Source: a phage
Length of the DNA: 64,000 bases
Strand: one strand, 5' to 3'
Sequence record: PX104379.1
In this document: one piece after another, positions 1-64,000 of the stretch
Position numbering within the stretch: position 1 is the first letter of the stretch
How the letters are laid out: each line of letters opens with the position of its first letter
Notes under the pieces: generated by a model
What the model saw: only the letters and a program-made list of their open reading frames with translations
Databases searched by the model: none
What the model was told of the DNA's origin: nothing
Translations under genes and position numbers: made by a program

Positions 1-79
1 TTTCCAAAGGCAAATAGTATCAATAGAACCTGCAATACCATTAGAAACATATTTACGTTCAAAGTTGATGTAGTTCATT
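1..79 (-). CDS. 5' end of a minus-strand gene running off the window start (N-terminus MNYINFERKYVSNGIAG...); hypothetical protein, partial
   Basis: Hand translation of the reverse strand from an ATG near 79 preceded by a GGAGA Shine-Dalgarno; ORF is open to the window edge. Confidence 0.3.
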
Positions 80-146
80 TTTATTCTCCGAGATGTTTAA
101 TTGCGGTACAGGTATATAATATCATATCCTGTACCAAAGTAAACAA

Positions 147-479
147 TTATTTTACTACTTTCCAGTGCTGCATGTCAAGTTTACCGACTTTTTTCATCTT
201 CTCAATTAAACGTTCGGCACGTTGGCGAGCTGTAACATAATACCATTCACCTAATTCATTTTGTTCAATTTTTCCAACGATTACTGTATTCAATTCATAA
301 ATCCAACCAGTAAAGAAATTATGAACTTGAATTGTAAAGGTGAAATCTGTTCCCATACCTTCTGTTGTTTCTACTTCAATAATATCACCTTCAACTGCCA
401 TTAAAAACCACATAGTTTCATCATATTTACCATTGAAGCATTTAGTTTTAACTGCAGCGTTCAGATTAATCGTTTTCAT
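147..479 (-). CDS. hypothetical early protein, 110 aa
   Basis: ORF track; AGGAGA Shine-Dalgarno before the ATG; early-type promoter immediately upstream. Confidence 0.6.
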   Translation of the reverse strand: MKTINLNAAVKTKCFNGKYDETMWFLMAVEGDIIEVETTEGMGTDFTFTIQVHNFFTGWIYELNTVIVGKIEQNELGEWYYVTARQRAERLIEKMKKVGKLDMQHWKVVK

Positions 480-504
480 TTTATTCTCCTTTGTTTGTGT
501 AAGA

Positions 505-545
505 TAATACTATCACAAAGGAACCATACTGTAAACAACTTTGTG
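505..545 (-). promoter_or_regulatory. T4 early-type promoter (GTTTAC -35, TA-rich -10) for ORF 147..479
   Basis: Minus-strand GTTTACA about 17 nt upstream of a TA-rich -10, then SD and ATG; approximate coordinates. Confidence 0.4.
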
Positions 546-559
546 CAATCTTTGGAAAA

Positions 560-585
560 TAAAAAAGGACTCCCGAAGGAGTCCT
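560..585 (-). terminator. rho-independent terminator, GGACUCC-UUCG-GGAGUCC stem-loop followed by U-run
   Basis: Plus strand aaaaaaggactcccgaaggagtcc; on the minus strand this is a UUCG-tetraloop hairpin plus U6, directly after the stop of ORF 590..808. Confidence 0.7.
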
Positions 586-589
586 CAAC

Positions 590-808
590 TTATGCTTTCT
601 GCTTACCAAAACGAGAAGCATCATCTCGAAGAACCGCACGTGCTCGGCGCATGATCTTCTCAACAGTTTGATTGATACGAGAGTTCGACCCACGCTTGTA
701 GCCAGCGCGTTTAGAATCACCAACTTTCTTTTCAACTGCTTTCTTTGCTTTAACTTGTTTTGCCATTATAAATTCTCTTTTAAATGAAAATGCAGGACTT
801 ATTGGCAT
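590..808 (-). CDS. small, highly basic hypothetical protein (likely start at internal MAKQVKAKK, about 766)
   Basis: ORF track; Lys/Arg-rich product; ends immediately before a strong terminator. Confidence 0.5.
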   Translation of the reverse strand: MPISPAFSFKREFIMAKQVKAKKAVEKKVGDSKRAGYKRGSNSRINQTVEKIMRRARAVLRDDASRFGKQKA

Positions 809-1011
809 TGCCTGCGCAAGCCCTCAAGGGGAACATAGGTTTTTGGATATTTAACGACCAGGATAACCATAAACCCGTCATCATTCACATTCAAGAGGTA
901 CACCATAAAACTGCCGGGGTCTTAAAACTATAATGATTCGCAAATCATTAATCAGACAGTTCGATGGCTCCTCGATTTTAGCTCACACTAAGGCAGTGAA
1001 TCTCCAATAAA

Positions 1012-1260
1012 TTACTTCAGTGTTACCACAAAGTGACGAACTGCTTTTCGTGCAGCAGAAGCCAAAGGCTTAGCATATTTAAGTTCATCTTTTTCCTGAA
1101 GCTCAGCAGCTAATGCAGTTTGAGCAGGATTCAGATGTTTGAAATAACGCAGGATTTCAAGAGCTTCGGCTTCAACATCAATAGATGCGCCATAGTTTTC
1201 GTGACCATTATTCCATGCGTTTCGTTGCAGTTCAAGAGCGTGTTGTAATTGTTTAATCAT
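1012..1260 (-). CDS. rIII: rIII lysis-inhibition accessory protein, 82 aa
   Basis: 82 aa product recognised as T4 RIII (MIKQLQHALELQRNAWNNGHENYGASIDVEAEALEILRYF...); position between gene 31 and the 30.x genes as in T4. Confidence 0.85.
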   Translation of the reverse strand: MIKQLQHALELQRNAWNNGHENYGASIDVEAEALEILRYFKHLNPAQTALAAELQEKDELKYAKPLASAARKAVRHFVVTLK

Positions 1261-1399
1261 TTAAAAATTCTCGTTAGAGATTAAAACTCGGTAGTCACGT
1301 TCTTCTGAATTTCATCTTCTTTCGACAGATCTCTCAGTTGTAGACTACCACATAGAATTGTTCGGTTAACTTATTATTCCGACACCCAATTCATATTAT

Positions 1400-1407
1400 T
1401 ATTTATA
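1400..1407 (-). promoter_or_regulatory. T4 late promoter core TATAAATA upstream of rIII
   Basis: Exact TATAAATA on the minus strand (plus-strand tatttata), about 140 nt upstream of the rIII ATG. Confidence 0.4.
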
Positions 1408-1743
1408 TCACTTATAAAGACACGGAATAGCTTTATAATGACAGGTAACGAATTTTTGTTTAATTTCTTTTGGCTGCTTAAGACCCAGAGCTACAAAAGG
1501 ATGCGGAACGTTTCGAATTTGACCAACTGGAAGAGAAGTCAAATCACCAACTTCACAAAAACCTTCAGGAACATCAGGACCGACAGAGTGAATTACACAC
1601 AGTTCAGGAACTTCACCTTGGACACGTTTACCGATAATAAGTCCTGATTCTGTAACTTCTTCATCACCGGCTTGTGCAGGTTCAGAAACTAAAATAACAT
1701 ATTCACCGACAGCACGAATTGGTAGCTGTTGTACTTCAGACAT
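1408..1743 (-). CDS. 31: gp31 co-chaperonin (GroES-like, capsid folding), 111 aa
   Basis: 111 aa, same length as T4 gp31; sequence recognised; adjacent to cd and rIII as in T4. Confidence 0.85.
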
Positions 1744-1769
1744 CGTTTTTCCTTTTTGTTAACAGATGA

Positions 1770-1802
1770 ATTAATAATAACAAATAATTCTTAAAGCATT
1801 TA
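1770..1802 (-). promoter_or_regulatory. MotA-dependent middle promoter for gene 31 (MotA box TGCTTTA 12 nt upstream of -10 TATTAT)
   Basis: Minus strand reads aaaTGCTTTAagaattatttgtTATTAT; spacing matches the MotA-box rule (11-13 bp). Confidence 0.55.
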
Positions 1803-2108
1803 TTTACCAATAAATTGGAGTAAATGCTCAACTTTCATACCATTAACGGAAATCAATTTGTCAATAGAAAAACCTCGCCATGCGCCAAGTTCAACATCAA
1901 ATACTGGAATCATGTCAGTAGATTCTTTCCGAGTAGATTCAGTCAATTTACCAGTTTGCATGGTTGGCATAAAGTCTGCATCACGAGTACCTTTCATAGT
2001 ACGAATAGTACCATCAGACTTTTCAAAAACTACGTTTGAAACACCCATGGACAATTTAGTTTTCAAAATTTCGCGAATTGCTACTTTCTGCTCAGTTGTC
2101 AGTTTCAT
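1800..2108 (-). CDS. hypothetical protein, 102 aa
   Basis: ORF track; co-oriented and tightly packed between 31 and cd. Confidence 0.6.
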   Translation of the reverse strand: MKLTTEQKVAIREILKTKLSMGVSNVVFEKSDGTIRTMKGTRDADFMPTMQTGKLTESTRKESTDMIPVFDVELGAWRGFSIDKLISVNGMKVEHLLQFIGK

Positions 2109-2345
2109 TTATTTACCTATCACAGTTTTAATATGAGTTGTTCCACGTTCTTTAAGGGTGGAAAGTAATTTTTGGCATTTTTCTAAATCAGATTTCCAAC
2201 TATATGGTCTATCAATACTAGTCCAATCAGTTTTATAATACTGTTTCCATTTAGAGAAAAAATATTTCTTATACTCTACAGCAAATGAGATGTTCTCGTT
2301 AGAATAAGAACTAATTGCTGTGAGCTTTACCAAACGAAATTTCAT
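2109..2345 (-). CDS. hypothetical protein, 78 aa
   Basis: ORF track; stop/start abuts neighbouring genes. Confidence 0.55.
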   Translation of the reverse strand: MKFRLVKLTAISSYSNENISFAVEYKKYFFSKWKQYYKTDWTSIDRPYSWKSDLEKCQKLLSTLKERGTTHIKTVIGK

Positions 2346-2926
2346 TATTCACCACAGAATTCGTTGATATTTTCCCAGTTTAACTTATTCAAGTTTTTCT
2401 TAGGAACATTAAACACTTCAATACCTGCATTTCGCAGAATATCATCCCAGCCAGGTTTATTTTTATCGTATGTTTCGCAATAAACCAGCTTTTTAATACC
2501 AGATTGAGCTATCGCTTTTGCACAATCTGGACAAGGAGAAAGTGTTACATACATAGTAGCACCTTCAATAGAAGAACCATTTCGTGCAGCAAACAAAATT
2601 GCATTTAGTTCAGCATGAATTTCATTTTTAGACGACCATTCAGAGTGAGCGCTACGGTGTTCTTTCGCCAAGACAAAGCGATCAGTTGAACCAAATGATA
2701 CGCATTCAGGCTTATGGCCTTGGATGATAGTATGTTTAGGTTTATTCAGCAACCAACCTTGCTCAGCGGCATAATCACAACAGTTCACACCTCCTGCGGG
2801 TGAACCATTATACCCAGTAGAAATAATACGTCCATTCTTTTCAATTACTGCTCCTACCTTCCAGGAGCAACATTTTGATTCTTGTGATACTAAATATGCA
2901 ATTTGAAGTACTGTACTCGCTTTCAT
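2345..2926 (-). CDS. cd: dCMP deaminase, 193 aa
   Basis: Cytidine/dCMP deaminase zinc motifs (HAELNAI ... PCPDCAKAI); 193 aa as T4 Cd. Confidence 0.9.
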   Translation of the reverse strand: MKASTVLQIAYLVSQESKCCSWKVGAVIEKNGRIISTGYNGSPAGGVNCCDYAAEQGWLLNKPKHTIIQGHKPECVSFGSTDRFVLAKEHRSAHSEWSSKNEIHAELNAILFAARNGSSIEGATMYVTLSPCPDCAKAIAQSGIKKLVYCETYDKNKPGWDDILRNAGIEVFNVPKKNLNKLNWENINEFCGE

Positions 2927-3261
2927 TTCATAATCACCAGATAAGCAGATTTAGCAGTTTCAACACGATAAATTTCATGACGAAGTTTAGTTATACTTTT
3001 AATAACAGAACTAATTATATTCTGTCCGTCTTTAAAGCGGTTTTTCTTATCAATAAAAATTGCGCCAACCATCTTTTTGTGAAGCTCAACTGGATACTTC
3101 GTCACAATAATAGCATCATATACAGAAGGATGAATACTATTTACTAGAGTGTCATTCATTAAAGTTATTCTAATGAACTGTGCTGTTTCAGAGTCAAGCG
3201 CTCTATGATCGCCAGTATCATTTTCAAGACAATTATCAATTATATCAGTTAAATTCATCAT
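2923..3261 (-). CDS. hypothetical protein, 112 aa
   Basis: ORF track; overlapping stop/start with neighbours. Confidence 0.55.
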   Translation of the reverse strand: MMNLTDIIDNCLENDTGDHRALDSETAQFIRITLMNDTLVNSIHPSVYDAIIVTKYPVELHKKMVGAIFIDKKNRFKDGQNIISSVIKSITKLRHEIYRVETAKSAYLVIMK

Positions 3262-3593
3262 AGTACGCCATACACCCTTTGTGCTTCAACTAATCCATCA
3301 AAATCCAGTTTAAGATGCGATATTTGATCGCCATCGCCTGGATTCACAATTACTAATACTGAACGAGGAGTTTCGGTAATAACACGAACCGATGTTTCAG
3401 GAAATCGTTCAGAAACCTTATTTACCAATTCCTGAGCAAATAGTTTAACTTTTTCTTGGAATTCTTTAACAGTAATTGGTTTTTCACTTAGCAGCATTTT
3501 GTTTTCCTCATTTGTTTGGTAGAGCCATAATATCACAACTCTACCGTAAAGTAAACTATTAAATCGCTTTGAATTCCGCAGTTTGAGATTCAA
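3258..3593 (-). CDS. hypothetical protein, 111 aa
   Basis: ORF track. Confidence 0.55.
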   Translation of the reverse strand: MNLKLRNSKRFNSLLYGRVVILWLYQTNEENKMLLSEKPITVKEFQEKVKLFAQELVNKVSERFPETSVRVITETPRSVLVIVNPGDGDQISHLKLDFDGLVEAQRVYGVL

Positions 3594-3834
3594 AGCGAAT
3601 GTCGCCTTTGATAACTAACTCAGCATCAAGACCGAATACGACAATGATATGCGCGGAACCTGGATACAGCGTAATGGCAACAGAATCCACCTGGTCTGGA
3701 AGCAAAGTGTTTAATACATGAGTCACTTGAGCATGGATTCGAAGTTCGGCTGCGTTATCAAGCTTTTCAAACATATTATTAGCGATAATTTGGCTAAACA
3801 CTACTTCTACGATTTTAGAGTAAGTCGGAAACAT
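3559..3834 (-). CDS. hypothetical protein, 91 aa
   Basis: ORF track. Confidence 0.5.
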   Translation of the reverse strand: MFPTYSKIVEVVFSQIIANNMFEKLDNAAELRIHAQVTHVLNTLLPDQVDSVAITLYPGSAHIIVVFGLDAELVIKGDIRFESQTAEFKAI

Positions 3835-3836
3835 AT

Positions 3837-4037
3837 TTACCTCGCATAATTTTCTTCAAGCCAATCAATAACATCCAACACATTATCAAAAGTTGAACCA
3901 TCTACTCTGTCTTCTGTTTCATAATCAAGAACATCTAAGCCTACTCTTCCATCAACAATAGGCCATAAACAAAATAGATATTTCTTTTCTTTTTCAATTT
4001 TATCACAAAGACGATAAATCTTTTCTATGTTATTCAT
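3837..4037 (-). CDS. hypothetical protein, 66 aa
   Basis: ORF track. Confidence 0.5.
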   Translation of the reverse strand: MNNIEKIYRLCDKIEKEKKYLFCLWPIVDGRVGLDVLDYETEDRVDGSTFDNVLDVIDWLEENYAR

Positions 4038-4226
4038 AAGTTTTCCATGGTAAAGGCAGTTTAGTTTTCTTTACTGTTAGTTCAACATCAGGATTCTTTT
4101 CTCTTAATTTAAGGCATTCCTCCCAAGCTCTGATTTCACTAGTGAATACACAAAATTGCCCATTACTAGTACCGACTAAACCACTATTTACAATAATAAT
4201 AGCCCAAGTTTCATGGTGCAAAGCCA

Positions 4227-4227
<1 letters not shown>
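4030..4227 (-). CDS. hypothetical protein, 65 aa
   Basis: ORF track. Confidence 0.5.
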
Positions 4228-5430
<1,203 letters not shown>

Positions 5431-5434
<4 letters not shown>

Positions 5435-5661
5435 TTATTTTTCTCAACCAATGATTGAATATAATCATGCAGGTCTTTAGATGCTTTGCCCCACTTATTT
5501 TGATATTCATTTTTGAGATTAGCACGTGATTGAGCTAATAAAACATCATTAGTTGGAGGTAAAGATTCTAATCGTTGAATCTGTCGTCCATAAATCATTG
5601 CAGCCATCTCGGATTCATAAATCAGTCCTTTGAGATGTTCAAATTGATGCCATGAAATCAT
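5431..5661 (-). CDS. hypothetical protein, 76 aa
   Basis: ORF track. Confidence 0.5.
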
Positions 5662-5957
5662 TTACATTTATCCTCTTTTAACTCTTGACGATAATAACAT
5701 ATCATAGTTTTCTGGTCATGTACATATCGTTTTACATCATTAAGCCAAATACGAAATTCCTGAGAATCTTCAAATGGCATACCGACCCAAGCTTTACCAT
5801 CGATAACTTTAACTTGCCAAGATAGTTTAGCTTCGTCATATGACTTTATTTGTACAGGCCAATTAGGATGAACTGTTTCTTTCTTTACTTCTAGAGGCTT
5901 TGTCGAACAACCAACTAGAAGACCAATAGATAATATTACTGCTGATAGTTTAATCAT
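5658..5957 (-). CDS. putative lipoprotein, 99 aa
   Basis: N-terminal signal with lipobox-like LLVGC. Confidence 0.55.
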   Translation of the reverse strand: MIKLSAVILSIGLLVGCSTKPLEVKKETVHPNWPVQIKSYDEAKLSWQVKVIDGKAWVGMPFEDSQEFRIWLNDVKRYVHDQKTMICYYRQELKEDKCK

Positions 5958-6307
5958 TTAGAAAGGTCCTGGATGTCTTCTGCGAACTTGTTGAAGGAGT
6001 TGTTGATTTGTTTTTCAACCAATCCTGGCTTATGAGCCACCACATCCGCCTTCTTTGCGTCTTTGCGCAGTTTTTCATTTTCACGCTCAATAGCAGCAAT
6101 CGCCTCACGATTTTTAGTATTCATCGCATCAATATAATTATACTGAATTCGCAAATTATTTAATGCTAAGGCGTTTTCATTGGCCGTTTTTGTAATTTCT
6201 ACAACAGACGTTTCTAATCTTTCAATTTTATTTTTTAAAATTAAAGAAGTTCCGCCCAATGCAATTACAATTAATAACAAGCCTGCTGTCGTATTACTTA
6301 ATTGCAT
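5954..6307 (-). CDS. membrane-anchored coiled-coil protein, 117 aa
   Basis: N-terminal hydrophobic helix followed by a charged helical region. Confidence 0.55.
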   Translation of the reverse strand: MQLSNTTAGLLLIVIALGGTSLILKNKIERLETSVVEITKTANENALALNNLRIQYNYIDAMNTKNREAIAAIERENEKLRKDAKKADVVAHKPGLVEKQINNSFNKFAEDIQDLSK

Positions 6308-6804
6308 AAAGTTTTAATAACCTCTATAATATCGTCTTGAGAAAGACCGTTAATTAAAATATGATGTTCCGCCGGAGATTTAGAAATTTTAAAGCATGCC
6401 GCAACATCTTCTGCCATATCCGATGCGCTACGATTTGGATTACTAATTCCAAGACGATGTTTTCCCGTTAAAGGATTAACGATAATATAGCATTTACAGC
6501 TATTGATATGAACATTAGGTTGAGTCTGATTAATGAACACTTCACAATCATACTTAGCGAGTTGATTTTCTAAAAAGACTTTCATCTCTTCAACCGCATC
6601 AGGAAGCATATCACGGGCTTGCTCAAGACGACGATTTCGATATTCTTTAATGGTCGTTTTCCGCTTGACTTGCTTAGCTAAATCTTTCTTAAGATCGGTG
6701 ATATATCCAACTCGACGATTTCCTTTGAATACAGAAATCCCATCTGTAGTATCACCGTATGCTTCAACGACCATTTCAGTAGTAATAAGCTGCAAATCCA
6801 TCAT
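6298..6804 (-). CDS. alc: Alc-like protein (blocks transcription of cytosine-containing DNA); assignment by size and position
   Basis: 168 aa ORF between pseT and gene 63, where T4 carries alc (167 aa); sequence not independently recognised. Confidence 0.55.
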   Translation of the reverse strand: MMDLQLITTEMVVEAYGDTTDGISVFKGNRRVGYITDLKKDLAKQVKRKTTIKEYRNRRLEQARDMLPDAVEEMKVFLENQLAKYDCEVFINQTQPNVHINSCKCYIIVNPLTGKHRLGISNPNRSASDMAEDVAACFKISKSPAEHHILINGLSQDDIIEVIKTLCN

Positions 6805-6829
6805 AAAGTCCTCATGTTATGTCAGTAAG

Positions 6830-8453
<1,624 letters not shown>

Positions 8454-8480
8454 AATAAAATGGGCCTTGCGGCCCACTCC

Positions 8481-9659
8481 TTAAAAGTATTTTTTAAAAC
8501 TCATCATAACTTTATCATCAACATCATTATCAATCTGTGCAACAAGATAAGATGACAGTTCTACTTCTTGTGGCGCGGATTGAACATTATCAGAATTAAG
8601 ATATTCACGAATCCAAGGATATGGGTGTTTAACCGGAGCATCGGTAATTGGGCATGGAAGACCACACTGTTTCATACGAGATACAGTTAAGTAATCAATA
8701 AAGCTCCACATGCTATTTGTATTTAATCCAGGAACATCACCATCTTTAAATAAATGAACTGCCCAATCTTTTTCTTGGCGGTTAACTTCCATGAAAATAT
8801 CAACTGCTTCTTGTTCACACTCTTGAGCAATTTTAACCCATTCATCGCCATCAGTGCCAAGTTGAAGTTGACGAATAATATATTGGGTGCCTTTAAGGTG
8901 AAGCTGCTCATCACGTGCAATGAACTTCATAATCTTGGCATTACCTTCCATGATTTCCATGTTCTTATGGAAGTTAAAGGTACATGCAAAAGATACATAA
9001 AAACGAATAGCTTCCAATGCGTTGATTACATGCAAACAGAGGTAAAGAGATTTCATTAGCTCACGCTTCCAATATGTCTCATGCTCAATAGCATCTTCAA
9101 TAACGTCTTCGTCTGCATTAATTTCTTTTTGGTATTCGATATCAGCTTTAGCGTTTTCCCAATAACGAGTTTTAATCAGAACATCATCATAATAACGTCC
9201 AATGGATTCAGCACGTTTCATAATAGCTTCATCTAATACAATTTCATCAAATACCTTCGATGGATCAGTATAAAGATTTCGCATGATATGTGTATATGAA
9301 CGACTGTGAATAGTTTCACTAAAAGTCCATGTAGCAACCCATGTATCAAGACTTGGGTCTGAAATTAACGACATAAGTACAGCAGACGGTGCACGACCCT
9401 GAATGCTATCTAGAAGTGATTGATACTTCAGGTTATTAGTAAAAATATCTTGCTGATATTGAGGAAGCTTGTTAAATTGCGCAGCATCCATCATTAAGTT
9501 TACTTCTTCAGGACGCCAGAAAAATGACAACTGCTTTTCGGTTAAATCTTCAAAAACTTTATGACGTTGAATATCATAACGCGCAATACCAAGACCTGAA
9601 CCAAAAAACATAGGTTCTTTTAAAACATCAACTGGATTTGTATTAAAAACTGTGCTCAT
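8481..9659 (-). CDS. nrdB: ribonucleotide reductase small (beta) subunit, uninterrupted
   Basis: 392 aa contiguous ORF recognised as class I RNR small subunit; directly downstream of nrdA. Confidence 0.9.
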   Translation of the reverse strand: MSTVFNTNPVDVLKEPMFFGSGLGIARYDIQRHKVFEDLTEKQLSFFWRPEEVNLMMDAAQFNKLPQYQQDIFTNNLKYQSLLDSIQGRAPSAVLMSLISDPSLDTWVATWTFSETIHSRSYTHIMRNLYTDPSKVFDEIVLDEAIMKRAESIGRYYDDVLIKTRYWENAKADIEYQKEINADEDVIEDAIEHETYWKRELMKSLYLCLHVINALEAIRFYVSFACTFNFHKNMEIMEGNAKIMKFIARDEQLHLKGTQYIIRQLQLGTDGDEWVKIAQECEQEAVDIFMEVNRQEKDWAVHLFKDGDVPGLNTNSMWSFIDYLTVSRMKQCGLPCPITDAPVKHPYPWIREYLNSDNVQSAPQEVELSSYLVAQIDNDVDDKVMMSFKKYF

Positions 9660-9710
9660 AAATTTTCCGCTTAGTTAATAGTTGGTGACTCGTCCGTGAG
9701 TCAAATTATA

Positions 9711-11975
9711 TCATAATTTACAGGATGAACAATCTTCAGCTTTTGGAGTTTCTATTTCATAATCATCAGTACCAGAACCATCACGGGTATTATGATAATA
9801 GAAATTTTTTCCGCCAAAATACCAAAAATACAAAAGGTCATCAATCATTATTGACATTGGAACCTTGCCTTTAGGGAAGATTTGGGGGTCATAGTATGTA
9901 TTCGCCGAAGCTGATTGACAAACCCATTTCAGCATAATAGCTACCTGCGTAAGATAAGGTTTATTACCTTTCTTAGCTAATTTCCATGTATAGTCGTAAA
10001 GGTCTATGTTATGCTCAATATTGGGCACGACCTGATTAAAGGAGCCCTCTTTTGATTCTTTAACAGAGACTGGTCCACGTGGAGGCTCGATACCGTTTGT
10101 ACTGTTAGAAACTTGGGAAGATGACTCACATGGCATAAGTGCTGATAATGTACTATTACGGATGCCAAAGAGCTTAAGGTCTTCCCGCAGCGCCGACCAG
10201 TCACAAACGTATTTTGGAGCTGCGATTTGGTCAATCTTTTTATTGTACCAGTCGATAGGTAATTCGCCTCGAGACCAACGAGTGTCTGAATAATATTCGC
10301 AAGGTCCTTTTTCTTTGGCGAGCTTAATGGATGCTTTAATGAGTCCATACTGTAATCTCTCAAATAGTTCATGTGTTAAATCGTTAGCATCTTCATAAGA
10401 AGCAAAGTTACTTGCCAGCCAAGCTGCATAGTTAGTAACACCTACACCAAGGTTTCGACGCTTTTTAGCTTTTTCTGCTTCAGGAACTGGATATCCTTGG
10501 TAATCCAAAAGATTATCAAGAGCACGAACTTGAACTTCTGCCAATTCATTAATTTTATCTTGGTCTTGCCAATCGAAGTTATCCAGCACAAATGCAGATA
10601 ACGTGCACAATCCAATTTCAGCATCGGGGCTATTCACATCATTTGTTGGAATAGCAATTTCACAGCACAAGTTACTCTGACGAATAGGTGCCTTTTCACG
10701 AATAAATGGAGTATAGTTATTCGTATTATCAATGAACTGTACATAAATCCTTGCTGTTCCTGAACGTTCAGTCATGAGCAATTCAAATAGTTCACGGGCT
10801 TTAATACGCTTTTTACGAATATTAGGGTCTTTTTCTGCTGCTTCGTATAATTCACGGAAACGGTCTTGGTCTTTAAAATAAGAATAATAAAGCTCGCCAC
10901 CCATTTCATGCGGACTGAACAAAGTAATGTAGTCGTTCTTTCCAAAACGTTCCATCATCAAATCATTCAGTTGGACGCCATAATCCATATGACGGATACG
11001 GTTTTCTTCTACACCTTTGTTATTTTTCAAAACGAGAAGATTTTCAACTTCCAAATGCCAAATAGGATAATAAGCAGTAGCAGCGCCGCCACGAATTCCA
11101 CCCTGTGAACATGATTTAACTGCAGTCTGAAAATGTTTCCAAAAAGGAATAACACCGGTATGGCGTACTTCACCCATGCCAATCTTAGAACCTTCGGCAC
11201 GAATCATACCAACGTTAATACCAATTCCAGCACGTTTGGAGATATATTCAACAATTGAAGCGGAAGCCTTGTTGATAGACTTTAATGAATCACCTGCCTC
11301 AATAACAACGCATGAACTAAACTGTCTAGTCGGAGTACGACAACCAGCCATAATAGGAGTTGGCAGTGAAATCTGTCGAGTAGATACTGCTTCATAAAAA
11401 CGGATAACATGTTTTAATCTATCAACAGGTTCATCTTGATGCAGTGCCATTCCAATAGCCATAAATGCAAACTGTGGAGTTTCATAAATTTGACCAGTGG
11501 TTTTATCTTTAACTAGATATTTTTCTTTTAATTGCATCGCCCCGGAATAAGTAAATTCCATATCCCGCTCGTGCTTAATTTTTGATTCTAAAAATGTAAT
11601 TTCTTCTGCTGAATATTTTGACAATAATTCAGGGTCATATTTACCTGCATTTACACAATAAGAAATATGGTCAATAAATGAACGCGGTTCATACTGCCCA
11701 TAAACATGCTTACGAAGAGCAAACATTAAACAACGTGCAGCTACATATTGGTAATCAGGCTCTTCAACCGAAATAGAATTCGCAGCGGCCTTAATGACAA
11801 TAGTCTGAATATCATCAGTTGTCATTCCATCACGGAGATAAGATTTAATATTTTCATATAATTCATAAGGATCTACTGATGTTCCCTCAGCTGCCCAAGA
11901 TAAAACTTTAATAATTTTTTGTGGGTCAAAGCTCTGAGAAACACCACTACTTTTGATAACATTAATTAATTGCAT
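9711..11975 (-). CDS. nrdA: ribonucleotide reductase large (alpha) subunit, 754 aa
   Basis: 754 aa, same length as T4 NrdA; recognised as class I RNR large subunit. Confidence 0.9.
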   Translation of the reverse strand: MQLINVIKSSGVSQSFDPQKIIKVLSWAAEGTSVDPYELYENIKSYLRDGMTTDDIQTIVIKAAANSISVEEPDYQYVAARCLMFALRKHVYGQYEPRSFIDHISYCVNAGKYDPELLSKYSAEEITFLESKIKHERDMEFTYSGAMQLKEKYLVKDKTTGQIYETPQFAFMAIGMALHQDEPVDRLKHVIRFYEAVSTRQISLPTPIMAGCRTPTRQFSSCVVIEAGDSLKSINKASASIVEYISKRAGIGINVGMIRAEGSKIGMGEVRHTGVIPFWKHFQTAVKSCSQGGIRGGAATAYYPIWHLEVENLLVLKNNKGVEENRIRHMDYGVQLNDLMMERFGKNDYITLFSPHEMGGELYYSYFKDQDRFRELYEAAEKDPNIRKKRIKARELFELLMTERSGTARIYVQFIDNTNNYTPFIREKAPIRQSNLCCEIAIPTNDVNSPDAEIGLCTLSAFVLDNFDWQDQDKINELAEVQVRALDNLLDYQGYPVPEAEKAKKRRNLGVGVTNYAAWLASNFASYEDANDLTHELFERLQYGLIKASIKLAKEKGPCEYYSDTRWSRGELPIDWYNKKIDQIAAPKYVCDWSALREDLKLFGIRNSTLSALMPCESSSQVSNSTNGIEPPRGPVSVKESKEGSFNQVVPNIEHNIDLYDYTWKLAKKGNKPYLTQVAIMLKWVCQSASANTYYDPQIFPKGKVPMSIMIDDLLYFWYFGGKNFYYHNTRDGSGTDDYEIETPKAEDCSSCKL

Positions 11976-12292
11976 AAGTCCTCAACTTGAAAATCGTCTT
12001 TAAACAATCGGTTAACTATATGAGCTATTATATCACCATGACACGGCTTTGGTTTACATGTGCATCCTAGCCTCATTCCACGTAAAGGCTCTAAATGTGC
12101 TTTAGTTATTTCTCCGGATTTAATTCGACGTATAAAATCTTTTTTGAATAATTCAATGGCAGCCTCCCGGCTGCCAGCATCTTTACCGATGTAATTTCCC
12201 CAAAATGTACCACGGTGAATATTAACATCAAAGTCGGATTTATATTTATTCACTACCCGACATAGACGGCCCGGTTGGTAATAATTCTTCAT
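11966..12292 (-). CDS. hypothetical protein, 108 aa, Cys/His-containing
   Basis: ORF track; motif GTFWGNYIG ... [11 protein letters not shown]. Confidence 0.6.
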
Positions 12293-12521
12293 ATTGTTTT
12301 TCCGTTAATACAGTAATATCATAGTAACAATCGGAAGAAGTTTTAACTGTGGAAATTTTATTATCAAAATACTCACGATTCATTTTATGAGTATAATATT
12401 TTTTACCATAAATGATAATAGGCTGTTCTGGTCCTGGAACTTCTAACTCACTTGGATTAGGAAGTGTAAAAAGAACGACACCAGAAGTATCCTTAAATCG
12501 TAAAATCATATATCCTCTCAA
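12246..12521 (-). CDS. hypothetical protein, 91 aa
   Basis: ORF track. Confidence 0.5.
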
Positions 12522-12532
12522 TTAAATTAAAA

Positions 12533-13393
12533 TTATACCGCCATCTTTCCTTTAATTGACGGATGAGATACATAGTTGTTAAGAACAAAATTATGCGGCT
12601 TTGCGAATTGACTCAACCAAAATACCTGCGATTCTGTGTCCCATTCATCAAATTCATCTGGAAATTTTAATTGTAATTCGCATAAATCCATAGGTTCACG
12701 ACGCAAAATTTCTTTACATTGTTCTACGTGATTCATATAGATATGAGTATTACCACCAGAAAATATCAAATCTCCCGGAATAAGATTACACATCTTAGCT
12801 ACAATATGAACTAACGTAGCATATGATGCAATATTAAATGGAAGACCGAGGAAAACATCTACCGAACGTTGATACCACTGCAAATCTAAATAGCCATTAC
12901 GCACATTAAACTGATAGAACATATGACAAGGCGGTAATGCCATATATTTAAGTTCAGCTGGATTCCACGCAGAAACAATTTGACGCCTATCATTTGGCAT
13001 TTTTTTAATACGATCAACAACTTCTATAATTTGGTCTACACCGCCAAAATCGCGCCACTGTTTTCCATAAATTGGACCAAGTTCACCACTATGGTATCCT
13101 AAATCTTTTGCCTGATTTTCGTAATTTTCATCCCAAACTGTTTTGCCTTGGATTAACGAATCGTGTTGAATTAATCGTAAATCATTGACATTTGTGCTTC
13201 CCGATAAAAACCATATTAGCTCAGCAATGCATGCATTCCAGGCGAGCTTCTTAGTTGTTACTGCAGGAAAACCTTTGGTTAAATCCCATCGTAATTTAGT
13301 ACCGAACAAAGCAATTGTTCCTGTGCCCGTTCGGTCATCGGTTTCATAGCCATTTTCAAAAATGTCTTTAATTAAATCTTGGTATTGTTTCAT
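12533..13393 (-). CDS. td: thymidylate synthase, 286 aa, uninterrupted
   Basis: 286 aa contiguous ORF recognised as thymidylate synthase. Confidence 0.9.
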   Translation of the reverse strand: MKQYQDLIKDIFENGYETDDRTGTGTIALFGTKLRWDLTKGFPAVTTKKLAWNACIAELIWFLSGSTNVNDLRLIQHDSLIQGKTVWDENYENQAKDLGYHSGELGPIYGKQWRDFGGVDQIIEVVDRIKKMPNDRRQIVSAWNPAELKYMALPPCHMFYQFNVRNGYLDLQWYQRSVDVFLGLPFNIASYATLVHIVAKMCNLIPGDLIFSGGNTHIYMNHVEQCKEILRREPMDLCELQLKFPDEFDEWDTESQVFWLSQFAKPHNFVLNNYVSHPSIKGKMAV

Positions 13394-13438
13394 TTAGTAC
13401 CTTATATAAATTATAATACATTTTATGAAGCTAAATAA

Positions 13439-13798
13439 TCAATACGGTTTAGCATCAAATTTTCTCTCAATTTCAGGTGTGAAATATAATTCTTTACCGC
13501 GTTTGGAAAAGCGACCAATAATATGATAATTATTCTCATCAAACGTGATATTACCAATATCCATAGCTTTCAACCAAATATCGATATTTCTATCCAGCTT
13601 TATGTCAAAATTCCAATACGGAGAACTATTACCGAAAATACTACAAGCGGATTCGGTGAAACAGCTACTATAAATCTTGTCTTTAGGAACTACTAATTGA
13701 TAGACACCTTTAATAAACTGAGGACCTTGCCATTTTGGCTGTTTCGCGTCTTTTTCTAATAGAATAGGGTAATAATTAAAATTCATATTTTCCGCCAT
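13439..13798 (-). CDS. hypothetical protein, 119 aa, between frd and td
   Basis: ORF track; co-oriented; no recognisable motif. Confidence 0.6.
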   Translation of the reverse strand: MAENMNFNYYPILLEKDAKQPKWQGPQFIKGVYQLVVPKDKIYSSCFTESACSIFGNSSPYWNFDIKLDRNIDIWLKAMDIGNITFDENNYHIIGRFSKRGKELYFTPEIERKFDAKPY

Positions 13799-13806
13799 GC
13801 GTTATT

Positions 13807-14629
<823 letters not shown>

Positions 14630-14645
<16 letters not shown>

Positions 14646-14989
14646 TGAAAGGGGCCATAAGCAAATCCGCTATCTTTAATCATTTTAACTAAAGTTACCA
14701 TTCCTCTGTTAACTGCTTGTGCGATTTCATTAAAAACTTCATCACTATCACCATAAAGATCGCTAAAAAGTTCTAACACGTTCTTCTGAACTTTTAATTT
14801 ACAACCAACAAATTCGCCTACAGTAAATTCGTTTCCGCCAACTCCAGCGTAAAACGTAATTACACCAGTTAATGGTCTTTCACTAGAACATAGGTCGTGT
14901 GATAAATTAATATAAGCCGTCCCGGGCGCAGTTTTAAGTTGGCAACGAATACTTACTCGAGCAATTCCAGCTACACGAATGTCAGACAT
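14630..14989 (-). CDS. hypothetical protein, 119 aa
   Basis: ORF track. Confidence 0.55.
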
Positions 14990-14999
14990 ATTATTTTCC

Positions 15000-15242
15000 T
15001 CAAACAGACTTTTTCACAATTTTCCAATCAGCTTTAAACTGATCAACATCAGAATGATAAATCCAAAATCCTGCGCTTTCACCATCTTCATAAAGCGGAC
15101 ATCCATCGCATTCATCTTCCCATCCCATATCACGCAAAAGATGTTCAGCTTTTTCAACAAGTTCAGAATCTTTACCGATGATATTAAAATACCATTTACC
15201 TCTAACTTCCGAATCTTTGATGCTTTGACGTTGTAATCTCAT
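15000..15242 (-). CDS. hypothetical protein, 80 aa
   Basis: ORF track; GGAG Shine-Dalgarno; early promoter upstream. Confidence 0.55.
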   Translation of the reverse strand: MRLQRQSIKDSEVRGKWYFNIIGKDSELVEKAEHLLRDMGWEDECDGCPLYEDGESAGFWIYHSDVDQFKADWKIVKKSV

Positions 15243-15254
15243 TTTATTCTCCTC

Positions 15255-15300
15255 AAGTTGATAAGGCTATAGTATCATTACCATAGCCCGTTGTAAACAA
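15255..15300 (-). promoter_or_regulatory. T4 early-type promoter
   Basis: Plus strand gctatagtatc ... 16 nt ... gtaaaca (minus strand GTTTAC -35, TACTAT-like -10). Confidence 0.45.
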
Positions 15301-15594
15301 TTATTTTTGAATTTTATCGAGCCACTTACCAAGCTTAATCATTTCTTTAGTAGCCTTTTCCATACTTCTGAACTTGACCAATAGAGGATAGGTATCGACA
15401 CCCATAACTAAACTGGTTACAAGACTGTGTTCACCCACAAGCCATAACGAATACGTTTGAATATCGAGCCCGTAATTTCTGTCTTTGTGGACCCGTACAC
15501 CCATCACTTCAAATTTCTCACTAGCTTTTTCTACCGCATCCAGGAAATCATCTTTAGTCATATTAGGCCTTAAAAGTTTTTCGCAAAAGTTCAA
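15301..15594 (-). CDS. hypothetical protein, 97 aa
   Basis: ORF track. Confidence 0.55.
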   Translation of the reverse strand: MNFCEKLLRPNMTKDDFLDAVEKASEKFEVMGVRVHKDRNYGLDIQTYSLWLVGEHSLVTSLVMGVDTYPLLVKFRSMEKATKEMIKLGKWLDKIQK

Positions 15595-15928
15595 TGATTT
15601 CGTCTACATTGTTTTCATCTACAATGCAGTGAATTTTTGTTACGCCAGAAACCTTGTCTTTGACTTCATCTTCTTCAGAAGTCGGTTCTTTATACTCGCG
15701 AAAACAATGAAATTCGTCTTCACAAACGTTAAAGTAAAAATGCTTTCCATTTGCGCATTCAATGTGTTTTATTACTCTAAATCCATCAACAAAGAAAGCT
15801 TCTTTAACTTCAAACCATCCGCCGTTTTCTTGAATAATTTTAACTATTGATGAATTAGAACGTGGGCGATAATTAATAAATGTATCAATAAGTCTTGGAA
15901 CAAGCTCATACTTTTTGCCGATATACAT
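15563..15928 (-). CDS. hypothetical protein, 121 aa
   Basis: ORF track. Confidence 0.55.
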   Translation of the reverse strand: MYIGKKYELVPRLIDTFINYRPRSNSSIVKIIQENGGWFEVKEAFFVDGFRVIKHIECANGKHFYFNVCEDEFHCFREYKEPTSEEDEVKDKVSGVTKIHCIVDENNVDEIIELLRKTFKA

Positions 15929-15972
15929 TACGGTTTCCTCATTTTGATAGGGGCTTGATAGCCCCTTGATAA

Positions 15973-16200
15973 TTATTGTTCAATCAGTCCCATGTAAAAT
16001 TCTGCGTCTTCGGCATCCATGCCATCACAATATTCATTAGCCATAAAGCGGGTGAGGTCTTCAAGAGGACCTTCAACAACAATTTGAATACTCCAAAATT
16101 TAGAATCTTGCACACTTGTGATACTAAGTTCAGGATAACGATTACGAATAATTTCTTCAATATATTCAAAATCAACAACATCAATATCAACTTTAGCCAT
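15973..16200 (-). CDS. hypothetical acidic protein, about 75 aa (start at internal MAKVDIDVV)
   Basis: ORF-track ORF 15973..16263 trimmed to the Met preceded by a GAGGAAA Shine-Dalgarno; the early promoter lies inside the longer ORF. Confidence 0.5.
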
Positions 16201-16239
16201 ATTATTTTCCTCTTTAATTATTAGCAGTATTGCCGATAG

Positions 16240-16295
16240 TTGTATAGTACCATGGAAGGACAAGGATGTAAACCATTTTGTGAAAAAATTTTTGA
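16240..16295 (-). promoter_or_regulatory. T4 early promoter with A-rich upstream element
   Basis: Plus strand gtatagtacc ... tgtaaacc ... gtgaaaaaatttttgaaataaaaaa; near-identical copies at about 32645 and 36285. Confidence 0.55.
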
Positions 16296-16322
16296 AATAA
16301 AAAAGGGACCCTAGAGGTCCCC
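16296..16322 (-). terminator. gene 32 rho-independent terminator
   Basis: Minus strand GGGGACC-UCUA-GGGUCCC followed by U6, 25 nt after the gene 32 stop. Confidence 0.7.
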
Positions 16323-16344
16323 AATTAATTAGTAATATAATCTA

Positions 16345-17253
16345 TTAAAGGTCATTCAAAAGGTCATCCAGGTCCGTGTCATCAGCACTAGATGAACTGC
16401 CAGAGCTTGAGCTCATAAAATCATCTTCAGTTTTTGTATTGAAGTCATCAACATTGAATGCATCCAAATCATCAGCAACTTTATCAGCTTTCTTAGCAGC
16501 AGTTGCAGCAGCACCGCCCATCACAGCAGTTCCCATAACTTGACCGAATTTAGTGCTCAGTTCTTCAAACGATTTGAATTTATCTTTAGAAGTCATTTCA
16601 GAAAGGTCAACCATTTGTTCGAACAGTTCTTTCTGGAAAGATTCATCGTCAATGTTTGGAATCGCAGATTGATTCAGGAATTTAGATTCGTCGTAGTTAC
16701 TAAAACCAGAAACTTGTTTAACTTTCAGTACAAAGTTAGCACCTTCCCACGGACAAGTTACATCAACCGGAGTTTCACCCATTTCAACATCAACTGCAAT
16801 CATTGCGTTGATTTTATCCCAGATTTTCTTACCGAAACGGTATTTAAATACTTTACCTTCATTTTCTGGAGCAGCTGGGTCTTTTACTACAAGAATGTTA
16901 GCCCAGTAAGAAGTTTTACGTTTAACAAGACCGTACTCTTTATTGTCAGTGTTGTACAAATCATTTTTACTGATGTACTGACATACTGGGCAAGAATCGT
17001 AATCACCGTGGGTAGATGAACAGTTTTCAATATACCATTTACCATTTTTCTTGAAACCGTGATTTACAAGAATTGCGAATGGTGCTTGTTCATCATTTTT
17101 AGACGGAAGAAAACGAATTACTGCTTGACCGTTACCCGCATTGTCGAGTTTCAGTTTCCACTCGCCTTTATCTTCAGAAGAAAAACCACCTTTATTTCCA
17201 GCCAGTTTAGCCATTTGTGCAGCGAGTTCAGCAGTAGATTTACGTTTAAACAT
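16345..17253 (-). CDS. 32: gp32 single-stranded DNA-binding protein, 301 aa
   Basis: Recognised as T4 gp32 ([17 protein letters not shown] ... zinc-binding [14 protein letters not shown], acidic Ser/Asp-rich C-terminus). Confidence 0.95.
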
Positions 17254-17335
17254 TTTTATTTCCTTTTTAATTTAATTAACAGTTGGTGCTATGACGATGT
17301 ATGACCTCATAGCTGGTCAGTGAGATAATTATAAT
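17254..17335 (-). promoter_or_regulatory. gene 32 translational operator (5' leader pseudoknot and AU-rich repeats)
   Basis: Minus strand leader GUGAGGUCAUACAUCGUCAUAGCACCAACUGUUAAUUAAAUUAAAAAGGAAAUAAAAAUG matches the known gene 32 autoregulatory leader. Confidence 0.7.
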
Positions 17336-17336
17336 C

Positions 17337-17344
17337 TATTTATA
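17337..17344 (-). promoter_or_regulatory. T4 late promoter core TATAAATA upstream of gene 32
   Basis: Exact TATAAATA on the minus strand about 90 nt upstream of the gene 32 ATG. Confidence 0.4.
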
Positions 17345-17352
17345 ATAAGCAA

Positions 17353-18006
17353 TTAATACTTGCAAGATTTCACAGTTTCAATAAAAACTTTTTTAGCTTC
17401 CTGTGAATCAATATTTAAAATTTTTCTATAAGCCTTTAACTTTATAGAATAATTATTCCAGACTAAATTATCAGTCTGTTCATCATGTTTATCAATTATA
17501 TTTAAAAATGAATCAAGCAAGATAAACGTTTCAAACGAAATTATGTTCGACTGAAGCAGTTTAAAAATATAACTTGATTGAACTTTTGGATTATATTCAA
17601 AGATTTCTTTAAAAGCAGAAACTTCAACTTTTTTACTAAAATAATAAATGTTGCGAATATCTTCTTCAAACTTAAATTTAATTTGCTTTAAGCGTCCGAT
17701 ATATTCACGATAAAACACAAGTGCATCAGCGTCAGAGATGTCACCAATCCAAGCATCTTGGTTAGCAACAAGATTGCTTATAAAGATTAAAGCAAGTTCC
17801 TTTAATTTATATTTTTCTGATAACTTCTGGAAAAAATACTTATCCCTTCGCTTTTGATAAGCGGCATCAGACACCCGCATGCACCAATTATACTTAATTA
17901 CATCATACTTTCCATTCATATGCTGTTTTATCATTAAGTATAATTTATAAACTGATTTACCATCAATGTATCTTTCACCACCAGCAGGCATGCGGAGTTT
18001 AATCAT
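17353..18006 (-). CDS. 59: gp59 helicase loader, 217 aa
   Basis: 217 aa, same length as T4 gp59; position between 32 and 33. Confidence 0.85.
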   Translation of the reverse strand: MIKLRMPAGGERYIDGKSVYKLYLMIKQHMNGKYDVIKYNWCMRVSDAAYQKRRDKYFFQKLSEKYKLKELALIFISNLVANQDAWIGDISDADALVFYREYIGRLKQIKFKFEEDIRNIYYFSKKVEVSAFKEIFEYNPKVQSSYIFKLLQSNIISFETFILLDSFLNIIDKHDEQTDNLVWNNYSIKLKAYRKILNIDSQEAKKVFIETVKSCKY

Positions 18007-18350
18007 AGCAGAAAATCTAATGTATTAGTTTTTTCACAACGAACAACAGAAGGACGTAAAAGATTTTCGTCAATAGCTTCTGACTGAATTTTTTCAATTA
18101 TACCCGAAGGAATAAATTTAGCAAATTGAGTTTCAGGAATAGAGTTTTCTTCCAAGAATGCTGTCGTAGCTTCAAGATAACTCATTCCAAATTCTTCTAC
18201 CATTTTTTCAATAATAAATCCATTTTCTTGGCGGTCAAGAAGCTTTGCTATTTCATCCTTTTCTTTCTTGATTGAAAGTTCTTTTTCTGAAAGCCCGGCC
18301 TCATCGACCGGGCGAATATCATTTAGAGAAAACTGTGTCATAAAGTTCAA
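18003..18350 (-). CDS. 33: gp33 late-transcription co-activator
   Basis: About 112-115 aa acidic protein between 59 and dsbA as in T4. Confidence 0.8.
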   Translation of the reverse strand: MNFMTQFSLNDIRPVDEAGLSEKELSIKKEKDEIAKLLDRQENGFIIEKMVEEFGMSYLEATTAFLEENSIPETQFAKFIPSGIIEKIQSEAIDENLLRPSVVRCEKTNTLDFLL

Positions 18351-18588
18351 CTACCTCTTCAGTTTCAGCTTCAAACACATCACGGTTATCTTTATGATAC
18401 AAAGCTAATAGACGATTAAACATCTTACCATCAACACCAAGTTCATCTTTGGCACGAATTCGAATATCTTTAATCAGTTCATTATAACCGGAAATTTTCA
18501 GTTTATGATCAGATGCTTCTTTAATAAATTTAGCCAAGTCTTCGCCGTGGATAGCTTCATCAAATTCAACCATTTCTTTTTTAGCCAT
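18319..18588 (-). CDS. dsbA: dsDNA-binding protein DsbA, 89 aa
   Basis: 89 aa as T4 DsbA; located between 33 and rnh. Confidence 0.75.
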   Translation of the reverse strand: MAKKEMVEFDEAIHGEDLAKFIKEASDHKLKISGYNELIKDIRIRAKDELGVDGKMFNRLLALYHKDNRDVFEAETEEVVELYDTVFSK

Positions 18589-18596
18589 TATTCACC

Positions 18597-19514
18597 TCAA
18601 AATTCATTAATGCTATTAGTTAATTTAGAAAGACCCGCTTTTACAAAATATGAATAAATTTTGCCACGCGGTGGTAATTTATATGAATTATAGTAATTCA
18701 CAATGTTTGAAGCAATATTATCAGGAATATAATCAAAATCAATTAGAACTAAATTTTCTTTATAACGATTATATTCAGATTCTGTAAGAAGCACCTTAGC
18801 TTGCTCACGGTCATTAGCAATAGCTTCAACGATTGAAGTTTTCATTGAAGGAGTTCGTTCACCTTCAACTCTGGTAAACCAAAAGTCAGATCGTACTTTA
18901 ACTGAAGCAACGTTGTCCTTTTTGTCGCCTTTAAGGATTTTAGTCATACAGTCAATTTCAGCAGAACCGCTTTTAATTTTAACCCATTTCTTGTGCATCG
19001 GTGACCATTGCTTAACATTTGGGTATTTGTGAAGCTGTGTAAAGTCACCATCCGACGAAATGATTAAAATCTTATGTCCTTCTAAAGAGAACTTTTTAAC
19101 AAGAACAGCAATGTGGTCATCTGCTTCATACTTATCAATATCCATAACAATGTATGGCATATAAGCTTTCAATTCATCTATAACTTTATGACTGGATTCA
19201 AAATAACCTTCCCAGTCCCAAGTCGATTCTTCTCGTGCTTTTCCACGGTTTTTCTTATAATAATAAGCAAAATCACGGCGCCAGTATCCAGATTTCGCGT
19301 TATCAATACACAGTACAATTTTAGTGTATCCAAGCGTTTTTGCTTTTTTGACATTAAACTTAATTGAGTTCAATATCAAATGACGAACCATTGATAAATT
19401 AATTTTTTCTTTATCTGGGAAGTTTACTAAAGCAGTTGAAAGCGCAATTTGACTAAAGTCAATAAAGCAAATTCCTTCTTTGTAATCTTCATCCAGCATC
19501 ATTTCTAAATCCAT
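18597..19514 (-). CDS. rnh: RNase H (5'-3' exonuclease / flap endonuclease), about 305 aa
   Basis: Recognised N-terminus MDLEMMLDEDYKEGIC; divergent from gene 34 as in T4. Confidence 0.9.
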   Translation of the reverse strand: MDLEMMLDEDYKEGICFIDFSQIALSTALVNFPDKEKINLSMVRHLILNSIKFNVKKAKTLGYTKIVLCIDNAKSGYWRRDFAYYYKKNRGKAREESTWDWEGYFESSHKVIDELKAYMPYIVMDIDKYEADDHIAVLVKKFSLEGHKILIISSDGDFTQLHKYPNVKQWSPMHKKWVKIKSGSAEIDCMTKILKGDKKDNVASVKVRSDFWFTRVEGERTPSMKTSIVEAIANDREQAKVLLTESEYNRYKENLVLIDFDYIPDNIASNIVNYYNSYKLPPRGKIYSYFVKAGLSKLTNSINEF

Positions 19515-19576
19515 ATGAACCTCGTTCAATTAGTGAGATTTCTATTATATACCATCCAAATCTTAAAGTAAACAAG

Positions 19577-19584
19577 TATAAATA
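19577..19584 (+). promoter_or_regulatory. T4 late promoter TATAAATA for gene 34
   Basis: Exact TATAAATA about 35 nt upstream of the gene 34 ATG. Confidence 0.75.
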
Positions 19585-19618
19585 CTTATTATTGAAAACA
19601 CAATAGGAGCCCGGGAGA

Positions 19619-22600
19619 ATGGCCGAGATTAAAAGAAAGTTCAGAGCAGAAGACGGTCTGGACGCAGGTGGTGATAAAATAATCAACGTAGCTTTAGCTG
19701 ATCGTACCGTAGGAACTGACGGTGTTAACGTTGATTACTTAATTCAAGAAAACACAGTTCAACAATACGATCCAACTCGTGGATATTTAAAAGATTTTGT
19801 AATCATTTATGATAACCGCTTTTGGGCTGCTATAAATGATATTCCAAAACCGGCAGGAGCTTTTAATAGCGGACGCTGGAGAGCATTACGTACCGATGCT
19901 AACTGGATTACGGTTTCATCTGGTTCATATCAATTAAAATCTGGTGAAGCTATTTCAGTTAACACCGCAGCTGGTAATGATATTACATTTACTTTACCAT
20001 CTACCCCAATTGATGGTGATACTATCGTTCTCCAAGATATTGGAGGAAAACCTGGAGTTAACCAAGTTTTAATTGTAGCTCCGGTGCAAAGTATTGTAAA
20101 CTTCAGAGGTCAACAAGTACGTTCAGTACTAATGACTCATCCAAAGTCACAGCTAGTTTTAATTTTTAGTAATCGTCTGTGGCAAATGTATGTTGCTGAT
20201 TATAGCAGAGAAGCTGTAGTTGTAACACCAGCGAATACTTATCAAGCACAATCAAACGATTTTATCGTACGTAGATTTACTTCTGCTGCACCAATTAATG
20301 TTAAACTTCCAAGATTTGCTAATCATGGCGATATTATTAATTTCGTTGATTTAGATAAACTGAATCCACTTTATCATACAATTGTTACTACATACGATGA
20401 AACGACTTCAGTGCAAGAAGTTGGAACTCATTCCATTGAAGGCCGTACATCGATTGACGGTTTCTTGATGTTTGATGATAATGAGAAATTGTGGAGATTG
20501 TTTGACGGGGATAGTAAAGCACGTTTACGCATTATAACGACTAATTCTAATATTCGTCCAAACGAAGAAGTTATGGTATTTGGTGCGAATAACGGAACAA
20601 CCCAAACAATTGAGCTTCAGCTTCCTACTAATATCTCCGTTGGTGATACTGTTAAAATTTCCATGAATTACATGAGAAAAGGACAAACAGTTAAAATCAA
20701 AGCTGCCGGTGAAGATAAAATTGCTTCTTCAGTTCAATTGCTGCAATTCCCAAAACGTTCAGAATATCCACCTGAAACTAAATGGGTAACTGTTCAAGAA
20801 TTAGTTTTTAACGGTGAAACTAATTATGTTCCAGTTTTACAGCTTGCTTATATAGAAGATTCTGATGGAAAATACTGGGTTGTACAGCAAAACGTTCCAA
20901 CTGTAGAAAGAGTAGATTCTTTAAATGATTCTACTAGAGCAAGATTAGGCGTAATTGCTTTAGCTACACAGGCTCAAGCTAACGTCGATTTAGAAAATTC
21001 TCCACAAAAAGAATTAGCAATTACTCCAGAAACATTAGCTAACCGTACTGCTACTGAAACTCGCAGAGGTATTGCAAGAATAGCAACTACTGCTCAAGTG
21101 AATCAGAACACTACATTCTCTTTTGCTGATGATATTATCATCACTCCTAAAAAGCTGAATGAAAGAACTGCTACAGAAACTCGCAGAGGTGTTGCTGAAA
21201 TTGCTACGCAGCAAGAAACTAATGCAGGAACCGATGATACTACAATCATTACTCCTAAAAAGCTTCAAGCTCGTCAAGGTTCTGAATCATTATCTGGTAT
21301 TGTAACTTTTGTATCTACTGCAGGTGCTACTCCAGCTTCTAGCCGTGAATTAAATGGTACGAATGTTTATAATAAAAACACTAATAACTTAGTTGTTTCA
21401 CCCAAAGCTTTGGATCAGTATAAAGCTACTCCAACGCAACAAGGTGCAGTAATTTTAGCAGTTGAAAGTGAAGTAATTGCTGGACAGAGTCAAGAAGGAT
21501 GGGCAAATGCTGTTGTAACGCCAGAAACGTTACACAAAAAGACATCAACTGATGGAAGAATTGGTTTAATTGAAATTGCTACGCAAAGTGAAGTTAATAC
21601 AGGAACTGATTATACTCGTGCAGTCACTCCTAAAACTTTAAATGACCGTAGAGCAACTGAAAGTTTAAGTGGTATAGCTGAAATTGCTACGCAAGTTGAA
21701 TTCGACGCAGGCGTCGACGATACTCGTATCTCTACACCATTAAAAATTAAAACCAGATTTAATAGTACTGATCGTACTTCTGTTGTTGCTCTATCTGGAT
21801 TAGTTGAATCAGGAACTCTCTGGGACCATTATACCCTTAATATTCTTGAAGCAAATGAGACACAACGTGGTACACTTCGTGTAGCTACACAAGTTGAAGC
21901 TGCTGCAGGAACATTAGATAATGTTTTAATAACTCCTAAAAAGCTTTTAGGTACTAAATCTACCGAAGCACAAGAAGGTGTTATTAAAGTTGCAACTCAG
22001 TCTGAAACTGTGGCTGGAACGTCAGCGAACACCGCTGTATCTCCAAAAAATTTAAAATGGATTGTGCAGAGTGAACCTACCTGGGCAGCTACTACTGCGA
22101 TAAGAGGTTTTGTTAAAACTTCATCCGGTTCAATTACATTCGTTGGTAATGATACAGTCGGTTCTACCCAAGATTTAGAACTGTATGAGAAAAATAGCTA
22201 TGCAGTATCACCATATGAATTAAACCGTGTATTAGCAAATTATTTACCGTTAAAAGCAAAAGCTGCTGATACAAATTTATTGGATGGTCTAGATTCATCT
22301 CAGTTCATTCGTAGGGATATTGCACAGACGGTTAATGGTTCACTAACCTTAACCCAACAAACGAATCTGAGTGCCCCTCTTGTATCATCTAGTACTGCTA
22401 CGTTTGGTGGATCAGTTTCGGCAAATAGTACATTAACTATTTCTAATACTGGAACGGCAACTCGTCTGATTTTTGAGAAAGGACCTCAAACTGGAACTAA
22501 CCCAGCACAGACGATGACTATCAGAGTTTGGGGAAATCAGTTTAGTGGCGGATCAGATACAACGCGTTCTACTGTATTTGAAGTTGGTGATGAAACATCT

Positions 22601-23488
22601 AATCACTTTTATTCTCAACGTAATAAAGCTGGTAATATAACGTTTAGTATCAATGGTACTGTAATGCCAATAAACATTAATGCTTCGGGTTCTTTAAATG
22701 CGAATGGCGTTGCAACATTTGGTAGTTCAGTTACTGCTAATGGCGAATTCATCAGCAAGTCTGCAAATGCTTTTAGAGCAATTAGTGGTGATTACGGATT
22801 CTTTATTCGCAATGATGCTGCTAATACCTATTTTATGCTCACTGCATCCGGTGATCAGACTGGCGGATTTAATGGATTACGTCCTTTGTCTATTAATAAT
22901 GCATCTGGCCAAGTAACGATTGGTGAAAGCTTAATCATTGCCAAAGGTGCTACTATAAATTCAGGTGGTTTGACTGTTAACTCGAGAATTCGTTCTCAAG
23001 GTACTAAAACATCTGACTTATATACACGTGCGCCAACATCTGATACTGTAGGATTCTGGTCAATTGATATTAATGATTCAGCTACTTATAACCAGTTCCC
23101 GGGTTATTTTAAAATGGTTGAAAAAACTAATGAAGTGACTGGACTTCCGTACTTAGAACGTGGCGAAGAAGTTAAATCTCCTGGTACACTGACACAGTTT
23201 GGTAACACACTTGATTCGCTTTACCAAGATTGGATTACTTATCCAACGACACCAGAAGCGCGTACCACTCGCTGGACACGTACATGGCAGAAAACCAAAA
23301 ACTCTTGGTCAAGTTTTGTTCAGGTATTTGACGGAGGTAACCCTCCTCAACCATCTGATATCGGTGCTTTACCATCTGATAATGCTACAATGGGGAATCT
23401 TACTATTCGTGATTTCTTACGAATTGGTAATGTTCGCATTATTCCTGACCCAGTGAATAAAACTGTTAAATTTGAATGGGTTGAATAA
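19619..23488 (+). CDS. 34: long tail fibre proximal subunit gp34, 1289 aa
   Basis: 1289 aa, same length as T4 gp34; first gene of the late plus-strand block after rnh. Confidence 0.95.
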   Translation: MAEIKRKFRAEDGLDAGGDKIINVALADRTVGTDGVNVDYLIQENTVQQYDPTRGYLKDFVIIYDNRFWAAINDIPKPAGAFNSGRWRALRTDANWITVSSGSYQLKSGEAISVNTAAGNDITFTLPSTPIDGDTIVLQDIGGKPGVNQVLIVAPVQSIVNFRGQQVRSVLMTHPKSQLVLIFSNRLWQMYVADYSREAVVVTPANTYQAQSNDFIVRRFTSAAPINVKLPRFANHGDIINFVDLDKLNPLYHTIVTTYDETTSVQEVGTHSIEGRTSIDGFLMFDDNEKLWRLFDGDSKARLRIITTNSNIRPNEEVMVFGANNGTTQTIELQLPTNISVGDTVKISMNYMRKGQTVKIKAAGEDKIASSVQLLQFPKRSEYPPETKWVTVQELVFNGETNYVPVLQLAYIEDSDGKYWVVQQNVPTVERVDSLNDSTRARLGVIALATQAQANVDLENSPQKELAITPETLANRTATETRRGIARIATTAQVNQNTTFSFADDIIITPKKLNERTATETRRGVAEIATQQETNAGTDDTTIITPKKLQARQGSESLSGIVTFVSTAGATPASSRELNGTNVYNKNTNNLVVSPKALDQYKATPTQQGAVILAVESEVIAGQSQEGWANAVVTPETLHKKTSTDGRIGLIEIATQSEVNTGTDYTRAVTPKTLNDRRATESLSGIAEIATQVEFDAGVDDTRISTPLKIKTRFNSTDRTSVVALSGLVESGTLWDHYTLNILEANETQRGTLRVATQVEAAAGTLDNVLITPKKLLGTKSTEAQEGVIKVATQSETVAGTSANTAVSPKNLKWIVQSEPTWAATTAIRGFVKTSSGSITFVGNDTVGSTQDLELYEKNSYAVSPYELNRVLANYLPLKAKAADTNLLDGLDSSQFIRRDIAQTVNGSLTLTQQTNLSAPLVSSSTATFGGSVSANSTLTISNTGTATRLIFEKGPQTGTNPAQTMTIRVWGNQFSGGSDTTRSTVFEVGDETSNHFYSQRNKAGNITFSINGTVMPININASGSLNANGVATFGSSVTANGEFISKSANAFRAISGDYGFFIRNDAANTYFMLTASGDQTGGFNGLRPLSINNASGQVTIGESLIIAKGATINSGGLTVNSRIRSQGTKTSDLYTRAPTSDTVGFWSIDINDSATYNQFPGYFKMVEKTNEVTGLPYLERGEEVKSPGTLTQFGNTLDSLYQDWITYPTTPEARTTRWTRTWQKTKNSWSSFVQVFDGGNPPQPSDIGALPSDNATMGNLTIRDFLRIGNVRIIPDPVNKTVKFEWVE

Positions 23489-23496
23489 GAGGTATT

Positions 23497-24612
23497 ATGG
23501 AAAAATTTATGGCAGAGTTTGGACAAGGATATGTCCAAACGCCATTTTTATCGGAAAGCAATTCAGTAAGATATAAAATAAGCATAGCGGGTTCTTGCCC
23601 GTTTTCTACAGCAGGACCATACGTTAAATTTCAGGATAATCCTGTAGGAAGTCAAACATTTAGCGCAGGCCTTCATTTAAGAGTTTTTGACCCTTCCACC
23701 GGAGCATTAGTTGATAGTAAATCATATGCTTTTTCGACTTCAAATGATACTACATCAGCTGCTTTTGTTAGTTTCATGAATTCTTTGACGAATAATCGAA
23801 TTGTTGCTATATTAACTAGTGGAAAGGTTAATTTTCCTCCTGAAGTAGTATCTTGGTTAAGAACCGCCGGAACGTCTGCTTTTCCATCTGATTCTATATT
23901 GTCAAGATTCGACGTATCATATGCTGCTTTTTACACTTCTTCTAAACGAGCTATTGCATTAGAACATGTTAAACTAAGTAATAGAAAAAGCACAGATGAT
24001 TATCAAACTATTTTAGATGTAGTATTTGACAGTTTAGAAGATGTCGGAGCTACCGGGTTTCCAAGAAGAACGTATGAAAGTGTTGAGCAATTCATGTCAG
24101 CGGTTGGTGGAACCAATAACGAAATTGTGCGTCTACCAACTTCAGCTACTATAAGTAAATTATCTGATTATAATTTAATTCCTGGTGACGTTCTTTATCT
24201 TAAAGCCCAGTTATATGCTGATGCCGATTTACTTTCTCTTGGAACAACAAATATATCTATCCGTTTTTATAATGCATCTAACGGATATATTTCCTCGACA
24301 CAAGCTGAGTTTACTGGACAAGCTGGGTCTTGGGAATTAAAGGAAGATTATGTAGTTGTTCCAGAAAATGCAGTTGGATTTACGATATATGCGCAGAGAA
24401 CTGCTCAAGCGGGGCAAGGCGGTATGCGAAATTTAAGCTTTTCTGAAGTATCAAGAAATGGCGGAATTTCAAAACCTGCTGAATTTGGCGTCAATGGTAT
24501 TCGTGTTAATTATATCTGTGAATCTGCTTCACCTCCGGATATAATGGTACTTCCTACACAAGCATCGTCTAAAACTGGTAAAGTGTTTGGGCAAGAATTT
24601 AGAGAAGTATAA
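23497..24612 (+). CDS. 35: long tail fibre hinge (knee) protein gp35
   Basis: 371 aa; order 34-35-36-37. Confidence 0.9.
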   Translation: MEKFMAEFGQGYVQTPFLSESNSVRYKISIAGSCPFSTAGPYVKFQDNPVGSQTFSAGLHLRVFDPSTGALVDSKSYAFSTSNDTTSAAFVSFMNSLTNNRIVAILTSGKVNFPPEVVSWLRTAGTSAFPSDSILSRFDVSYAAFYTSSKRAIALEHVKLSNRKSTDDYQTILDVVFDSLEDVGATGFPRRTYESVEQFMSAVGGTNNEIVRLPTSATISKLSDYNLIPGDVLYLKAQLYADADLLSLGTTNISIRFYNASNGYISSTQAEFTGQAGSWELKEDYVVVPENAVGFTIYAQRTAQAGQGGMRNLSFSEVSRNGGISKPAEFGVNGIRVNYICESASPPDIMVLPTQASSKTGKVFGQEFREV

Positions 24613-24617
24613 ATTGA

Positions 24618-24643
24618 GGGAGCCTTCGGGTTCCCTTTTTCTT
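24618..24643 (+). terminator. rho-independent terminator after gene 35 (UUCG tetraloop hairpin plus U-run)
   Basis: gggagcc-ttcg-ggttccc followed by ttttt. Confidence 0.65.
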
Positions 24644-24651
24644 TATAAATA
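24644..24651 (+). promoter_or_regulatory. T4 late promoter TATAAATA for genes 36-37
   Basis: Exact TATAAATA about 24 nt upstream of the gene 36 ATG. Confidence 0.7.
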
Positions 24652-24674
24652 CTATTAAAATAAAGGGGCATACA

Positions 24675-25340
24675 ATGGCTGATTTAAAAGTAGGTTCAAC
24701 AACCGGAGGCTCTGTCATTTGGCATCAAGGAAATTTTCCATTGAATCCAGCTGGTGACGATGTACTCTATAAATCATTTAAAATATATTCAGAATATAAT
24801 AAACCGCAGGCAGCTGATAACGATTTCGTTTCTAAAGCTAATGGTGGTACTTATGCATCAAAGGTAACATTTAACGGCGGCGTCCAAGTCCCGTATGCTG
24901 TAAACAACACAAACCCATGCGGTATTTATCCAGGTAACGGTGATAATGCTACTTTTGCTGTAGCAAATATTGATATTGTTTCGTGGAATGGTATTGGTTT
25001 TAAATCATCGCAAGGTTCAGCAGCTCGAACTGTTGTAATTAATGCACGTAATGGTGATATTAACACAAAAGGTGTTGTGTCTGCGGCAGGTCAAGTAAGA
25101 AGTGATGCAGCTGCTCCTATAGCAGCGAATGACCTTACTAGAAAGGACTATGTTGATGAAGCAATAAATACTGTTACAGCAAATGCGAACTCTAGAGTGT
25201 TGCGTTCTGGCGACACTATGATAGGTAATTTAACCGCGCCAAACTTTTTCTCACAGAATCCTGCGTCTCAACCTTCACATGTTCCACGATTTGATCAAAT
25301 CGTAATTAAGGATTCTGTTCAAGATTTCGGCTATTATTAA
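24675..25340 (+). CDS. 36: long tail fibre distal connector gp36, 221 aa
   Basis: 221 aa as T4 gp36; late promoter upstream. Confidence 0.9.
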
Positions 25341-25348
25341 GAGGACTT

Positions 25349-28300
25349 ATGGCTACTTTAAAACAAATACAATTTAAAAGAAGCAAAACTGCAGGTCAAC
25401 GTCCTGCTGCTTCAGTATTAGCCGAAGGTGAATTGGCTATAAACTTAAAAGACCGTACTCTTTTTACTAAAGATGACTCGGGAAATATTATTGATTTAAG
25501 CATTTCTGCCGGTGGTAACATTAGTGGAAATATCACTCAAACTGGTGATTATTTACAAAACGGCACGTATAATCTTAATGGAAATCAGTTTGTTTACGCA
25601 GGAAAGTATATTGAATTCTTGCCAAAAACTGCTGGAAATGGTGCTTGGGCAAATCAGCACACAAATAAAGCTCCAATTTTCACCGATCTGAGTTCAACTA
25701 CTTCTATTTCAGAATATCATCCACTCATTAAGCAACGCTATAAAGATGGAACTTTTTCAGCGGGTACATTGGTTGCTGAAGGCAGTTTTAAGTTCCATTA
25801 TATTGATGAAACTGGGACTTCAAAATACTGGACGTTTCGCCGTGACGGTGGATTTACTGTTGACAATGGAGGTTTAGCAGTATCAGGAGGTAGTATAACT
25901 ACAACTGGAAATATTGCAGCTATTGGAAATATTACTTCACCTCAAATTAATACTAAAAATATTATTTTAGATACAAAAGCATTTGGACAATACGATTCGC
26001 AATCATTAGTTCAATATGTTTATCCTGGAACAGGTGAAGAAAATGGTATAAACTATCTTCGTAAAGTTCGAGCTAAATCAGGCGGAACTATTTACCATGA
26101 AATCGCTTCAGCTCAAACTGGTAAGAATGATGAAATTTCTTGGTGGACCGGAAATACACTTACTATTAAATTAATGGGTCTTCGTAATGATGGCGCAATG
26201 GTATTACGTCGTTCACTTGCTATTGGCACAATTACCACTGACGAAAATACTAACAACTATGGTTCTCCTACTCCAATGGGAGAAAGATATATTGCTTTGG
26301 GCGATGCTGCCACTGGTTTAAAATACATTAAGCAGGGCGTTTATGATTTAGTAGGTAATTGGAATTCTGTTGCGTCTATTACTCCTGATAGTTTCCGTAG
26401 TACTCGTAAAGCGATATTTGGACGTTCAGAAGACCAAGGTGGAACATGGATTATGCCTGGAACTAACGCTGCGCTTTTATCAGTTCAAACTCAAGCTGAT
26501 GGAAACTCCGCTGGTGATGGTCAAACACACATTGGATATAATTCTGGTGGTAAAATGAACCACTATTTTCGTGGTACAGGTCAGATGAATATCAATACCC
26601 AACAGGGTATGGAAATTAATCCAGGAGTGTTAAAATTAACCACTGGGGCAAATAATGTAATGTTATACGCGGACGGCGGTATTACATCTGTTAAGCAGCT
26701 TTCAATATACAATGGGGTGTATTTAGCAGCTAATAACTCGACCGCTGGATTAACATTCGCTCCAACTACTACAATTGATGGCACTAAGCAAATTTTGTGG
26801 GAAGGCGGTACTCGTGCTGGTCAGAATAAAAGCTATGTAACTGTTAAAGCATGGGGTAATTCATTTAACGCATCTGGCGATCGTAATCGTGAAACGGTTT
26901 TTGAAGTAGCTGATGGACAAGGATATTATTTTTATTCACAGCGTGTGGCTCCAAGTGGCTCTGAAACTACTGGGCCTGTTGTAACCCAGTTCAATGGACA
27001 AGTTAATGCTAGAGGAAGTATTATTACTGACGGAAGTTTTAAAGTTAATGGATTAAGCACTTTAGTCGGTAATGTTACTATGTCTAATGGTTTGTTTGTC
27101 CAAGGTGGTTCTTCTATTACTGGACAGGTAAAAATTGGTGGAACGGCTGATGCATTAAGAATTTGGAATGCTGAATACGGTGCTATTTTCCGCCGTTCAG
27201 AAGCGTCATTACATATTATCCCTACTCCTAAAGATGCCGGTGAAAGCGGTGGAATAAGTAATCTCCGCCCACTTAGTATTAGCCTTAATAATGGTATGGT
27301 GCAAATGCGTCATTCCGTTACATTAGGTGATGATGGTGCAGGCGGTAATATGGTGACGGTTGATAATGATTCTAAAGTTATGGTAATGACGACTAATAGC
27401 CGTATTAGTCCTAACTTCCGTATGCAAATTGGACAGTCGTCTTATATTGATGTGGAATGTACTGATGCTGTGAGACCTGCTGGAGCCGGTTCTTTTGCTT
27501 CACAGAATAACGAAAACGTTCGCGCTCCGTTCTATATGAATATTGATAGAACAGATACAAGCACTTATGTTCCTATTGTGAAACAAAGATACGTTCAAAA
27601 TAATAGTTGCTATTCTATTGGTACTTTAATTAATGGTGGTAACTTTAGAGTTCATTATCATGAAGGCGGTGACGGCGTTTCTACTGGTGCTATTATAAAG
27701 GATCTTGGATGGGAATTTAATAAAAACGGTGATTTTTATTCTCCTGGTAAATTAGGCGCTGGAAATATTAGAATAGGTACTGATGGTAATATTACTGGCG
27801 GAACTGGTAACTTTGCTAACTTGAACACAACTATCGAATCATTAAAAACCGATATTGTTTCAAGTTATCCTATTGGAGCTCCTATTCCATGGCCTACAGA
27901 TACTCCTCCTAATGGTTACGCTATTATGGAAGGACAGACTTTTGATAAGTCTGCATACCCAAAATTGGCTATAGCTTACCCATCTGGAGTAATTCCTGAT
28001 ATGCGCGGGCAAACTATCAAAGGTAAACCAAGCGGTCGTGCTGTGTTAAGTGCAGAAGCTGATGGTGTTAAGGCTCATAACCATAGTGCTTCAGCATCTA
28101 ATACTGATTTAGGTACTAAAACTACATCAAGCTTTGATTATGGCACTAAGACGACAAGTAGCTTTGACTATGGCACTAAGACTAGCAATACCACAGGTAA
28201 CCACTCTCATACTGTAAGCGGTACTACGAGTTCTGCTGGTGCACACCAACATGCGCGCTCAGGTCCTCAGATACAAGCCGGCATACCCAATAACATATTC

Positions 28301-28621
28301 TATGACGGATATAATAGTGTAGGTGCAAACGCCAACGCTAAATTCACTGGAACCGTGAACGGTGCTACTGCAGGGTCGAATATAGCCAAAACTTCTTCAG
28401 ACGGTGCTCATACTCATACTTGGTCCGGTACTACAAGCACTACAGGTAACCATGCTCACACAGTAGGTATTGGTGCTCATACCCATACTGTAGGTATCGG
28501 TGCTCATACCCACACGGTAGCAATTGGCTCGCATGGTCATACTATCACTGTAAATAGTACAGGTAATACAGAAAACACGGTTAAAAACATTGCTTTTAAC
28601 TATATCGTTCGTTTAGCATAA
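25349..28621 (+). CDS. 37: long tail fibre distal subunit gp37 (receptor-binding tip), 1090 aa
   Basis: C-terminal HxH-rich needle segment ending ...[31 protein letters not shown]; longer than T4 gp37 (1026 aa). Confidence 0.95.
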
Positions 28622-28627
28622 GGAGAG

Positions 28628-28645
28628 AGGGGCTTCGGCCCCTTC
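28628..28645 (+). terminator. stem-loop with UUCG tetraloop after gene 37 (weak terminator or RNA stability element)
   Basis: aggggc-ttcg-gcccct; no long U-run, followed directly by the gene 38 start. Confidence 0.4.
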
Positions 28646-28650
28646 TAAAT

Positions 28651-29202
28651 ATGAAAATATATCATTATTATTTTGACACTAAAGAATTTTACAAAGAAGA
28701 AAATTACAAACCGGTTAAAGGCCTCGGTCTTCCTGCTCATTCAACAATTAAAAAACCTTTAGAACCTAAAGAAGGATATGCAGTTGTATTTGATGAACGT
28801 ACTCAGGATTGGATTTATGAAGAAGACCATCGCGGAAAACGAGCATGGACTTTTAATAAAGAAGAAATTTTCATAAGTGACATTGGAAGCCCGGTTGGTA
28901 TAACTTTTGATGAGCCCGGCGAATTTGATATATGGACTGATGACGGCTGGAAAGAAGACGAAACATATAAGCGAGTTTTAATTCGTAATAGAAAAATTGA
29001 AGAATTATATAAAGAGTTCCAAGTTTTAAATAATATGATTGAAGCTTCTGTCGCCAATAAAAAGGAAAAATTTTATTATAAAAACCTTAAGCGGTTCTTT
29101 GCTCTTTTAGAAAAGCATGAGCATTTAGGTGGTGAATTCCCTTCATGGCCTGAAAAAGAACGGAAACCTTGGTATAAGCGTTTATTCAAGCATTACGTAT
29201 AA
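28651..29202 (+). CDS. 38: gp38 tail-fibre assembly chaperone (T4 type), 183 aa
   Basis: 183 aa starting MKIYHYYFDTKEFYKEENY, recognised as T4-type gp38. Confidence 0.9.
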   Translation: MKIYHYYFDTKEFYKEENYKPVKGLGLPAHSTIKKPLEPKEGYAVVFDERTQDWIYEEDHRGKRAWTFNKEEIFISDIGSPVGITFDEPGEFDIWTDDGWKEDETYKRVLIRNRKIEELYKEFQVLNNMIEASVANKKEKFYYKNLKRFFALLEKHEHLGGEFPSWPEKERKPWYKRLFKHYV

Positions 29203-29205
29203 ATA
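29198..29205 (+). promoter_or_regulatory. T4 late promoter TATAAATA for holin gene t
   Basis: Exact TATAAATA about 18 nt upstream of the t ATG; overlaps the gene 38 stop. Confidence 0.65.
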
Positions 29206-29222
29206 TCTTAAAAGGAGGGTCT

Positions 29223-29879
29223 ATGGCAGCACCTAGAATATCACTTTCGCCCTCTGATATTCTATTTGGTGTTCTAGATCGCTTGTTCAAAGATAACGCT
29301 ACTGGGAAAGTTCTTGCTTCCCGGGTAGCTGTCGTAATTCTTTTATTTATGATGGCGATTGTTTGGTATAGGGGAGATAGTTTCTTTGAGTACTATAAGC
29401 AATCAAAGTATGAAACATACAGTGAAATTATTGAAAAGGAAAGAAATGCACGCTTTGAATCTGTCGCCCTGGAACAACTCCAGATAGTTCACATATCATC
29501 TGAGGCAGACTTTAGTGCGGTGTATTCTTTCCGCCCTAAAAACTTAAACTATTTTGTTGATATTATAGCATACGAAGGAAGATTACCTTCAACAATAACT
29601 GAAAAATCACTTGGAGGATATCCTGTTGATAAAACTATGGATGAATATACAGTTCATTTAAATGGACGTCATTATTATTCTGACTCAAAATTTGCTTTTT
29701 TACCAACTAAAAAGCCTACTCCCGAAATAAACTACATGTACAGTTGTCCATATTTTAATTTGGATAATATCTATGCTGGAACGATAACCATGTACTGGTA
29801 TAGAAATGATCATATAAGTAATGACCGCCTTGAATCAATATGCGCTCAGGCGGCCAGAATATTAGGAAGGGCTAAATAA
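29223..29879 (+). CDS. t: holin T, 218 aa
   Basis: 218 aa; single N-terminal TM helix and large periplasmic domain; sequence recognised. Confidence 0.95.
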   Translation: MAAPRISLSPSDILFGVLDRLFKDNATGKVLASRVAVVILLFMMAIVWYRGDSFFEYYKQSKYETYSEIIEKERNARFESVALEQLQIVHISSEADFSAVYSFRPKNLNYFVDIIAYEGRLPSTITEKSLGGYPVDKTMDEYTVHLNGRHYYSDSKFAFLPTKKPTPEINYMYSCPYFNLDNIYAGTITMYWYRNDHISNDRLESICAQAARILGRAK

Positions 29880-30152
29880 TTATTTGTTCGTATACATCTC
29901 TAGATATCGATATACACCCTCAAAACCCTCGTTGAATTCGTCGATGAGGGTTTTCTTATCTTCTTGAGTTAATTCAGAAACAATTTTACGGAATGAATTC
30001 TGATTTAATTTTCTACCTTCATGCGTTACTCCAATCTCATTCAGAAATGCAATAAAATTAGCACGATTTTCAACAATATCTTCTCTGGAAAATTTAATCA
30101 AAATAGACGCAACAGTAATAATTTCACGAACTGTATCAATGTTTTTATTCAT
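29880..30152 (-). CDS. asiA: anti-sigma-70 factor AsiA, 90 aa
   Basis: 90 aa starting MNKNIDTVREIITVASILIKF, recognised as AsiA; convergent with t with abutting stop codons. Confidence 0.95.
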   Translation of the reverse strand: MNKNIDTVREIITVASILIKFSREDIVENRANFIAFLNEIGVTHEGRKLNQNSFRKIVSELTQEDKKTLIDEFNEGFEGVYRYLEMYTNK

Positions 30153-30164
30153 TAACTATACCAC

Positions 30165-30317
30165 TCAATTAGTTGACTTTGTTATAATATCATCAGACGC
30201 TTGATTTGTAAACTGGTCTGTGTTATTTTCTTCAAAAATTTTTTCTACGAATTCCTTGAACGACTTACGTTCCTGAGCTACATTATGCTCGATTACTTTT
30301 TCAAGATTATGACTCAT
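30165..30317 (-). CDS. small ORF, 50 aa (asiA.1-like), hand-called
   Basis: Hand translation MSHNLEKVIEHNVAQERKSFKEFVEKIFEENNTDQFTNQASDDIITKSTN; ATG overlaps the arn stop (ATGA). Confidence 0.45.
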   Translation of the reverse strand: MSHNLEKVIEHNVAQERKSFKEFVEKIFEENNTDQFTNQASDDIITKSTN

Positions 30318-30592
30318 TCGAAATAATCTTCAATTTCATAATCATGGACGTAAATCATTATAGTTTTTAATACATCATCAATACTTTTTCCTGGAGCTGG
30401 AATTACGTAAAAATACCCTGCTTTTGAGAGGTCTTTATAAGTTCCAATCAAGAAATCATTATTCTCAAGATGTAGTTCTTCAACTAATTCATTAACAATT
30501 GAGTGGTATAAATTTGGTAGAAACTTATATAGCTTTTCTAGAATATCAATTTTGATTGTGTATTGAACCACGGATTGAGAATCAATAATCAT
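30314..30592 (-). CDS. arn: Arn-like anti-restriction (anti-McrBC) protein, 92 aa
   Basis: 92 aa acidic protein in the arn position next to asiA; assignment by size, charge and synteny. Confidence 0.65.
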   Translation of the reverse strand: MIIDSQSVVQYTIKIDILEKLYKFLPNLYHSIVNELVEELHLENNDFLIGTYKDLSKAGYFYVIPAPGKSIDDVLKTIMIYVHDYEIEDYFE

Positions 30593-30675
30593 AGACCTTC
30601 CCCTTATGTTTCTGTTTGCGATTAGATTCTTTAAACGCTTTCTTCTTATCCTTATGAACAGAAGCTTTATTAAAA

Positions 30676-30894
30676 TTATGTTTTGCGACTAAATTGTTCA
30701 TAGTGCTGAATTACCTCTCTCAAACATTTGCATGTGAATGAAAACTTTTTAGCTACACCACATTCAAATATATGTTCTCTTAAATCGTGTGTATCCGTAT
30801 ATCCCATTTCAACAATAAAATGCCGTATTAGATTTTTATCTTTATCATTGAGAGAATTAAAATAATCGGATTTTGAATTAATTTCCCTGGCCAA
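30676..30894 (-). CDS. hypothetical protein, 72 aa
   Basis: ORF track. Confidence 0.5.
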   Translation of the reverse strand: MAREINSKSDYFNSLNDKDKNLIRHFIVEMGYTDTHDLREHIFECGVAKKFSFTCKCLREVIQHYEQFSRKT

Positions 30895-31174
30895 ATTGAA
30901 TCACCTTCAGTTGACGTTTTAATTCTTTTATCATCTCTTCGTTCATCGCAATATAAAGATCGCGTAAAGCAGGTTTTAACATTCCATTTACTGGAGAACT
31001 AAATGGACATACATAATCTTTTCCTACAAGCTTTTTGGTGAATTCCATATCACAGAACTTAAATCCCGGCTCATTGGTATAAATTCCCCAATTAGTTGAC
31101 ATCATTTTATTGGCATATTCTAGTGCCTGGATTTGATTCATAATTCCATCAATTTGAAACTTTTTAATATTCAT
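30878..31174 (-). CDS. hypothetical protein, 98 aa
   Basis: ORF track. Confidence 0.5.
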   Translation of the reverse strand: MNIKKFQIDGIMNQIQALEYANKMMSTNWGIYTNEPGFKFCDMEFTKKLVGKDYVCPFSSPVNGMLKPALRDLYIAMNEEMIKELKRQLKVIQFGQGN

Positions 31175-31635
31175 TAGTAAAGGTCCTCAGAGTAAAGTTC
31201 TTTTTCACTACCACCACGTTCAATACGTACTTGTCCAGCGTAAGTTGCAATAATCATTGCTTCTTCGCGAGTCCAATAATTACTATATTGGTCAATAAAC
31301 CCTTGGTCATCATCACAAACTTGTTGAGTAACTAATTGAGGTTTAACTACATCTAAAACTTCTGCCATATCTTTAGAATAATGACGAGCACCTGGAATAA
31401 TAAGAGTTCGTCCATCTTTTAATTTAAAACGGTTGGCTGCACAGACAATTCGTCGTTGATACTTTTGGTTTTCATCCCAATATGCAGTCTGCCAACAGAT
31501 TTCAGGAACTTCTTTCAGAATATCTTCTTCTGCGCATTTATAACCATGCGCTTTAAATTTTTCAACAAGACTTTCTGGAGTTTCACGAGATAAAGGAACA
31601 TTCAGCATTTTTAAACGATTAATAAATGGGTTCAT
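31174..31635 (-). CDS. hypothetical protein, 153 aa
   Basis: ORF track. Confidence 0.55.
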
Positions 31636-31961
31636 TTAAACCATCCTTTAATACGTTGCCACAAAGTTTTCTGCTGAGCTTTGTTAACACCAATTGAACG
31701 AATAACTGGTTGAGATTCCTGGAATTCTTTATAATCAGCAAGGTAAATTTCGTAAGCTGCATCCGTAAATGAACTTATCGCTGCCATAAAATTATTGCGA
31801 ATACCTACTGGAGCATCTTTACTTTCACGAATAATCATGTATTTACCAGTCTTAATCTTTACGATAGTTCCAAGATAAGCTCCATGATACCAGATGTCCC
31901 AACCCTCTTGAGTAGGTTCTGCACAGCGACGAAGTTCATTAACAATTTCTAACTTGTTCAT
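31632..31961 (-). CDS. hypothetical protein, 109 aa
   Basis: ORF track. Confidence 0.55.
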
Positions 31962-31971
31962 TATTTATTCC

Positions 31972-32607
31972 TCACAGTTCAGATGCTACAGCGATTACTG
32001 CTTCAATGTTTTCTGCCGAGCGTTTAATGTCAAGATACACATTACCGTTTTTAGCGATTTTACATGACATTCCGATGTCAGTAAATTTCTGAATATGATG
32101 TTCCATCATTTTGTATCCAAAAATTCGCATATTTCCATTGTTGTTAATTTCAAAATTGCGAATTCCATGAGTACGTTTTTCTAAAATAGCAAGATAATTA
32201 CTACGATAAGTTTCAACCTTTTTAAGAACAAATCCATTTTCATCTAAAAGTTTTAACATGAGGTCTTTATCTTCTTCCATATCGGAAGTAATCTCGCGAG
32301 CTTTACGAGTTGCTCGTTTTTTCAGCAGTTCCGGAGCATTTTCCTGCGCATATAAAGTTGCTGCGTTTGAAATAATATCTTGCGCTTCGCCTGTGATGAT
32401 TAATCCATCACCTGATTTCTCCACCAGGCCTTTTTTAATCAATACCCCAATATTACTATTAACTACTGCGTTACCTAAATCTGGATGCACCTCACGAACT
32501 TCTGCGGCTGTAATGAAATCTTTCTTAGCAATAGTAATTAAAATCGCAGCGGTTTTTTCATTCAGAACATCGTTAGAAGCTTTGATGATGTAAGTTACTT
32601 TAGACAT
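31972..32607 (-). CDS. motA: MotA middle-transcription activator, 211 aa
   Basis: 211 aa starting MSKVTYIIKASNDVLNEKTAAILITIAKKDF, recognised as MotA. Confidence 0.9.
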   Translation of the reverse strand: MSKVTYIIKASNDVLNEKTAAILITIAKKDFITAAEVREVHPDLGNAVVNSNIGVLIKKGLVEKSGDGLIITGEAQDIISNAATLYAQENAPELLKKRATRKAREITSDMEEDKDLMLKLLDENGFVLKKVETYRSNYLAILEKRTHGIRNFEINNNGNMRIFGYKMMEHHIQKFTDIGMSCKIAKNGNVYLDIKRSAENIEAVIAVASEL

Positions 32608-32644
32608 TTTCTAATCTCCGTAATTCTGTATCAGTAGTTGATAG

Positions 32645-32700
32645 TTGTATAGTACCACAGTATGCTTTGGTTGTAAACCGTTTTGTGAAAAAAATTTTTG
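32645..32700 (-). promoter_or_regulatory. T4 early promoter for motA with A-rich upstream element
   Basis: Plus strand gtatagtacc ... 16 nt ... gtaaacc ... gtgaaaaaaatttttgaaataaaaaa. Confidence 0.55.
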
Positions 32701-32703
32701 AAA

Positions 32704-32732
32704 TAAAAAAGGGAGAGCCTCGGCTCTCCCTA
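32704..32732 (-). terminator. rho-independent terminator (GGGAGAGCC-GAGG-CUCUCCC plus U-run)
   Basis: Plus strand aaaaaagggagagcctcggctctccc; inverted repeat followed on the minus strand by a U-run. Confidence 0.6.
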
Positions 32733-32736
32733 AAAA

Positions 32737-32886
32737 TTACTGCATGACTGTGATAACTGTCATGATAACACGTTGAATTCCGAACGCAAGAAGACCTCCT
32801 GCTACGGCTGGAACAACACCTAAACCCGCCAGTAAAATGCTACCAGATACTAATGCAGCGCTTGTAATACCAATGAATGGACTCAT
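32737..32886 (-). CDS. small hydrophobic peptide, 49 aa, hand-called
   Basis: Hand translation MSPFIGITSAALVSGSILLAGLGVVPAVAGGLLAFGIQRVIMTVITVMQ; ATG overlaps the gene 52 stop. Confidence 0.35.
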   Translation of the reverse strand: MSPFIGITSAALVSGSILLAGLGVVPAVAGGLLAFGIQRVIMTVITVMQ

Positions 32887-34211
32887 TTGATTTCCTCTAA
32901 ATCTTTGGTGTATTCTGTAACTACATCAGTAGTTTTCCAATATTCGTTTTCTTCTTTTTTAGCTTTAGCTTCTTCAGCAAGTTTCTTTGCTTCATCAGAA
33001 GTCATATGAAAAATATTCATACCAACTAGTTTATCAACATAAGAAGAATACATCTCAATTTTAGAAAGTTCTTCAGTCAGTTCTTTGCGAGTTTTACCCT
33101 GTACAACGATTTCACCTGAAATTACTTTCTTAATGAAATGTGCCTTGGCAAAGGCTAAACGAAAAACTGACTCAGTTTCTTTGATTTTGTTATCAATTCG
33201 TTTTTGGACATAAGTTTTACGAACTTCAACAAAGTCTTTAATTAAATCAACTACATTATCGTAAACTTGTAGTTTTCCTTTCTCATTAATAACCGTAATA
33301 TTCTGAGAACGACGCTCAATCAACCCGAAGTCTTTCATAATTTTTGCATGGCGTTCTTCTTCATTATCGCTCAAAGAATATTCTTTACGGAATTTAATTT
33401 TAAAGCCAAAACCATGCTCACCACAAGCATCATCCCATGTAATGAAGCCTTTATCTTCAAGTGGGTCTAAGATTTTACTCACATAAGTTTCACGATCATA
33501 CTTATACGGAATCTCAGTGATATGCATTTGAGTTCGTGAAGTAAACTTATATGTTCCACGAATTTCATATTGCCCATCAATTTCAACGACTTCACCACGA
33601 AATTCTGGGAATTCTACCTTCGGTTTAGTTACTTTCTTTCCTTGAAGAGCTTGCAGTACAGCTTTCTTGACAGAAGAAACACTATGAGGAAGAATGTAAG
33701 TTGCATAGCCAGTTGCAATACCGGAAACACCATTAAGAAGAACAGTAGGAATAATAGGCAAATAGAAAGCAGGCGGAATGTGTTCTTTATCTTGATGTAC
33801 CGGAGCATATTCAGTATCTTTATATACGTTATAGAAATTTTTACTTACACGAGCAAAAATATAACGACTTGCCGCTGCTTTTTGAACGGTACGAGAACCA
33901 AAGTTTCCTTGACCATCTAACAGAGGAAAATTATTATTCCAAGTGTTAGCCATCAAAGCACCCGCGTCTTGTGCAGAGTTTTCGCCATGATGATATCCAA
34001 GGTCCGCTACACCACCTGCAATAGAAGCGAGTTTGTGAAACTTATCTTTATTTCCTCGTGCCAAATCAAGAGCTCGAGCAATAACAAATCGTTGAACTGG
34101 CTTAAATCCGTCAATCATATTTGGAATGGCACGATTTTCAACCGTGTACATAGCATAAGCCAATGCTTCATTATCAATGATACTTTTTAAATCGCGATTA
34201 TTCAGTTGCAT
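32883..34211 (-). CDS. 52: DNA topoisomerase II medium subunit gp52 (GyrA-like), 442 aa
   Basis: 442 aa as T4 gp52; GyrA-type N-terminal region. Confidence 0.9.
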   Translation of the reverse strand: MQLNNRDLKSIIDNEALAYAMYTVENRAIPNMIDGFKPVQRFVIARALDLARGNKDKFHKLASIAGGVADLGYHHGENSAQDAGALMANTWNNNFPLLDGQGNFGSRTVQKAAASRYIFARVSKNFYNVYKDTEYAPVHQDKEHIPPAFYLPIIPTVLLNGVSGIATGYATYILPHSVSSVKKAVLQALQGKKVTKPKVEFPEFRGEVVEIDGQYEIRGTYKFTSRTQMHITEIPYKYDRETYVSKILDPLEDKGFITWDDACGEHGFGFKIKFRKEYSLSDNEEERHAKIMKDFGLIERRSQNITVINEKGKLQVYDNVVDLIKDFVEVRKTYVQKRIDNKIKETESVFRLAFAKAHFIKKVISGEIVVQGKTRKELTEELSKIEMYSSYVDKLVGMNIFHMTSDEAKKLAEEAKAKKEENEYWKTTDVVTEYTKDLEEIK

Positions 34212-34215
34212 AAAT

Positions 34216-34356
34216 TTACCATACTAGTGAATGTAGTGCCATAATAACATCAGAAATGAAAAGCACGACTTGAATTAATCCGAACATTATTCCGTAATAT
34301 AACGCTATCAATAAAATAGCAAGGGCTAATGAATAGCCCAAGATTTTCTTAATCAT
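34216..34356 (-). CDS. small membrane peptide, 46 aa (52.1-like), hand-called
   Basis: Hand translation MIKKILGYSLALAILLIALYYGIMFGLIQVVLFISDVIMALHSLVW. Confidence 0.4.
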   Translation of the reverse strand: MIKKILGYSLALAILLIALYYGIMFGLIQVVLFISDVIMALHSLVW

Positions 34357-34504
34357 TTTTTGAACCGATACAAGCGAATAATGATAAAACTACTAATGTC
34401 CCTTGAGCTATTGACTGTAAAAATACTGAAGTTTCTCCAGTTATTATTGTTTCGGCGAATAAAAAGGACCAACAGAAAAAGGCTATACCATGAACAAATT
34501 TCAT
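34349..34504 (-). CDS. ac: small membrane protein, 51 aa, in the ac position (acridine sensitivity)
   Basis: Hand translation MKFVHGIAFFCWSFLFAETIITGETSVFLQSIAQGTLVVLSLFACIGSKND; 51 aa as T4 ac; between stp and 52. Confidence 0.5.
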   Translation of the reverse strand: MKFVHGIAFFCWSFLFAETIITGETSVFLQSIAQGTLVVLSLFACIGSKND

Positions 34505-34511
34505 ATTTTCC

Positions 34512-34592
34512 TCACTGGCGTCCGAAGACGCCTTTAGTTTTAAGATTATTACGATAGAACTGCATCACATGTTCGTTATGGAAATTACTCAT
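34512..34592 (-). CDS. stp: Stp peptide, 26 aa (activator of the host PrrC anticodon nuclease)
   Basis: Hand translation [26 protein letters not shown] matches the T4 Stp peptide as I recall it; ATG overlaps the ndd stop. Confidence 0.8.
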
Positions 34593-35083
34593 TAATATGC
34601 CTGCAAAACAAATTTAAAGTTATCAGCCAACATACGGTTCATTTCTTCAAGTGTTTGATACTCAGAATGATGATTACGAGTAAACGCCAAAGCTAACTGA
34701 CCTTTACCAAATCCTGTCGTCAGAGGTTTCATCTTAGAAGCAGGCAGATAAAACACTGTGTATACTATATTGTTATTTGCAATAGTACGCGCAAGTTGAG
34801 ACCGGCGTTGACGAATATGACTTAGAACTGCGCTGAATCCTTGCTTAGAACGCTGATTACCCACATAAAATCGTGCAGATACGCATGAACCATCGAATTC
34901 ACTTACTAAAAAGTAAAATCCAGGTTTAGATAAAATATCTTTATGCGGAGTTCCCAAAAACCACTCACCACCCTTGATTGTACCAATAACAGTTGCGCCT
35001 GCATTGTTCAGATCAGTAACAGTCATATATTTCATATTAATTTCCTCTAAATTATTTTCTACTCCAAGGCCGCATGAATACAC
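34592..35083 (-). CDS. ndd: Ndd nucleoid-disruption protein (likely start at internal MKYMTVTDL)
   Basis: Recognised sequence [35 protein letters not shown]. Confidence 0.85.
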
Positions 35084-35095
35084 ACGGCCATTAAA

Positions 35096-35311
35096 TTAAT
35101 CGTCGCAGTCGACGCTCAATTCCCAAAACTCTTCTACAGTATAAGTTTCAGTATCATTTTCAATACAGAAACGTTCATTACTGTTATTTGCTAAAGTAGC
35201 ATTAACTGTCGGTTTCTCGCTAGTGCTCTTAAGAGGTGAAATACGAATTAACTGATCACCGTTATCTAAACAGAAAATTTCACCAACTTTTATATCTTTA
35301 AAGATTTTCAT
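35096..35311 (-). CDS. hypothetical protein, 71 aa
   Basis: ORF track. Confidence 0.5.
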   Translation of the reverse strand: MKIFKDIKVGEIFCLDNGDQLIRISPLKSTSEKPTVNATLANNSNERFCIENDTETYTVEEFWELSVDCDD

Positions 35312-35426
35312 AATTCACCTCAAGGAGTATAAAATCCGAATGCAGTTGTTGACCATCCCATCCAATATGGAAAATTTGCACCAATGTAAAACATAAGAAT
35401 ATAAAACCAAATGTTTAGTAAATTCA

Positions 35427-35624
35427 TCATTTTACACCATTCCAAATTGTTTCAACTACGGATTTTAAACCATTTTGATGAATATCCATTCCGACTACTG
35501 CCATCAAATAGATTCCAACTACAACTGAACCTAAGGCAAAAATCAGCATAAAAATGAATAAAACCGGAAAAATATTATCGAAAAACCATTCAATAAATGT
35601 AAAAGCACTGCGTTTACGCTTCAT
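35427..35624 (-). CDS. small membrane protein, about 65 aa
   Basis: ORF-track ORF trimmed to the Met preceded by a GAGGAAA Shine-Dalgarno; two hydrophobic helices. Confidence 0.5.
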   Translation of the reverse strand: MKRKRSAFTFIEWFFDNIFPVLFIFMLIFALGSVVVGIYLMAVVGMDIHQNGLKSVVETIWNGVK

Positions 35625-35631
35625 ATTTTCC

Positions 35632-35745
35632 TCACATAAATCCAAAGTAAACGTTTAATACATCAATCATTAAAACGATTGGGAATATACTCAAAACTAT
35701 TAGTATTATAACTACATTCCATATAGCTTTAACAATCTTTTTCAT
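35632..35745 (-). CDS. small membrane peptide, about 37 aa
   Basis: ORF-track ORF 35632..35880 trimmed to the internal Met preceded by GGAGG; an early promoter lies inside the longer ORF. Confidence 0.45.
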   Translation of the reverse strand: MKKIVKAIWNVVIILIVLSIFPIVLMIDVLNVYFGFM

Positions 35746-35769
35746 TTTCTGTTCCTCCGTAGTTGATAG

Positions 35770-35820
35770 GGTAATAGTACCACGGAAGAACAGTCTTGTA
35801 AACAGCTTTTTTAAAAATAT
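35770..35820 (-). promoter_or_regulatory. T4 early-type promoter
   Basis: Plus strand gtaatagtacc ... 16 nt ... tgtaaaca plus A/T-rich upstream tract. Confidence 0.45.
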
Positions 35821-35988
35821 TCGTAATAAATGTGAATACCAACCACTACCGCTGAAACCTGTGCAACCCACCACGCACAAGCAATAAGTACAGAATTCAA
35901 AATTTTCATAATAACCTCATCACAAAAGTAAATGTTAAACAAATTACTGGAATACTAATTAACCAAACAAAACACCACCATAATGAAC

Positions 35989-36270
35989 TCATAATTCAAT
36001 CTCAGCGATTTTCATTTCATTACTATTAATAGCCTCTTTAAGACTATCTGAAAGAATTACATTCCAGTGGTCATTCATATGACCATTAACTAAGCGTGTA
36101 ATTTCTTCAGGAGTTGAAAAATAAGGCTGATCAGACTCCCAATGCGATAATCCTAAGCGAGTATAAATCATGCCTTCATCATCGCTCGAATATTCAACTG
36201 ACACAAACTCATCAGTTATTTTATGTTTAGCGTAATAAAATTTAAATTTCATTTTATTCTCCAAATCCAT
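35989..36270 (-). CDS. hypothetical protein, 93 aa
   Basis: ORF track; early promoter upstream. Confidence 0.55.
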   Translation of the reverse strand: MDLENKMKFKFYYAKHKITDEFVSVEYSSDDEGMIYTRLGLSHWESDQPYFSTPEEITRLVNGHMNDHWNVILSDSLKEAINSNEMKIAEIEL

Positions 36271-36284
36271 ATCAGTTGATAGTT

Positions 36285-36335
36285 GTATAATACCACGGTC
36301 CTTGTGGTATGTAAACCGTTTTGTGAAAATTTTTA
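36285..36335 (-). promoter_or_regulatory. T4 early promoter
   Basis: Plus strand gtataatacc ... tgtaaaccgttttgtgaaaatttt; near-identical to the promoters at about 16240 and 32645. Confidence 0.5.
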
Positions 36336-36890
36336 AATGGAAAGATACCAGCCGTTGTAGTTGCTTTTTCTTACAACCTTACGAAGGTCTTCTCTATCAC
36401 CGATGAACTTCGGAGTGTACTGGATGACACCTGGATGAATTTCTTTAGTGTTGAATATAATTATACAGTCCGCGACCTGGTGATTTAGAATGGGCCCTAG
36501 ATTTATTCCAGAACCATATGGATACTCTCCGCTGCATCCCGTTGTTACCGAAATCCAACGCGAGTCAGTTTGATGTGTCTTAACTTCTACACGGAGCCCA
36601 CAGTATTTTGGATGTGCTAAAACATCCCATGCATACGTGTACGGATCATCGGCATCTTCTTGACCTTTGTTAACATATCCACTCAACCAATCTGCTACCA
36701 CATACTCGGCATACACAGCAATACGGCATCTTTCGATAACTTCTGCCTTATCCTGATTTGGATTTTGTTTTAAAGAGTATCTTGCAGTATCAGCAATTTT
36801 GGCCTTCATTTCACTAGTCAAGTCACTGTTAGATAGTGTAAATGACGGAATCTGAAATAGTCTCTGCAAACCCGGATTCGTTTTCTGCAT
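36333..36890 (-). CDS. denB: endonuclease IV (DenB)-like protein, 185 aa
   Basis: 185 aa as T4 DenB; located between ndd and rIIB (D region). Confidence 0.7.
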   Translation of the reverse strand: MQKTNPGLQRLFQIPSFTLSNSDLTSEMKAKIADTARYSLKQNPNQDKAEVIERCRIAVYAEYVVADWLSGYVNKGQEDADDPYTYAWDVLAHPKYCGLRVEVKTHQTDSRWISVTTGCSGEYPYGSGINLGPILNHQVADCIIIFNTKEIHPGVIQYTPKFIGDREDLRKVVRKSNYNGWYLSI

Positions 36891-36926
36891 TTAAACTTTC
36901 CTTTATGTCGAAATCATAATTTCTCT

Positions 36927-36952
36927 TAAAACAAAAGGGCCGAAGCCCTTAT
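36927..36952 (-). terminator. rho-independent terminator (AAGGGC-UUCG-GCCCUU plus U-rich run)
   Basis: Plus strand aaaacaaaagggccgaagccctt; same hairpin as at 37162. Confidence 0.6.
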
Positions 36953-37147
36953 TTATTTGAATTGTGCAATTCTTTTCTCTAAACATTCAGCATAAGATTT
37001 CATTGAGATGAACTGTGAAAGTAGCAGTTCTTGCTCAACTGCACTAACCGTTAGAAACTTTGTGCTTTCTAAAAATTTACTCAGTGCATTAATTTTGAGC
37101 ATTAATTGATCGTATTCTTCTTTTACTCGTGCTTGATAACCTAACAT
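36953..37147 (-). CDS. hypothetical protein, 64 aa (D-region ORF between rIIB and denB)
   Basis: ORF track; flanked on both sides by the same GGGCCGAAGCCC hairpin. Confidence 0.5.
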   Translation of the reverse strand: MLGYQARVKEEYDQLMLKINALSKFLESTKFLTVSAVEQELLLSQFISMKSYAECLEKRIAQFK

Positions 37148-37159
37148 AATTTTCCTTAG

Positions 37160-37178
37160 TTAAGGGCCGAAGCCCTTA
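37160..37178 (-). other. stem-loop overlapping the rIIB stop codon (same hairpin as at 36936, no U-run)
   Basis: Plus strand aagggccgaagccctt overlapping the TAA of rIIB. Confidence 0.5.
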
Positions 37179-38114
37179 TTTAAATTGTTCAGTAACGTCT
37201 TCAACTACTTCGTATTGGCAGGTACGCATTTTAGCATCGTTGTAATCAATCGGAATTGATACTACATCGCGTGGATGTACTTTAACTTTTACAACTCGGC
37301 TGGTTGAACCACCGAAGTGACGAATATAAGATTTAGAACACACATGCAGACCACGAGAACAAGTTTGTGTATCATCGTCATTCACACGAGTACGTGGCAT
37401 TTTAACTACTTTACCAGGACTGTTATCAAAGGTGTTTGAGTGACAGTCAAAGTAATTGCTGCGAACTACTTTCCAAGCATAGAAGTAACCATCTTCTGTA
37501 ATTTCAATATCGTTTGCTACCAAGAAATCAAAGAGTCGAGATACCGCTTTTTGGCTTGGGTTTTCCAGCAGATTTTCCAAGAACGGAAAATAAAATTCAA
37601 AGTTTTCGCCTTTTTCCATCGAGTCAAGAATACGATCAACCAAACCAGACCGCAATTCGATATTTTGATAGAACAAGCTTCCACCTTCAATTCGAACATC
37701 GCCGGAAATATATTTTTCAACAGCACGGCGAACATTAATTTTTTGTGCAGCTTCTTCCAGCTTATCCGCTACAAGCAGATTAAGAATTTCCTGGAAGTTT
37801 GAATGAGTATTAGGAGTTGCGTTATAAGTTACACCGTCAACAGTAATTGAAATGAATTTTTTAGAAGCATTCCAAATAATATCAGATTTAGCAACTGGAG
37901 CAATAACTGCATCGCTATTAACTTTAACTGTAATATCACCGCTAATAGTAACTTTAGAGCGTTTAGCTTCTTCAGCATTTTTCAAAACACGACGGATTGT
38001 GTCAACCGATACACCTTGCCAATCAGCCAATTCCTGTTGGGTGTAATTACCACTTGAATACAGTTTAACAATTTCAGCTTGTTCGTTTTTGGTCAGGCAT
38101 TTAATATTGTACAT
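37176..38114 (-). CDS. rIIB: RIIB protein, 312 aa
   Basis: 312 aa starting MYNIKCLTKNEQAEIVKLYSSGNYTQQELADWQG, recognised as RIIB. Confidence 0.95.
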   Translation of the reverse strand: MYNIKCLTKNEQAEIVKLYSSGNYTQQELADWQGVSVDTIRRVLKNAEEAKRSKVTISGDITVKVNSDAVIAPVAKSDIIWNASKKFISITVDGVTYNATPNTHSNFQEILNLLVADKLEEAAQKINVRRAVEKYISGDVRIEGGSLFYQNIELRSGLVDRILDSMEKGENFEFYFPFLENLLENPSQKAVSRLFDFLVANDIEITEDGYFYAWKVVRSNYFDCHSNTFDNSPGKVVKMPRTRVNDDDTQTCSRGLHVCSKSYIRHFGGSTSRVVKVKVHPRDVVSIPIDYNDAKMRTCQYEVVEDVTEQFK

Positions 38115-38125
38115 AATTTTCCTTA

Positions 38126-40303
38126 TTAGGCCGCAAGGGCCTTCATAGTTTTAGCGATTTGAGAAACTTCATCATCACTTAAAGAGTTGCGATATCCGAT
38201 GAAGTCGGAAACAATACGGAATTTCTTGGTAAACTCAGCAACCATTTTATCACTATTTTTTGAAGCATTATTTGATAATACATCAAAAAGATTAGTTACT
38301 GTCCAGATGTCATGACCGATGGTATCTTTTCCACCATTAAAATATACACCGCGCATTGAACTAACTATATTAGCGAGTCGTGTATATTCTTCAGAAACTT
38401 CATCTGTACTGAAGTACTTCATCATAAAATCTAGTTCAGGATGCTTGATAATTTTATCAATATATCGTTGAGCTGAACTTGAATAACCTACATACTTATC
38501 ATAATCTACATCATCAAAAGCATCTACATATAAATCACGCAAAGATTCAAAAATACATTGGCACTGACCGAGTTCTTTTACCTTTTTCTGTAAAAGCGGA
38601 CGAATAACATAAAATTCATTAATGCCAATAAGATTAGCCATACGAATCAAAATATTCATAGATGGATGACAAAGTGATGTAGTACCATCCATAGAGAAAA
38701 TATCAGAACGATGCATATACGCTACATAACCAGTAATTTCATCTGCTTCTGACGTGAGTGTAAATAGTTCCTCTTTTTCCCATCGCCCATCTTTAATTTC
38801 AAATTTAAATGCTGTAGCAGCTTTAGGACGAGGAGCTTTACTTTTAACTACCTTTGGAATATAGCTTTTAACCAAAGCTTCAATTTCTGACAAATAATGA
38901 ATGTTAACTTCATCACTTTCAAACATTGCCATAATATCAGGTAGTAAATCAATCTGCGATTCTACTTCCGGATTAATAAACAGAAGACGCTCATTGTGAT
39001 GAATATTTAAGGTGTTATTAAATTCACTATCATCTAATGCACGTGCTAATCCACGGACAATATTAACACGATTTTTAATATTATCAATAACAATATTAAT
39101 TTTTGTCGTATTAATACCAAACAGACGATAACTTGATGCAACGGCTGAAGTTTCATGACTTTGCTTAATACGCTTCAGTCGAGGGTCAAGATTTACTTCA
39201 TACACCACGCCTGCATTACATAACTTACTGTCAGGTTCAAACATGCTCTGCATTTTCTTATATGACAGATTTTTAGTCGTGAATTTGACTGAATTACTAA
39301 TCATATAATCTCGAGCAGAATACCCCATCTTCATCAATTCACGATATGTATGACGAGGAGATGTAGATTCTTTAAATCGTTTTACATCTTCATTAAATGC
39401 TTTCTCACTGAGTTCTTTAACTCGTTCAATGATATTTTTACGAGTGCGATCATCTAGTGAAAGAGCCTCGCGAGATGGAGCAATATCAAGTGAACCCATT
39501 GGAAACTTAATGTAATTCACTTCATTGCGAATGCTTAGCCAGTTACGGTCTCTAATAACACCATCGATAGGATAAACAATACCGCCATAGATAGCATATA
39601 ATCCACCACGATCAGGCCAGTATCTTTCTGGATTTACACCATAATAATCATCAAAATCAGGAAAATAATCAATTTCGCGGTCAAGACCATTAATGATAGC
39701 CAAATCTTTGAACGGTCGCATGATATAAGAAACTTCATAAGCAAAGTTTCTAAAGTCTTTTTCTTCAACTGGAACTACGATTTCAATACCAGTTTTATCA
39801 TTTGGACCCATTTCTTTTACGAATGTAGGTTTAATTTGTGGACCATCGCCATCCATGTAAGCTACATAACCACGAATTTCACCTTTATGATACGAAGTAA
39901 TACTAAACGTATCAGTATAACTAAACGGAGATTTAGAACCTAAACCAAATCCGCCAATGAAATCATTAGATTCAGCCTTAGATGAACTGAAGTATGAATT
40001 ATACAAACCAGGAGAATTATCATCACCCTGAATATCAAAATCACTCATACCGGGACCAAAATCTCGGCAAACAAATCGTGGATCTAAACGTCCAGGAACT
40101 TGAATGATAAATTTTTCAGGATTTCCATTGAGAGCATGGGCATCAATCATGTTGGTAATCAATTCACGGACTACTGCGCGAATTTTGTTTGTATACAAAT
40201 CAGATGACAGAATTTTAAATACTTTAGGATTTGCTGCGATGCTAAATGCTTTTGATTTAGAACCATTACCAAGAATTGTTTCTTTTTCAGTGGTGATAAT
40301 CAT
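38126..40303 (-). CDS. rIIA: RIIA protein, 725 aa
   Basis: 725 aa as T4 RIIA; N-terminal GHKL-type ATPase-like region. Confidence 0.95.
38128..38143 (-). other. short stem-loop immediately after the rIIA stop
   Basis: Plus strand aggccgcaagggcct in the 12-nt rIIA-rIIB junction. Confidence 0.4.
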
Positions 40304-40313
40304 AATTTCCTCA

Positions 40314-40517
40314 TTAATTCATATTACGCTTAATAACTTCAGCAACTTCTAGTAGTTCGTCTTTAGTTGCGGTGTCGGATTGAATTTTATCTCTAATATC
40401 TTTAAAGCGGTTTTTAAATTCTTCGGCTTCTCCCATATCGAAAAAGCGTTGAATGATTCTATATTCTCGATGAACTGCTTTATCAAAAAGTTCTAAATTT
40501 ACTTTATATGATTTCAT
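40314..40517 (-). CDS. hypothetical protein, 67 aa (rIIA.1-like)
   Basis: ORF track; located between rIIA and gene 39. Confidence 0.6.
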
Positions 40518-40539
40518 TCCAATATCCTCATTTGCCCAA

Positions 40540-40580
40540 TTAATTATACCACATCCTTGTGGTAAAGTAAACTACTGGCT
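40540..40580 (-). promoter_or_regulatory. T4 early-type promoter overlapping the gene 39 stop
   Basis: Plus strand aattatacc ... 16 nt ... gtaaac. Confidence 0.4.
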
Positions 40581-42392
40581 CATCCATTCTTTACGAAGAT
40601 CAGCATTATCTCCCATGAGCATTTCAAAAAGCTCTTTCCAGTTCTCAGGAAGTTTAACAACATCATATACCGGATTTTGAATCATCTCACGATATTCAGA
40701 TTTTTCCAAAGAGCCAAGTCCCTTAATATAACGGATGCTATGTTTAGGTAGAGCATCTTTAGCACTCTCATATTCAGCGACTGTATAAAACCATTCTTGT
40801 TTTTTACCGACCTGAGCGATGATTACAGGAGTTTTGACAAAGCGAATTCGTCCTTGCTCAAACAATTCTGGCCAATTACTAAAAAACCCGAGCAGAGAAG
40901 GATAAATGCTTCCTAAACCATCATGGTCAGCATCGGTCATAATAGCAATATTATGATAATTCAAGTTTTCAGCTTTTTCACCAAGAACTAATCCAGTGAT
41001 TGCGCAAATATCAAACAGTTCTTTGTTTTTAAGCATATCAGCATATGACATACCCCAACTGTTGAGAACTTTACCACGCAATGGATAACCACCATGAAGT
41101 TCTTTATCACGAACATCAATAAGATATCCGATAGCAGAATCACCCTCAGTCAAGAAAAGAGTAGTATCAGCATCTTTACCACAAAGATTCGCTTTGATAT
41201 GTTTATGAACCTTAGCTTTAGAAGCCTTTTTAGCTGCTTTAGTTTCTGCTGCTTTTTCTGCTGCCAATTTACGGGCCAAAGCAGCTTCAATAATCGGCAT
41301 TAAAATTGCTTCATTATTTAGAATAGCGCGTGAAATCTTTTTAGCATCAAGTTGAATATGACTACGAATTTCACCAAAAGGAGAAGTAAGTCGTTCTTTA
41401 GTTTGAGAATCAAATCGCATGTTTTTCATATCACGGACAAACATAACGATAGTCAAACATTCTTTAACGCGTGCTTTAGTTACATCAATTTTGAACTTAC
41501 GTTTGATTTGTGGAATAAGGTCTTCACAAATATCATCCATAACACAGTCAATGTGATGGCCACCATTCTTAGTGTGAATGTTATTCACATAAGTTAATTG
41601 GCGAAATCCATCCGGTGAACGACCAACCGCAATAGAACAATTTTCTTGTTCTTGAACAATAGCATGTTCATCATACTGTCGTGCATATTTCTTAAAATTG
41701 CCCTGAACCTTTTTACCATTAAAGGTAAATTGAATATCAGGATAAACAACAGCAAGTGTCTGGAGACGATCTAGTGTAATGTCAAGATAAACTTGGGACA
41801 GCTCATTAGTTTCAAATGACATAAAATCTGGAATGAAAGTAACACGAGTTCCTTTCCATTTTCCAGGAATAGTTTCCCAGGATTTATTTTCCATGCCATT
41901 TGAACAACGAACTACAATATTATTTTGACCATCGCCAGTTTCACCGACAAACATCACAGAAAAAATGTTAGTTAAACTAGAACCAACACCATTCATACCA
42001 CCGGTGACGCGTTCTTTATCATCACCGAAGTTACCACCTGCTTTTGGAATAGTCCAAGCAGCAACTGGACCAGGAATTTCTTCACCGGTAGGTGTTTTAA
42101 CCATCGCTTGTGGAATACCGCGACCGTTATCTTCAACTGTTACCTGATTATTTTTAATGGTAACATTAATTTTATTCGCGAATTTAAACTTAGTACGAAT
42201 ACCTTCATCGACTGAGTTATCGATAATTTCATCAATAAGCTTAACAAGACCAGGTACATACTGAACACTTTCCCATTTACCAAACAGAAAGCGCTCATGC
42301 ATTTCATTAGCAGAAGAGCCAATGTACATGCCACTACGCTTTTTGATATGTTCAATATCGCTCAGAATTTTAATTTCATTCTTAATCATCAC
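40572..42392 (-). CDS. 39: DNA topoisomerase II large subunit gp39 (GyrB-like), unsplit, 606 aa
   Basis: Single contiguous 606 aa ORF with ATPase and Toprim regions; no separate gene 60. Confidence 0.9.
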   Translation of the reverse strand: MMIKNEIKILSDIEHIKKRSGMYIGSSANEMHERFLFGKWESVQYVPGLVKLIDEIIDNSVDEGIRTKFKFANKINVTIKNNQVTVEDNGRGIPQAMVKTPTGEEIPGPVAAWTIPKAGGNFGDDKERVTGGMNGVGSSLTNIFSVMFVGETGDGQNNIVVRCSNGMENKSWETIPGKWKGTRVTFIPDFMSFETNELSQVYLDITLDRLQTLAVVYPDIQFTFNGKKVQGNFKKYARQYDEHAIVQEQENCSIAVGRSPDGFRQLTYVNNIHTKNGGHHIDCVMDDICEDLIPQIKRKFKIDVTKARVKECLTIVMFVRDMKNMRFDSQTKERLTSPFGEIRSHIQLDAKKISRAILNNEAILMPIIEAALARKLAAEKAAETKAAKKASKAKVHKHIKANLCGKDADTTLFLTEGDSAIGYLIDVRDKELHGGYPLRGKVLNSWGMSYADMLKNKELFDICAITGLVLGEKAENLNYHNIAIMTDADHDGLGSIYPSLLGFFSNWPELFEQGRIRFVKTPVIIAQVGKKQEWFYTVAEYESAKDALPKHSIRYIKGLGSLEKSEYREMIQNPVYDVVKLPENWKELFEMLMGDNADLRKEWMSQ

Positions 42393-42458
42393 TTATCCTC
42401 GTTTGGTTTCGGGAATATTATACTCCGGTAATCATAAAGCTAAAGGCCCGAAGGCCTT

Positions 42459-42728
42459 TTATTTAAAACGAATAGTTGAATCCTTAAAGAACAGCCCAGA
42501 ACATACTGTTCCTTCTACTTTCTGCCCGGTAGGTCCAATAGCACGAAATCCAGTATGTTGGAAATCATTTTCAGAGCAACCGAACCAGTTATATCCAGTG
42601 ATTTCAATATTAGTAAAACCACTTGAAGACAAAACTTTAGTTGCATTATCAGCATCAGTACATCCTACTAAAGACACTGCTAATACTAATGCTGCGATAG
42701 AACGATTAATATATTTCATAATTTTCAC
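42459..42728 (-). CDS. putative lipoprotein, 89 aa
   Basis: Signal peptide with lipobox LVGC. Confidence 0.55.
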   Translation of the reverse strand: MKIMKYINRSIAALVLAVSLVGCTDADNATKVLSSSGFTNIEITGYNWFGCSENDFQHTGFRAIGPTGQKVEGTVCSGLFFKDSTIRFK

Positions 42729-43102
42729 TTAAATTTAATGGCTTGAAGAAGACTAATAACTCTCAAGCGGCTTCTTTCATCTTTAACTGTAAAAGAAAGA
42801 GGATCGCCAGATTTCATAGTGATAGTGCATTCAAAATCAAAATCTTCTGTAACTTCTTCGAATAGGTCAAATTCTTCATCATAAATTAGAACATTACTCT
42901 GAAAACTGTGAAGAATTTTTCCATCATTTCCAGATGCTGTACTAATCATTGTGACATTATTACCTTTCATATCTTCAACGATAAATTCGCTTGTAGATAT
43001 TACATTACTAATAGAACCATTCCTATAAATAGCAGAAAATAGATATTTCTTTTCTTCACCTTCGCGAATGCGATATTTCTTACCGATTTTAAACATAATC
43101 AC
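42725..43102 (-). CDS. hypothetical protein, about 123-125 aa
   Basis: ORF track (GTG start in the table; ATG two codons later). Confidence 0.55.
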   Translation of the reverse strand: MIMFKIGKKYRIREGEEKKYLFSAIYRNGSISNVISTSEFIVEDMKGNNVTMISTASGNDGKILHSFQSNVLIYDEEFDLFEEVTEDFDFECTITMKSGDPLSFTVKDERSRLRVISLLQAIKFK

Positions 43103-43275
43103 CCTTTAAGTAAGTCGTAAAAACCACCATTCACATGCTTAGGAGCAGAAGGCCGACGAGTAGACAAACGATGACATTTAGGGCAAACATCATTTTCTCG
43201 TTCAGAAATCTTTTTAATTTTTTCATATTCATGCCCACAATCTTCGGATTGGCATTTATAATCATACATTGGCAT
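43099..43275 (-). CDS. small zinc-ribbon protein, 58 aa, hand-called
   Basis: Hand translation MPMYDYKCQSEDCGHEYEKIKKISERENDVCPKCHRL... with CxxC...CxxC; AAGGA Shine-Dalgarno. Confidence 0.45.
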   Translation of the reverse strand: MPMYDYKCQSEDCGHEYEKIKKISERENDVCPKCHRLSTRRPSAPKHVNGGFYDLLKG

Positions 43276-43277
43276 AA

Positions 43278-43697
43278 TTATTCCTTAAAGTGTGCTTTCA
43301 ACATCTGATACAAGGACCATGCATGTTCATTATTTTCAATAGTAACTTTCATGACTGGGAATTCTGTGAAATCTTCTATTTGTTCTTGCTCTTTCTCTTC
43401 CTGCTCTTCAGCTGCCTGGTATGGATTTTCCACTTCATCAAAGAACACAGCTTCACTCGTTGAAAGCCAAATAAAATCTTCATCCAAAATATCTTTACCA
43501 GAAGATAACGCCAATTTTCCACTAGATGTCACAAGTTTAGTAGGACGACCAAGATAGTCAATATCTGTAACTCTAAAAGGTTCCATACCAAGACGTCGTG
43601 CATAAATTCCGTTTTCGGTATGGTCCTTGATAAAATCTTCTTGAGCTTGTTTATTTTTAAATTGATACCATTTATTAACTTCAAATTTAATAGCCAT
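43278..43697 (-). CDS. hypothetical acidic protein, 139 aa
   Basis: ORF track. Confidence 0.55.
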
Positions 43698-43912
43698 TAA
43701 TAAGTTTCCTTCCAGTAAGTTGTGCCATCTTCAGTAATTTCACGAAATACACCGTAAATTGGTTGTTTATCACCAACCTTTTCATACACATAAACCGAAG
43801 TCAAGTGAGTAAACTTAACGGTATGTTCTTTTTGAACTACTACCAAATCTGGATCGAATAATACATCTTCAAATTCGTCATTAGTGCAATTCTGAACAAT
43901 TTTACGTTTCAT
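43697..43912 (-). CDS. hypothetical protein, 71 aa
   Basis: ORF track. Confidence 0.5.
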
Positions 43913-43925
43913 TACAATTTCCTCA

Positions 43926-44207
43926 TTAATTGAACAGTGGAGCGATGCGTTTCAGAAGAGTAGCAGCACCTTTAGCGAATTTTACATCATGAAAAACAGT
44001 TTCTTCTTCCGTTATAACACGAGCTTTAATGTTTTCACAATCCCAATTTTTGCGAACAATCTTCAAAAGCTGCAGTAAATCTTTACATTCAGCAATATCG
44101 ATAACACATCCACGAGAATCTTCCATTATCGCACGATAACCATAAGCCATACCGTAATCGTTGAAAGATTGCTCGATGATAATTAAGTTTTCCATTTTAT
44201 TCTCCAA
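43926..44207 (-). CDS. hypothetical protein, 93 aa
   Basis: ORF track. Confidence 0.55.
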   Translation of the reverse strand: MENKMENLIIIEQSFNDYGMAYGYRAIMEDSRGCVIDIAECKDLLQLLKIVRKNWDCENIKARVITEEETVFHDVKFAKGAATLLKRIAPLFN

Positions 44208-44302
44208 GTTGTTTTCTGTATCAGTAGTTGATATTGATATAGTACCATAATCAACTACTGATGTATATAGTTTTATGAAAAAATTTTAAACTTTATGCAA
44301 AT

Positions 44303-44722
44303 TTATGCTAAAGCTGCTTCGCACCATTTTTTAATTTGGAATTCAGGAACTACCATGAACTGGCCTGCAAAAACAATATTGTAGAGCTTGACGCCATCTT
44401 CTACCCAACGGTCCGAAATAAAACCAGCGACTTGATTCGTTGTCCATGGAGTTCCATCTGTTGCCGCCGCAATTGTGAATTTATGGTCTTTTACAACTAA
44501 AACTGAAGAACAAAGTTTCCATTTAAATGCGCTTTCTTCTGGCTCAATGAACTGACTTGAGACATAACCAATGTTACCATCAGCGTCACGAACTTTAACC
44601 TCGTTACGACCAAAAACTGGATCACTTACAGAAAGAACTTCAACCAGCTTTCCTGCAACTTTAGAACGAGAAGCAACAGATACATATACGTAATCACCAG
44701 TAGAGAGATTTACAATATTCAT
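44303..44722 (-). CDS. hypothetical protein, 139 aa; member 1 of a tandem paralog triplet
   Basis: Shares C-terminal motif D(R/Q)W(V/I)EDG(V/K)xL(Y/L)N(I/V)V..G..xVV with the next two ORFs. Confidence 0.6.
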   Translation of the reverse strand: MNIVNLSTGDYVYVSVASRSKVAGKLVEVLSVSDPVFGRNEVKVRDADGNIGYVSSQFIEPEESAFKWKLCSSVLVVKDHKFTIAAATDGTPWTTNQVAGFISDRWVEDGVKLYNIVFAGQFMVVPEFQIKKWCEAALA

Positions 44723-44731
44723 AATAATTCC

Positions 44732-45208
44732 TTAAGCTTTACGAGGAGAAGCATAACGAGTGATTTCAGATTCTTCAACAACCCGGAAGTCACCTAAGAA
44801 TACGATATTGTATAGCTTTTTACCGTCTTCAATCCATTGGTCTGTGATGAAGCCACACATCCTATCAGTTTTACTTGGACCAGCGAAATCATCAATATAA
44901 TCGAATTCTTCATCAGTTACAAATTCAACGCCTTTACACAACGCCCATTTAAATTGTGCATTAGACTCAGTGGATTCAACTTCTTCAACAGAAGCAAAAT
45001 GAGAGCTAACACGAGTTTCCAGAAATTTAGGACTTACGTAAGCGTACTGAGTTTCAGTTTTTCCAGAACTAGGAATGATTCGAACTTTAACTTCTTTAAC
45101 ACGACCAGTACCATTAGTACGAAGTCCTACCACTTCAACTAGACGACCTGCAGCTTTAGAACGAGATGCAGATGATACACGCTTAATTTCACCAATATTA
45201 ATAATCAT
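44732..45208 (-). CDS. hypothetical protein, 158 aa; member 2 of a tandem paralog triplet
   Basis: Conserved motif GFITDQWIEDGKKLYNIVFLGDFRVVEE. Confidence 0.6.
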   Translation of the reverse strand: MIINIGEIKRVSSASRSKAAGRLVEVVGLRTNGTGRVKEVKVRIIPSSGKTETQYAYVSPKFLETRVSSHFASVEEVESTESNAQFKWALCKGVEFVTDEEFDYIDDFAGPSKTDRMCGFITDQWIEDGKKLYNIVFLGDFRVVEESEITRYASPRKA

Positions 45209-45249
45209 AGTTATCTCTCACTTGTTAAAAAGATTTTATACTCCACGGG

Positions 45250-45290
45250 ACCATTATACTCTGGTCCCAAGAGTTTGTAAACTAGCTTAC
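45250..45290 (-). promoter_or_regulatory. T4 early-type promoter
   Basis: Plus strand ccattatactc ... 16 nt ... tgtaaac. Confidence 0.4.
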
Positions 45291-45719
45291 ACGAACATTA
45301 ATCACTGCGCTGCGAGGAACTACAGAGTACTCTCCAGCATGAACTACGTTCAGAAGTTCAACACCATCTTCAATCCACTGATCAGTCACCCATCCACCCA
45401 CAGGATTCGCGAATGGACGACGAATATAAACTGCCTTACACAGCAGATCAGTTGGATCTTCAGGTTTTTCAATTTCTGTCAATAGACTAAAATCTTTTTC
45501 ATAAATAATAAGCGGTGATACCATTCCATAATAGTTTCTAATTTCAATATACATCATACCGATAAGAATTCCGCTATTAACACTAATAACAGTAAAAGGA
45601 TATCCGCCAGTTAAACCAAGAAGTTCACAAAACTTATTATGAGCTGTATTAGACAGTACCGAAAAATTCTTAATTTCATCAAATTTTTTCAATTGATAAA
45701 CAGCATTATTTTTAATCAT
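45282..45719 (-). CDS. hypothetical protein, 145 aa; member 3 of a tandem paralog triplet
   Basis: Conserved motif GGWVTDQWIEDGVELLNVVHAGEYSVVPR. Confidence 0.6.
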   Translation of the reverse strand: MIKNNAVYQLKKFDEIKNFSVLSNTAHNKFCELLGLTGGYPFTVISVNSGILIGMMYIEIRNYYGMVSPLIIYEKDFSLLTEIEKPEDPTDLLCKAVYIRRPFANPVGGWVTDQWIEDGVELLNVVHAGEYSVVPRSAVINVRVS

Positions 45720-45729
45720 AATTTTCTCT

Positions 45730-46242
45730 TTAATCTAAGGTAATAAAGCCTTTTAATTCGGCATGGGATTTACGGAACATTACTTGGTGCCCGCCAATGA
45801 TAACTTGATCATCTGGCACTTCATAAATCGCAATGTACATTCCACGTTCTTTTAAGTCTTCACGCTCTTCTCGAGTGAACCATCTCATCATATCATATTC
45901 ACTAGAGAAAGCAAAATGATATAATGCAATAAACCACAATGGAATATAATTTTCAATTCGTGAATAATCTTTATTCCATTTAGTTTTAATAACATCATTA
46001 GCATTTTCAACTAATAACTTATCATCGTGTGGAATAGGAATACTTTCATGACTTTCATAATTATCGCTATGATGATGAAATGATGATGAATTAATACCAC
46101 AAAATTTTAACCAAGTTCGAGTTTTCATAGAATCAAATCCACGATAAGGAGTCGATTGGACGCATAACTCTTGCCTAATTTTCATTATACCACTATCATC
46201 ATTTAATGCGCTAAATGATGATTCAACACGATAAATTTTCAT
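45730..46242 (-). CDS. hypothetical protein, 170 aa
   Basis: ORF track. Confidence 0.55.
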   Translation of the reverse strand: MKIYRVESSFSALNDDSGIMKIRQELCVQSTPYRGFDSMKTRTWLKFCGINSSSFHHHSDNYESHESIPIPHDDKLLVENANDVIKTKWNKDYSRIENYIPLWFIALYHFAFSSEYDMMRWFTREEREDLKERGMYIAIYEVPDDQVIIGGHQVMFRKSHAELKGFITLD

Positions 46243-46264
46243 TTTATTATCCTCAGTAGCTATG

Positions 46265-46305
46265 GTGTTATAGTACCATAACTAACCGAGGAAGTAAACA
46301 ACTTT
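46265..46305 (-). promoter_or_regulatory. T4 early-type promoter
   Basis: Plus strand gttatagtacc ... 16 nt ... gtaaaca. Confidence 0.45.
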
Positions 46306-46989
46306 TTATCGTTTTGTTGGAAGAGACAGAGGATCGCATTCTTCCTCTGATGGAGCGTCTTCAAGACCCATAGCATAGCGCAAAGCATACTTCATCATCA
46401 GGATGTCTTTCGCACAGTCATGAATGGAATCATGCGCAACGAATCCATTTAAAGTTCCCTTTGGAAGAGGACACGTGGTCATATCACGAACAAGTAGAAG
46501 TGCTTCAATTCTAGTACGAATGTCGCGTTGATTCCAGAATTTACATGGTTCTAACTTAAATGTGTCAAGCTCATTCTCAGAAACGCCGTTAAGACGTTGA
46601 ATATCGCGAATGAGATCGACTAAAATTGGAAAATCAAACGACATTCCACGGCACCAGCCTTGAGATTTCCAAGGATCGATATTATGCGCATTGATGTAAT
46701 CATTAAATTTTGCAATACCATCGATAGTGCTTACATCTTCATCTGATGGTGCAATATTTTTTCTAGCTTCAGGTGATTGATTTTTCCACCATTCGATAGT
46801 GCTTTTAGTAAAAAGACGGTGTCCTTTTTGACTTTTTAAGTCAAATTTAATTTTAATGCCACGTGAAACTAATTCATCAAATGTTTCAACGACTTCTGGA
46901 TTAGGGTCAAAAGCAATTACAGCCAAATCAATAACAGCTGCTTTTTCACCGCTTCCCATTGTTTCAAAATCTATAATAAAATCAAACAT
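46306..46989 (-). CDS. dexA: exonuclease A (DEDD 3'-5' exonuclease), 227 aa
   Basis: 227 aa as T4 DexA; N-terminal exonuclease motif FDFIIDFETMG. Confidence 0.85.
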   Translation of the reverse strand: MFDFIIDFETMGSGEKAAVIDLAVIAFDPNPEVVETFDELVSRGIKIKFDLKSQKGHRLFTKSTIEWWKNQSPEARKNIAPSDEDVSTIDGIAKFNDYINAHNIDPWKSQGWCRGMSFDFPILVDLIRDIQRLNGVSENELDTFKLEPCKFWNQRDIRTRIEALLLVRDMTTCPLPKGTLNGFVAHDSIHDCAKDILMMKYALRYAMGLEDAPSEEECDPLSLPTKR

Positions 46990-47246
46990 TAAACTTTCCT
47001 CGCTAAATCGCGAATTTGGCCTACAGTATAGTCTTGAATATAAACTTTATTAATAGGCTCATCAATAAATTTTGCCATAGATTCAATATCTTTTTGTATC
47101 TCTTTAAGACTGTATACTATCTTTGAAGCTTTTTCGCGAATAGTAATATTTTCAGGACCTGGATTTTCTTCAATGACAGCTTTAACATTTGTCATAAGAG
47201 ATTTAAACTGGTACCAACTCAACTCAATCATTAATAATCGCCTCAT
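46989..47246 (-). CDS. hypothetical protein, 85 aa
   Basis: ORF track; similar in size and N-terminus to the next ORF. Confidence 0.55.
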   Translation of the reverse strand: MRRLLMIELSWYQFKSLMTNVKAVIEENPGPENITIREKASKIVYSLKEIQKDIESMAKFIDEPINKVYIQDYTVGQIRDLARKV

Positions 47247-47484
47247 AAAGATAGCTAATTTCGCCTAAAACGTAATCATTGATTGTAACAGTTTTCACTT
47301 CACCGCAAAAGAATTCTAACGCAATTAAATCTCGTTCAATTTCTTCTAATTGAAGCATCAACTTATTAGATTCAATTTTTACAGTTTCACGATTTTTACC
47401 ATGAGCAATTTCATAAATTTCGCTCACTTTATCTTGAAGCAGATAAAACTGATCTTTAGTTATTTCCACGAATAGCTTCCTCAA
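47224..47484 (-). CDS. hypothetical protein, 86 aa
   Basis: ORF track. Confidence 0.55.
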   Translation of the reverse strand: MRKLFVEITKDQFYLLQDKVSEIYEIAHGKNRETVKIESNKLMLQLEEIERDLIALEFFCGEVKTVTINDYVLGEISYLYEAIIND

Positions 47485-47716
47485 ATTTAATTAGTAATTT
47501 ACAGACACTTTCATCTAGTGTAATTACCGTATCTGTATTACTGTGATATGATTGTTTTTCAATTCGTTTAATTGCTAATATAGTATCACTTATAAGATAA
47601 AGCTTATGAAGGAGCTCAGCTCCTGTTACCATAACATCGAGATTATCTTGCTTATTAGTATGCTTCCTTATACCATCTATTAGACGATTTAAATATTTTG
47701 AATTGATGTTAATCAT
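47456..47716 (-). CDS. hypothetical protein, 86 aa
   Basis: ORF track. Confidence 0.55.
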   Translation of the reverse strand: MININSKYLNRLIDGIRKHTNKQDNLDVMVTGAELLHKLYLISDTILAIKRIEKQSYHSNTDTVITLDESVCKLLIKFEEAIRGNN

Positions 47717-47722
47717 ATAGCC

Positions 47723-49042
47723 TCACACATAAAACACATCATAACGACCACGGGTGACACCAACATAAAGAAGTTGTTGGGCCAATTCAGCATCTGCATA
47801 ATGAATACAAGGCGTATAAATGAAAGCACGGTCTACAGACATACCCTGAGCTTTATGGAATGTTGATGCAGGAAGTGCTTTCACTTTACTAAACTGTGAT
47901 TTAGCATCCCAAAAATCACTCCATGGAGCTTTTCCGCCTTTGTTCCAATTTTTATAAGTTTCTGCCGTTTTACCTAAAAATAGGTTAAACTTATACAATT
48001 CTTCATCAGATGAAATTATTTTAATCTTTTCACGATAATATTCATCATCGCCGTAAGTTTCTACTGTTAAATCCCAATGACGAATTAAGTATTCTCCAGG
48101 AACACCACGAGCTTTAACAAACGTTGATGTATACTCTGCTTCTATAATACGAACTAATTGTCCGTTATTAAAAATAATTTCTGACACAGGCTTTCCATCA
48201 ATTTTATATGTTTTAATTAATGGTTCCTGCATTACAATAATTTCACCAACAATAAAATCTTTATCAGTTTCAAAAATCTTTTTACGAATAATGCTATTTA
48301 ACTTGTCAACAGATTTATTCGTAAATGCCATTACGCGATTTTCAAACAAATCATCTAAAGATTTGACGATTGAAAAATAATTTACCATAAAATCGCGTAA
48401 AGCGGTATCACCAGTAAATCCACGTACTCCATGCCCGTCAACAACTTTATCATAAATCCACTTACCGTTACGAACATCAGTAGCTACATCAATAATAGGA
48501 GCATTACTGCGTTTAACTTCAGTAAGTTCACACTGATAAAAATCTTTGTGTGTAAAGAATGGACTGATATAAGCAGTATTTTCTCCTGGGTCAACAGGTC
48601 TAATTTGCTTATTATCGCCTATTCCAATTATAGTACACCACGGTGGGATAGTTGAAAGCAAAATTTTGAAGAGCTTTCTATCATACATTGACACTTCGTC
48701 GCAGATTAATACCCTGCATTTAGCTAAATCTGGTACTTCTTTTTGTTCAAAAAGAACGTTTTCTTCATACGTAACTGGGTTAATTTTAAGAATACTGTGA
48801 ATAGTACTCGCTTCTTTCCCCGACAGTTTTGAAAGAATCTTTTTAGCTGCATGAGTAGGAGCTGCTAAAATAATACCAGTTTCACCCGTAGATATTAAAG
48901 CTTCAATGATGAATTTTGTAAGAGTAGTCTTACCAGTACCAGCAGGTCCATTAATAGTTACATGATGTTTCTTTTCTTTAATAGCCCTCATAACGATGTT
49001 AAAGGCATTTTTCTGGCCTTCTGTCAAATCATCAAATGTCAT
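47723..49042 (-). CDS. dda: Dda DNA helicase (SF1B), 439 aa
   Basis: 439 aa; Walker A GPAGTGKT; recognised as T4 Dda. Confidence 0.95.
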   Translation of the reverse strand: MTFDDLTEGQKNAFNIVMRAIKEKKHHVTINGPAGTGKTTLTKFIIEALISTGETGIILAAPTHAAKKILSKLSGKEASTIHSILKINPVTYEENVLFEQKEVPDLAKCRVLICDEVSMYDRKLFKILLSTIPPWCTIIGIGDNKQIRPVDPGENTAYISPFFTHKDFYQCELTEVKRSNAPIIDVATDVRNGKWIYDKVVDGHGVRGFTGDTALRDFMVNYFSIVKSLDDLFENRVMAFTNKSVDKLNSIIRKKIFETDKDFIVGEIIVMQEPLIKTYKIDGKPVSEIIFNNGQLVRIIEAEYTSTFVKARGVPGEYLIRHWDLTVETYGDDEYYREKIKIISSDEELYKFNLFLGKTAETYKNWNKGGKAPWSDFWDAKSQFSKVKALPASTFHKAQGMSVDRAFIYTPCIHYADAELAQQLLYVGVTRGRYDVFYV

Positions 49043-49350
49043 CGGAAAGTCCCTGCAATTGGAATACTAACAATACGCCCAGTATCTAGAATTCGTTGAT
49101 ATAATCTTTGTGTATCTACATCAGGCTTAACATGTTTAACTTCTATTTTATTAAACCAAAACTTGCGTGGAGTCTCAACTAGTCTTGGAATTCCCATACC
49201 TAAAGCTAGTTTATATTGGTCTTTGAGAGTAGTAAAAACTCTATCAGCAATCTCTCTTTCAAAAAATACAGCAGGACGATGTTCATCAAGTGGAACTGGC
49301 GCAGTAAATCCATCTTTGTCTCGGTAAACTATCGCATATACATAAACCAT
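49039..49350 (-). CDS. hypothetical protein, 103 aa
   Basis: ORF track. Confidence 0.55.
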   Translation of the reverse strand: MVYVYAIVYRDKDGFTAPVPLDEHRPAVFFEREIADRVFTTLKDQYKLALGMGIPRLVETPRKFWFNKIEVKHVKPDVDTQRLYQRILDTGRIVSIPIAGTFR

Positions 49351-49351
49351 A

Positions 49352-50122
49352 TTATCCTCGGATAAGTTTAAAAATTGAACAATTTAGCGGGTATCCTCTT
49401 TTCAGTTTAAGTTTATCAATAAAAGACAAGTTTTGATACCGCTCTACACCTTGAATAATTTTATCACACATATCATATTGCATTTCTGCTTCTGACAACT
49501 TTTTCACAATTTTCCAATCCGAGCCTTTAAGAAGAACGTTCAGTTTAACAACTTCAGCGCCTTCTGCTATGCGAGAACCATCAATACGAGCTTTAAGTGC
49601 TATAATCCTTAGCTTAATGTCAGAGGTCTGTTTTGATTTAGAAAGCTGAGAAATGTGTTCAATTCGATTTTCACGTTTTTTCTGTATAGCTTTAATTTGA
49701 TTATAAGTCTTTTTGATTTTAGCCCATTTCTTTTCATCTAAATTTAGTTTATGAACTTTTTTCGCAGATGAACGACCAATTCGCAAAGCAAATAAATCAC
49801 GCTTTTCAATCAACTCTTCTAAAGTATAATCAGAACGAAATGTATTATACTTTTTCTTTACTGCAATAACATTCCCTTTAATGTATCCAACGTTATTATC
49901 AAAACGTTCTAATGATAATTTCTCTCCTTCAATACGATTATCAAAAGGTTCTCCCGAGTAAGCGCAAACTTTCTGATCTAAAATGTTCTTAATGTAATTG
50001 AAGTCTAAGTTAAAATCTTTAGAACGTCTTTTAGCAGATGCCTGAGTGTGCTCTAAACGACGTTTAATTTTACGAATTTGATTATTAGACAGTTTCATAT
50101 TTTTCTCACATCTTACGGACAA
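49352..50122 (-). CDS. srd: Srd-like protein, 256 aa; assignment by position and size
   Basis: Basic protein between dda and modA, where T4 carries srd; sequence not independently recognised. Confidence 0.5.
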   Translation of the reverse strand: MSVRCEKNMKLSNNQIRKIKRRLEHTQASAKRRSKDFNLDFNYIKNILDQKVCAYSGEPFDNRIEGEKLSLERFDNNVGYIKGNVIAVKKKYNTFRSDYTLEELIEKRDLFALRIGRSSAKKVHKLNLDEKKWAKIKKTYNQIKAIQKKRENRIEHISQLSKSKQTSDIKLRIIALKARIDGSRIAEGAEVVKLNVLLKGSDWKIVKKLSEAEMQYDMCDKIIQGVERYQNLSFIDKLKLKRGYPLNCSIFKLIRG

Positions 50123-50127
50123 TTGAC

Positions 50128-50175
50128 TACTATACTATAACATTTTTACCTTAACTTGTAAACAACTTTATGCAA
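50128..50175 (-). promoter_or_regulatory. T4 early-type promoter upstream of the srd-like gene
   Basis: Plus strand ctatactataac ... tgtaaacaac. Confidence 0.45.
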
Positions 50176-50220
50176 AAATGCTTTAAAACTTTCGTGGTAT
50201 AATGAATCTAAGTCCTTCCG

Positions 50221-50823
50221 TTATAGATTAAATCCTTCAAAATCAAGAGTATAGATAGTATATGTTGAATACTTTTTATACTCATATCTATCTGCAATTC
50301 TAAATACACTTCCAGCTGGTATCATTACTTCTTGTTCATCTGAAACTAATTCCATATTACGATAACGATGGCTATCCGGAAACTTAAAGTTTGGATTGTA
50401 TTCTTTACAGCGTAGAGCTTTTATGGCATACTCCTGGAAATTGAATACCATAGGAGCTTTGAATTCAAAAATAACCTGTGTGTTATACTCTAAACCGGAA
50501 GCAAAATGTAGAGCTATATTTTTATCATATGAAGCTGATACGACTTTATCAAATGTAATAATATCAATTCCTTGATTTAATACTTGCTTAGTCTCAGCTG
50601 GAACACCTCTCCAAAGAGGTTTATCGTTTGGTTCCAAACGATATTTGATTATTTCATTTAACCAAGTATGGTCATCTGGCTTATTAGTAATACAATGAAT
50701 TAAAAGTTCAATTTCAGATAAATTAAACCCTTCAGAAAGCAATTCTTCACGAATAGAAGCACGCACCGATGCATCCATTGATTTTATTTTAAAATCTTTT
50801 AGTTGCATTACTGAGTATTTCAT
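50221..50823 (-). CDS. modA: ADP-ribosyltransferase ModA, 200 aa
   Basis: 200 aa as T4 ModA; downstream of its paralog modB. Confidence 0.8.
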   Translation of the reverse strand: MKYSVMQLKDFKIKSMDASVRASIREELLSEGFNLSEIELLIHCITNKPDDHTWLNEIIKYRLEPNDKPLWRGVPAETKQVLNQGIDIITFDKVVSASYDKNIALHFASGLEYNTQVIFEFKAPMVFNFQEYAIKALRCKEYNPNFKFPDSHRYRNMELVSDEQEVMIPAGSVFRIADRYEYKKYSTYTIYTLDFEGFNL

Positions 50824-51443
50824 TCAACTACCTCAATATCATAAACTTTAAATGTTCCAAATGAATCGTGTAATTTTTCTTTTGAAATAGAAGTTATTTT
50901 ATACTTTCCAATTGGAATCATCCATTCTTGTTCATGCACAATCATCATTAAGTTATCAGTACGCTCTGAATCTAGCCCATCAGTATCTTCATACGTGTAC
51001 TTAAACTCAGTATTAGGAGAAGAAAGTATAATATCGCTGATATGGTCAGAGTAATTAAAAGCTTTATCAGTTTTTAAACGAAGTATTGTTTCAGTGAAAT
51101 ATTCAGCATAAGAAAAAGAACATGCTGTATGCAAACTAGTAGTAAATGAATCTACCCTGTTCGTTGAAAACACTTCTCCAACTTGTAAATCTTTAATAAG
51201 TTCTTTTGTCGATTTTGATATACCACGATATAACTGATAAGGCGATTTAGTTAAATGCTTTTTAATGATTTTATTCAACTGCCGATGAAGAGCTTCATTC
51301 TTTTTAGCTTCCATACATTGCCAAAGAATTGACTGCTCGAAGTCAGTAAATTTTTCACAGACCTTTTTATACATATCATATTGAAAATCAACGCTTTCAG
51401 CTTTTATAGATAACTGTTCAACATCTGCAAGATTAATAATCAT
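50820..51443 (-). CDS. modB: ADP-ribosyltransferase ModB, 207 aa
   Basis: 207 aa as T4 ModB; similar in size and motif spacing to ModA. Confidence 0.8.
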   Translation of the reverse strand: MIINLADVEQLSIKAESVDFQYDMYKKVCEKFTDFEQSILWQCMEAKKNEALHRQLNKIIKKHLTKSPYQLYRGISKSTKELIKDLQVGEVFSTNRVDSFTTSLHTACSFSYAEYFTETILRLKTDKAFNYSDHISDIILSSPNTEFKYTYEDTDGLDSERTDNLMMIVHEQEWMIPIGKYKITSISKEKLHDSFGTFKVYDIEVVE

Positions 51444-51464
51444 GATAGCCTCCGTATACTTCAG

Positions 51465-51510
51465 AAGCTATCATATCATCGTTAGAAAGGAAAGTAAACA
51501 ACTTTTTGAA
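51465..51510 (-). promoter_or_regulatory. T4 early-type promoter upstream of modB
   Basis: Plus strand ...gaaaggaaagtaaacaac (GTTTAC -35 on the minus strand). Confidence 0.4.
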
Positions 51511-51693
51511 TTATTTTGCCCAGGGAGCCCAAGGCGGAGGGTCAAGATGGTATGAAGCTAGTTCTTCTAGAAGAGCATCTGGGGCTTCAATTCCATAATT
51601 CTGTAATACTATACGGTACTCTTTCTTATAATCACTAGAATCATTCTGGATATTCGTAGAATGATTATCTTCTAACATCTCAAATAAATCCAT
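51511..51693 (-). CDS. hypothetical protein, 60 aa
   Basis: ORF track. Confidence 0.45.
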   Translation of the reverse strand: MDLFEMLEDNHSTNIQNDSSDYKKEYRIVLQNYGIEAPDALLEELASYHLDPPPWAPWAK

Positions 51694-51701
51694 ATTAATT
51701 C

Positions 51702-52184
51702 CTAGCGATAAAAACCAAAATGACGATTAGCTTCAGCAATCTTTCTTTCTTCTTCGGACATTCTCCAGCGTAGTCCAACATCAAAATGAGCCCAGACCAT
51801 CTTAACAAATGCATTTATATCTTTAATATCTTCAATAATGAATGTTTTACTTTTAGAAGGCTGACTCGCTAAATTAAGTGCTAATTTAACGTTATCATCT
51901 TCAAACAGGTCAAAAAGACCATATTCATGAGCTCTTTTATAGCCTTTAATAGTTAAAGCTTCGGAAGAAGAAAACGGTGAATCAGTATTTTGCAAAATAT
52001 CTTCAGTATGCTTTATAATTAGAATAATATTTTCTGGATATTTTCTTTCTTTTATATCTTTAATTAAAAAATCCGGATTTTCTGCTAAAGGAATAATTAA
52101 TGAGCATTTTTTATCAAGTGTATTTACTGATTTACCTTCTTTAGACATAAATTCTATTGAATATAGTTTTGCTACTTCAATCAT
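51702..52184 (-). CDS. hypothetical protein, 160 aa
   Basis: ORF track. Confidence 0.55.
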
Positions 52185-52337
52185 GGGATTTCCTTTTACC
52201 TACTAATGGACCATCAGGAATTTTGTTTTCCTGGATATATTTCTCATTTTCTTCCATCATTTTACTACCTATTTTAAGAAGCAAATCCATTGCTTCATTT
52301 GCTTTTGCTTTAGCCTCTTCCAATGTCATATCTTTGT

Positions 52338-52541
52338 TCATGATTTATCACCATAGATGTCTCTCATCAATTTAAGCGCTGAGCGTTCTAATTTCTTTTC
52401 TTTCTCAGCACTAATCATTGATTTCATCCATTCTTCCGATTCGTTCTGCATTTCTTTATTTGCCTGTTCAACCCAACCATCATCAATATACATTGAGTTT
52501 GGTCTATTGAACCATTCAAACATTTTCTTCAGAACTTTCAT
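52338..52541 (-). CDS. hypothetical protein, 67 aa
   Basis: ORF track. Confidence 0.45.
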
Positions 52542-53013
52542 TTGTTTTACCTAAAACAATAGTAGGATTATCATCAAATTCATGAATTTTGAGTAAATTT
52601 GGATTTAAACTATTCCATACAGAAGAAATAAAGTATGATAAAGCATCTTCACTCACAATTATAAATTTATTTCCTTTATCTATTTTCCAACTATATACTG
52701 AATCATATGAATAGAAAGATAAAGGTTTATCATTATATTTTTCTGTGTTAACATTAATGTATTCGGATTTAGTAAATGCTTCAATTGCTCTAAATGGAAT
52801 ATTTGGTACAGTTTCAATAATACCAATCTTTTTAAGTTTTATTTCAGCATCTTCTGGAACTGGCATTGAAACGAAATTTTCTACGAGATACATTGGGTCA
52901 CAATAACCCTTATCAATCATTACGGCTACAGTAATTGGAACATCTTTAGCAAACGACATGTTATTACTGCTAATATACATTTCAAACAAAATCGCTTCCA
53001 TAATTTTCCTCAA
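52516..53013 (-). CDS. hypothetical protein, 165 aa
   Basis: ORF track. Confidence 0.55.
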
Positions 53014-53342
53014 TCACAAGATGTAGATGAACAACCAGAATCACAAGAACTTCCACATGAATCGCCTGCCCATACATGAACAGGAACATTCGTATCATAT
53101 GAATCAGAACTAGACTGTGTATTAGATGATGTAGTAGGTACTGACCAGCGCCAAGGATTTTTATAATATTCTTGGGCTTCTTCATAAGTCATAGTGACTG
53201 CTTCTACTGTTCCATCTCCCATATAAACATACTCAACTACAGTTAAAGGAAGGTAGTCATTTGAAATAGGAACTACACCTTCCCCAGGAGTCGTAGAGAA
53301 AAAATCCGTAAAGAAACTTTTAAACCAATTAAAGATAAACAT
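53010..53342 (-). CDS. hypothetical protein, 110 aa, with Cys/Ser-rich C-terminal tail
   Basis: C-terminus ...[18 protein letters not shown]. Confidence 0.5.
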
Positions 53343-53548
53343 TACAAAAAGCCTCTTTTGAATTCAACTTGTTTATCGCCATAATCATATCGAATCTCTG
53401 CATTAAATTCAACAGAACCATCTGCGTACATCATAAATGAATGCACAACAACTTCTGTAGACCATGGTTGTAGTTCATATTTCTTCATTACATGCCGTGA
53501 AATGATAATATCTAAATCTTCATTTGGTTTAATCCAACGATTTAACAT
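53342..53548 (-). CDS. hypothetical protein, 68 aa
   Basis: ORF track; early promoter upstream. Confidence 0.5.
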   Translation of the reverse strand: MLNRWIKPNEDLDIIISRHVMKKYELQPWSTEVVVHSFMMYADGSVEFNAEIRYDYGDKQVEFKRGFL

Positions 53549-53569
53549 AGTGCTCTCCTCTATAAGATA

Positions 53570-53612
53570 ATTCTATTATACCATACTCATTTTGATATGT
53601 AAACCATTTAAA
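53570..53612 (-). promoter_or_regulatory. T4 early-type promoter
   Basis: Plus strand ctattatacc ... tgtaaacc. Confidence 0.45.
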
Positions 53613-53613
53613 T

Positions 53614-53638
53614 GAAAAAGGACTCCCGAAGGAGTCCT
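53614..53638 (-). terminator. rho-independent terminator after soc (GGACUCC-UUCG-GGAGUCC plus U-run)
   Basis: Same hairpin sequence as the terminator at 560..585. Confidence 0.7.
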
Positions 53639-53643
53639 TGAAT

Positions 53644-53889
53644 TTATTCACCAGTTACTTTCCACAAATCTTCGTTTGCAGTAATCCATTCAGTACGTTG
53701 ATTTTCTTCATATACTGTAGAATATGCTGCTTTTTCTGAAGGGAATGTCTGGTAATGAGCACCAGAAATTTTATGAACGTCAGAATAAAGAGGGAAAGCT
53801 ACGGAAATTTCCTTTCCTTCAATTTTCTTATTTCCATCTAATTTCTGCTCAAATGTTTTGATATTAACATAACCGCGAGTACTAGCCAT
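53644..53889 (-). CDS. soc: small outer capsid protein Soc
   Basis: Sequence MASTRGYVNIKTFEQKLDGNKKIEGKEISVAFPLYSDVHK recognised as Soc. Confidence 0.95.
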   Translation of the reverse strand: MASTRGYVNIKTFEQKLDGNKKIEGKEISVAFPLYSDVHKISGAHYQTFPSEKAAYSTVYEENQRTEWITANEDLWKVTGE

Positions 53890-53919
53890 GTAATTCTCCT
53901 TTTATTTAAATTACATGAT

Positions 53920-53927
53920 TATTTATA
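53920..53927 (-). promoter_or_regulatory. T4 late promoter TATAAATA for soc
   Basis: Exact TATAAATA on the minus strand about 30 nt upstream of the soc ATG. Confidence 0.65.
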
Positions 53928-53957
53928 ATAAATTCTCGCGGCTTTTAAGACGAGCTG

Positions 53958-54476
53958 TTAATAACCTCGGTCCTGACGAGCAAAGTTCTCGGCATTTTTC
54001 AGATAATAAAGTTTAAAGATTTCTTCTGCTGTAAGACCAAGACCCTGGAACATATTCAGAACGAAATGAAGAATATCAATCATTTCAAATTTAATTTCTA
54101 ACTGGTCTTGTGGAGACAAATCAGTAATCAGAGTTTCACGACGTTCACCATGCTGCGACTTCCAAGGTTTCCATACAGCAGATGCGTCTTTTTCACCATT
54201 ACTCATACCACCAAGAGAAGTCAGAAGTTCACGGAATTCATCGTCAATATAATCTTTCTGATTACGCAACCAATCAACAACTTCACCGGCAGTAGCCAAG
54301 TCATCAGGATGACGATTATATTCAGGTTTATCTTTAGCTAAACGAATCTGCAGAGATTTCTGCATGTCAAGCATTACCTGCAGCGGGTCTTTTTCATCAC
54401 CGAGAATATCCCAATATTCATTTTGAGCTTTATCAGCGCCTTCGATCAGTTGACTACATTCGTTGAAATGTGGCAT
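53958..54476 (-). CDS. 56: dCTP/dCDP pyrophosphatase gp56 (MazG-like), 172 aa
   Basis: 171-172 aa; recognised as T4 gp56. Confidence 0.9.
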   Translation of the reverse strand: MPHFNECSQLIEGADKAQNEYWDILGDEKDPLQVMLDMQKSLQIRLAKDKPEYNRHPDDLATAGEVVDWLRNQKDYIDDEFRELLTSLGGMSNGEKDASAVWKPWKSQHGERRETLITDLSPQDQLEIKFEMIDILHFVLNMFQGLGLTAEEIFKLYYLKNAENFARQDRGY

Positions 54477-54477
54477 G

Positions 54478-55128
54478 TTATTTTTCCTTTCTTATGAAGT
54501 TTTCTATCATATGTCTATAGCAGATATTAGGATAACCTGCCTTGACAGCTATTTTATTAAATTTTGTGCGCTTAGGTCTATTATTATAAACCCATAATTC
54601 ATAAAGCGCATCATAACTATTCCATATTTCTCCTCGCCTAGGATTTGGTAAACCATATCGAGGTGAATTTTTACCGCTAAATCTTCCTTTTCGGGCTTTA
54701 CTCATATTAGCCTTGGCTTCATCGGATATAATTTTACCTTTATGAGCTAGACGCATTTTGGCTTTAGTTTCTTCTGGGGTCTTTTTGCCTTTAATCCATG
54801 ACGGCTTGCCATATCTAGGATTATTTTCACCCGAGAAAAGAACAGAGTTTTGGATTTTAAGGGTTTCTATTAATCTACTTGTTAATTTAACACCTTTATT
54901 ATATCGCATTAAATTTACAGCATAATGCAATCCTCTCACATCTGGATATATTTTAGTTAATAATCTATGAGCTATAAAATGCTCACGCGCAGTTAACTCA
55001 ACAAGATTGTTTTTGTCATCTGCTCCTCCTATACATCTAGGAATTATATGATGGCGTTCTTTATATCCGCCAAGATGCCGGCATTTAGCTTTTGTAATTA
55101 AAGCCGAGTAAATTTTTTGGTAATTCAC
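54478..55128 (-). CDS. HNH homing-endonuclease-like protein with NUMOD3 DNA-binding repeats, 216 aa
   Basis: HNH motif ERHHIIPRCIGGADDKNNLVELTAREHFIAH; two NUMOD3-like repeats (PEETKAKMRLAHKGK, SDEAKANMSKARKGR). Confidence 0.8.
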   Translation of the reverse strand: MNYQKIYSALITKAKCRHLGGYKERHHIIPRCIGGADDKNNLVELTAREHFIAHRLLTKIYPDVRGLHYAVNLMRYNKGVKLTSRLIETLKIQNSVLFSGENNPRYGKPSWIKGKKTPEETKAKMRLAHKGKIISDEAKANMSKARKGRFSGKNSPRYGLPNPRRGEIWNSYDALYELWVYNNRPKRTKFNKIAVKAGYPNICYRHMIENFIRKEK

Positions 55129-55198
55129 ATATATCCTTTCAATTCATGGGTTAGTAGATTAATTATACAATAAATATATAAAGCAATAAGGAGGATAT

Positions 55199-55399
55199 AT
55201 GGTACAAAAATTAATGGCACTTGTTAATGCCATAAAAGGTAATAAAAAACGTATAGCTTTTACTATTTCTGCTATGGTAGGAATTTTACTCTGGAACTTT
55301 ATTTTATCACCAATTGCAATTGCGCATGGTGTTAATATTCCAGTAGTTACTCTTGATACATTCGTAGATCTAGCATTTGCTTTAGTTGGGTTAATTTAA
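55199..55399 (+). CDS. small membrane protein, 66 aa, opposite strand to the surrounding early genes
   Basis: Strong AAGGAGG Shine-Dalgarno 7 nt upstream of the ATG; hydrophobic helices; no overlapping minus-strand ORF. Confidence 0.55.
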   Translation: MVQKLMALVNAIKGNKKRIAFTISAMVGILLWNFILSPIAIAHGVNIPVVTLDTFVDLAFALVGLI

Positions 55400-56424
55400 A
55401 TCTTGGCATATTTAGATAGCCGCATTTTAGCCATTAACCCCTGGGCAATATTATTTTTCATATATTCCATAATTTGTTCAGGGGTTGCACCTTCCTTTCT
55501 AATCATATCATTGACATCTTTTGATTTCCAGGGAGATTTATCCCAAAACATAACCCTTTCTCCTGCATCAACTAATTTAGTCATTCGTTTGATAGTGTCA
55601 GGGTGACGAGGTTCATTATCTAAAACCCACACTCGTCTATCTTTAAATGGAACAATTTCTAGGTCTAATTGACCACCCGTAATAGCTATACCATTTTCAA
55701 TAAAAAGTGAATCTATAGGTCCTTCTAGAACATATACATCACCATCTTTAACTCGTTCGACTCCATATATTTTTGTTGCCTCAGGATAAGCTTTGATGGT
55801 GATATATTTTTGAGGAGCATCTTTCTTTAATGCACGTCCTTGAAAAGACTCAGCTTTTCCATTAGCATTATAAATTGGAATAACAAGACGAGGCTCAGAA
55901 ATTTCCTTTTTGTATGTTCCCGGTGCTATGCTATTAACTAATTTAGGCCATTCAGTTGTAAACCAAAGATATTTCCATTTATCCTTTGGAATACAACGAG
56001 CTTTTACATATTTTATAATTGGATGGTCTTCCGCCAGTTTATCTAATCTAACACATGACGGAAGAGATTTAATTATTTTCTTCTCAAGTTGTTTAGGAAG
56101 TTCTTTAGGTTTTTCTACTGGACGACTTTTACCTTTTTCTTTTCTTATTTCAAAGATATACTCACGATATAAATCAGGTTCAAACTCCTTTAAATATATT
56201 CCGATTGGTGCATGATAGTTACAGTTATAACAATGAATATTTCCTTCATTATTATCACCATAATACCATCCACGAGCTTTATTCTGGTCGGTTTTTGAAT
56301 CTCCACAAACAGGGCATCTAAACCGTAATTTAAAAGTTGAACTATTATTTACTTGTGTGAATTTAGGTAAATGAGCTAATGCACGATACGCAAACTCATT
56401 ATCAATCCAAGGTATTGATGACAT
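55396..56424 (-). CDS. 61: DNA primase gp61, 342 aa
   Basis: 342 aa; N-terminal zinc-binding CPVCGDS ... CYNCNYH; Toprim-like core. Confidence 0.9.
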   Translation of the reverse strand: MSSIPWIDNEFAYRALAHLPKFTQVNNSSTFKLRFRCPVCGDSKTDQNKARGWYYGDNNEGNIHCYNCNYHAPIGIYLKEFEPDLYREYIFEIRKEKGKSRPVEKPKELPKQLEKKIIKSLPSCVRLDKLAEDHPIIKYVKARCIPKDKWKYLWFTTEWPKLVNSIAPGTYKKEISEPRLVIPIYNANGKAESFQGRALKKDAPQKYITIKAYPEATKIYGVERVKDGDVYVLEGPIDSLFIENGIAITGGQLDLEIVPFKDRRVWVLDNEPRHPDTIKRMTKLVDAGERVMFWDKSPWKSKDVNDMIRKEGATPEQIMEYMKNNIAQGLMAKMRLSKYAKI

Positions 56425-56426
56425 TT

Positions 56427-56591
56427 TTACTCTTCTTTTTCTTTAGATTCCTCTTTTTTCTTTTTAGGAATCTGTTCAGGACCTTTATTTACTACAGCAC
56501 CTGATGTTGTTCCAGTAGAGATATTTTCAGGATTACCACCTGAATCTCCAGCAACCATATCTTCTTTAATAAATTCTTTATATGTTTTCAT
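56427..56591 (-). CDS. small charged ORF, 54 aa, hand-called
   Basis: Hand translation MKTYKEFIKEDMVAGDSGGNPENISTGTTSGAVVNKGPEQIPKKKKEESKEKEE; fills the gap between the 61.1-like ORF and gene 61. Confidence 0.35.
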   Translation of the reverse strand: MKTYKEFIKEDMVAGDSGGNPENISTGTTSGAVVNKGPEQIPKKKKEESKEKEE

Positions 56592-56592
56592 A

Positions 56593-56949
56593 TTAACCTC
56601 TATTCATAAAAGCATTAAAAATTTGGTCATCAATAGATGGCACAGTAATATTTTCTGCATCATTTAGCAAATCATTAATTTCATCGGATAGCATAACACA
56701 TGTACCTTTATTTCCTGTAATTGTTACTGCGCAATTACGAACGTTTTCTTTATTAAATTTTAGGTTAATATTTTCGTAATGAAAATCCTTTAATGCTGAA
56801 TATATTTTTAAAATAAAATTGTCTTTTACTACAATAAACCCAACCTCACTATTAAAACGTGGTTCATGGAAACTGTAATAAACCTTTTCATCTATAAAAT
56901 CGTATGAAATTTTTTCCATTTTTAAATATGAAAATTCAGAACTATACAT
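56593..56949 (-). CDS. hypothetical protein, 118 aa (61.1-like); C-terminus shared with the next ORF
   Basis: C-terminal ...SIDDQIFNAFMNRG identical to the C-terminus of ORF 56951..57577. Confidence 0.55.
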   Translation of the reverse strand: MYSSEFSYLKMEKISYDFIDEKVYYSFHEPRFNSEVGFIVVKDNFILKIYSALKDFHYENINLKFNKENVRNCAVTITGNKGTCVMLSDEINDLLNDAENITVPSIDDQIFNAFMNRG

Positions 56950-56950
56950 A

Positions 56951-57577
56951 TTAACCTTTATTCATAAAAGCATTAAAAATTTGGTCATCAATAGAAACAT
57001 TTACTTTAGACTGTTTTTCTGATGGTAATTCATATCCACATATTACAATTTTGTGATCAATATCAAAATACACAGAAGCAATATGATTAATGATGTTTTC
57101 AGTAAAGTCTAAATCAACATCAATATCTTTTTGACCACAGCCCAAAGGATAAATAATGCGAGTAATTCGATTATCTTTAACAAATATTCCACCGACATAC
57201 TCTGTGCTGCGTTTAAAGTCTACACGCCGACGAAATGAAAAATATTCAGGCTCTCTATGAGCTCGGCTCATAGGACACAACGAGTAACTAGAATAAGAGA
57301 TGTCAAATCCTACACCTTCGATATGAGCCAAAGTGTTATGATTAAACCAATTATAATCGTACGCCAAATCCATTAGATTATAATATGTAAAAGGCACCGG
57401 ATTAACATCATTAGTCACAAGCATGTAATTAGCAACTGCTATAATTTCATTGTTTTTAACGAATACAAACCGTGATTGATGCGAATGACCTGGACCCGCG
57501 TTTTCACGATTAATGATATAACACTGGGCACCTTTATATTTGTATGTATCTCTGCACTTGTGCATTTGATAGAGCAT
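56951..57577 (-). CDS. hypothetical protein, 208 aa (61.2-like)
   Basis: ORF track; C-terminal ...SIDDQIFNAFMNKG. Confidence 0.55.
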   Translation of the reverse strand: MLYQMHKCRDTYKYKGAQCYIINRENAGPGHSHQSRFVFVKNNEIIAVANYMLVTNDVNPVPFTYYNLMDLAYDYNWFNHNTLAHIEGVGFDISYSSYSLCPMSRAHREPEYFSFRRRVDFKRSTEYVGGIFVKDNRITRIIYPLGCGQKDIDVDLDFTENIINHIASVYFDIDHKIVICGYELPSEKQSKVNVSIDDQIFNAFMNKG

Positions 57578-57870
57578 TATTCACCTACCACTTCAGCGAT
57601 GATATTTTTATTATTAAAGTTTTTATCACAATACAGAACATAATTATACTGCATTACACCACCAGACTTAAGCTGTTTTTGTACTTCAGCTTTCATTTCA
57701 GGACGATCACGCTCAACGATATTCATAATATCCGCTTCAATTTGAGTTTCAACTTCAGTCTGATCTGCAGTCATAGACCATTCGCACAAATCTTTATCAT
57801 AACCTGCCATAGCAGGCTGAGCAGCACAAGAAGCTAAAGCAAAAATTGTGGCAAAGATAAATTTTTTCAT
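57577..57870 (-). CDS. sp: Spackle periplasmic superinfection-exclusion protein, 97 aa
   Basis: 97 aa with cleavable signal peptide MKKFIFATIFALASCAAQPAMA; position between 61 and dmd. Confidence 0.8.
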   Translation of the reverse strand: MKKFIFATIFALASCAAQPAMAGYDKDLCEWSMTADQTEVETQIEADIMNIVERDRPEMKAEVQKQLKSGGVMQYNYVLYCDKNFNNKNIIAEVVGE

Positions 57871-57930
57871 GATAATCTCCTCAGTAGTTTATGTTTATAT
57901 AATATCTCAATTTCCAACAAAAGTAAACAG

Positions 57931-58188
57931 TTATTTTAAAACTTCTGCGTAATCACATGTTACAAACTGTTTCTCTAGCTTGACGATTTTACGAAAGTAT
58001 CTTTTGCATTGGCGAATCTGCCGCTTCGTAGGGCGAACAGCAAACTTAATAAATTCCACTCGACCAAATGGAGGGCTTTCTTCTGATGGAATATCTAACA
58101 CCAATTCCCACGTATCTGCAATAAGTGCTTTGAATTGCGTATTTTTCCTGACATTATACGGAGTAGGTTTAAATAAAACAATATGCAT
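57931..58188 (-). CDS. hypothetical protein, 85 aa
   Basis: ORF track. Confidence 0.55.
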   Translation of the reverse strand: MHIVLFKPTPYNVRKNTQFKALIADTWELVLDIPSEESPPFGRVEFIKFAVRPTKRQIRQCKRYFRKIVKLEKQFVTCDYAEVLK

Positions 58189-58189
58189 A

Positions 58190-58372
58190 TTATCCTCGGC
58201 AATCTACTTCACATACTTTCTTGTCATCAATGAAAGCTTTAACTAATGCTTTATTAACTTCAGCATATTGAGTAGTAGCCCATTGAACGTCATCTTTCAT
58301 CATTGTGGTTTCTTTAGTAAACATGCTTTCATTCTTAAACCACCCCATAAAAACTACCTTTACCAATTCCAT
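58190..58372 (-). CDS. dmd: Dmd, 60 aa (antitoxin against host RnlA/LsoA RNases)
   Basis: 60 aa; directly downstream of gene 41 as in T4. Confidence 0.8.
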   Translation of the reverse strand: MELVKVVFMGWFKNESMFTKETTMMKDDVQWATTQYAEVNKALVKAFIDDKKVCEVDCRG

Positions 58373-58397
58373 AACAATCTCCTCATTTAACCAACAA

Positions 58398-58435
58398 GAC
58401 TACTATACCATAGTCTTGTCAGCTTGTAAACTAAA
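58398..58435 (-). promoter_or_regulatory. T4 early-type promoter upstream of dmd
   Basis: Plus strand ctactatacc ... 16 nt ... tgtaaac. Confidence 0.45.
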
Positions 58436-59858
58436 ATTTTAATTCATTTGCCAAAGCATCTAACTGAGCTCGAGTGGATTCATTTCTTTGATAGCGATTC
58501 TGCTCAGCCTGAATCTGTTGTGAACCTGCTACTTCACTCACTTCAGTTGGAGTAGAATCTTGTTCAATTTCTACCCATTTTTGATTTCCTTTTTGAACAC
58601 CCATCAAAAACTTATTCCACTTATTCTTATCACCATATCGTGATTTGATTTGCTTAATGAGTTGTTGTTCAGCAGCTGCTAGCTCCTCGGTTTCAATGAC
58701 CGCAAGCATAAAATCAGCTGTTGCTGGAAGACCAGCAGATTCTGCAATATCGCTCATGTTAACATCGGAAGAGTCCCAAGCTTGTTTACCAACCTGTGCT
58801 GCAGTCCAAAGAACAGTTTCGGTTTCAACAGCCAGAGCACGCAATTCCTCTGCGATAGCTTTAACAGTTGTGTAACTATTTTCTGAATAAACTCTAATGC
58901 GGCAAGATTTACAAATACCTAGATAGTCGACAATAATGATTGTTGGAACAAAATTCTTCTTGAGCTTTAATTCATTTAAAAGTGATCGAAATGTATTAGC
59001 GTCTGCTCCACCAGTAGGATATTGCTTAACGATTAAACGACCAAGGGTAGATTTCTCACGCCATTTTTCCATTTTTCCTTTATACTCAGCGTAAGAAATA
59101 TGTCCATCATCAATGTCATCAAGAGAAACATCAAGCATGTTAGCGTCAATACGCTTAGCACAGACTTCTTCTGCCATTTCCATGGAGATATAAAGAACGT
59201 TATGACCAAGCTGCAAATAATCTGCTGCTAATGAACAAAGTCCTAATGATTTACCAACGTTAACGCCAGCCATTAAAACGTTCAGTGTTCCAATTTCAGC
59301 TCCGCCTTTAGTAATTTTGTTTAGAATTCTGAGTTTAAATGGAACCTTACGAGCTTTATTCATATAAGATAGCCAACGCGCTTCATAGTCATCCATCCAA
59401 TCATGACCAACGTAGCTATCAAATGAAATTGATAATGCTTGGCGCATGATGTCAGGAATAGCACCTACATCTGGCATTTTCTTATTTCGTTTTTCCGGAG
59501 GAAGCTCAGCATTAGTTTGAATTTCGATTATTTTAGATGTAGCATTAAACATCGCCCTTTGCTGAACATATTTTTCTGTTTCTTTTACTAACCAGCTGTG
59601 GTCTTCTGGAGAATCAGCCAGTTTTGAAATAAGTGTTTTTACACCAGAATATTCTGTTTCAGTAAATGAACTATTTTCTAATGCAACATTTAACGCATTA
59701 ATAGATGGAACGCTATGATACTCATTAACATGAGATTTAATTAATTTGAATGTATTTTTAGCTGGACCACTTTCAAAATATTCTGAATCCATATATGGCC
59801 AAACTTTTGAAAAATAAGCTTGATCAAATATGAGATGAGAAAGAATAATTTCTACCAC
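58431..59858 (-). CDS. 41: replicative DNA helicase gp41 (DnaB-like), 475 aa
   Basis: 475 aa; Walker A GVNVGKS. Confidence 0.95.
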   Translation of the reverse strand: MVEIILSHLIFDQAYFSKVWPYMDSEYFESGPAKNTFKLIKSHVNEYHSVPSINALNVALENSSFTETEYSGVKTLISKLADSPEDHSWLVKETEKYVQQRAMFNATSKIIEIQTNAELPPEKRNKKMPDVGAIPDIMRQALSISFDSYVGHDWMDDYEARWLSYMNKARKVPFKLRILNKITKGGAEIGTLNVLMAGVNVGKSLGLCSLAADYLQLGHNVLYISMEMAEEVCAKRIDANMLDVSLDDIDDGHISYAEYKGKMEKWREKSTLGRLIVKQYPTGGADANTFRSLLNELKLKKNFVPTIIIVDYLGICKSCRIRVYSENSYTTVKAIAEELRALAVETETVLWTAAQVGKQAWDSSDVNMSDIAESAGLPATADFMLAVIETEELAAAEQQLIKQIKSRYGDKNKWNKFLMGVQKGNQKWVEIEQDSTPTEVSEVAGSQQIQAEQNRYQRNESTRAQLDALANELKF

Positions 59859-59867
59859 ACTTACTCC

Positions 59868-60230
59868 TTAAAAGAATTTAAATTTTTTCTTTGACCTTTT
59901 ATTAAATGCATCTTGCAGTTGCATTGTAATACATTTTTCTACATGAGGAGCTAACTCAGCTTTTCTTTCTTGGTCAAGAACAGCAAAGTCCATTACAACC
60001 TTTCCATCAACCCAATCCAGTTTAGTTACATACACTATATGTGTAGAACCATCTTCTAGTTTAATGACAATCTCCTGGATAACATTTTCCATAGCGGATT
60101 TAATTATCTTAAGAGACTCATTAAAAAGACGTTCTTTTCTTTCTTCTTCCCCCTCCAAAGAGGGGGATTCATCGATAATTTCTAGATCTAAATCTAAATC
60201 ATCTTTATTCATTAAATTCTTCCATATCAC
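59868..60230 (-). CDS. 40: gp40 head-assembly protein, 120 aa
   Basis: Located between uvsX and 41 as in T4. Confidence 0.7.
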   Translation of the reverse strand: MIWKNLMNKDDLDLDLEIIDESPSLEGEEERKERLFNESLKIIKSAMENVIQEIVIKLEDGSTHIVYVTKLDWVDGKVVMDFAVLDQERKAELAPHVEKCITMQLQDAFNKRSKKKFKFF

Positions 60231-61386
60231 TTAACTGCTCGAGGTCAGTTTCTAAATCAGCAGCTGATTTACTTTTACTTTCTGGAGATTTAAATTTTTC
60301 AACCTTTGAGTTAATCAATTCATCGACTTCAGCTTCAACAATTTCATTACTATCAATAGCACCTAACTGATAAGCACGTTTAATAGCATCTCGGAATGGT
60401 TGATGCTTAAATAAAGGACCCCAGAATGTAGTGCAGTTGGTATCTTTTGCACGCCAAGATTTTTCTTCGCGAATCATCTCGCCGGTTTCTTCATCAAGAA
60501 ATTCACGAGCATACCAGCCATTTTTAGGTTTTACCACGAATCCTAATTCTAGAGCCATATCTAACAATCCAGAATAAGGATCGATACCACCGTCAAATTT
60601 AACATCAATAAAGAATTTACTTTTTTCTTTAACGGTACGAGATTTTTCTACATTTAGAACAAATTGATACCCCTGAAGATCAGAACCATCTTTAATCTGA
60701 CGCTTACCGATAATGAATACAGTATCAGCCGAATACATTACGCCTGTACCACCTGTCATCACGGTTTTACTAAACATTTCAATTGTTTCAATTGTATGGT
60801 TAACCGCAACACATGGAATATTTTTAATGCTAAAGTAAGGAGTAACAATACGGAATAATGACTTCAGTGATTTAGCACGAGTCATATCTGCCACAGATTT
60901 TTCATTCAAGGCATCTTCAGTTTCTTTCTTAGAAGCCATATTACCGATTGAGTCGATGAATACAATAACTTTTTCACCGCGCTCAATAGCTTCAAGCTGA
61001 TTCACCATATCAATTTTTAGCTGTTCAACTGACTGAATCGGCGTATGAATTACTCGTTCCGGGTCAACTCCCATGGATCGCAAATAAGCTGGAGTAATAC
61101 CAAATTCGCTATCATAGAATAGACAAACCGCGTCAGGATATTTGTTCAAATATGCCGCAACCATAGTCAAAGACATATTTGATTTAAAGTGTTTAGAAGG
61201 CCCTGCGAAAATAGTTAAACCAGACTGCATGCCGCCATCAATCGCACCAGAAATAGCAATATTAAGCATTGGGATTTTTGTACGGATTACATCCTTTTCA
61301 TTAAAGAATTTAGATGTAGTCAGTTCAGCAGTCATTTTAGAAGTGGAAGCTTTAATCAAACGGGATTTTAAATCTGCAATAGACAT
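60205..61386 (-). CDS. uvsX: UvsX recombinase (RecA/Rad51 family), 393 aa
   Basis: Walker A GPSKHFKS; recognised as UvsX. Confidence 0.95.
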   Translation of the reverse strand: MSIADLKSRLIKASTSKMTAELTTSKFFNEKDVIRTKIPMLNIAISGAIDGGMQSGLTIFAGPSKHFKSNMSLTMVAAYLNKYPDAVCLFYDSEFGITPAYLRSMGVDPERVIHTPIQSVEQLKIDMVNQLEAIERGEKVIVFIDSIGNMASKKETEDALNEKSVADMTRAKSLKSLFRIVTPYFSIKNIPCVAVNHTIETIEMFSKTVMTGGTGVMYSADTVFIIGKRQIKDGSDLQGYQFVLNVEKSRTVKEKSKFFIDVKFDGGIDPYSGLLDMALELGFVVKPKNGWYAREFLDEETGEMIREEKSWRAKDTNCTTFWGPLFKHQPFRDAIKRAYQLGAIDSNEIVEAEVDELINSKVEKFKSPESKSKSAADLETDLEQLSDMEEFNE

Positions 61387-61463
61387 TCATTTTTTCCATA
61401 GGCATCATTATATTTTCCTCACTGGTTAAAGATAGAGTAATTATAACACAATAAATTTAGGCA

Positions 61464-62312
61464 TTAATCAACTGCTATCGGATGAATAGCATTAAACTTA
61501 TGAAATGCTTCTGATTTTTCTTTGCGCGAAACACACATGCGAAGAACCTTTAATGGCTCGTCTTCTTCACCCAACGATTTTCGTTTTTCAATATTAGAAG
61601 TTTTCCAACGAGCTTGCTCTGGAAACTCTCTATTGATTTGCTCAAGCGCTCTATTATGTTTAGAATTACTACGAATTGAACTACACCCGCCAGGAGCTTG
61701 CGCTTTACCTGATACAACCAGATATTTGAACAAGGCCAAATGCGGATAACCTTGATTAATTAAATTGAGAAATGCATACATATCTTCGCACAAATCAATT
61801 TTTCCATACCCAATTTGTTCTGTCGTAAGTTTTCCAAGGTCATACCATGTATTCGTGAATCCATATGAATTTTCACGATAATTACCCCAAGATGAAGTAA
61901 TTTTAAAAATAGGTAGACGAGCATGACCGTGATAATACCCGCAATCCATAGCATCTTCAACGTATTGAATCAATTCGTAGAATTGTTCACGGGTTAATTG
62001 ATTGACTTTATCTACACAGCGACGATCATCTCTTTTTCGCATTGAGCTCATACGAATCGTAGTATCATCGTCAATCATCCAGATTCGTTGACCTGCATAC
62101 ATATCAGTAATTGCTTTACGAGTACCGGCAATTCCGTTTACATCATCAGGAATAGTTACAATTTTAGCTCTAGACCCGTAAGCGTCATAATAAGCTTTTT
62201 CTTCGTGTTCACGCACTACAATATGGGGTTCATAATCAGTTGGAAACATATCAAGGGCAGAAACTGCCCCAACACGCTGATAGCTTGGAATTACGAATTG
62301 AATCATTTCCAC
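61464..62312 (-). CDS. putative glycosyltransferase (GT-A-like) at the beta-gt locus, 282 aa
   Basis: N-terminal VIPSYQR and DxD-type motif IWMIDDDTTI; lies between uvsX and 42. Confidence 0.6.
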   Translation of the reverse strand: MEMIQFVIPSYQRVGAVSALDMFPTDYEPHIVVREHEEKAYYDAYGSRAKIVTIPDDVNGIAGTRKAITDMYAGQRIWMIDDDTTIRMSSMRKRDDRRCVDKVNQLTREQFYELIQYVEDAMDCGYYHGHARLPIFKITSSWGNYRENSYGFTNTWYDLGKLTTEQIGYGKIDLCEDMYAFLNLINQGYPHLALFKYLVVSGKAQAPGGCSSIRSNSKHNRALEQINREFPEQARWKTSNIEKRKSLGEEDEPLKVLRMCVSRKEKSEAFHKFNAIHPIAVD

Positions 62313-63043
62313 TCACCGTTATAATCTTTTTTCACAATATGAGTTTCGCCAGTATTCCACCAATGATCAACCAAGTAAAAATGACGAGAATATACATGAA
62401 GACTTCCAACATTCCATATAATAGAACCTGCTTTATACTGACGAGTTGAATCGCCTGCATTCAAATCAGATACTAATTTATCTAATACGTATTTTTGCCA
62501 TGCATAATCATTACGGAATCCGAAGACCACGTCATTTGAACGCATGCTTACTACTGCATTGACTTTCTTATCACGAATCAGGTACTGTACTGTATTAGTA
62601 CACATGAAATCTGACATACCATCTTTATTGTAGTCAAATTGCATGGATGGACGAGTATAAATCATGATACCACGTCGAGAATCAGGATTTTGACCAAGTT
62701 CAGCTAAACACATATCATACTGGGCATAGTTATCTTCTGACCAAATAGCCCAACCATAATTCGAGTTAATTTCGCCTTTAGAAGATGCTACCTGCTGCCA
62801 AATCTTTGGTGTTTCACCTGGAATATCTTTAACAAACAAGCTCTTAGATTTATACCATTCAAGTTCGCGCTGAATGTATTCATCATTAAGAGCGCCAAAA
62901 ATAAACGGTTCATCTGCTACAAATGATGCGCCAATAATTTCAATAGTTTTAACACCGGTTTTATCAACTACGAAATCTTTTTCTTTTAATGCAAGCCCCA
63001 AATGAAGACGGATTTCTTCAACTGTCATAGAGTCACTAATCAT
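62303..63043 (-). CDS. 42: dCMP hydroxymethylase gp42, 246 aa
   Basis: 246 aa as T4 gp42; thymidylate-synthase-like fold. Confidence 0.9.
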   Translation of the reverse strand: MISDSMTVEEIRLHLGLALKEKDFVVDKTGVKTIEIIGASFVADEPFIFGALNDEYIQRELEWYKSKSLFVKDIPGETPKIWQQVASSKGEINSNYGWAIWSEDNYAQYDMCLAELGQNPDSRRGIMIYTRPSMQFDYNKDGMSDFMCTNTVQYLIRDKKVNAVVSMRSNDVVFGFRNDYAWQKYVLDKLVSDLNAGDSTRQYKAGSIIWNVGSLHVYSRHFYLVDHWWNTGETHIVKKDYNGEWK

Positions 63044-63196
63044 TTAAACCTCAATTGATACATTCATATTTAACTTGTAACAGTAATAAACTCCACCCTA
63101 AAATAATAGTTGGAATCATAAGAGGAACCGTTACGCTATAGTATATACTTATTATAATCATCAAGATTAAAAGCAACACTGTTATAATTTTGCTTT

Positions 63197-63448
63197 TCAT
63201 TCCTTCTCTCTGATGATAATTACTTGATTTTGTTGTGCAGACTTTTTAGTTTCACCCGCAATTGACCAAATAAATGTAATAAACCAACCAATAATTGACC
63301 AGTTAAACAGTAAAGATGTGAAAAAGATTCCTACTGTCGATTTTGACCCACGCATCAAGGCGATAAACCATGGAAGCATGTATATAATAATAGCCAACAC
63401 ACCTGAAACTAAAACCATAAAAATTGAACCTGCTACTAAAGTTTCCAT
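63197..63448 (-). CDS. imm: Imm superinfection immunity membrane protein, 83 aa
   Basis: 83 aa, two TM helices; sequence METLVAGSIFMVLVSGVLAIIIY recognised. Confidence 0.85.
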   Translation of the reverse strand: METLVAGSIFMVLVSGVLAIIIYMLPWFIALMRGSKSTVGIFFTSLLFNWSIIGWFITFIWSIAGETKKSAQQNQVIIIREKE

Positions 63449-63455
63449 GTTTTCC

Positions 63456-63836
63456 TCACTTAGTCAAATTTTTTACGCATGAATTATAAGAATTCACTAC
63501 ATACTCCATCGGAGCATTTTTACCAGTACGCCATTGGTAATTATTAGCCCAATTAGCCCAAAGCTCGGCGCAGTAATTTTCAATTTTTTCTTCGCGTGTA
63601 ATTACATCAGAATTACGATATGCTTGAGCAGATTCATCTGGACGAATAGCTTCGTCAAAATTCGCCTGCATTTGTTCGACTGTTTGCTTTGGAGCTTCTT
63701 TATAACACTTGACATTAGGATTATAAAATTTGCTTGAACAGTTTACAATTTTTCCTACATCAGACTGATTTACTACCGGTCCTTGAGCTACACAACCAGT
63801 AAGACCTAATGCAATAACCAAAATAGCGATTTTCAT
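63456..63836 (-). CDS. putative lipoprotein, 126 aa
   Basis: Signal peptide with lipobox LTGC. Confidence 0.55.
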   Translation of the reverse strand: MKIAILVIALGLTGCVAQGPVVNQSDVGKIVNCSSKFYNPNVKCYKEAPKQTVEQMQANFDEAIRPDESAQAYRNSDVITREEKIENYCAELWANWANNYQWRTGKNAPMEYVVNSYNSCVKNLTK

Positions 63837-63848
63837 AATAATTTCCTC

Positions 63849-64000
63849 TTAAAACTTAACAAATAACTTTAAAGCATCTTCAGTTTTAATTCCTTTTCTT
63901 ACACCCATAACAGAAATTGGCTGTGACTGAAATTTTCCTTTACCATTATAAATTTCTAATCCAGTAACCATTCCATTTTGTTCTATAATACCGTAAGTAT
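63849..64000 (-). CDS. 3' end of a minus-strand gene entering from beyond the window (C-terminus ...GVRKGIKTEDALKLFVKF); hypothetical protein, partial
   Basis: Hand translation of the reverse strand; open frame to the window edge. Confidence 0.35.
   Translation of the reverse strand, partial: TYGIIEQNGMVTGLEIYNGKGKFQSQPISVMGVRKGIKTEDALKLFVKF

Follow-up and report, generated by a model that had tools for sequence, protein, structure and literature searches.

A natural T-even coliphage genome segment whose differences from T4 are variants seen in its relatives

Introduction

Sequence record PX104379.1 holds a 64,000-nucleotide stretch of phage DNA, here called the window, which a sequence-only reading took for a T4-like segment with mosaic differences from T4. 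This raises the question of whether the window comes from T4, from a recent cross of the classical T-even phages, from a chimeric assembly or from a natural relative, and of whether its differences from T4 are unusual. In this study, we found that the window is almost certainly a piece of the genome of a natural virulent T-even coliphage of the genus Tequatrovirus, closest to the teqhad/FriedrichZschokke group, with differences from T4 in four known classes. Every departure from T4 is a gene variant known from T2, T6 or another sequenced relative, which makes the window ordinary. The biology of this mosaic T-even phage is already known.

Results and Discussion

Gene order and proteins in comparison with T4

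BLASTN aligned 57,571 of the window's 64,000 bases to T4 (NC_000866), in 29 collinear blocks and at 94% nucleotide identity. The T4 sides of the blocks ran from 129775 to 168903 and then from 1 to 27013, with order and orientation unchanged. The window had been described as collinear with T4 from pseT to imm; the order held, and the limits did not. The leftmost block begins at T4 129775, so the left limit is gene 30.7, whose 5' end is cut by the window edge (1-78, minus strand; T4 gp30.7 residues 1-26 100% identical in TBLASTN), about 4.2 kb before pseT (polynucleotide kinase, 4227-5135, minus strand; 301 aa, 99.0% identical to T4 PseT). The right end lies just past imm.1, in the group formed by gene 42 (dCMP hydroxymethylase), imm and imm.1 (62303-63836, minus strand; 97.1%, 97.6% and 99.2% identity to T4). 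Both rIIB (37176-38114) and rIIA (38126-40303), on the minus strand and 99.4% and 97.9% identical to T4, lie in a region inside one block, from T4 167014 through 168903/1 to 2806. By convention, the T4 map is numbered from the rIIB/rIIA junction. Early and middle genes for nucleotide metabolism, replication, host take-over and rII are transcribed leftward in the window, and the late tail-fibre genes 34-38 and t rightward.

A TBLASTN search with T4 proteins matched 102 of the 114 T4 genes of the interval at 80% coverage or more. The median protein identity of these orthologues was 98.0%, in line with the near-identical products reported earlier, and 78 genes were at least 95% identical; 12 T4 genes of the interval were absent or replaced. 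All of the loci named as mosaic differences were confirmed to depart from reference T4. The list was incomplete: the window also lacks nrdB.1/mobE, segG, segA and 60.1/mobA, and it has about 15 small extra ORFs that went unmentioned. The same gene order, the many proteins 98-100% identical and a gp38 99.5% identical could suggest that the window is T4 or a laboratory T4 derivative. This was ruled out by the 94% nucleotide identity, the 12 absent or replaced genes and a longest exact run of 372 bp.

Closest relatives and origin of the patchwork

The window is 94-95% identical over about 57 kb to T4, T2 and T6, with the same gene order, and hundreds of Tequatrovirus records cover at least 80% of each window third. 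Genes of the hydroxymethylcytosine pathway are present (gp42 and the dCTPase gp56, 97% and 74% identical to T4, and the glucosyltransferase ba-gt identical to T2 at 277/280 residues); the window is 64 kb of the genome, and alpha-gt falls outside it. The closest record was Escherichia phage FriedrichZschokke (FZ; Bas41, MZ501067; Tequatrovirus teqhad), at 96.9% over 62,730 of 64,000 bases; the alignment forms six collinear blocks, and identity reaches 99.7% in the first 3.5 kb. The ICTV species rule asks for at least 95% genome-wide identity. Counted over the window only and not the whole genome, 60,795 of 64,000 bases were identical to FZ (95.0%), exactly at the species borderline. None of the database records was identical to the window (best about 97%), and no record has its exact gp37 or gp34 sequence.

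The window resembles FZ in its unsplit gene 39, intronless td and nrdB, ba-gt, lack of dam, tandem AdfA-like genes, MotB triplet, T4-type gp38 and long gp37 (1091 aa in FZ). FZ differs by having an endonuclease-like ORF between cd.2 and cd.3, a second ac-like gene and two small ORFs (soc.1/soc.2) between soc and 56, and by lacking the DUF7247 ORF (14630-14989) and the HNH gene (54478-55128) of the window. The segments missing from FZ exist elsewhere: 14638-14986 in T6, and the soc-56-HNH-dam.1-61 arrangement as one 97.7%-identical piece in vB_EcoM_G4498 (NC_054918), which ranks below FZ outside that interval. Each variable module was matched at 95-100% in other sequenced Tequatrovirus (T2, T6, G4498, AndreasVesalius).

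Since no identical genome is on record and the identity to the nearest relative ranges from 62% to 100% per kb, the module combination could be an assembly artefact, a chimera in which two or more T-even phages that occurred together were joined. We consider this very unlikely. The window is collinear with the single isolate genome FZ over 62.7 kb, the segments differing from FZ are clean intergenic insertions or deletions with the same junctions in the isolates T6, G4498 and ELT1, and all ORFs are intact.

The overall identity was 94.8% to T2 (MH751506) and 95.1% to T6 (MH550421). Gene 39 is unsplit and nrdB intronless in both phages, as in the window, and td is intronless in T2 only; the dam-less 56/dam.1/61 junction, the DUF7247 ORF and an RB14ORF015 ORF are shared with T6. 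The td intron and mobE are features of T6, dam is one of T2, and both have soc.1 and soc.2, a gp38 adhesin of about 262 aa and another gp37 C-terminus. Near-exact T6 or T2 alleles of gp39, ggt and the dam-less junction, next to a T4-type gp38, might point to a T2/T6 strain or a recent or laboratory cross of T2, T6 and T4. The chance of this is negligible, because the overall identities are only about 95%, the T6 td intron and mobE and the T2 dam are all missing, and neither the gp37 tip of T2/T6 nor their gp38 adhesin has a match. A recent cross would also leave kilobase-long identical blocks. Against T4, T2 and T6, the longest exact run in the window was 374 bp, and no 100%-identical blocks of more than 2 kb alternating between the classical phages were found; the short runs indicate that this is no recent or laboratory T2/T4/T6 hybrid.

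The best match among T4, T2 and T6 switched every few 500-bp bins. These identity patterns suggest that the patchwork of this natural T-even phage would have arisen as co-infecting T-even phages exchanged DNA by homologous recombination and homing endonucleases were gained and lost. A T-even relative combining T4-type gp38 with T2/T6-like loci had been proposed, and the alleles agree (gp39 604/605 to T6, ggt 277/280 to T2). From the sequences on record, this combination of T4-type gp38/gp37 with T2/T6 alleles is not unusual, as FZ, KAW1E185, KMB23 and other records share it.

Introns, homing endonucleases and gene 39

The first class of differences is the absence of selfish elements (seven T4 genes), with one MobE-like HNH gene at another site. 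T4 has in this interval seven homing-endonuclease genes, two introns, a split 39/60 with a 50-nt bypass, dam and beta-gt, and lacks the roughly 15 small ORFs, the HNH gene adjoining 56 and ba-gt. All seven of the homing-endonuclease genes (I-TevI, I-TevIII, mobE, mobA, segG, segF and segA) are missing from the window. The literature treats T4 as the outlier, with 15 homing endonucleases, and names homing with co-conversion as a driver of marker exchange among T-even phages (PMC2988022). T4 is itself unusually rich in homing-endonuclease genes, which accounts for most of the differences in the window.

The td and nrdB genes had been read as intronless, and both are continuous ORFs. In nrdB (8481-9659, minus strand; 392 aa, 90% identical to spliced T4 NrdB), window 8983/8986 meets T4 138457/139058 in BLASTN, and the missing 598 bp are the T4 intron. 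In td (thymidylate synthase, 12533-13393, minus strand; 286 aa), window 12844/12845 meets T4 143546/144564, and the missing 1017 bp are again the T4 intron. Rfam gave zero group I intron matches in the window, and neither I-TevI nor I-TevIII had a TBLASTN match there. In the nrdB-nrdA gap, the window has 55 bp in place of T4 139719-140420, and nrdB.1/mobE is absent. Gene 32 (16345-17253, minus strand) has gene 59 directly next to it (17353-18006); here window 17316/17352 meets T4 147918/148542 in BLASTN, segG is absent, and SegG had no TBLASTN match in the window.

Gene 39, the topoisomerase II large subunit (40572-42389, minus strand), is unsplit as claimed, in a single 605-aa ORF. In TBLASTN, the product spans T4 gp39 residues 1-473 and gp60 residues 27-160, and it is identical to that of T6 at 604 and of T2 at 603 of 605 residues. 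Where T4 has bases 2806-3911, which hold the 50-nt bypass as well as 60.1 and mobA, the window has only 51 bp. There was no TBLASTN match to 60.1 and none to mobA at the 39/60 junction; the sole mobA match, weak and 21 residues long, was inside the MobE-like HNH ORF at 54997-55059.

The HNH gene and the lack of dam

The soc gene (53644-53889) and gene 56 (53958-54476), both on the minus strand, are only 68 bp apart, and thus lack between them the segF of T4, as noted earlier, and the soc.1/soc.2 of T2, T6 and FZ. Immediately upstream of gene 56 is a free-standing gene for a MobE-like HNH homing endonuclease (54478-55128, minus strand; 216 aa, GTG start). Pfam matched NUMOD3 (8e-7, 29.3 bits against a cutoff of 20.4) and, under the 21.4 cutoff, HNH (0.0019, 18.8 bits); phrog_655, homing endonuclease, matched at 1e-59. 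The first 81 residues were 62% identical to T4 MobE, the overall identity to T6 MobE was 43%, and the HHIIPR...NN...H..H motif was kept. Both MobE and this protein have an N-terminal HNH catalytic domain and are encoded by a free-standing intergenic gene that is patchy among relatives; the protein in the window has NUMOD3 DNA-binding repeats. The T4/T6 MobE gene lies between nrdA and nrdB, whereas this gene lies upstream of gene 56. Since its C-terminal half could not be aligned with MobE, its target is probably different.

The HNH gene is present in the window, in G4498 and ELT1 and in about 30 phage records, and the same site is HNH-less with clean junctions in T4, T2, T6 and FZ. Its clean insertion separates the start codon of gene 56 from the ribosome-binding site, and the first 40 nt of this gene hold a cluster of 9 substitutions, mostly synonymous and common to HNH-positive phages. 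From these sequence features, we tentatively suggest, as a possibility on the doubtful side, that the gene encodes an active homing endonuclease, uncharacterised so far, targeting the gene 56 5' end or the adjoining oriA-proximal intergenic region. Homing, if true, would explain the clean insertion and the occurrence in both dam-plus (ELT1) and dam-less backgrounds, and the substitution cluster would represent target-site immunity or co-conversion.

No TBLASTN match to T4 Dam was found anywhere in the window. The dam-less junction with the small ORF dam.1 (55129-55399, plus strand; dam.1 at 55199-55399) has the same sequence in the window, T6, FZ and G4498, and dam is present there in T4, T2 and ELT1. 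An HNH gene had been placed where T4 carries dam; the HNH gene is there and dam is gone, but they are two independent polymorphisms and not a single swap.

The glucosyltransferase between uvsX and 42

The second class is the T2/T6 allele of hydroxymethylcytosine glucosylation, ba-gt and not beta-gt, with no Dam methylase, as in T6. A 280-aa beta-glucosyl-HMC-alpha-glucosyltransferase (ggt / ba-gt; 61464-62306, minus strand) is encoded between uvsX and 42, where T4 has segA and beta-gt. The proposed replacement of beta-gt is thus borne out by a T2/T6-type ba-gt, and segA is also gone. The protein matched phrog_842 (1e-89) and Pfam TAGT (PF20691; 38.1 bits against a cutoff of 27.5), and it was 277/280 (99%) identical to T2 ggt. 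From its 99% identity to the T2 enzyme, it is predicted to transfer a second glucose to alpha-glucosyl-hmC.

T4 beta-gt has a GT-B fold. An AF2 model of ba-gt from a 10-sequence alignment had a pLDDT of 69, with residues 1-80 above 84. Its top Foldseek PDB matches were GT-A enzymes (K4CP, TarS/TarP, DPMS, GpgS and ABO GTA/GTB), although weak at E 1.5e-3 or weaker, followed by related nucleotidyltransferases; TM was 0.2-0.38. GT-A enzymes have one Rossmann-like nucleotide-sugar domain with a DxD motif, and the DDD at 79-81 is invariant. The model is consistent with a GT-A fold and not with the GT-B fold of beta-gt.

Tail fibre genes

The third class is a recombinant gp37 receptor-binding tip served by a T4-type gp38 chaperone. 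The long tail fibre genes 34, 35 and 36 (19619-25340, plus strand) encode proteins 96%, 98% and 91% identical to those of T4. Gene 37 (25349-28621, plus strand) encodes the distal long tail fibre, whose C-terminus forms an adhesin tip, and its product is indeed longer (1090 aa vs 1026 in T4, 61% identity), with extra repeat units and a divergent tip. Tip residues from about 943 to 1042 are only 26-28% identical to T4, and residues 950-1049 are 100% identical to FZ, although gene 37 overall is only about 89% identical to FZ at the nucleotide level. The last 48 residues share 90% identity with T4 and keep the HxH repeats, Pfam identified a Collar domain, and tandem repeats are located at 28115-28184 and 28457-28520. 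The closest gp37-gp38 module was that of AndreasVesalius (96.4%).

Gene 38 (28651-29202, plus strand) encodes the tail-fibre assembly chaperone of 183 aa, 99.5% identical to T4 gp38 over all 183 residues. It is thus T4-type, as had been read, and not of the T2/T6 adhesin type; neither the gp37 tip of T2/T6 nor their gp38 adhesin (about 262 aa) had a nucleotide match in the window. The arrangement is that of T4, with the same chaperone type and the adhesin at the C-terminus of gp37.

Small ORFs and swapped regions

Small-ORF swaps in known hyperplastic regions make up the fourth class. The pseT/pseT.1 gap holds an extra 100-aa ORF (RB32ORF217c type; 5132-5434, minus strand; phrog_2364, function unknown) with no Pfam or PDB match, and the td/frd gap holds one of 119 aa (RB32ORF229c type; 13439-13798, minus strand; phrog_1928). 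They correspond to insertions of 295 and 405 bp relative to T4, and both are found in T2, T6 and FZ. Another 119-aa ORF (RB51ORF237 type; 14630-14989, minus strand; Pfam DUF7247, E=1e-29) is found in T6 and not in T4, T2 or FZ, and the bin 14001-15000 is 95% identical to T6.

The motB region is replaced by three tandem MotB-family ORFs (44303-45719, minus strand; Pfam motB 6e-20, 5e-43 and 8e-8), only 47% identical to T4 MotB and 99-100% identical to FZ. At 56593-57577 (minus strand), a 118-aa paralogue of the C-terminal half of AdfA (56593-56949) lies next to full-length 61.2/AdfA (56951-57577), with Pfam AdfA matches of 7e-8 and 4.6e-135 and an insertion of 309 bp relative to T4. All of the extra ORFs belong to existing PHROG families.

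Collinearity with T4 and closest relatives

The whole window was compared with T4 (NC_000866) at the nucleotide and protein levels, and the T-even similarity was far beyond chance. BLASTN gave a single series of collinear blocks. In T4 coordinates it begins at 129775, within gene 30.7, reaches 168903 and resumes at base 1 to finish at 27013, where imm.1 ends. The aligned part amounted to 57,571 of the 64,000 bases at 94.2% identity. Orthologues of 102 of the 114 T4 protein genes of this interval kept their order and orientation. Their median identity was 98.0%, and 78 were matched at 95% or more, which bears out the earlier impression that many products are nearly identical to T4 proteins. GC content was 32-39%. 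The strand layout was also T4-like: the minus strand carries the early and middle genes, and the plus strand carries genes 34-38 and t. The rIIB/rIIA junction at 38114/38126 corresponds to the zero point of the T4 map. The sequence-only reading had proposed collinearity with T4 across this junction, starting from pseT; the collinearity held, but base 1 lies in gene 30.7.

Hundreds of Tequatrovirus genomes matched each third of the window at 95-98% identity in megablast, and none of these records reached 99% over a long stretch. The closest record was Escherichia phage FriedrichZschokke (FZ; Bas41, species teqhad, MZ501067), with six collinear blocks that together span 62,730 bases at 96.9% identity and an exact run of 3,270 bp at the left end. 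T4 itself was rejected as the source, given the 94.2% identity and the T4 genes that are missing. When the window was divided into 500-bp bins, the best reference among T4, T2 (MH751506) and T6 (MH550421) changed every few bins and the longest exact run was at most 374 bp. Shared runs this short rule out a recent or laboratory-made cross of these classical phages, and a strain of T2 or T6 was rejected as well. Chimeric assembly could also produce a mosaic of this kind, but it is unlikely because every junction was seen in independent isolates as well. For instance, the soc-56-HNH-dam.1-61 stretch, one of the parts missing from FZ, was found in one piece in Escherichia phage vB_EcoM_G4498 (NC_054918; G4498) at 97.7% identity; about 20 further records cover essentially all of it, and about 30 cover at least 80%. 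To judge from its sequence, the window phage occurs naturally and belongs to a population that recombines. No genome identical to it turned up, which makes the strain new or unindexed, and exact-sequence look-ups of gp37 and gp34 gave no match either. These results support its description as a T-even relative that combines a T4-type gp38 with T2/T6-like features elsewhere. Its content consists of known modules and does not depart from known T-even biology. Beyond correct annotation the significance is small. The genus is very well sampled, and the window contributes a further combination of modules that are already known.

Introns, topoisomerase and homing endonucleases

An unsplit gene 39, intronless td and nrdB, and the lack of segF between soc and 56 had been listed among the differences from T4, and all were confirmed. 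Gene 39 (40572-42389, minus strand) is a single 605-aa ORF whose product aligned with residues 1-473 of T4 gp39 and residues 27-160 of gp60. In the window, 51 bp replace T4 2806-3911, which contains the 50-nt bypass, 60.1 and mobA. The T6 gp39 was identical to the window protein at 604 of 605 residues. Both td and nrdB were continuous ORFs; relative to T4, td is short of exactly 1017 bp and nrdB of exactly 598 bp, and I-TevI and I-TevIII had no matches in the window. An Rfam scan of the whole window returned no intron or other RNA match, which supports intron absence, and a tRNA scan of the same scope found none. Only 68 bp separate soc from 56. T4 has segF at this position, and T2, T6 and FZ have soc.1 and soc.2, whereas the window has none of the three.

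Beyond those already listed, nrdB.1, mobE, segG, segA and 60.1/mobA were also missing. None of the seven T4 homing-endonuclease genes of the interval (I-TevI, I-TevIII, mobE, mobA, segG, segF and segA) was present in the window. T4, with 15 homing-endonuclease genes, has been described as the oddity among T-even phages, whose genomes are patchworks (Edgell, Gibb, Belfort; PMC2988022). Most of the "differences from T4" therefore reflect a peculiarity of T4 and not of the window, which illustrates both points of that review.

Glucosyltransferase between uvsX and 42

A 280-aa protein (61464-62306, minus strand) stands where T4 has segA and beta-gt, and it was identical to T2 beta-glucosyl-HMC-alpha-glucosyltransferase (ba-gt) at 277 of 280 residues. 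It scored above the gathering threshold of the Pfam family TAGT (PF20691), and a PDB sequence search returned nothing significant. Since the single-sequence AlphaFold model was unusable (pLDDT 39), the protein was remodelled from a 10-sequence alignment, giving a pLDDT of 69 overall and above 84 in the first 80 residues. Every one of this model's best PDB structure matches was a GT-A enzyme, and related nucleotidyltransferases came next; E-values were about 1e-3 and TM-scores were low. A DDD motif at residues 79-81 was invariant in the family. The proposed replacement of beta-gt by a GT-A glycosyltransferase stands as to the replacement, and the GT-A label is plausible although weakly tested by the model.

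Hydroxymethylcytosine DNA would be made via genes 42 and 56, and ba-gt would add a second glucose to it in the T2/T6 manner. The DNA of the window phage is predicted to carry the gentiobiosyl/alpha-glucosyl hydroxymethylcytosine of the T2/T6 glucosylation pattern and no phage Dam methylation, leaving GATC unmethylated by the phage.

The dam-less junction and the HNH cassette

The dam gene was absent from the window, and an HNH/NUMOD3 ORF of 216 aa (54478-55128, minus strand) adjoins gene 56. An HNH gene had been proposed to stand where T4 carries dam. Alignment of the interval between genes 56 and 61 showed an identical dam-less junction in the window, T6, FZ and G4498, and dam in T4, T2 and ELT1. 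The HNH cassette occurred with dam in ELT1 (order 56, HNH, dam, dam.1, 61) and without it in the window and G4498. These results indicate that both observations were correct but belong to two separate polymorphisms.

The insertion point of the cassette falls precisely between the start codon and the RBS region of gene 56 (54430-54480, 55125-55150), and an RBS-like TAT(T/A)T(T/A)TCCTTTC motif flanks the cassette on each side. The N-terminal catalytic domain of the HNH protein was 62% identical to T4 MobE, whereas its C-terminal half was unrelated to MobE; the HNH protein had no significant PDB sequence match. The first 40 nt of gene 56 carried 9 substitutions relative to FZ, compared with 0-6 in other 40-nt blocks, and the HNH carriers G4498 and ELT1 shared them. 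This cluster may reflect homing-site immunity or co-conversion. The sole loose thread in the window is this MobE-like HNH gene as a candidate for homing activity.

A hydrophobic 66-aa ORF on the plus strand (55199-55399) corresponds to dam.1 in the T6 annotation. This type of ORF was conserved in all seven aligned phages, including T4 (about 17736-17935), where it is unannotated in NC_000866.

Tail-fibre tip

As noted from the sequence, gp37 is longer than in T4 (1090 versus 1026 aa, 61% identity) and gp38 is of the T4 type (183 aa, 99.5% identity). The closest gp37-gp38 module was that of AndreasVesalius (96.4%). The gp37 tip (residues ~943-1042) was identical to that of FZ, compared with 26-28% identity to T4. 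Host recognition would occur via this C-terminal tip, with folding aided by the T4-type gp38, and receptor choice is therefore predicted to follow FZ and not T4.

Two in-frame tandem repeats in the gene 37 tip (plus strand) each have one unit more than T4: 30 nt x2.3 at 28115-28184 (10-residue unit) and 27 nt x2.4 at 28457-28520 (GIGAHTHTV, with an HxH motif). We take the tip to be a needle with outgoing and returning strands, as in the T4 gp37 tip structure, and the repeats suggest that both strands were lengthened together.

Small ORFs and paralogues

About 15 small ORFs of the window are absent from T4; all belong to existing PHROG families and have annotated counterparts in T2, T6 or FZ. 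Examples lie at 5132-5434 (minus), 13439-13798 (minus), 14388-14645, 14630-14989 (DUF7247; present in T6 but not in FZ), 15301-15594, 35989-36270, 42725-43102 (minus), 43926-44722, 47456-47716 and 56593-56949 (minus). Homologues of the first two are labelled "putative homing endonuclease" in FZ/BASEL. No nuclease signal was found for them in Pfam, PHROG descriptions or PDB sequence searches, and the label therefore looks unsupported.

The ORF at 42725-43102 (125 aa), between 39.1 and 39.2, was weakly goF-like in its N-terminal ~90 residues (mRNA metabolism modulator, phrog_13003, 3e-8), and the real goF lies two genes off. Three neighbouring ORFs (44303-44722, 44732-45208 and 45282-45719, minus strand) all matched the Pfam MotB family. 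As the central one was 47% identical to T4 MotB, they make up a small family of tandem paralogues where the motB region has been replaced. At about 34382-34501 (minus), a paralogue (37% identical) takes the place of the T4-type acridine resistance gene ac, and FZ has both in tandem.

Two products were longer than in the T4 annotation and matched T6 in length: 30.9 (590-808, minus; 72 versus 58 aa) and arn.4 (31632-31961, minus; 109 versus 68 aa). Truncation in T4, or a T4 annotation that is too short, may account for the difference. The 118-aa ORF at 56593-56949 matched the profile of AdfA (T4 61.2, anti-DarT factor) in its C-terminal half only and adjoins a full-length AdfA (56951-57577, minus). 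T2 has only the short form and T4 and T6 only the long one, whereas the window and FZ have both.

Follow-up and report, generated by a model that had tools for sequence, protein, structure and literature searches.

The thymidylate synthase (td) and ribonucleotide reductase small subunit (nrdB) genes of phage T4 are interrupted by group I introns that encode the homing endonucleases I-TevI and I-TevIII, and it was already recognized in the late 1980s that these introns are patchily distributed among T-even phages. An initial annotation of sequence record PX104379.1 described td and nrdB as intronless, which raises the question of whether the two genes lost their introns, resist them, or simply carry sites that are unoccupied. 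We addressed this question in the 64-kb stretch of the record (hereafter, the window), which derives from a T4-like phage of the Tequatrovirus, with PhiZZ23 as its nearest relative.

Layout of the td-nrdA-nrdB Region

The region comprises five genes between positions 8481 and 13393, all on the minus strand:

8481..9659, minus strand: nrdB, class Ia ribonucleotide reductase (RNR) small subunit, a single 392-codon ORF (ORF list, blastn, Pfam/NCBIfam)
9711..11975, minus strand: nrdA, class Ia RNR large subunit, 754 aa (ORF list, Pfam)
11966..12292, minus strand: nrdA.1 homolog, DUF4326 (ORF list, T4 annotation, Pfam)
12246..12521, minus strand: nrdA.2 homolog, DUF5496 (ORF list, T4 annotation, Pfam)
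12533..13393, minus strand: td, thymidylate synthase, a single 286-codon ORF (ORF list, blastn against T4, PF00303)

Both td and nrdB are recognized over their full length by family models. The td product matches PF00303 along positions 1–266 of 266 (E = 4e-94, 315 bits) and TIGR03284 (ThyA; 294.7 bits, cut-off 108), and its active-site PCH motif lies in ‘ALPPCHMFYQF’, which is identical to that of T4. NrdB matches the class Ia RNR beta subunit (PF00268; E = 1e-36, 127 bits) and NF006576 (E = 8e-146; 485.7 bits, cut-off 346). The NrdB motifs SETIHSRSYTH, ALEAIRFYVSFA, and ARDEQLHL are identical in the window and T4, and we take these to be iron-ligand and tyrosyl-radical motifs, with roles assigned by way of Escherichia coli NrdB. 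The initial annotation had called both lengths canonical. This holds for td, which at 861 nt equals the spliced T4 gene, but not for nrdB, since the 392-aa product has the length of the T2 protein whereas T4 NrdB comprises 388 aa. The 4-aa difference falls in a variable surface patch.

The gene layout of the window is, gene for gene, that of phage T2. In T2 (PV648363), the order frd-td-nrdA-nrdB-denA is identical to that of the window, td (861 nt) and nrdB (1179 nt) are likewise uninterrupted, and nrdA and nrdB are separated by the same 51-bp spacer, without mobE. Overall identity between T2 and the window is 88% for td and 95% for nrdB, although the first ~365 nt of nrdB, which include the mapped MobE nick region, are identical. 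Colinearity with the window across 6.5 kb was observed in 36 of the 40 best-matching phage records. The closest genomes, those of Citrobacter phage PhiZZ23 and Escherichia phage vB_EcoM-101117BS1 (Tequatrovirus zeezee23), are 97.4–98.5% identical across these 6.5 kb (nrdB, 99.8%; td, 98.4%) and share both the intronless layout and the variable segment of td. A mob-like HNH gene between genes 56 and 61 is present in the window but not in PhiZZ23. The Escherichia phages ESCO58 and TadeuszReichstein are ~97% identical to the window in the region.

The Insertion Sites in td and nrdB

Alignment of the window to T4 placed both intron insertion sites within the uninterrupted ORFs, along with segments in which the genes vary:

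12834..12871, minus strand: unoccupied td intron insertion site (12845/12844) and I-TevI homing-site region
12584..12691, minus strand: hypervariable C-terminal surface segment of td, nt 703–810 (aa 235–270)
8954..9030, minus strand: unoccupied nrdB intron insertion site (8984/8983) with exon flanks
9060..9165, minus strand: variable surface-loop patch of nrdB, nt ~495–600, which holds a 12-nt length difference from T4

In td, the end of T4 exon 1 and the start of exon 2 correspond to 12845/12844, after codon 183, and blastn indicates that the 1017-nt T4 intron is skipped exactly. In nrdB, the T4 exon junction corresponds to 8984/8983, and the 598-nt T4 intron is missing. The claim that both genes are intronless is thus borne out by uninterrupted ORFs in which the T4 exons are joined exactly, and by the permissive Rfam scan described below, and no observation speaks against it. 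The initial annotation is also right that T4 carries introns with I-TevI and I-TevIII in these genes, and the T4 annotation and alignment place them precisely at the two junctions.

I-TevI recognizes a 38-bp target and cuts at -23/-25 relative to the td insertion site (PMC2988022). In the window, the cleavage motif 5'-CNNNG-3' is kept as CAACG (12871..12867, or -27 to -23), and the exon 1-exon 2 junction is contiguous. Seven synonymous differences from T4 were identified between -22 and +18, including those at -22 and -19, beside the cleavage site, and those at -6 and -4, where the exon base-pairs with the guide sequence of the intron in P1.

At the nrdB site, from -30 to +30, an interval that spans the positions of I-TevIII cleavage at -14/-16 (PMC1865063), the junction is contiguous and the single difference from T4, at -2, is shared with T2. 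Further upstream, at -47 to -31, the window has the ‘empty-site’ haplotype of T2. The nrdB flanks fall into two haplotypes: T4, G8, and a20 (Mosigvirus), all intron-bearing, have one, and the intronless window and T2 have the other. The association between flank haplotype and intron status is weaker in td, where intron-bearing fPS-90 has window-like exon-2 alleles.

The hypervariable C-terminal segment of td (nt 703–810) is 37% identical at the nucleotide level to T4 and T2 and 98% identical to PhiZZ23. A link between this segment and intron status was considered and rejected, given that intronless T2 has a T4-type segment, unlike the window, and intron-bearing a20 has a window-like one.

Search for Intron Remnants and Homing Endonuclease Genes

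The initial annotation had named a group I intron fold within either gene as the observation that would overturn its claim. A scan with the Rfam group I intron model (RF00028) in E-value mode identified none between positions 7500 and 15000 at E ≤ 10 and none in the whole window at E ≤ 1. As a positive control, the same mode detected both T4 introns, with 40.3 and 35.7 bits. In contrast, the default gathering threshold misses these genuine introns, and a clean default scan of the window proves nothing alone and was discarded as evidence for this reason. Searches of the 64-kb window with T4 intron DNA, I-TevI, and I-TevIII (both truncated and full-length) by blastn and tblastn returned chance-level matches only. 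The best match (28 nt, E = 0.004) lies outside td and nrdB, and protein matches had E > 0.3.

A further element present in T4 is also missing from the window, and two features bear on it:

9660..9710, minus strand: nrdA-nrdB spacer, 51 bp, where T4 has ~700 bp with mobE and nrdB.1
9534..9538, minus strand: MobE nick region, nrdB nt 122–126, nicks mapped in T2

The statement that two mobile elements of T4 are absent is therefore accurate but incomplete, since a third, free-standing mobE with nrdB.1, is lacking as well. The window is without the td intron with I-TevI, the nrdB intron with I-TevIII, and mobE, while the host genes and insertion sites are the same as in T4, the window presenting the exact targets in their intron-minus form. 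The third T4 intron site, in nrdD, lies outside the window. The I-TevIII of T4 is itself a truncated, defective copy (T4 annotation; PMC1865063). The other four T4 homing endonuclease genes of the span (segG, mobA, segF, and segA) are absent across the whole 64 kb. A terminator-like hairpin was looked for in the nrdA-nrdB spacer and none was found, and a promoter and terminator scan of 8000–14600 yielded counts indistinguishable from those of shuffled sequences, with nothing in the spacer. MobE-dependent nicks have been mapped in T2 nrdB at nt 122–126 (PMC2790892). From nt 90 to 160 of nrdB, the window is identical to T2 at 71 of 71 positions, and mobE-bearing T4 differs at 15.

Distribution of Intronless Alleles

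Screening of a phage database indicated that the intronless state is the majority state for td and nrdB and that T4 is the outlier. Among 600 td-matching records, 393 hold at least 80% of td in one place (~65% uninterrupted), and the T4 td intron was detected at 80% coverage or more in 197 records. The nrdB intron was detected at the 80% level or above in 118 records, as compared to 931 nrdB-matching records, 661 of which match with at least 80% identity. Expressed over the nrdB-matching records, the share with the intron is ~13–18%. These data are consistent with descriptions of T4 as an unusual genome and an outlier for its homing endonuclease load, and of T2 as the classical intron-free recipient (PMC2988022, PMC2790892). 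The wording of the initial annotation, by which absence ‘removes’ the elements, suggests a loss, but among relatives empty sites are more frequent than occupied ones, and T2 is arranged in this way. Intron-free td and nrdB of this kind are already known biology.

Origin of the Unoccupied Sites

We consider it highly probable (about 95%) that the window carries a T2-type td-nrdA-nrdB segment in which neither of the intron sites nor the mobE slot is occupied. Under this reading, td and nrdB would be translated from a colinear mRNA, and self-splicing would not be required. Both sites probably remain competent homing targets, since the CAACG motif is kept, the MobE nick region is that of T2, and the 30 nt on either side of the nrdB site hold only one change. 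Indirect support for I-TevI acting at the td site comes from the invasion of T2-like and window-like alleles, in crosses as well as naturally. In a mixed infection with an intron- or mobE-bearing relative, td would be cut by I-TevI 23/25 nt upstream of its insertion site, and nrdB would be nicked by MobE at nt 122–126 and cut by an intact I-TevIII at -14/-16. Repair templated by the donor would then introduce the element and carry adjoining exon sequence of the donor along with it.

Two relatives appear, from their sequences, to represent natural invasion of near-identical alleles. ESCO58 has a 1016-nt td intron with I-TevI, which the window lacks, and its td carries T4-type alleles from nt ~105 to 546, which give way to window-type alleles at nt 552 and beyond, the pattern of a co-conversion tract in exon 1. 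In TadeuszReichstein, nrdB contains an intron of 1089 nt that includes an endonuclease ORF and is likewise missing from the window.

Such polymorphism of intron presence among relatives that are ~97% identical implies that gain and loss both take place on short time scales, and a cyclical model of gain, degeneration, and loss has been put forward for homing elements (PMC2988022). One or both introns might have been present earlier in the lineage and then been lost precisely, through recombination with an intronless co-infecting phage or with a copy of spliced RNA, such that the empty sites are secondary. We regard this history as unlikely, although it is the most plausible of the alternatives. 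Remnants were searched for in the window and none were found, the nrdB flank haplotype is that of intronless T2 rather than that of intron-bearing T4, G8, and a20, and the P1-pairing nucleotides of td at -6 and -4 are of a type absent from the intron-bearing alleles examined. However, recombination with an intronless allele leaves the same pattern as a site that was never invaded, and sequence cannot separate the two for this reason. A different kind of doubt concerns the data themselves, namely that an intron or remnant is present but was missed, as might be suspected from an Rfam gathering threshold that overlooks even the T4 introns, or that introns were collapsed in assembly. The probability of this is negligible: the continuous ORFs align base for base to the spliced T4 genes across both junctions, the window yields nothing in the permissive scan that does pick up the T4 introns, and the colinear layout recurs in hundreds of independent genomes, T2 included.

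The differences around the td site would also be expected if the intronless alleles were ‘immune’ variants, in which synonymous changes were selected to block I-TevI, I-TevIII, or MobE. Seven such changes lie from -22 to +18, including two next to the cleavage site, and mispairing with the guide sequence of the T4 intron would be predicted at two of the seven exon nucleotides in P1. Nevertheless, the CNNNG-type motif CAACG is intact, binding by I-TevI is described as sequence-tolerant (a title in the reference list of PMC2988022, and a general statement of that review on homing endonucleases), and T2, whose sequence departs from that of T4 at most of these positions, is the recipient of T4 homing endonuclease markers in T4 × T2 crosses (PMC2790892). 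Moreover, ESCO58 is an invaded allele with the exon-2 haplotype of the window, and the MobE target of the window is identical to the mapped T2 site. Selection for resistance is therefore very improbable. A narrower version for td alone, in which a CTC Leu codon (altering two of the seven guide-pairing exon nucleotides) and the changes at -22 and -19 would mark a natural, lineage-specific ‘intron-immune’ allele, either resistant to I-TevI or leaving an incoming intron defective in splicing unless the flank is co-converted, is if anything slightly more improbable still.

Implications

Annotation of td and nrdB requires no join or splice. Loss of markers around both genes would be predicted in mixed infections with T4-type phages, and homing experiments could use the phage as a recipient that naturally lacks the introns and mobE.

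An ORF Between frd and td

One additional ORF lies just outside of the td-nrdB region:

13439..13798, minus strand: 119-aa ORF between frd and td

This ORF is absent in T4, where frd and td overlap, but is present in T2 (~115 aa) and in most relatives. It was considered as a hidden homing endonuclease, as it is annotated in three BASEL phages, but this label is unsupported. Sequence searches of the ORF against Pfam, NCBIfam, and PDB were negative, and an exhaustive HMMER search recovered only 17 small relatives, among which no conserved acidic or His residues were identified. A confident AlphaFold model (pLDDT 89) had no significant fold match in PDB (best E = 0.27), the matches being weak and OB-barrel-like. 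The ORF falls in a PHROG family of unknown function. ESCO58 encodes both this ORF and the td intron, indicating that the two are not mutually exclusive.

Absence of the td and nrdB Introns

The window is from a Tequatrovirus. In the database it is matched best by PhiZZ23 and vB_EcoM-101117BS1 (species 'zeezee23'), with 97.4-98.5% identity over a 6.5-kb stretch. Every gene between rnlA and frd is on the minus strand:

8026..6866, minus: rnlA
8477..8043, minus: denA
9659..8481, minus: nrdB, class Ia RNR beta subunit, 392 aa
11975..9711, minus: nrdA, 754 aa
12292..11966, minus: nrdA.1
12521..12246, minus: nrdA.2
13393..12533, minus: td, thymidylate synthase, 286 aa
13798..13439, minus: extra ORF between frd and td, 119 aa
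14415..13807, minus: frd

The thymidylate synthase match spans the full length of the td product, and the nrdB product is recognized as a class Ia RNR beta subunit over curated cut-offs (Pfam and NCBIfam in both cases).

The T4 region was retrieved and aligned to the window, where both T4 exon junctions are crossed without interruption. In td, T4 exon 1 ends (after codon 183) at window position 12845 and exon 2 begins at 12844, with the 1017 nt of the T4 intron absent. In nrdB, the exon 1/exon 2 junction lies between 8984 and 8983, and the 598 nt intron is likewise absent. The nrdA-nrdB spacer (9660..9710, 51 bp) stands where T4 has ~700 bp carrying nrdB.1 and mobE.

No group I intron match was obtained in the window with Rfam at its default gathering threshold, a setting that was also blind to the T4 introns used as a control. 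The curated gathering score of Intron_gpI is 50 bits, whereas the genuine introns score 35.7 (5459-6056) and 40.3 bits (10548-11564) in the T4 reference region. A clean default scan is thus no proof that a T4-like phage is intron-free. In E-value mode, the control td and nrdB introns were recovered (40.3 bits, E 9e-8, and 35.7 bits, E 2e-6, respectively), and no intron was found in window positions 7500-15000 at E<=10 or in the entire window at E<=1. Searches of the window with T4 intron DNA (blastn) and with I-TevI and both I-TevIII forms (tblastn) returned chance matches only.

The initial annotation, which described td and nrdB as intronless, is therefore borne out by the T4 alignment, the controlled Rfam scan, and the blastn and tblastn searches, and the hidden group I fold that would have contradicted it was not found in the window. 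Its interpretation holds with minor corrections. Both genes had been called canonical in length, which is accurate for td (286 aa; 861 nt as in T2), whereas the 392-aa NrdB is of the T2 type and that of T4 has 388 aa. The T4 introns had been described as carrying I-TevI and I-TevIII; the sites match, but I-TevIII of T4 is a truncated, inactive copy (T4 annotation; PMC1865063).

Prevalence of the Intron-Free State

T2 (PV648363) has the same layout as the window (861-nt td, 1179-nt nrdB, 51-bp spacer, and the extra frd-td ORF), and 36 of the top 40 database records align colinearly with the window over the 6.5 kb. In the phage collection, 393 of 600 td-matching records have 80% or more of td in one place, and 197 have the T4 td intron to the same extent (80% or more). 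The T4 nrdB intron reaches that extent in 118 records, compared with 931 that match nrdB (661 of these at 80% identity or higher). These counts indicate that intron-free is the majority state for both genes, on which reviews agree. The window shows this common T2-type state, and the intron polymorphism of the locus is textbook knowledge. A patchy spread of the td and nrdB introns was reportedly described in 1987-1989, and then in 2004.

The Empty Insertion Sites

Within a 38-bp target in td, I-TevI makes its cuts upstream of the insertion site, at distances of 23 and 25 nt (PMC2988022). The CAACG motif is retained in the window at -27..-23 relative to that site (12871..12867). Between -22 and +18, the window and T4 differ by seven synonymous changes, which are shared by PhiZZ23, 101117BS1, teqskov, and KFS-EC3; T2 also differs from T4 at most of these positions. 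Two of them (-6 and -4) produce a Leu codon CTC instead of TTG and may lie in the exon strand of P1, which pairs with the guide sequence of the intron. Among the intron-bearing alleles examined this codon is TTG (T4, fPS-90) or TTA (a20), and the a20 intron guide sequence has a change matching its TTA codon, with which it would pair.

Within -30..+30 of the nrdB site, the sole difference between the window and T4 is at -2, as in T2. MobE-dependent nicks have been mapped to nt 122-126 of T2 nrdB (PMC2790892); across nt 90-160 the window is identical to T2 (71/71), whereas the mobE-bearing T4 differs at 15 positions. One haplotype from -46 to -2 is common to the intron-bearing T4, G8, and a20 (Mosigvirus), and another to the intronless window and T2. 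The association of flank haplotype with the intron is weaker at td.

Two relatives ~97% identical to the window have one intron each. The td intron of the Escherichia phage ESCO58 (1016 nt) includes I-TevI. Wherever T4 and the window have different td bases, ESCO58 is T4-type from nt ~105 to 546, upstream of the insertion, and window-type from nt 552 on. This T4-type tract of ~440 nt in exon 1, with none in exon 2, is a case of one-sided co-conversion of the kind made by homing. TadeuszReichstein has a 1089 nt nrdB intron with an endonuclease ORF, and its flank is T4-type at -2 and window-type from -31 upstream. The site sequences and these invaded relatives together suggest that td and nrdB of the window contain homing sites that stand empty and have probably kept their competence.

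That the alleles instead resist the endonucleases is quite improbable, given the intact cleavage motif, a MobE target equal to the one mapped in T2, and the invasion of near-identical alleles. An overlooked intron or an assembly artefact is scarcely credible: the base-for-base alignment, together with the controlled scan, rules both out. Secondary, precise intron loss, as opposed to sites that were never invaded, is somewhat easier to entertain but still unlikely; precise loss via recombination with an intron-free allele gives the same flanks, such that the two histories are indistinguishable from the window sequence.

Homing Endonuclease Genes Across the Window

Alignment of the whole 64 kb to T4 revealed that all T4 homing endonuclease genes of the span are absent: I-TevI, the I-TevIII remnant, mobE, segG, segF, and segA, together with the mobA/60.1/gene-60-bypass cassette. 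Even so, the window does have a gene of this kind, an ORF with HNH and NUMOD3 matches:

54478..55128, minus: free-standing HNH + NUMOD3 ORF, 216 aa, between genes 56 and 61

Over the N-terminal 81 aa the product shares 62% identity with T4 MobE (E 2e-29), and its C-terminal part is similar to the corresponding end of SegA (E 4e-7). T4 has dam at this position, and no Dam homologue was detectable anywhere in the window. The ORF is present in only ~30 of 697 matching phage records and is lacking in PhiZZ23, the closest relative; the adjacent gene 56 has just 76% identity to its T4 counterpart.

The frd and td genes overlap in T4, whereas the window has the 119-aa ORF (13439..13798, minus) between them, as do T2 and most relatives. 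Three phages of the BASEL collection have it annotated as 'putative homing endonuclease', a label left unsupported by searches of Pfam, NCBIfam, and PDB, which gave no match. The family is small, with only Q, W, G, G, K, and G invariant. A confident AlphaFold model (pLDDT 89) shows a small fold rich in beta structure, for which the PDB yielded no significant neighbour.

Other Observations in the Window

Thymidylate synthase has, in its C-terminal region, a hypervariable and phage-specific surface segment (td nt 703-810; 12584..12691, minus), with 37% nucleotide identity to T4/T2, compared with ~95% over the remaining gene. The window type resembles that of teqskov, AndreasVesalius, and Mosigvirus ATK48, indicating that the T4/T2 type is the outlier; this variation is unlinked to intron status. 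A variable patch of NrdB (nrdB nt ~495-600; 9060..9165, minus), which we take to be a surface loop by alignment to the E. coli NrdB, differs from T4 by 4 aa in length and has at least three unrelated versions (T4; window/T2; G8/a20).

One 606-aa ORF (40572..42392, minus) covers what are genes 39 and 60 in T4. A T4 stretch of 1104 bp with the gene-60 translational-bypass region, 60.1, and mobA is replaced by 51 bp in the window, which indicates an unsplit topoisomerase large subunit without the bypass element. In place of the segA and beta-glucosyltransferase genes of T4, the window encodes a 282-aa homologue of beta-glucosyl-HMC-alpha-glucosyltransferase (61464..62312, minus; phrog_842, E 1e-89; Pfam TAGT), a homology that suggests T2/T6-type DNA glucosylation. 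A 118-aa ORF (56593..56949, minus) that adjoins the gene 61.2 homologue and is not in T4 at that spot matches the C-terminal half of AdfA, an anti-DarT factor (PF23813, E 7e-8). Finally, the position of the single T4 motB is taken by a pair of neighbouring MotB-like ORFs, 139 and 158 aa long (44303..44722 and 44732..45208, minus); the shorter aligns almost end to end with the PHROG MotB-like profile, while its best stretch against Pfam motB covers the C-terminal part only.

Follow-up and report, generated by a model that had tools for sequence, protein, structure and literature searches.

The dihydrofolate reductase gene frd and the thymidylate synthase gene td of bacteriophage T4 are contiguous (frd 145109..145690, td from 145112), with the stop codon of the first and the start codon of the second sharing a 4-bp overlap. 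In the phage DNA analysed here, a stretch of 64,000 nucleotides referred to as the window, the two genes are separated by a co-oriented ORF of 119 aa, hereafter X. Both the presence of this ORF and the contiguity of frd and td in T4 had been stated in an earlier note on the window, and both statements are correct. The question raised by the locus is whether X was added to the window phage, as the note supposed, or removed from T4. The evidence makes it probable that X is a conserved ancestral gene, kept here and lost in T4; its product may act by binding.

X occurs as a single copy within the window. Its longest ORF begins 8 nt downstream of the frd stop and ends 45 nt upstream of td (Table 1). 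The Frd protein of the window shares 97.4% amino acid identity with that of T4. The upstream ATG of X, at 13798, is peculiar to the window. AugustSocin, T4_ev151, Lutter and RB3 have GTG in its place (out of frame in Lutter), and AlbertHofmann has no start codon there. The second ATG, at 13786, is kept in the Tequatrovirus and Mosigvirus homologues inspected, as is the GGCGG motif preceding it, and public annotations start at its equivalent (348 nt). The conservation of the second ATG and of its GGCGG motif, the restriction of the first ATG to the window and the start chosen in public records make a 115-aa protein the most likely product. X would be translated from the frd-td early/middle polycistronic mRNA through its own conserved GGCGG ribosome-binding site. 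Downstream, a predicted promoter-like site (TTGATT-18-TATTAT, 13442..13413) matches the consensus weakly, at 9/12 positions; a promoter is annotated at the place equivalent to the X-td spacer site in phage Lutter.

Table 1. Coordinates of the features at the frd-td locus. Positions prefixed with L refer to loci other than the window.
Feature	Position	Strand	Remarks
X, longest ORF (PHROG 1928 / RB32ORF229c family)	13439..13798	-	119 aa from ATG 13798; ORF listing
X, conserved CDS, most likely form	13439..13786	-	115 aa; conserved ATG and public annotations
GGCGG, Shine-Dalgarno-like motif	13792..13796	-	precedes ATG 13786 by 5 nt; kept in every Tequatrovirus and Mosigvirus homologue inspected
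frd (dihydrofolate reductase)	13807..14388	-	582 nt, 193 aa; TGA stop 13807..13809; same length as T4 frd
td (thymidylate synthase)	12533..13393	-	286 aa; uninterrupted, without group I intron and without I-TevI
X-td spacer	13394..13438	-	45 nt, not in T4; holds promoter-like site and AAGG upstream of td ATG
Left copy of 9-bp direct repeat TAAATGAAA	13805..13813	-	last frd codons and stop
Right copy of 9-bp direct repeat TAAATGAAA	13388..13396	-	contains td start codon
X2, tandem paralogue of X	L005:2808-3155, L006:2787-3134, L007:2814-3188, L014:2817-3176, L022:1643-1996, L010:4332-4673, L011:4344-4688		
68-aa ORF, Yersinia phage fPS-90 g234c	L021:2804-3010		
68-aa ORF, phage Paracelsus	L020:2805-3006		unannotated

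In the junction alignment, taking away one copy of the TAAATGAAA repeat together with everything between the copies (417 bp) converts the window into the exact T4 frd/td junction, and several X-bearing phages match T4 at 100% identity over the 50 + 50 nt flanking that junction. Reference T4 has no homologous ORF at this position, and a profile search of its complete genome (hmmsearch --max, six-frame ORFs of at least 30 aa) returned nothing better than E=0.89 for the X family. T4 thus appears to have lost the family entirely, and its lack of X implies that a phage can do without the gene in laboratory hosts. The 9-mer occurs eight times in the window, against about four expected, and is a generic stop/start junction motif; the repeats are therefore better read as deletion microhomology than as a target-site duplication. 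An ancestor of T4 would have deleted the 417 bp between the two copies and lost X with them. Each copy consists of a stop codon followed by a start codon, and the deletion would have fused the frd TGA to the td ATG, producing the ATGA overlap seen in T4. The window phage would simply have retained X, the ancestral neighbour of frd. X appears to be the ancestral occupant of the frd-td site and the T4 arrangement to be derived. The textbook overlap of frd and td would then be a lineage-specific deletion scar rather than the ground state of T4-like phages, and "extra relative to T4" should not be taken to mean "inserted".

On the other side of frd, the interval between frd and frd.1 carries two more small co-oriented ORFs on the minus strand (14388-14645 and 14630-14989), which belong to phrog_3183 and phrog_3566, both families without assigned function; relatives contain one or two of them. 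The T4 gap at this position is only 71 nt, so that T4 is reduced here as well. The longest frd ORF of the window runs from ATG 14415 (13807-14415, 202 aa), and the start equivalent to that of T4 is ATG 14388 (193 aa, MIKLVFAYS...). The frd annotations of several public records (RB3, RB14, Paracelsus) are longer, at 609-615 nt.

The ancestral status of X is supported by its distribution. Most T4-like phages have the gene at this site, T4 being the exception. Its nucleotide sequence is found at 80-99% identity in 363 phage records, including T2, T6, RB3, RB14, RB18, AR1 and PP01, and tblastn extends the count to 590 records, of which 227 fall under 60% identity. X is the immediate downstream neighbour of frd in nine genera: Tequatrovirus, Mosigvirus, Jiaodavirus, Mosugukvirus, Moonvirus, Winklervirus, Kanagawavirus, Marfavirus and Gualtarvirus. 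The contexts examined were those of Jiaodavirus KP17, Mosugukvirus PM2, Moonvirus CF1, Winklervirus Kc304, Mosigvirus AlbertHofmann and SF, Kanagawavirus ZX14, Marfavirus Potts1, Gualtarvirus PSTRCR_127 and four metagenomic contigs, and in every one of them X directly follows the dihydrofolate reductase gene. In the other genera the end of frd and the start of X usually overlap, an arrangement suggestive of translational coupling. As many as three further small ORFs may sit between X and td, tying X to frd rather than to td. At the shared position after frd, the X proteins of the nine genera are 28-46% identical. Between genera, X has 32-41% identity, Frd 43-54% and Td 69-76%; X diverges roughly in step with Frd, as would be expected of a fast-evolving resident gene that descends vertically.

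A tandem paralogue, X2, overlaps X and lies between X and td in most of the other genera. It is distinguished by an insertion of about 20 aa (PTIxxYKRxPxxY), and the copy in PM2 also matches PHROG 1928. Only a single copy, without X2, is present in Tequatrovirus, Mosigvirus, Jiaodavirus and Gualtarvirus. The products may dimerise, as a heterodimer in some phages and as a homodimer elsewhere.

Within Tequatrovirus, the junction exists in several alleles. Of the 512 records with matches to the junction flanks, 60 were sampled systematically; 40 of these contain X and four the empty T4-type junction (T4 twice, vB_EcoM_112 and Salmonella phage SG1). Only the frd side matches in 13 records, and only the td side in three (two partial records and one divergent genome). 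In the two frd-side-only records examined, those of fPS-90 and Paracelsus, the junction is occupied by an unrelated 68-aa ORF (phrog_9550) whose start overlaps the frd stop (ATGA) and whose stop overlaps the td start (TAATG). This ORF is found at 90% identity or more in about 135 Tequatrovirus records, with distant homologues (43% identity) in the unrelated Phapecoctavirus. Marfavirus Potts1 combines all of these genes in the order frd-X-X2-68aa-td, its 68-aa ORF being 79% identical. The interval between frd and td would accordingly be described as a small variable cluster subject to differential loss, with T4 as its fully emptied form. The td intron with I-TevI, carried by the T4 reference, is present also in RB3, T4_ev151, Lutter, Paracelsus and fPS-90 and absent from the td gene of the window; its presence is independent of the junction allele. 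A link between X and the intron was rejected, RB3 and T4_ev151 having both.

Selection acts on X as on a protein-coding gene. Against the Mosigvirus orthologues of AlbertHofmann and SF, X shows a dN of 0.033 and a dS of 0.66-0.79 (dN/dS 0.04-0.05), and against RB3 and AugustSocin there are no non-synonymous changes at a dS of 0.1-0.2. The same comparisons give a dN/dS of about 0.18 for frd and about 0.07 for td, and X is more strongly constrained than the neighbouring enzymes. The protein is 100% identical to one of phage Ozark and matches the phrog_1928 profile significantly over its full length (E 9.5e-36, residues 8-115 on profile positions 2-125 of 126). In an alignment of 60 family members, only W23, G95, K99 and G101 are invariant, while L13, G31, Y33, F97 and F106 are nearly so; no column of conserved Asp, Glu, His, Cys or Ser was found among the 60. 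With this alignment, AlphaFold2 yields a confident model (pLDDT 90.0, pTM 0.83). X is thus a true protein-coding gene, and its small family (PHROG 1928) is confined to T4-like phages.

Searches for relatives of assigned function gave little. The window protein has no Pfam match at E<=10, and the remark of the earlier note that it bears no recognisable motif holds. Among the 60 members, Pfam matches at E<=1 are scattered and single and include no nuclease, transposase or integrase family; none of the 60 gives a GIY-YIG, HNH, LAGLIDADG or PD-(D/E)xK signal. An NCBIfam search with the family had no matches. Among 1.84 billion cluster representatives, a profile search returned 51 matches, of which the genuine ones are all stand-alone proteins of 95-148 aa; neither domain fusions nor annotated relatives were found there, and the long matches to repeat proteins (He_PIG, SprB) were discarded as spurious. 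Foldseek matches against BFVD at E<=0.001 are all viral and either unnamed or "Uncharacterized protein". The sole PDB sequence-profile match is to the transthyretin / 5-hydroxyisourate hydrolase family (E 0.028), over the N-terminal 60 residues of X; this assignment, which would call for a full-length match and the transthyretin beta-sandwich fold, was rejected. Three diverse members matched no PADLOC model at E<=1. These models describe defence proteins, not phage counter-defence, and the null result leaves room for an anti-defence role of X. Literature searches on the frd-td interval, on RB32ORF229c and on genes absent from T4 found nothing relevant.

Two rival accounts of the origin of X can be set against ancestral retention. 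The ORF could be a chance open frame in an AT-rich spacer that is not expressed, given that X has no functional annotation anywhere and that a partial T2 record of 2003 left the interval unannotated. Such a frame would hardly show the near-absence of non-synonymous change described above, a conserved start codon and ribosome-binding site, invariant motifs in a family conserved down to 20-30% identity, and a confident structural model. Together these effectively refute the chance frame, which is left with next to no probability, and the evidence points toward translation of X. The earlier note had named lack of translation, or a homologous ORF in T4, as grounds for giving up its reading; neither was found, and its mobile-element reading falls for different reasons. 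The other account takes X for a mobile cassette, homing-endonuclease-like or otherwise selfish, inserted with a 9-bp target duplication into an ancestral empty site as seen in T4. Close relatives do differ in the presence or absence of X with exact boundaries, 9-bp direct repeats flank it, and records of the BASEL phages label it "putative homing endonuclease". Moreover, nucleotide identity to Mosigvirus SF rises to 80-98% in a patch over X (13439-13800), compared with 50-68% in the flanking frd and 70-83% in the flanking td; between Tequatrovirus and Mosigvirus, X also has a dS much lower than the td value of about 2. These values suggest a fairly recent exchange of the X segment between the two genera. 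In AlbertHofmann, however, the similar patch reaches over frd too, as ordinary mosaicism by homologous recombination would produce. The lack of any nuclease, transposase or integrase signal and of conserved Asp, Glu, His or Cys in the 60 members also argues against a cassette, as does the same position after frd, overlapping its end, across nine genera. The flanking 9-mer is generic, and its right copy is the td start, found in every allele. As for the BASEL labels, the methods of that paper suggest that they rest on comparative presence/absence rather than on a nuclease motif. Homing endonuclease genes are expected to spread sporadically and discordantly with phylogeny, while X is polymorphic within Tequatrovirus yet kept in position in nine genera. 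A mobile cassette is thus a very improbable origin, and the proposal of the earlier note that X is a degenerate or novel free-standing mobile-element ORF finds no support. Its broader term, inserted accessory gene, stands in one half: X is accessory in being dispensable, absent from T4 and located at a polymorphic junction, but it appears to be ancestral and lost in T4 rather than inserted.

As to function, X could be a partner of Frd or of the dNTP-synthesis complex, whether as an adaptor, a regulator or a folate- or nucleotide-binding subunit; it follows frd in every context examined, is tied to frd and not to td, and overlaps it start to stop in other genera. Yet X keeps 94-100% identity across phages with Frd proteins that share only 60%, Frd works without X in T4, and T4 and the phages with the 68-aa allele have Frd proteins 97-98% identical and no X. 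In addition, Pfam detected no nucleotide- or folate-binding motif in the 60 members. A partnership with Frd is therefore doubtful, and an obligate one is less likely than a role directed at some other conserved target. A small OB-fold-like protein binding single-stranded nucleic acid, comparable to the ssDNA-binding domains of SSB, PriB, RPA and Teb1, is a further candidate identity, and likewise an unlikely one; it would call for a five-stranded closed beta-barrel with a helix between beta3 and beta4. The reading preferred here is more general. The lack of conserved catalytic residues, together with the conserved aromatic and basic positions, suggests that X is a small binding protein. Its 115-aa product is predicted, with low confidence, to be a single domain, mostly beta with one helix, that lacks catalytic residues and would act by binding, possibly through a putative patch of conserved aromatic and basic residues (W23, Y33, R96, F97, K99 and F106). 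The target, again tentatively, would be a conserved macromolecule, either a host or phage protein or a nucleic acid, and not specifically Frd.

X is the same gene as PHROG 1928 / RB32ORF229c of RB14 (YP_002854567), Ozark, AR1 (ar1_242), phiD1 (g240), T2, T6 and RB3. The RefSeq entry of RB14 names the homologue "RB32ORF229c hypothetical protein" and notes that it is "flanked by 9 bp repeat", and the RB14 gene indeed occupies the same position with the same repeat. The sole difference from these homologues is the upstream in-frame ATG of the window, which makes the longest ORF 119 instead of 115 aa. The free-standing homing endonuclease genes of T-even phages (seg, GIY-YIG; mob, HNH) resemble X in lying between conserved genes, in their variable presence and in their sharp boundaries. 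X differs from them in having no nuclease motif and no conserved catalytic residues, in being about half the size of the intact-looking Seg and Mob proteins of T4, and in being positionally conserved across nine genera. A further comparison is with the small early ORFs of the T4 gene 32-nrdA region (frd.1, frd.2, frd.3, nrdA.1 and nrdA.2), which like X are small, co-oriented, tightly packed or overlapping, without known function, dispensable and variably present among T4-like phages. X has no sequence relationship to them and holds its place more constantly, in every case immediately after frd.

The databases thus already list X as a conserved hypothetical protein, and the finding is an ordinary one. 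It is one of many conserved T-even genes without known function, and nothing points to a new kind of system. Its strong constraint and constant adjacency to frd make it a reasonable target for knock-out or pull-down in T2 or T6. Several public labels at this locus are doubtful (MZ501052, MZ501047, MN580668, OR125554, OM386666, MW749000, MN013081, PV390659 and NC_054944). X is called "putative homing endonuclease", "putative glucose-1-phosphate adenylyltransferase" or "putative dihydrofolate reductase", and the 68-aa ORF "flagellar biosynthesis protein". Potts1 gp175, labelled "putative ssDNA-binding protein", is a dihydrofolate reductase homologue with 47% identity to the Frd of the window (E 3e-62).

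Follow-up and report, generated by a model that had tools for sequence, protein, structure and literature searches.

The closest described counterpart of the locus considered here is the distal end of the T4 long tail fibre. In T4 gp37 the knob is formed by residues 811-881 and 1010-1026, the stem by residues 882-931 and 960-1009, and the tip by residues 932-959; the chain runs from the knob to the tip and then turns back, the mutations that alter specificity map to the head (residues 932-959), and OmpC or B-type LPS serves as the receptor (PMC9603124). PMC11705849, citing Bartual 2010, describes seven iron ions in the T4 tip structure with HxH pairs as ligands; an earlier interpretation of this DNA (below, the sequence-only reading) had given the same role to these pairs. 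In phages of the T2/T6 type, gp37 lacks the HxH tip and bears at its end a separate adhesin, a gp38 of ~260 aa (PMC3157838). The tips of lambda Stf-type fibres have been grouped with that of T4 as the “T4- and lambda-based RBP family” (PMC9659904), and Ur-lambda Stf is an OmpC binder (PMC12617516). As for the T-even phages nearest to ours, OmpC is the primary receptor and the deep LPS core the terminal receptor of Bas42 and Bas41 (Maffei 2021, PMC8594841 supplement), and FelixPlatter (Bas40) depends on OmpC (PMC8594841 main text). The iron needle of HxH pairs, the tip family that unites T4 and lambda Stf, and the allele discussed below can all be found already in the literature and the databases.

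The window, i.e., the whole stretch of phage DNA that was analysed (64,000 nucleotides, record PX104379.1), contains a long tail fibre cluster, gp34-gp38, followed by holin t, with the order and sizes of the annotated T4 record NC_000866 (Table 1); a 20-kb stretch downstream is 96-97% identical to several Tequatrovirus genomes. The product of gene 37 is 67% identical to T4 gp37 over its full length. T4 gene 37 has 3081 nt in NC_000866, i.e., 1026 aa, so that the protein here is 64 aa longer; the T4 length given in the sequence-only reading is correct, and the alignment with T4 gp37 shows a difference in both length and repeat count. Within 28080-28565, no second open reading frame of at least 60 aa overlaps the gp37 tip on either strand. 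A Pfam search on gp38 gave no match; therefore, the protein was identified through its identity to T4 gp38 (182 of 183 residues), and it is identical to gp38 of Bas42 in all 183 residues. A distal fibre of the T2/T6 type was considered and rejected: the gene directly downstream of gene 37 encodes the 183-aa chaperone of the T4 type, and gp37 has the full HxH tip.

Table 1. The fibre genes and the elements of the gp37 tip, in positions of the window
Feature	Positions	Strand	Details and basis
gp34	19619-23488		1289 aa
gp35	23497-24612
gp36	24675-25340
Gene 37, long tail fibre distal subunit	25349-28621	+	1090 aa + stop; ORF list, T4 alignment
Knob/collar domain	27860-28072	+	aa 838-908 (T4 residues 811-881); Pfam, 2XGF alignment
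Outgoing (ascending) needle strand	28073-28252	+	aa 909-968, 60 residues vs 50 in T4; homology to T4 882-931
HxH boxes 1-3 (outgoing strand)	28076-28084, 28202-28210, 28244-28252	+
Two 30-nt FDY units	28112-28141, 28142-28171	+	same 10-residue peptide; codon register; T4 has one
Degenerate third 10-residue unit	28172-28201	+	leads into HxH box 2; codon register
Head domain, presumed receptor-contact region	28253-28390	+	aa 969-1014, 46 residues vs 28 in T4
Returning (descending) needle strand	28391-28567	+	aa 1015-1073, 59 residues vs 50 in T4
HxH boxes 4-8 (returning strand)	28409-28417, 28451-28459, 28478-28486, 28505-28513, 28532-28540	+
Three 27-nt units	28463-28489, 28490-28516, 28517-28543	+	T4 has two; +9 aa insertion
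C-terminal strand re-entering the knob	28568-28618	+	17 residues, identical to T4
Gene 38, T4-type fibre assembly chaperone	28651-29202	+	183 aa; identity to T4 gp38, T4 annotation
Holin t	29223-29879

Residues 813-1090 of gp37 match residues 2-242 of the 2XGF chain (phmmer, E=1.3e-94), which places the repeats and histidine boxes in the receptor-binding tip, as the sequence-only reading had it; the Pfam domain Collar (PF07484) is found at aa 843-890 (E=2.7e-11, 43.7 bits against a cut-off of 24). The limits of the needle strands and the head are those of the T4 domains carried over by homology. The tip contains eight HxH boxes, at aa 910, 952, 966, 1021, 1035, 1044, 1053 and 1062. The seven boxes of the sequence-only reading are all present; it missed an eighth, KAHNHS at 28076-28084 (box 1 in Table 1), which straddles position 28080, where the region it described begins. 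Such a set is hardly a matter of composition: all 16 histidines of aa 905-1070 belong to the eight HxH pairs, and shuffling this segment yields 1.4 HxH on average and reaches eight in 5e-05 of shuffles. All seven T4 boxes align with boxes of gp37, and the eighth box falls in an inserted 9-residue unit. The insertions relative to T4 in the tip are +10 (the second FDY unit), +15 and +3 (both in the head) and +9 (GIGAHTHTV). The extra length of the protein is thus explained by the repeats in part: the two of them account for 19 of the 64 residues, and the other 45 belong to the head (18) and to the shaft before aa 880 (27, net).

The tandem 30-nt repeat encoding one 10-residue peptide twice, reported in the sequence-only reading, is found at 28112-28171, and the near-identical DNA repeats that it had noticed behind the HxH boxes are the three 27-nt units at 28463-28543. 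Tandem Repeats Finder gives period 30 at 28115-28184 (2.3 copies, score 98) and period 27 at 28457-28520 (2.4 copies, score 100). Between the two FDY units there are 7 differences in 30 nt, a TCA/AGT serine switch among them, and between the first and the second 27-nt unit there are 3 in 27 nt; all of these differences are synonymous, so that the repeat peptide is under purifying selection. The third 27-nt unit encodes VAIGSHGHT, and a 12-nt exact core is common to the units.

We believe that the tip is very probably an ordinary metal-stapled needle of the T4 type, one rung longer than that of T4, with specificity set by the head. By homology to the T4 structure, the layout would comprise a collar or knob and a long, thin needle ending in a small head; each of three interwoven chains would pass out along the needle to the head and back, and the HxH pairs of the three chains would come together on the axis to hold a metal ion, presumably iron as in T4, in octahedral coordination by six histidines. 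The extra FDY unit and the extra GIGAHTHTV unit would then be two halves of one rung rather than independent expansions. With one metal per HxH triplet, an eighth site is predicted, occupied if the analogy with T4 holds; judging from the arm lengths, the spacing of the sites along the needle should be about 7-9 residues, as in T4. Folding would be assisted by gp38 and gp57A, as it is in T4 (PMC9603124).

The two arms stay matched (60 and 59 residues) because the 10-residue insert of the outgoing strand is accompanied by the 9-residue insert of the returning one. Ten residues out against nine back make the arms drift by one residue per rung, which would call for a slight bulge or for an outer path that is longer. 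An AlphaFold2 model of the tip monomer, built on a 72-sequence alignment, has collar pLDDT of 70-87 and low confidence in the stem and head (mean 57.8, pTM 0.30); since the monomer model is poor in the stem, the proposed strand register follows from the arm lengths and the T4 domain limits.

The same correspondence between the two repeats was considered across homologous tips. The tips were taken from a protein search (the best 120 of 2544 homologues), from 50%-identity cluster representatives, from 80 viral contigs and from 13 further T-even gp37 genes in phage records, and were parsed on the distances between successive HxH boxes, which was possible for 171 of 173 distinct complete tips. All 171 parsed tips follow one plan: a gap of 22+10n residues, m gaps of 14, the head gap, m' gaps of 14 and k gaps of 9, where n is the number of 10-residue FDY units and k is the number of 9-residue HxH units. 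Among the matches listed, k = n+1 in 170 of the 171 distinct tips (73 with n=1, 92 with n=2, 4 with n=3 and 1 with n=4), and m = m' for the 14-residue gaps in every one. By head, the 171 tips group into 59 clusters, and the coupled architectures still recur often when each cluster is counted once.

The sole exception is a tip on a metagenome contig (L003, IMGVR_UViG_3300030021_000020) with n=2 and k=2, the remaining 27-nt unit of which is the 5' part of unit 1 fused to the 3' part of unit 2; an unequal crossover may have caused a deletion here, or the assembly may have collapsed. Five head types are found on more than one stem length, and the coupling is kept each time; one of them occurs with n=1, 2, 3 and 4. 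One head is shared by the Citrobacter phage PhiZZ23, with n=1 and k=2, and by the E. coli protein P0006, with n=2 and k=3. An exchange of cassettes between the His-box flanks, which are conserved, accounts most easily for the occurrence of one head on different stems; the title of Tetart 1998 names an exchange of this kind.

The simplest reading of the coupling is that each rung of the needle takes one FDY unit and one HxH unit, with selection acting against unbalanced forms. A more general form of this proposal is possible, and we put it forward tentatively, giving it somewhat less than an even chance: the needle would be built of quantised rungs, each 10-residue FDY unit on the way out obligatorily paired with a 9-residue G-x-H-x-H unit on the way back and the 14-residue HxH units paired one to one, so that the length of the needle (1 to 4 or more rungs) could evolve independently of the head cassette and be tuned, perhaps, to the depth of the host surface layer. 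The coupling rule is the only part of this account for which we found no description in the papers searched, and it may already have been described, for instance in Bartual 2010 or Tetart 1996/1998; the rest is known biology.

It is tempting to assign the host range to the repeat copy number itself, as the sequence-only reading held plausible. A longer needle could reach the porin through a thicker layer of LPS, O-antigen or capsule, or could add lateral binding surface. Duplications in the adhesin region of gp37 reportedly widen the T4 host range (Tetart et al. are said to have described them in 1996). In the side tail fibres of prophages, stems with between one and four units bear the same head type, which implies that the length of the needle varies on its own and that selection might act on it. 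The T4 tip seems to have several binding points for LPS sugars along its length (review PMC9603124). We nevertheless consider this explanation unlikely. OmpC is used by T4, with n=1 and k=2, and by Bas42/Bas40, with n=2 and k=3, so copy number alone does not switch the receptor class in phages with short and long stems; the T4 specificity mutations (residues 932-959) lie in the head, whereas the repeats lie in the stem; and very different heads are found on identical stems. In addition, of the 14 other T-even genes for gp37, 12 share the copy number, which therefore does not track host differences among these genes, and the comparison of copy number across related phages revealed no variation among the close relatives examined. 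A subtler, quantitative influence of needle length on host range may nevertheless exist.

We presume, then, that the head of the longer needle is the likely specificity determinant. The receptor of this phage is most probably OmpC, which the head would contact as in T4. The assignment draws on the phenotypes of Bas42, with a tip that differs in one residue, and of Bas40, with an identical head.

A different possibility is that the repeats are a hypermutable hotspot of slippage or recombination, with the copy number flipping as at a contingency locus. The 27-nt units are 24/27 identical and have the exact 12-nt core; the L003 tip resembles a deletion product between such units; and identity between the two FDY units at other loci reaches 30 of 30 nt, suggesting that duplication has recurred, or gene conversion has acted, somewhere in the family. 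For the gene considered here this is very improbable. Its FDY units, with 7 differences in 30 nt and the TCA/AGT switch among them, are too diverged for efficient slippage, and both are nucleotide-identical in Bas42. The 11 relatives with the same HxH spacing all have one and the same copy number, which, together with the 7/30 and 3/27 differences between units, is not what a contingency locus would give. A change in one strand would also unbalance the needle, and unbalanced forms amount to 1 of 171 tips among the matches listed. Across 38 loci, orthologous units are identical in 22.0 and paralogous ones in 20.2 of 30 nt, values so similar that they fit an old duplication as well as repeated events or gene conversion; the FDY duplication in this gp37 is not recent. 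Three readings are rejected, namely a recent expansion by slippage, a contingency locus and an artefact in the assembly of this DNA, since the units have diverged synonymously and the identical architecture is present in independent phage genomes.

Least probable of all, and to be given hardly any weight, is the view that the extra units are structurally neutral loops bulging from a needle of T4 length with no added metal site: the monomer model indeed gives no information on the stem, but the strict one-to-one co-variation of outgoing and returning units from n=1 to n=4 fits a paired extension and not independent loops, the added returning unit has a complete and conserved G-x-H-x-H box, and every histidine of aa 905-1070 is in an HxH pair.

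As a finding on this DNA, the longer tip matters little, being a common and already sequenced allele of a well-understood structure, with a probable receptor, OmpC, that is known from near-identical phages. For the engineering of fibre tips of the T4 or lambda Stf type, it follows that heads appear to be exchangeable cassettes and that a change in the stem would have to be made on both strands together, with 10 residues out and 9 back. One further metal site is to be expected per added rung, which would give 8 irons per fibre and 48 per virion here against 42 in T4.

Considering the position of the long form among T-even phages, the term “expanded” used in the sequence-only reading is correct only relative to T4. 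The form with two FDY units and three HxH units is the commonest architecture in the sample (92 of the 171 distinct tips among the matches listed). Of the 14 other T-even genes for gp37, which are 81-96% identical in nucleotides to the gene considered here, 12 have it as well, and 2 (T4 and PhiZZ23) have the short form of T4. The short stem of T4 is the less common form in this sample. The HxH spacing of the present tip (42, 14, 55, 14, 9, 9, 9) is identical in 11 other T-even phages, including AndreasVesalius, KAW1E185, JK36, FelixPlatter, teqhad, teqdroes, O157 typing phage 3, LH01, JS09 and Aplg8, with gp37 lengths of 1078-1093 aa. GiZh gp37 has the same stem and a shorter head. Exactly this head sequence is carried by JK36, FelixPlatter (Bas40), teqhad, teqdroes and O157 typing phage 3.

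The nearest described relative is AndreasVesalius (Bas42, MZ501050). Its Gp37 also has 1090 aa, of which 1065 are identical to ours (95.9% nucleotide identity); the 25 substitutions are mostly in the shaft (aa 150-200 and 350-450), and the tip, from the DMRG motif to the C-terminus, has the single difference G1009W, in the head (G here, W in Bas42). The gp38 proteins are identical, and so are both FDY units at the nucleotide level. The T4 tip (2XGF) has the same order of collar, needle and head, and its last 45 residues are identical; it differs in having 7 HxH boxes against 8 here, one FDY unit fewer going out and one 9-residue HxH unit fewer coming back. The T4 head is 18 residues shorter and largely unlike the head described here in sequence, and the T4 shaft is shorter by 27 residues (net). 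More remote are the side tail fibres of the lambda Stf type in enterobacterial prophages: their N-terminal bodies are unrelated, the phage types and heads differ, and the tip identity is 57-66%. Nevertheless, the last 160-225 residues of these fibres share the modular plan and the coupling rule, and both short and long stems occur among them.

The chaperone gp38 evidently does not co-vary with the head or with the stem length of the gp37 tip. In the window it shares 182 of its 183 residues with T4 gp38, although the window gp37 tip, whose folding it assists, is 37 residues longer than that of T4 and bears a different head. The head sequence NEGTYFSSYGYFMNGYNTRQSS... is common to Citrobacter phage PhiZZ23 (L092) and P0006, an E. 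coli-derived protein, and is carried on a short stem in the former and on a long one in the latter. Such a pair, occurring in nature, could serve for a test of whether the needle length matters.

The coupling between the strands of the stem (n 10-residue FDY units outgoing, n+1 9-residue HxH spacings returning) is broken by only one of the 171 distinct tips. The exception, metagenome contig L003 (IMGVR_UViG_3300030021_000020, 2170-2230), has two FDY units but just two 9-residue spacings, and carries a chimeric 27-nt unit that combines window 27-nt units 1 and 2. Either this deletion variant arose naturally or the assembly collapsed here.

Features of gene 37, gene 38 and their junction (window positions)
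Feature	Position	gp37 residues	Detail
Shaft mosaic	25349-26900	60-200 and 350-450	
Module similar to the gp34 C-terminal region	26744-27325	466-659	PDB 5NXH, 4UXE, 9X3R; E about 3e-11
Ninth HxH	27653-27661	769-771	RVHYHEG
Hairpin region	28622-28653		C(UUCG)G type
Shine-Dalgarno	28622-28625		GGAG, 5' of the hairpin
Hairpin stem, 5' arm	28629-28633		GGGGC; loop UUCG
Hairpin stem, 3' arm	28638-28642		GCCCC
Gene 38 ATG	28651		3' of the hairpin
gp38	28651-29202		

The gp34-like segment of the shaft is a fibre module common to both half-fibres (gp34 is the proximal fibre). The mosaic pattern of the shaft suggests recombination inside gene 37: residues 60-200 are nearly unalignable with T4, with several indels, and the 25 differences from gp37 of Bas42 (Escherichia phage AndreasVesalius) are clustered at residues 150-200 and 350-450, whereas the tip is almost identical. 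A ninth HxH is present in the shaft, upstream of the crystallised tip fragment (T4 gp37, PDB 2XGF), and is kept in T4 as RVHYHGGGD; it might be a further metal site.

A hairpin is located between the gene 37 stop codon and the gene 38 start; its folding energy is unexceptional (z = -1.55). The Shine-Dalgarno and the ATG of gene 38 are 25 nt apart and, considering that the hairpin sits between them, its folding would shorten this distance. The junction contains 3 more nucleotides in the window than in T4, where the layout is the same and the stem is 1 base pair shorter; this layout corresponds to the split ribosome-binding site already known for gene 38 of T4.

Follow-up and report, generated by a model that had tools for sequence, protein, structure and literature searches.

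Conserved small genes between gene 52 and denB of an RB51-like Tequatrovirus, several with predicted membrane-peptide products

The analysed window, a 64 000-nucleotide stretch of sequence record PX104379.1, derives from a T4-like phage of the RB51-like type within Tequatrovirus. Between gene 52 and denB, its minus strand carries a tightly packed, operon-like succession of small genes (Table 1). Except for an 87-aa ORF, all of these genes are known from T4 (NC_000866), and all are present in the RB51 annotation. The segment very probably represents a compact run of early genes in which seven of the products are small hydrophobic peptides. The minus-strand ORFs now identified as 52.1, ndd.2a and ndd.4 lie exactly where the initial annotation had placed them, and the Stp and 51-aa ac-like frames that it named are both present. 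The same annotation was imprecise in placing a frame near 35311..35420, where the actual gene is ndd.2, and the pair 35881..35985 corresponds to no ORF, the genes there being ndd.5 and ndd.6.

Table 1. Features of the gene 52–denB segment (positions in the window; dN/dS among relatives)
Feature	Position	Strand	Product or description	Signal, family or location	dN/dS
52.1	34216..34356	-	46-aa membrane peptide (predicted)	Pfam DUF7396, phrog_3595	0.14
ac-B	34349..34504	-	51-aa predicted two-helix hairpin membrane peptide	GAGGA SD, phrog_2501	
stp	34512..34592	-	26-aa basic soluble peptide	PF08133; 100% identity to T4 Stp	0.09
Hairpin GGCGUC-UUCG-GACGCC	34517..34532	-		Within last stp codons, directly 5' of ac SD	
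ndd	34592..35035	-	Nucleoid disruption protein, 147 aa	Short-patch variant, common to RB51 and ESh31	
ndd.1	35096..35311	-	71-aa acidic soluble protein, net charge -8	GAGGTGA SD, phrog_2183	0.12
ndd.2	35320..35427	-	35 aa, uncharged, 12/35 residues aromatic	phrog_4135	0.11
ndd.2a	35427..35624	-	Intact 65-aa form	GAGGA SD, Pfam DUF7248, phrog_2401	0.09
ndd.4	35632..35745	-	37-aa predicted single-pass peptide, MKKIVK + 21-aa TM	GGAGGA SD, phrog_3098	
T4-type early promoter	35774..35802	-	TTTACA-N17-TACTAT with TG extension	Upstream of ndd.4	
ndd.5	35811..35909	-	32-aa hydrophobic peptide	GAGGT SD, phrog_5011	0.05
ndd.6	35906..35992	-	28-aa hydrophobic peptide	phrog_8851	0.15
87-aa ORF	35989..36252	-	Acidic, soluble, RB51ncORF272c type	phrog_2390	0.15
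T4-type early promoter	36287..36315	-	TTTACA-N17-TATTAT with TG extension	Between denB and 87-aa ORF	

All ten peptides were assigned to PHROG or Pfam families by HMM matches. The product of 52.1 matches DUF7396 over residues 1–46 of 46 (78.3 bits, cut-off 27) and phrog_3595 (E=8e-25), Stp matches PF08133 (75.3 bits, cut-off 25), and Ndd.2a matches DUF7248 (71.4 bits, cut-off 27) and phrog_2401 (E=6e-30). Full-length PHROG matches were obtained for Ndd.2, Ndd.4, Ndd.5 and Ndd.6 (E 1.6e-17 to 3.6e-26), with T4 synteny retained. Against PDB sequences, ndd.1 and the 87-aa ORF gave chance-level matches alone (E 0.4–0.7). Gene 52.1 sits just upstream of gene 52, the topoisomerase gene, and is encoded on its strand; every distant locus that has a gene 52 anchor shows this position.

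Gene order, strand, sizes and junction architecture are the same as in T4 (NC_000866 / AF158101) and RB51 (FJ839693). DNA identity to RB51 is 97.2% over the whole block, and peptide identity to T4 is 92–100% for 52.1, stp, ndd.1, ndd.2, ndd.4, ndd.5 and ndd.6. The window differs from T4 in carrying ac-B in place of ac-A, in its shorter Ndd variable patch, in an intact 65-aa ndd.2a where the T4 reference has ndd.2a plus ndd.3, and in the presence of the 87-aa ORF, which is absent from T4 and of which at least two allele types exist. The split in the T4 reference results from a 1-nt deletion that is missing in a resequenced T4. In addition, an ATG at 35430, upstream of the ndd.2 start, is not conserved, being ATA in four loci. 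Likely errors in the T4 reference annotation are the ndd.3 entry and the starts assigned to ndd.2 and ndd.4.

The initial annotation had noted good Shine-Dalgarno (SD) sequences at several of the small ORFs; an SD sequence (GAGGA, GGAGGA, GAGGT or GGAG) or an overlap with the preceding stop codon is found for every gene. Stop/start overlaps of the ATGA, TAATG and TGATG types are seen. Overlap occurs at five junctions, the remainder being gaps of 7–8 nt: stp begins on the ndd stop (TAATG), 52.1 overlaps the end of ac by 8 nt, ndd.2 overlaps the ndd.2a stop (TGATG), and ndd.5 and ndd.6 start within the stops of ndd.6 and the 87-aa ORF, respectively (both ATGA). The hairpin at the end of stp has no T-run after its stem on the coding strand; the scan scored the plus strand as terminator-like.

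Early promoters had also been proposed, and two of the T4 type are present in the region. The pattern TTTACW-N14-TGN-TAYWAT has 10 matches in the window against 0.03 expected, all on the minus strand, and two of these fall within the small-gene region. The promoter upstream of ndd.4 is conserved among close relatives, in the corresponding place. Both sequences fit the T4/PST PeSL promoter consensus, TTTACW-N17-TAYWAT (PMC4122927), and, like PeSL elements, they flank a cassette (the 87-aa ORF, ndd.6 and ndd.5) that varies between phages; exchange of ndd.4/.5 is cited in the same paper, which also treats the region as a recognised hotspot of shuffling. The distance from the upstream stop codon to each promoter is only 8–17 nt. 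The scan reported no minus-strand stem-loop adjoining either promoter, and for this reason they were not labelled as full PeSL elements. An Rfam scan of 34000–37200 (E<=1) returned no RNA families. In T4, RNA-seq places 52.1, ac, stp and ndd.2 to ndd.6 in the early class, while the proteome column reads 'none' for the block peptides (PMC9697503 supplement).

The initial annotation described the products as mostly hydrophobic. This holds for 52.1, ac, ndd.2, ndd.2a, ndd.4, ndd.5 and ndd.6, but not for Stp, ndd.1 or the 87-aa ORF. The hydrophobic products have GRAVY values of +0.6 to +1.9; uncharged stretches of 21–35 aa occur in all of them except ac, which has two shorter ones (15 and 24 aa). 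The hydrophobic segments show a positive-inside charge pattern, and Ndd.2a combines an MKRKR N-terminus with a hydrophobic segment of about 30 aa and a conserved polar tail (...GLKSVVETIWNG). On these sequence features, all seven are predicted to be small membrane peptides (28–65 aa). The labels given in the T4 annotation ('outer membrane' for Ndd.2, Ndd.5 and Ndd.6; 'periplasmic' for Ndd.2a) were not retained, because these peptides of 28–65 aa, dominated by one uncharged stretch of 25–35 aa, are too small to hold a signal peptide and a mature domain. They have the look of old localisation predictions, and an inner-membrane location appears more plausible for the four. Ndd.5 carries an L-I-A-C motif at residues 8–11, and the leader before the motif is only 10 aa.

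Transcription of the run would start from two or more early promoters on the minus strand, with ribosomes moving from gene to gene by means of strong SD sites or of overlaps between stop and start codons. Judging from their charge distribution, the seven hydrophobic peptides would most likely enter the inner membrane of the host early after infection, each forming a single helix or a short hairpin, for the most part with its N-terminus inside; this orientation in the inner membrane is predicted for 52.1, ndd.2a and ndd.4.

These tiny reading frames are real, conserved phage genes under purifying selection, orthologous to annotated T4 genes. Lack of conservation in close relatives had been named in advance as grounds for discarding them; instead, the frames are intact in 14–16 of 16 close relatives (and that of 52.1 in 24 loci), with dN/dS of 0.05–0.15 in the annotated frames versus values from about 0.2 up to 11 when the frame is shifted, a ratio that has no power for ac (one close homologue) or ndd.4 (4 variable sites). 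The shifted frames, serving as a control, are riddled with stop codons. Between four and eight small TM ORFs are positionally conserved in 18 loci, where Ndd identity falls to about 51%, and most of the peptide families recur at the same locus in distant T4-like genera, remaining recognisable in those with 51–64% Ndd identity. Homologues of ndd.6 occur in JS98-like, moha-like and other genera, while ndd.5 is restricted to Tequatrovirus. Sporadic frameshifts affect ndd.5 in one locus (L047) and ndd.6 in another (L005), indicating that single genes can be lost. It could be argued that such short ORFs are non-coding, mere chance open frames in the AT-rich spacer of a hyperplastic region, since T-rich codons yield hydrophobic residues through composition and the frames are omitted from many GenBank annotations. 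The substitution pattern already effectively refutes this, and the near-universal integrity of the frames, the persistence of the families across genera and the SD or overlap at each gene also speak against it. The stop/start overlaps and short gaps would also suit ORFs that serve merely to relay ribosomes and shield the early mRNA down to ndd and gene 52, the peptides themselves being irrelevant. T4 even retains an 8-codon remnant of the deleted 87-aa ORF, whose end still overlaps the start of ndd.6 as ATGA. Selection has acted on the amino-acid sequences, however, and peptide motifs are kept across genera whose DNA is past alignment, which makes a pure relay role very unlikely.

Small membrane proteins of the AcrZ type in E. 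coli bind and tune large transporters. The block peptides resemble these in size (about 30–65 aa), in their predicted inner-membrane helix and in having no enzymatic domain; Ac has been proposed in a preprint to act on AcrAB-TolC. Experimental phenotypes among the block peptides are confined to Ac and to the non-membrane peptide Stp, the anticodon nuclease activator, which according to the literature acts on the EcoprrI/PrrC system. Ac sensitises infection to acriflavine (bioRxiv 10.1101/2025.06.30.662393; PMC13250531), and a block of AcrAB-TolC efflux is the authors' hypothesis (bioRxiv 10.1101/2025.06.30.662393). None of the block is required in laboratory hosts; the sa-delta-9 deletion halves burst size and abolishes the stimulation of phospholipid synthesis after infection; the products of ndd.1 to ndd.6 are described as unknown (PMC6071114). 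The queried genes do not appear in the main text of the CRISPRi-ART paper or of the HIDEN-SEQ preprint. We tentatively suggest, at somewhat less than even odds, that the remaining peptides work broadly as Ac does, as accessory factors that bind and adjust complexes in the inner membrane, or the lipid metabolism, of the host and that matter only in certain hosts or conditions. T4 Imm and Sp are exclusion proteins that act at the inner membrane, and some of the peptides could instead be superinfection-exclusion or inter-phage competition factors there. Early expression (PMC9697503 supplement), membrane character, dispensability in single infection (PMC6071114) and a presence/absence pattern and allelic turnover of the kind seen in conflict genes are consistent with this, but the literature consulted reports no exclusion phenotype for the sa-delta-9 deletion and most of the peptide sequences are highly conserved, not diversifying, so that such a role seems unlikely. 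It is likewise improbable that some inhibit, or accidentally trigger, host defence systems, as Stp does with EcoprrI/PrrC: the genes are accessory and host-dependent, share a block with Stp and lie in a shuffling hotspot (PMC4122927), but the main text of a T4 transposon screen is silent on ndd, denB, stp and 52.1. The part in host interaction or exclusion that the initial annotation gave to these peptides is plausible for those besides Stp and Ac, and goes beyond the present evidence; exclusion by block peptides is shown neither by this analysis nor in the literature found.

The observation is correct yet ordinary, and its value as a discovery is modest because the genes have been annotated in T4 for decades. 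It does demonstrate, through substitution patterns, that frames of 28–37 aa are genuine coding genes, though they are often omitted or mislabelled in T4-like genomes. They are easy to miss, as had been predicted, with stp, 52.1, ndd.2 or ndd.6 left out of many GenBank records. The block is tied to acridine sensitivity and phage-induced phospholipid synthesis, and the window gives no special handle on what its membrane peptides do.

At the nucleotide level, ndd.4 is unusually conserved, with 4 variable sites and no variable third positions, and synonymous change is nearly absent across about 495 phages; amino acid identity in other genera is 61%. RNA folding of the ultra-conserved block gave z = -2.3, compared with -1.3 for a control block, which is too weak to support an RNA structure. 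A second function of ndd.4 at the RNA or DNA level may be entertained, though we think it rather doubtful.

The ac gene of the window is, from sequence comparison, a paralog (ac-B) and not an ortholog of T4 Ac. It shares with T4 Ac (ac-A) the length of 51 aa, the slot between stp and 52.1 and the predicted two-helix layout, but it is only 38% identical over 40 aa (BLASTP E=2e-7), whereas it is 90% identical to RB51 ac; its match to phrog_2501 has E=2.7e-22. Five invariant columns (W, T, V, Q, Q) are common to both paralogs, and the Gly altered by G38R, which confers acriflavine resistance in T4 (bioRxiv 10.1101/2025.06.30.662393), is also present in ac-B. The acriflavine-sensitivity phenotype is known for the T4/T2-type ac-A only (bioRxiv 10.1101/2025.06.30.662393), and ongoing work on Ac covers only one of two paralogs. 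Since relatives of ac-B are found in Mosigvirus, JS98-like and other genera, ac-B might be the older form and ac-A a young Tequatrovirus-specific duplicate, and phages with ac-B alone may therefore differ from T4 in acridine/efflux behaviour or host membrane target; this is a speculative reading and, in our estimate, somewhat improbable. Within the window, ac-B forms a sharply delimited divergent cassette. It is the minority ac paralog, and the T4-type ac-A is missing from the window. The two lie side by side in tandem in phage Aplg8.

The minus strand of window positions 32883-38114 represents the gene 52-rIIB segment of a T4-like phage, in which every ORF could be named by comparison with the RB51 and T4 annotations. 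The small genes between gene 52 and denB are genuine and make up a tightly coupled early operon, mostly encoding hydrophobic peptides. This cluster is an already known feature. The 2.3-kb stretch around it matches 572 phage records, of which 470 span at least 80% of its length, the top matches being RB51 and RB68 at 97.2%. The initial annotation had placed a cluster of small hydrophobic peptide genes here, which is confirmed well beyond chance. Three of its coordinate pairs are exact; an approximate 35311..35420 is corrected to 35320-35427, and no ORF fits 35881..35985, which straddles ndd.5 and ndd.6.

Features of the gene 52-denB region and related sites in other phages (positions are those of the window unless a relative's locus, L-number, is named)
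Feature	Position	Strand	Product or pattern	dN/dS
52.1	34216-34356	-	46 aa	0.14
ac	34349-34504	-	51 aa	
stp	34512-34592	-	26 aa	0.09
ndd	34592-35035	-	147 aa	0.08
ndd.1	35096-35311	-	71 aa	0.12
ndd.2	35320-35427	-	35 aa	0.11
ndd.2a	35427-35624	-	65 aa	0.09
ndd.4	35632-35745	-	37 aa	
ndd.5	35811-35909	-	32 aa	0.05
ndd.6	35906-35992	-	28 aa	0.15
87-aa ORF (RB51ncORF272c type)	35989-36252	-	87 aa	0.15
denB	36333-36890	-	185 aa	
Early promoter upstream of ndd.4	35802-35774	-	pattern match	
Early promoter upstream of 87-aa ORF	36315-36287	-	pattern match	
ndd.2a/ndd.3 split site	35619-35624; L002 3049-3129; L052 2802-2999			
ac paralogs	34349-34504; L049 350-674			
Extra family 1	ndd-52.1 interval of distant phages		about 53 aa; ..FIELI.AIVC..CFF.G.W.P..	
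Extra family 2	ndd-52.1 interval of distant phages		about 57 aa; ends ..FERL...CGV.K	

All ten small products have full-length PHROG family matches (E 1e-17 to 1e-46), and three lie above the Pfam cut-off: 52.1 (DUF7396), Stp (Nuclease_act) and ndd.2a (DUF7248). The frames are clearly conserved in relatives, being intact almost throughout 16 close Tequatrovirus loci, with lone frameshifts in ndd.5 (L047), ndd.6 (L005) and ndd.2a (the T4 reference). The Nei-Gojobori dN/dS ratios of the annotated frames (see table) were compared with those of the two shifted frames, which contain stops and whose ratios range from about 0.2 to 11; the method is without power for ac, with one close homologue, and for ndd.4, with four variable sites. 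In all 18 of the more distant T4-like loci (Ndd identity about 51-64%), the denB-gene 52 interval contains 4-8 small ORFs that have TM-like segments, and recognizable relatives of 52.1, ac-B (the divergent paralog of ac discussed below), ndd.2, ndd.2a, ndd.4 and ndd.6 recur. Distant T4-like phages also carry two extra small membrane-peptide families between ndd and 52.1 that are not in the window (listed for L010, L011, L013, L015, L024, L025, L028, L030 and L036). GenBank annotation of relatives is inconsistent (L039-L047, L052): stp, 52.1, ndd.2 and ndd.6 are often uncalled, and some small genes, and even ndd, are misnamed, for example as 'naphthalene 1,2-dioxygenase' or 'sugar ABC transporter permease'.

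Every start has a good Shine-Dalgarno (SD) sequence or overlaps the upstream stop. The SD is GAGGA for ac, ndd and ndd.2a, GGAGGA for ndd.4, GAGGT(GA) for ndd.1 and ndd.5, and GGAG for the 87-aa ORF. Overlaps are of the ATGA, TAATG and TGATG types, or 8 nt for 52.1, and the remaining junctions are gaps of 7-8 nt. A scan of the 64-kb window for the T4 early-promoter pattern (TTTACW-N14-TGN-TAYWAT) gave 10 exact matches, spanning 3527-53603, against 0.03 expected. All 10 are on the minus strand, consistent with a long leftward early/middle transcription region. The two within the cluster are kept at equivalent positions in close relatives, T4 included. The region is a known cassette-exchange hotspot tied to early-promoter elements, and exchange of ndd.4/.5 has been described (PMC4122927).

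The N-termini of the 52.1, ndd.2a and ndd.4 products are basic (MIKK, MKRKR and MKKIVK, respectively) and precede 21-31 uncharged residues, so these products are predicted to be N-in single-pass or tight-hairpin inner-membrane peptides. The ndd.2a product has a conserved polar tail of 19 aa (...GLKSVVETIWNG). In the product of the window's ac, ETIITGE links two predicted hydrophobic helices; ndd.2 has no charged residues and 12 aromatics among its 35, and ndd.5 and ndd.6 each have one hydrophobic stretch. Stp (net +3), ndd.1 (net -8) and the 87-aa product (net -8) are soluble. The labels 'outer membrane' and 'periplasmic', taken over from the T4 annotation, are at odds with the small size of these peptides, which leaves no room for a signal peptide.

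In T4, 52.1, ac, stp, ndd.2, ndd.2a, ndd.3, ndd.4, ndd.5 and ndd.6 belong to the early RNA-seq class, and the last table column reads 'none' for these genes, which apparently stands for the lack of a classification at protein level (PMC9697503 supplement). The T4 deletion sa-delta-9, spanning 52.1 through denB, still gives a burst 50% of wild type, but phospholipid synthesis is no longer stimulated after infection (PMC6071114). Ac renders infection acriflavine-sensitive; the authors of a 2025 preprint propose membrane insertion of the peptide and impaired AcrAB-TolC efflux (bioRxiv 10.1101/2025.06.30.662393), and PMC13250531 repeats the proposal. Stp is annotated in T4 as a 26-aa peptide acting on the EcoprrI/PrrC system. 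A literature search found no function for the other peptides, and the review PMC6071114 gives none for the ndd.1-ndd.6 products.

By analogy with the proposal for Ac, the peptides might insert into the host inner membrane minutes after infection and act there in an accessory way, modulating host membrane complexes or lipid metabolism, a reading that we put forward tentatively. They may matter in some hosts or conditions only, which would fit their dispensability in the laboratory, sporadic loss and family turnover between genera. The initial interpretation, host-interaction or exclusion factors, holds in part: the genes are real, conserved and early, but that some members are exclusion factors is unlikely, as is an anti-defence role for some, and direct support was found for neither. 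The accessory-modulator reading is preferred.

In the window, ac is a divergent cassette with sharp boundaries: compared with 15 of 16 close relatives, its nucleotide identity is 41-57% and that of the flanks 94-100%. The product of this ac shares 38% identity with T4 Ac (E=2e-7) and 90% with the ac product of RB51. On sequence comparison, ac resolves into two paralogs, ac-A (the T4 type) and ac-B (the window's type). The window, RB51, RB68 and Sf23 have only ac-B and T4 only ac-A; Aplg8 has both in tandem (stp, ac-B, ac-A, 52.1). In Mosigvirus, JS98-like phages and other genera, ac belongs to the ac-B type. The ac-A sequences cluster tightly, at 80% identity or above, and account for 459 of about 495 Tequatrovirus records with the locus, so that genomes with ac-B only are a minority of roughly 7%. 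The survey in the Ac preprint reported hits at 93-100% nucleotide identity only (bioRxiv 10.1101/2025.06.30.662393), and probably did not see ac-B for this reason.

Just after the ndd.2a start, one G is missing from the T4 reference (NC_000866/AF158101; ATGAA-CGT versus ATGAAGCGT), and the frame is thereby split into a truncated 'ndd.2a' and the annotated 'ndd.3'. A T4 clone sequenced independently (OL964735.1) has the G and the intact 65-aa ORF, which makes the split either an error in the reference or a stock mutation; the ORF is also intact in all other relatives. ndd.3 is probably an artefact and not a gene. The starts annotated in T4 for ndd.4 (MEEQKMKK...) and for ndd.2 (the first of its two ATGs) look wrong: they are not conserved and are missing from the window and several relatives. 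The upstream Met of ndd.4 is Thr in the window (region 35745-35760), and the first ATG of ndd.2 is ATA in four relatives (region 35425-35430). The shorter ndd.4 (37 aa) and ndd.2 (35 aa) are likely the true products.

The acidic 87-aa ORF, which lies between denB and ndd.6, has been lost from T4 by a deletion between short repeats (L002 3494-3622). An 8-codon remnant survives there, its terminal ATGA still joining it to the ndd.6 start. L044-L046 carry a second type of allele (about 69% nucleotide identity), and no relative was found in the PDB. Nucleotide conservation of ndd.4 and the 5' end of ndd.2a is unusual. Block 35550-35750 has no variable third-codon positions across 17 loci and at least 95% identity in 495 of 495 matching records; for an adjoining 201-nt control block, 230 records fall below 95%. 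An Rfam search gave no hit, and RNA folding of the block a weak signal (z = -2.3); neither accounts for the conservation.

Ndd has a variable internal patch (34850-34900), with the short form VSEFDGSC in the window, RB51 and ESh31 and VSKLDGRPFSNPC in most relatives (12-15 nt indel; local identity 65-74%). Stable UUCG-tetraloop hairpins lie on the coding strand at 34517-34532, 36935-36955 and 37162-37182. One is within the last stp codons, just 5' of the ac SD, and denB.1 is flanked on both sides by a perfect 21-nt repeat (AAGGGC-UUCG-GCCCUU plus tail).
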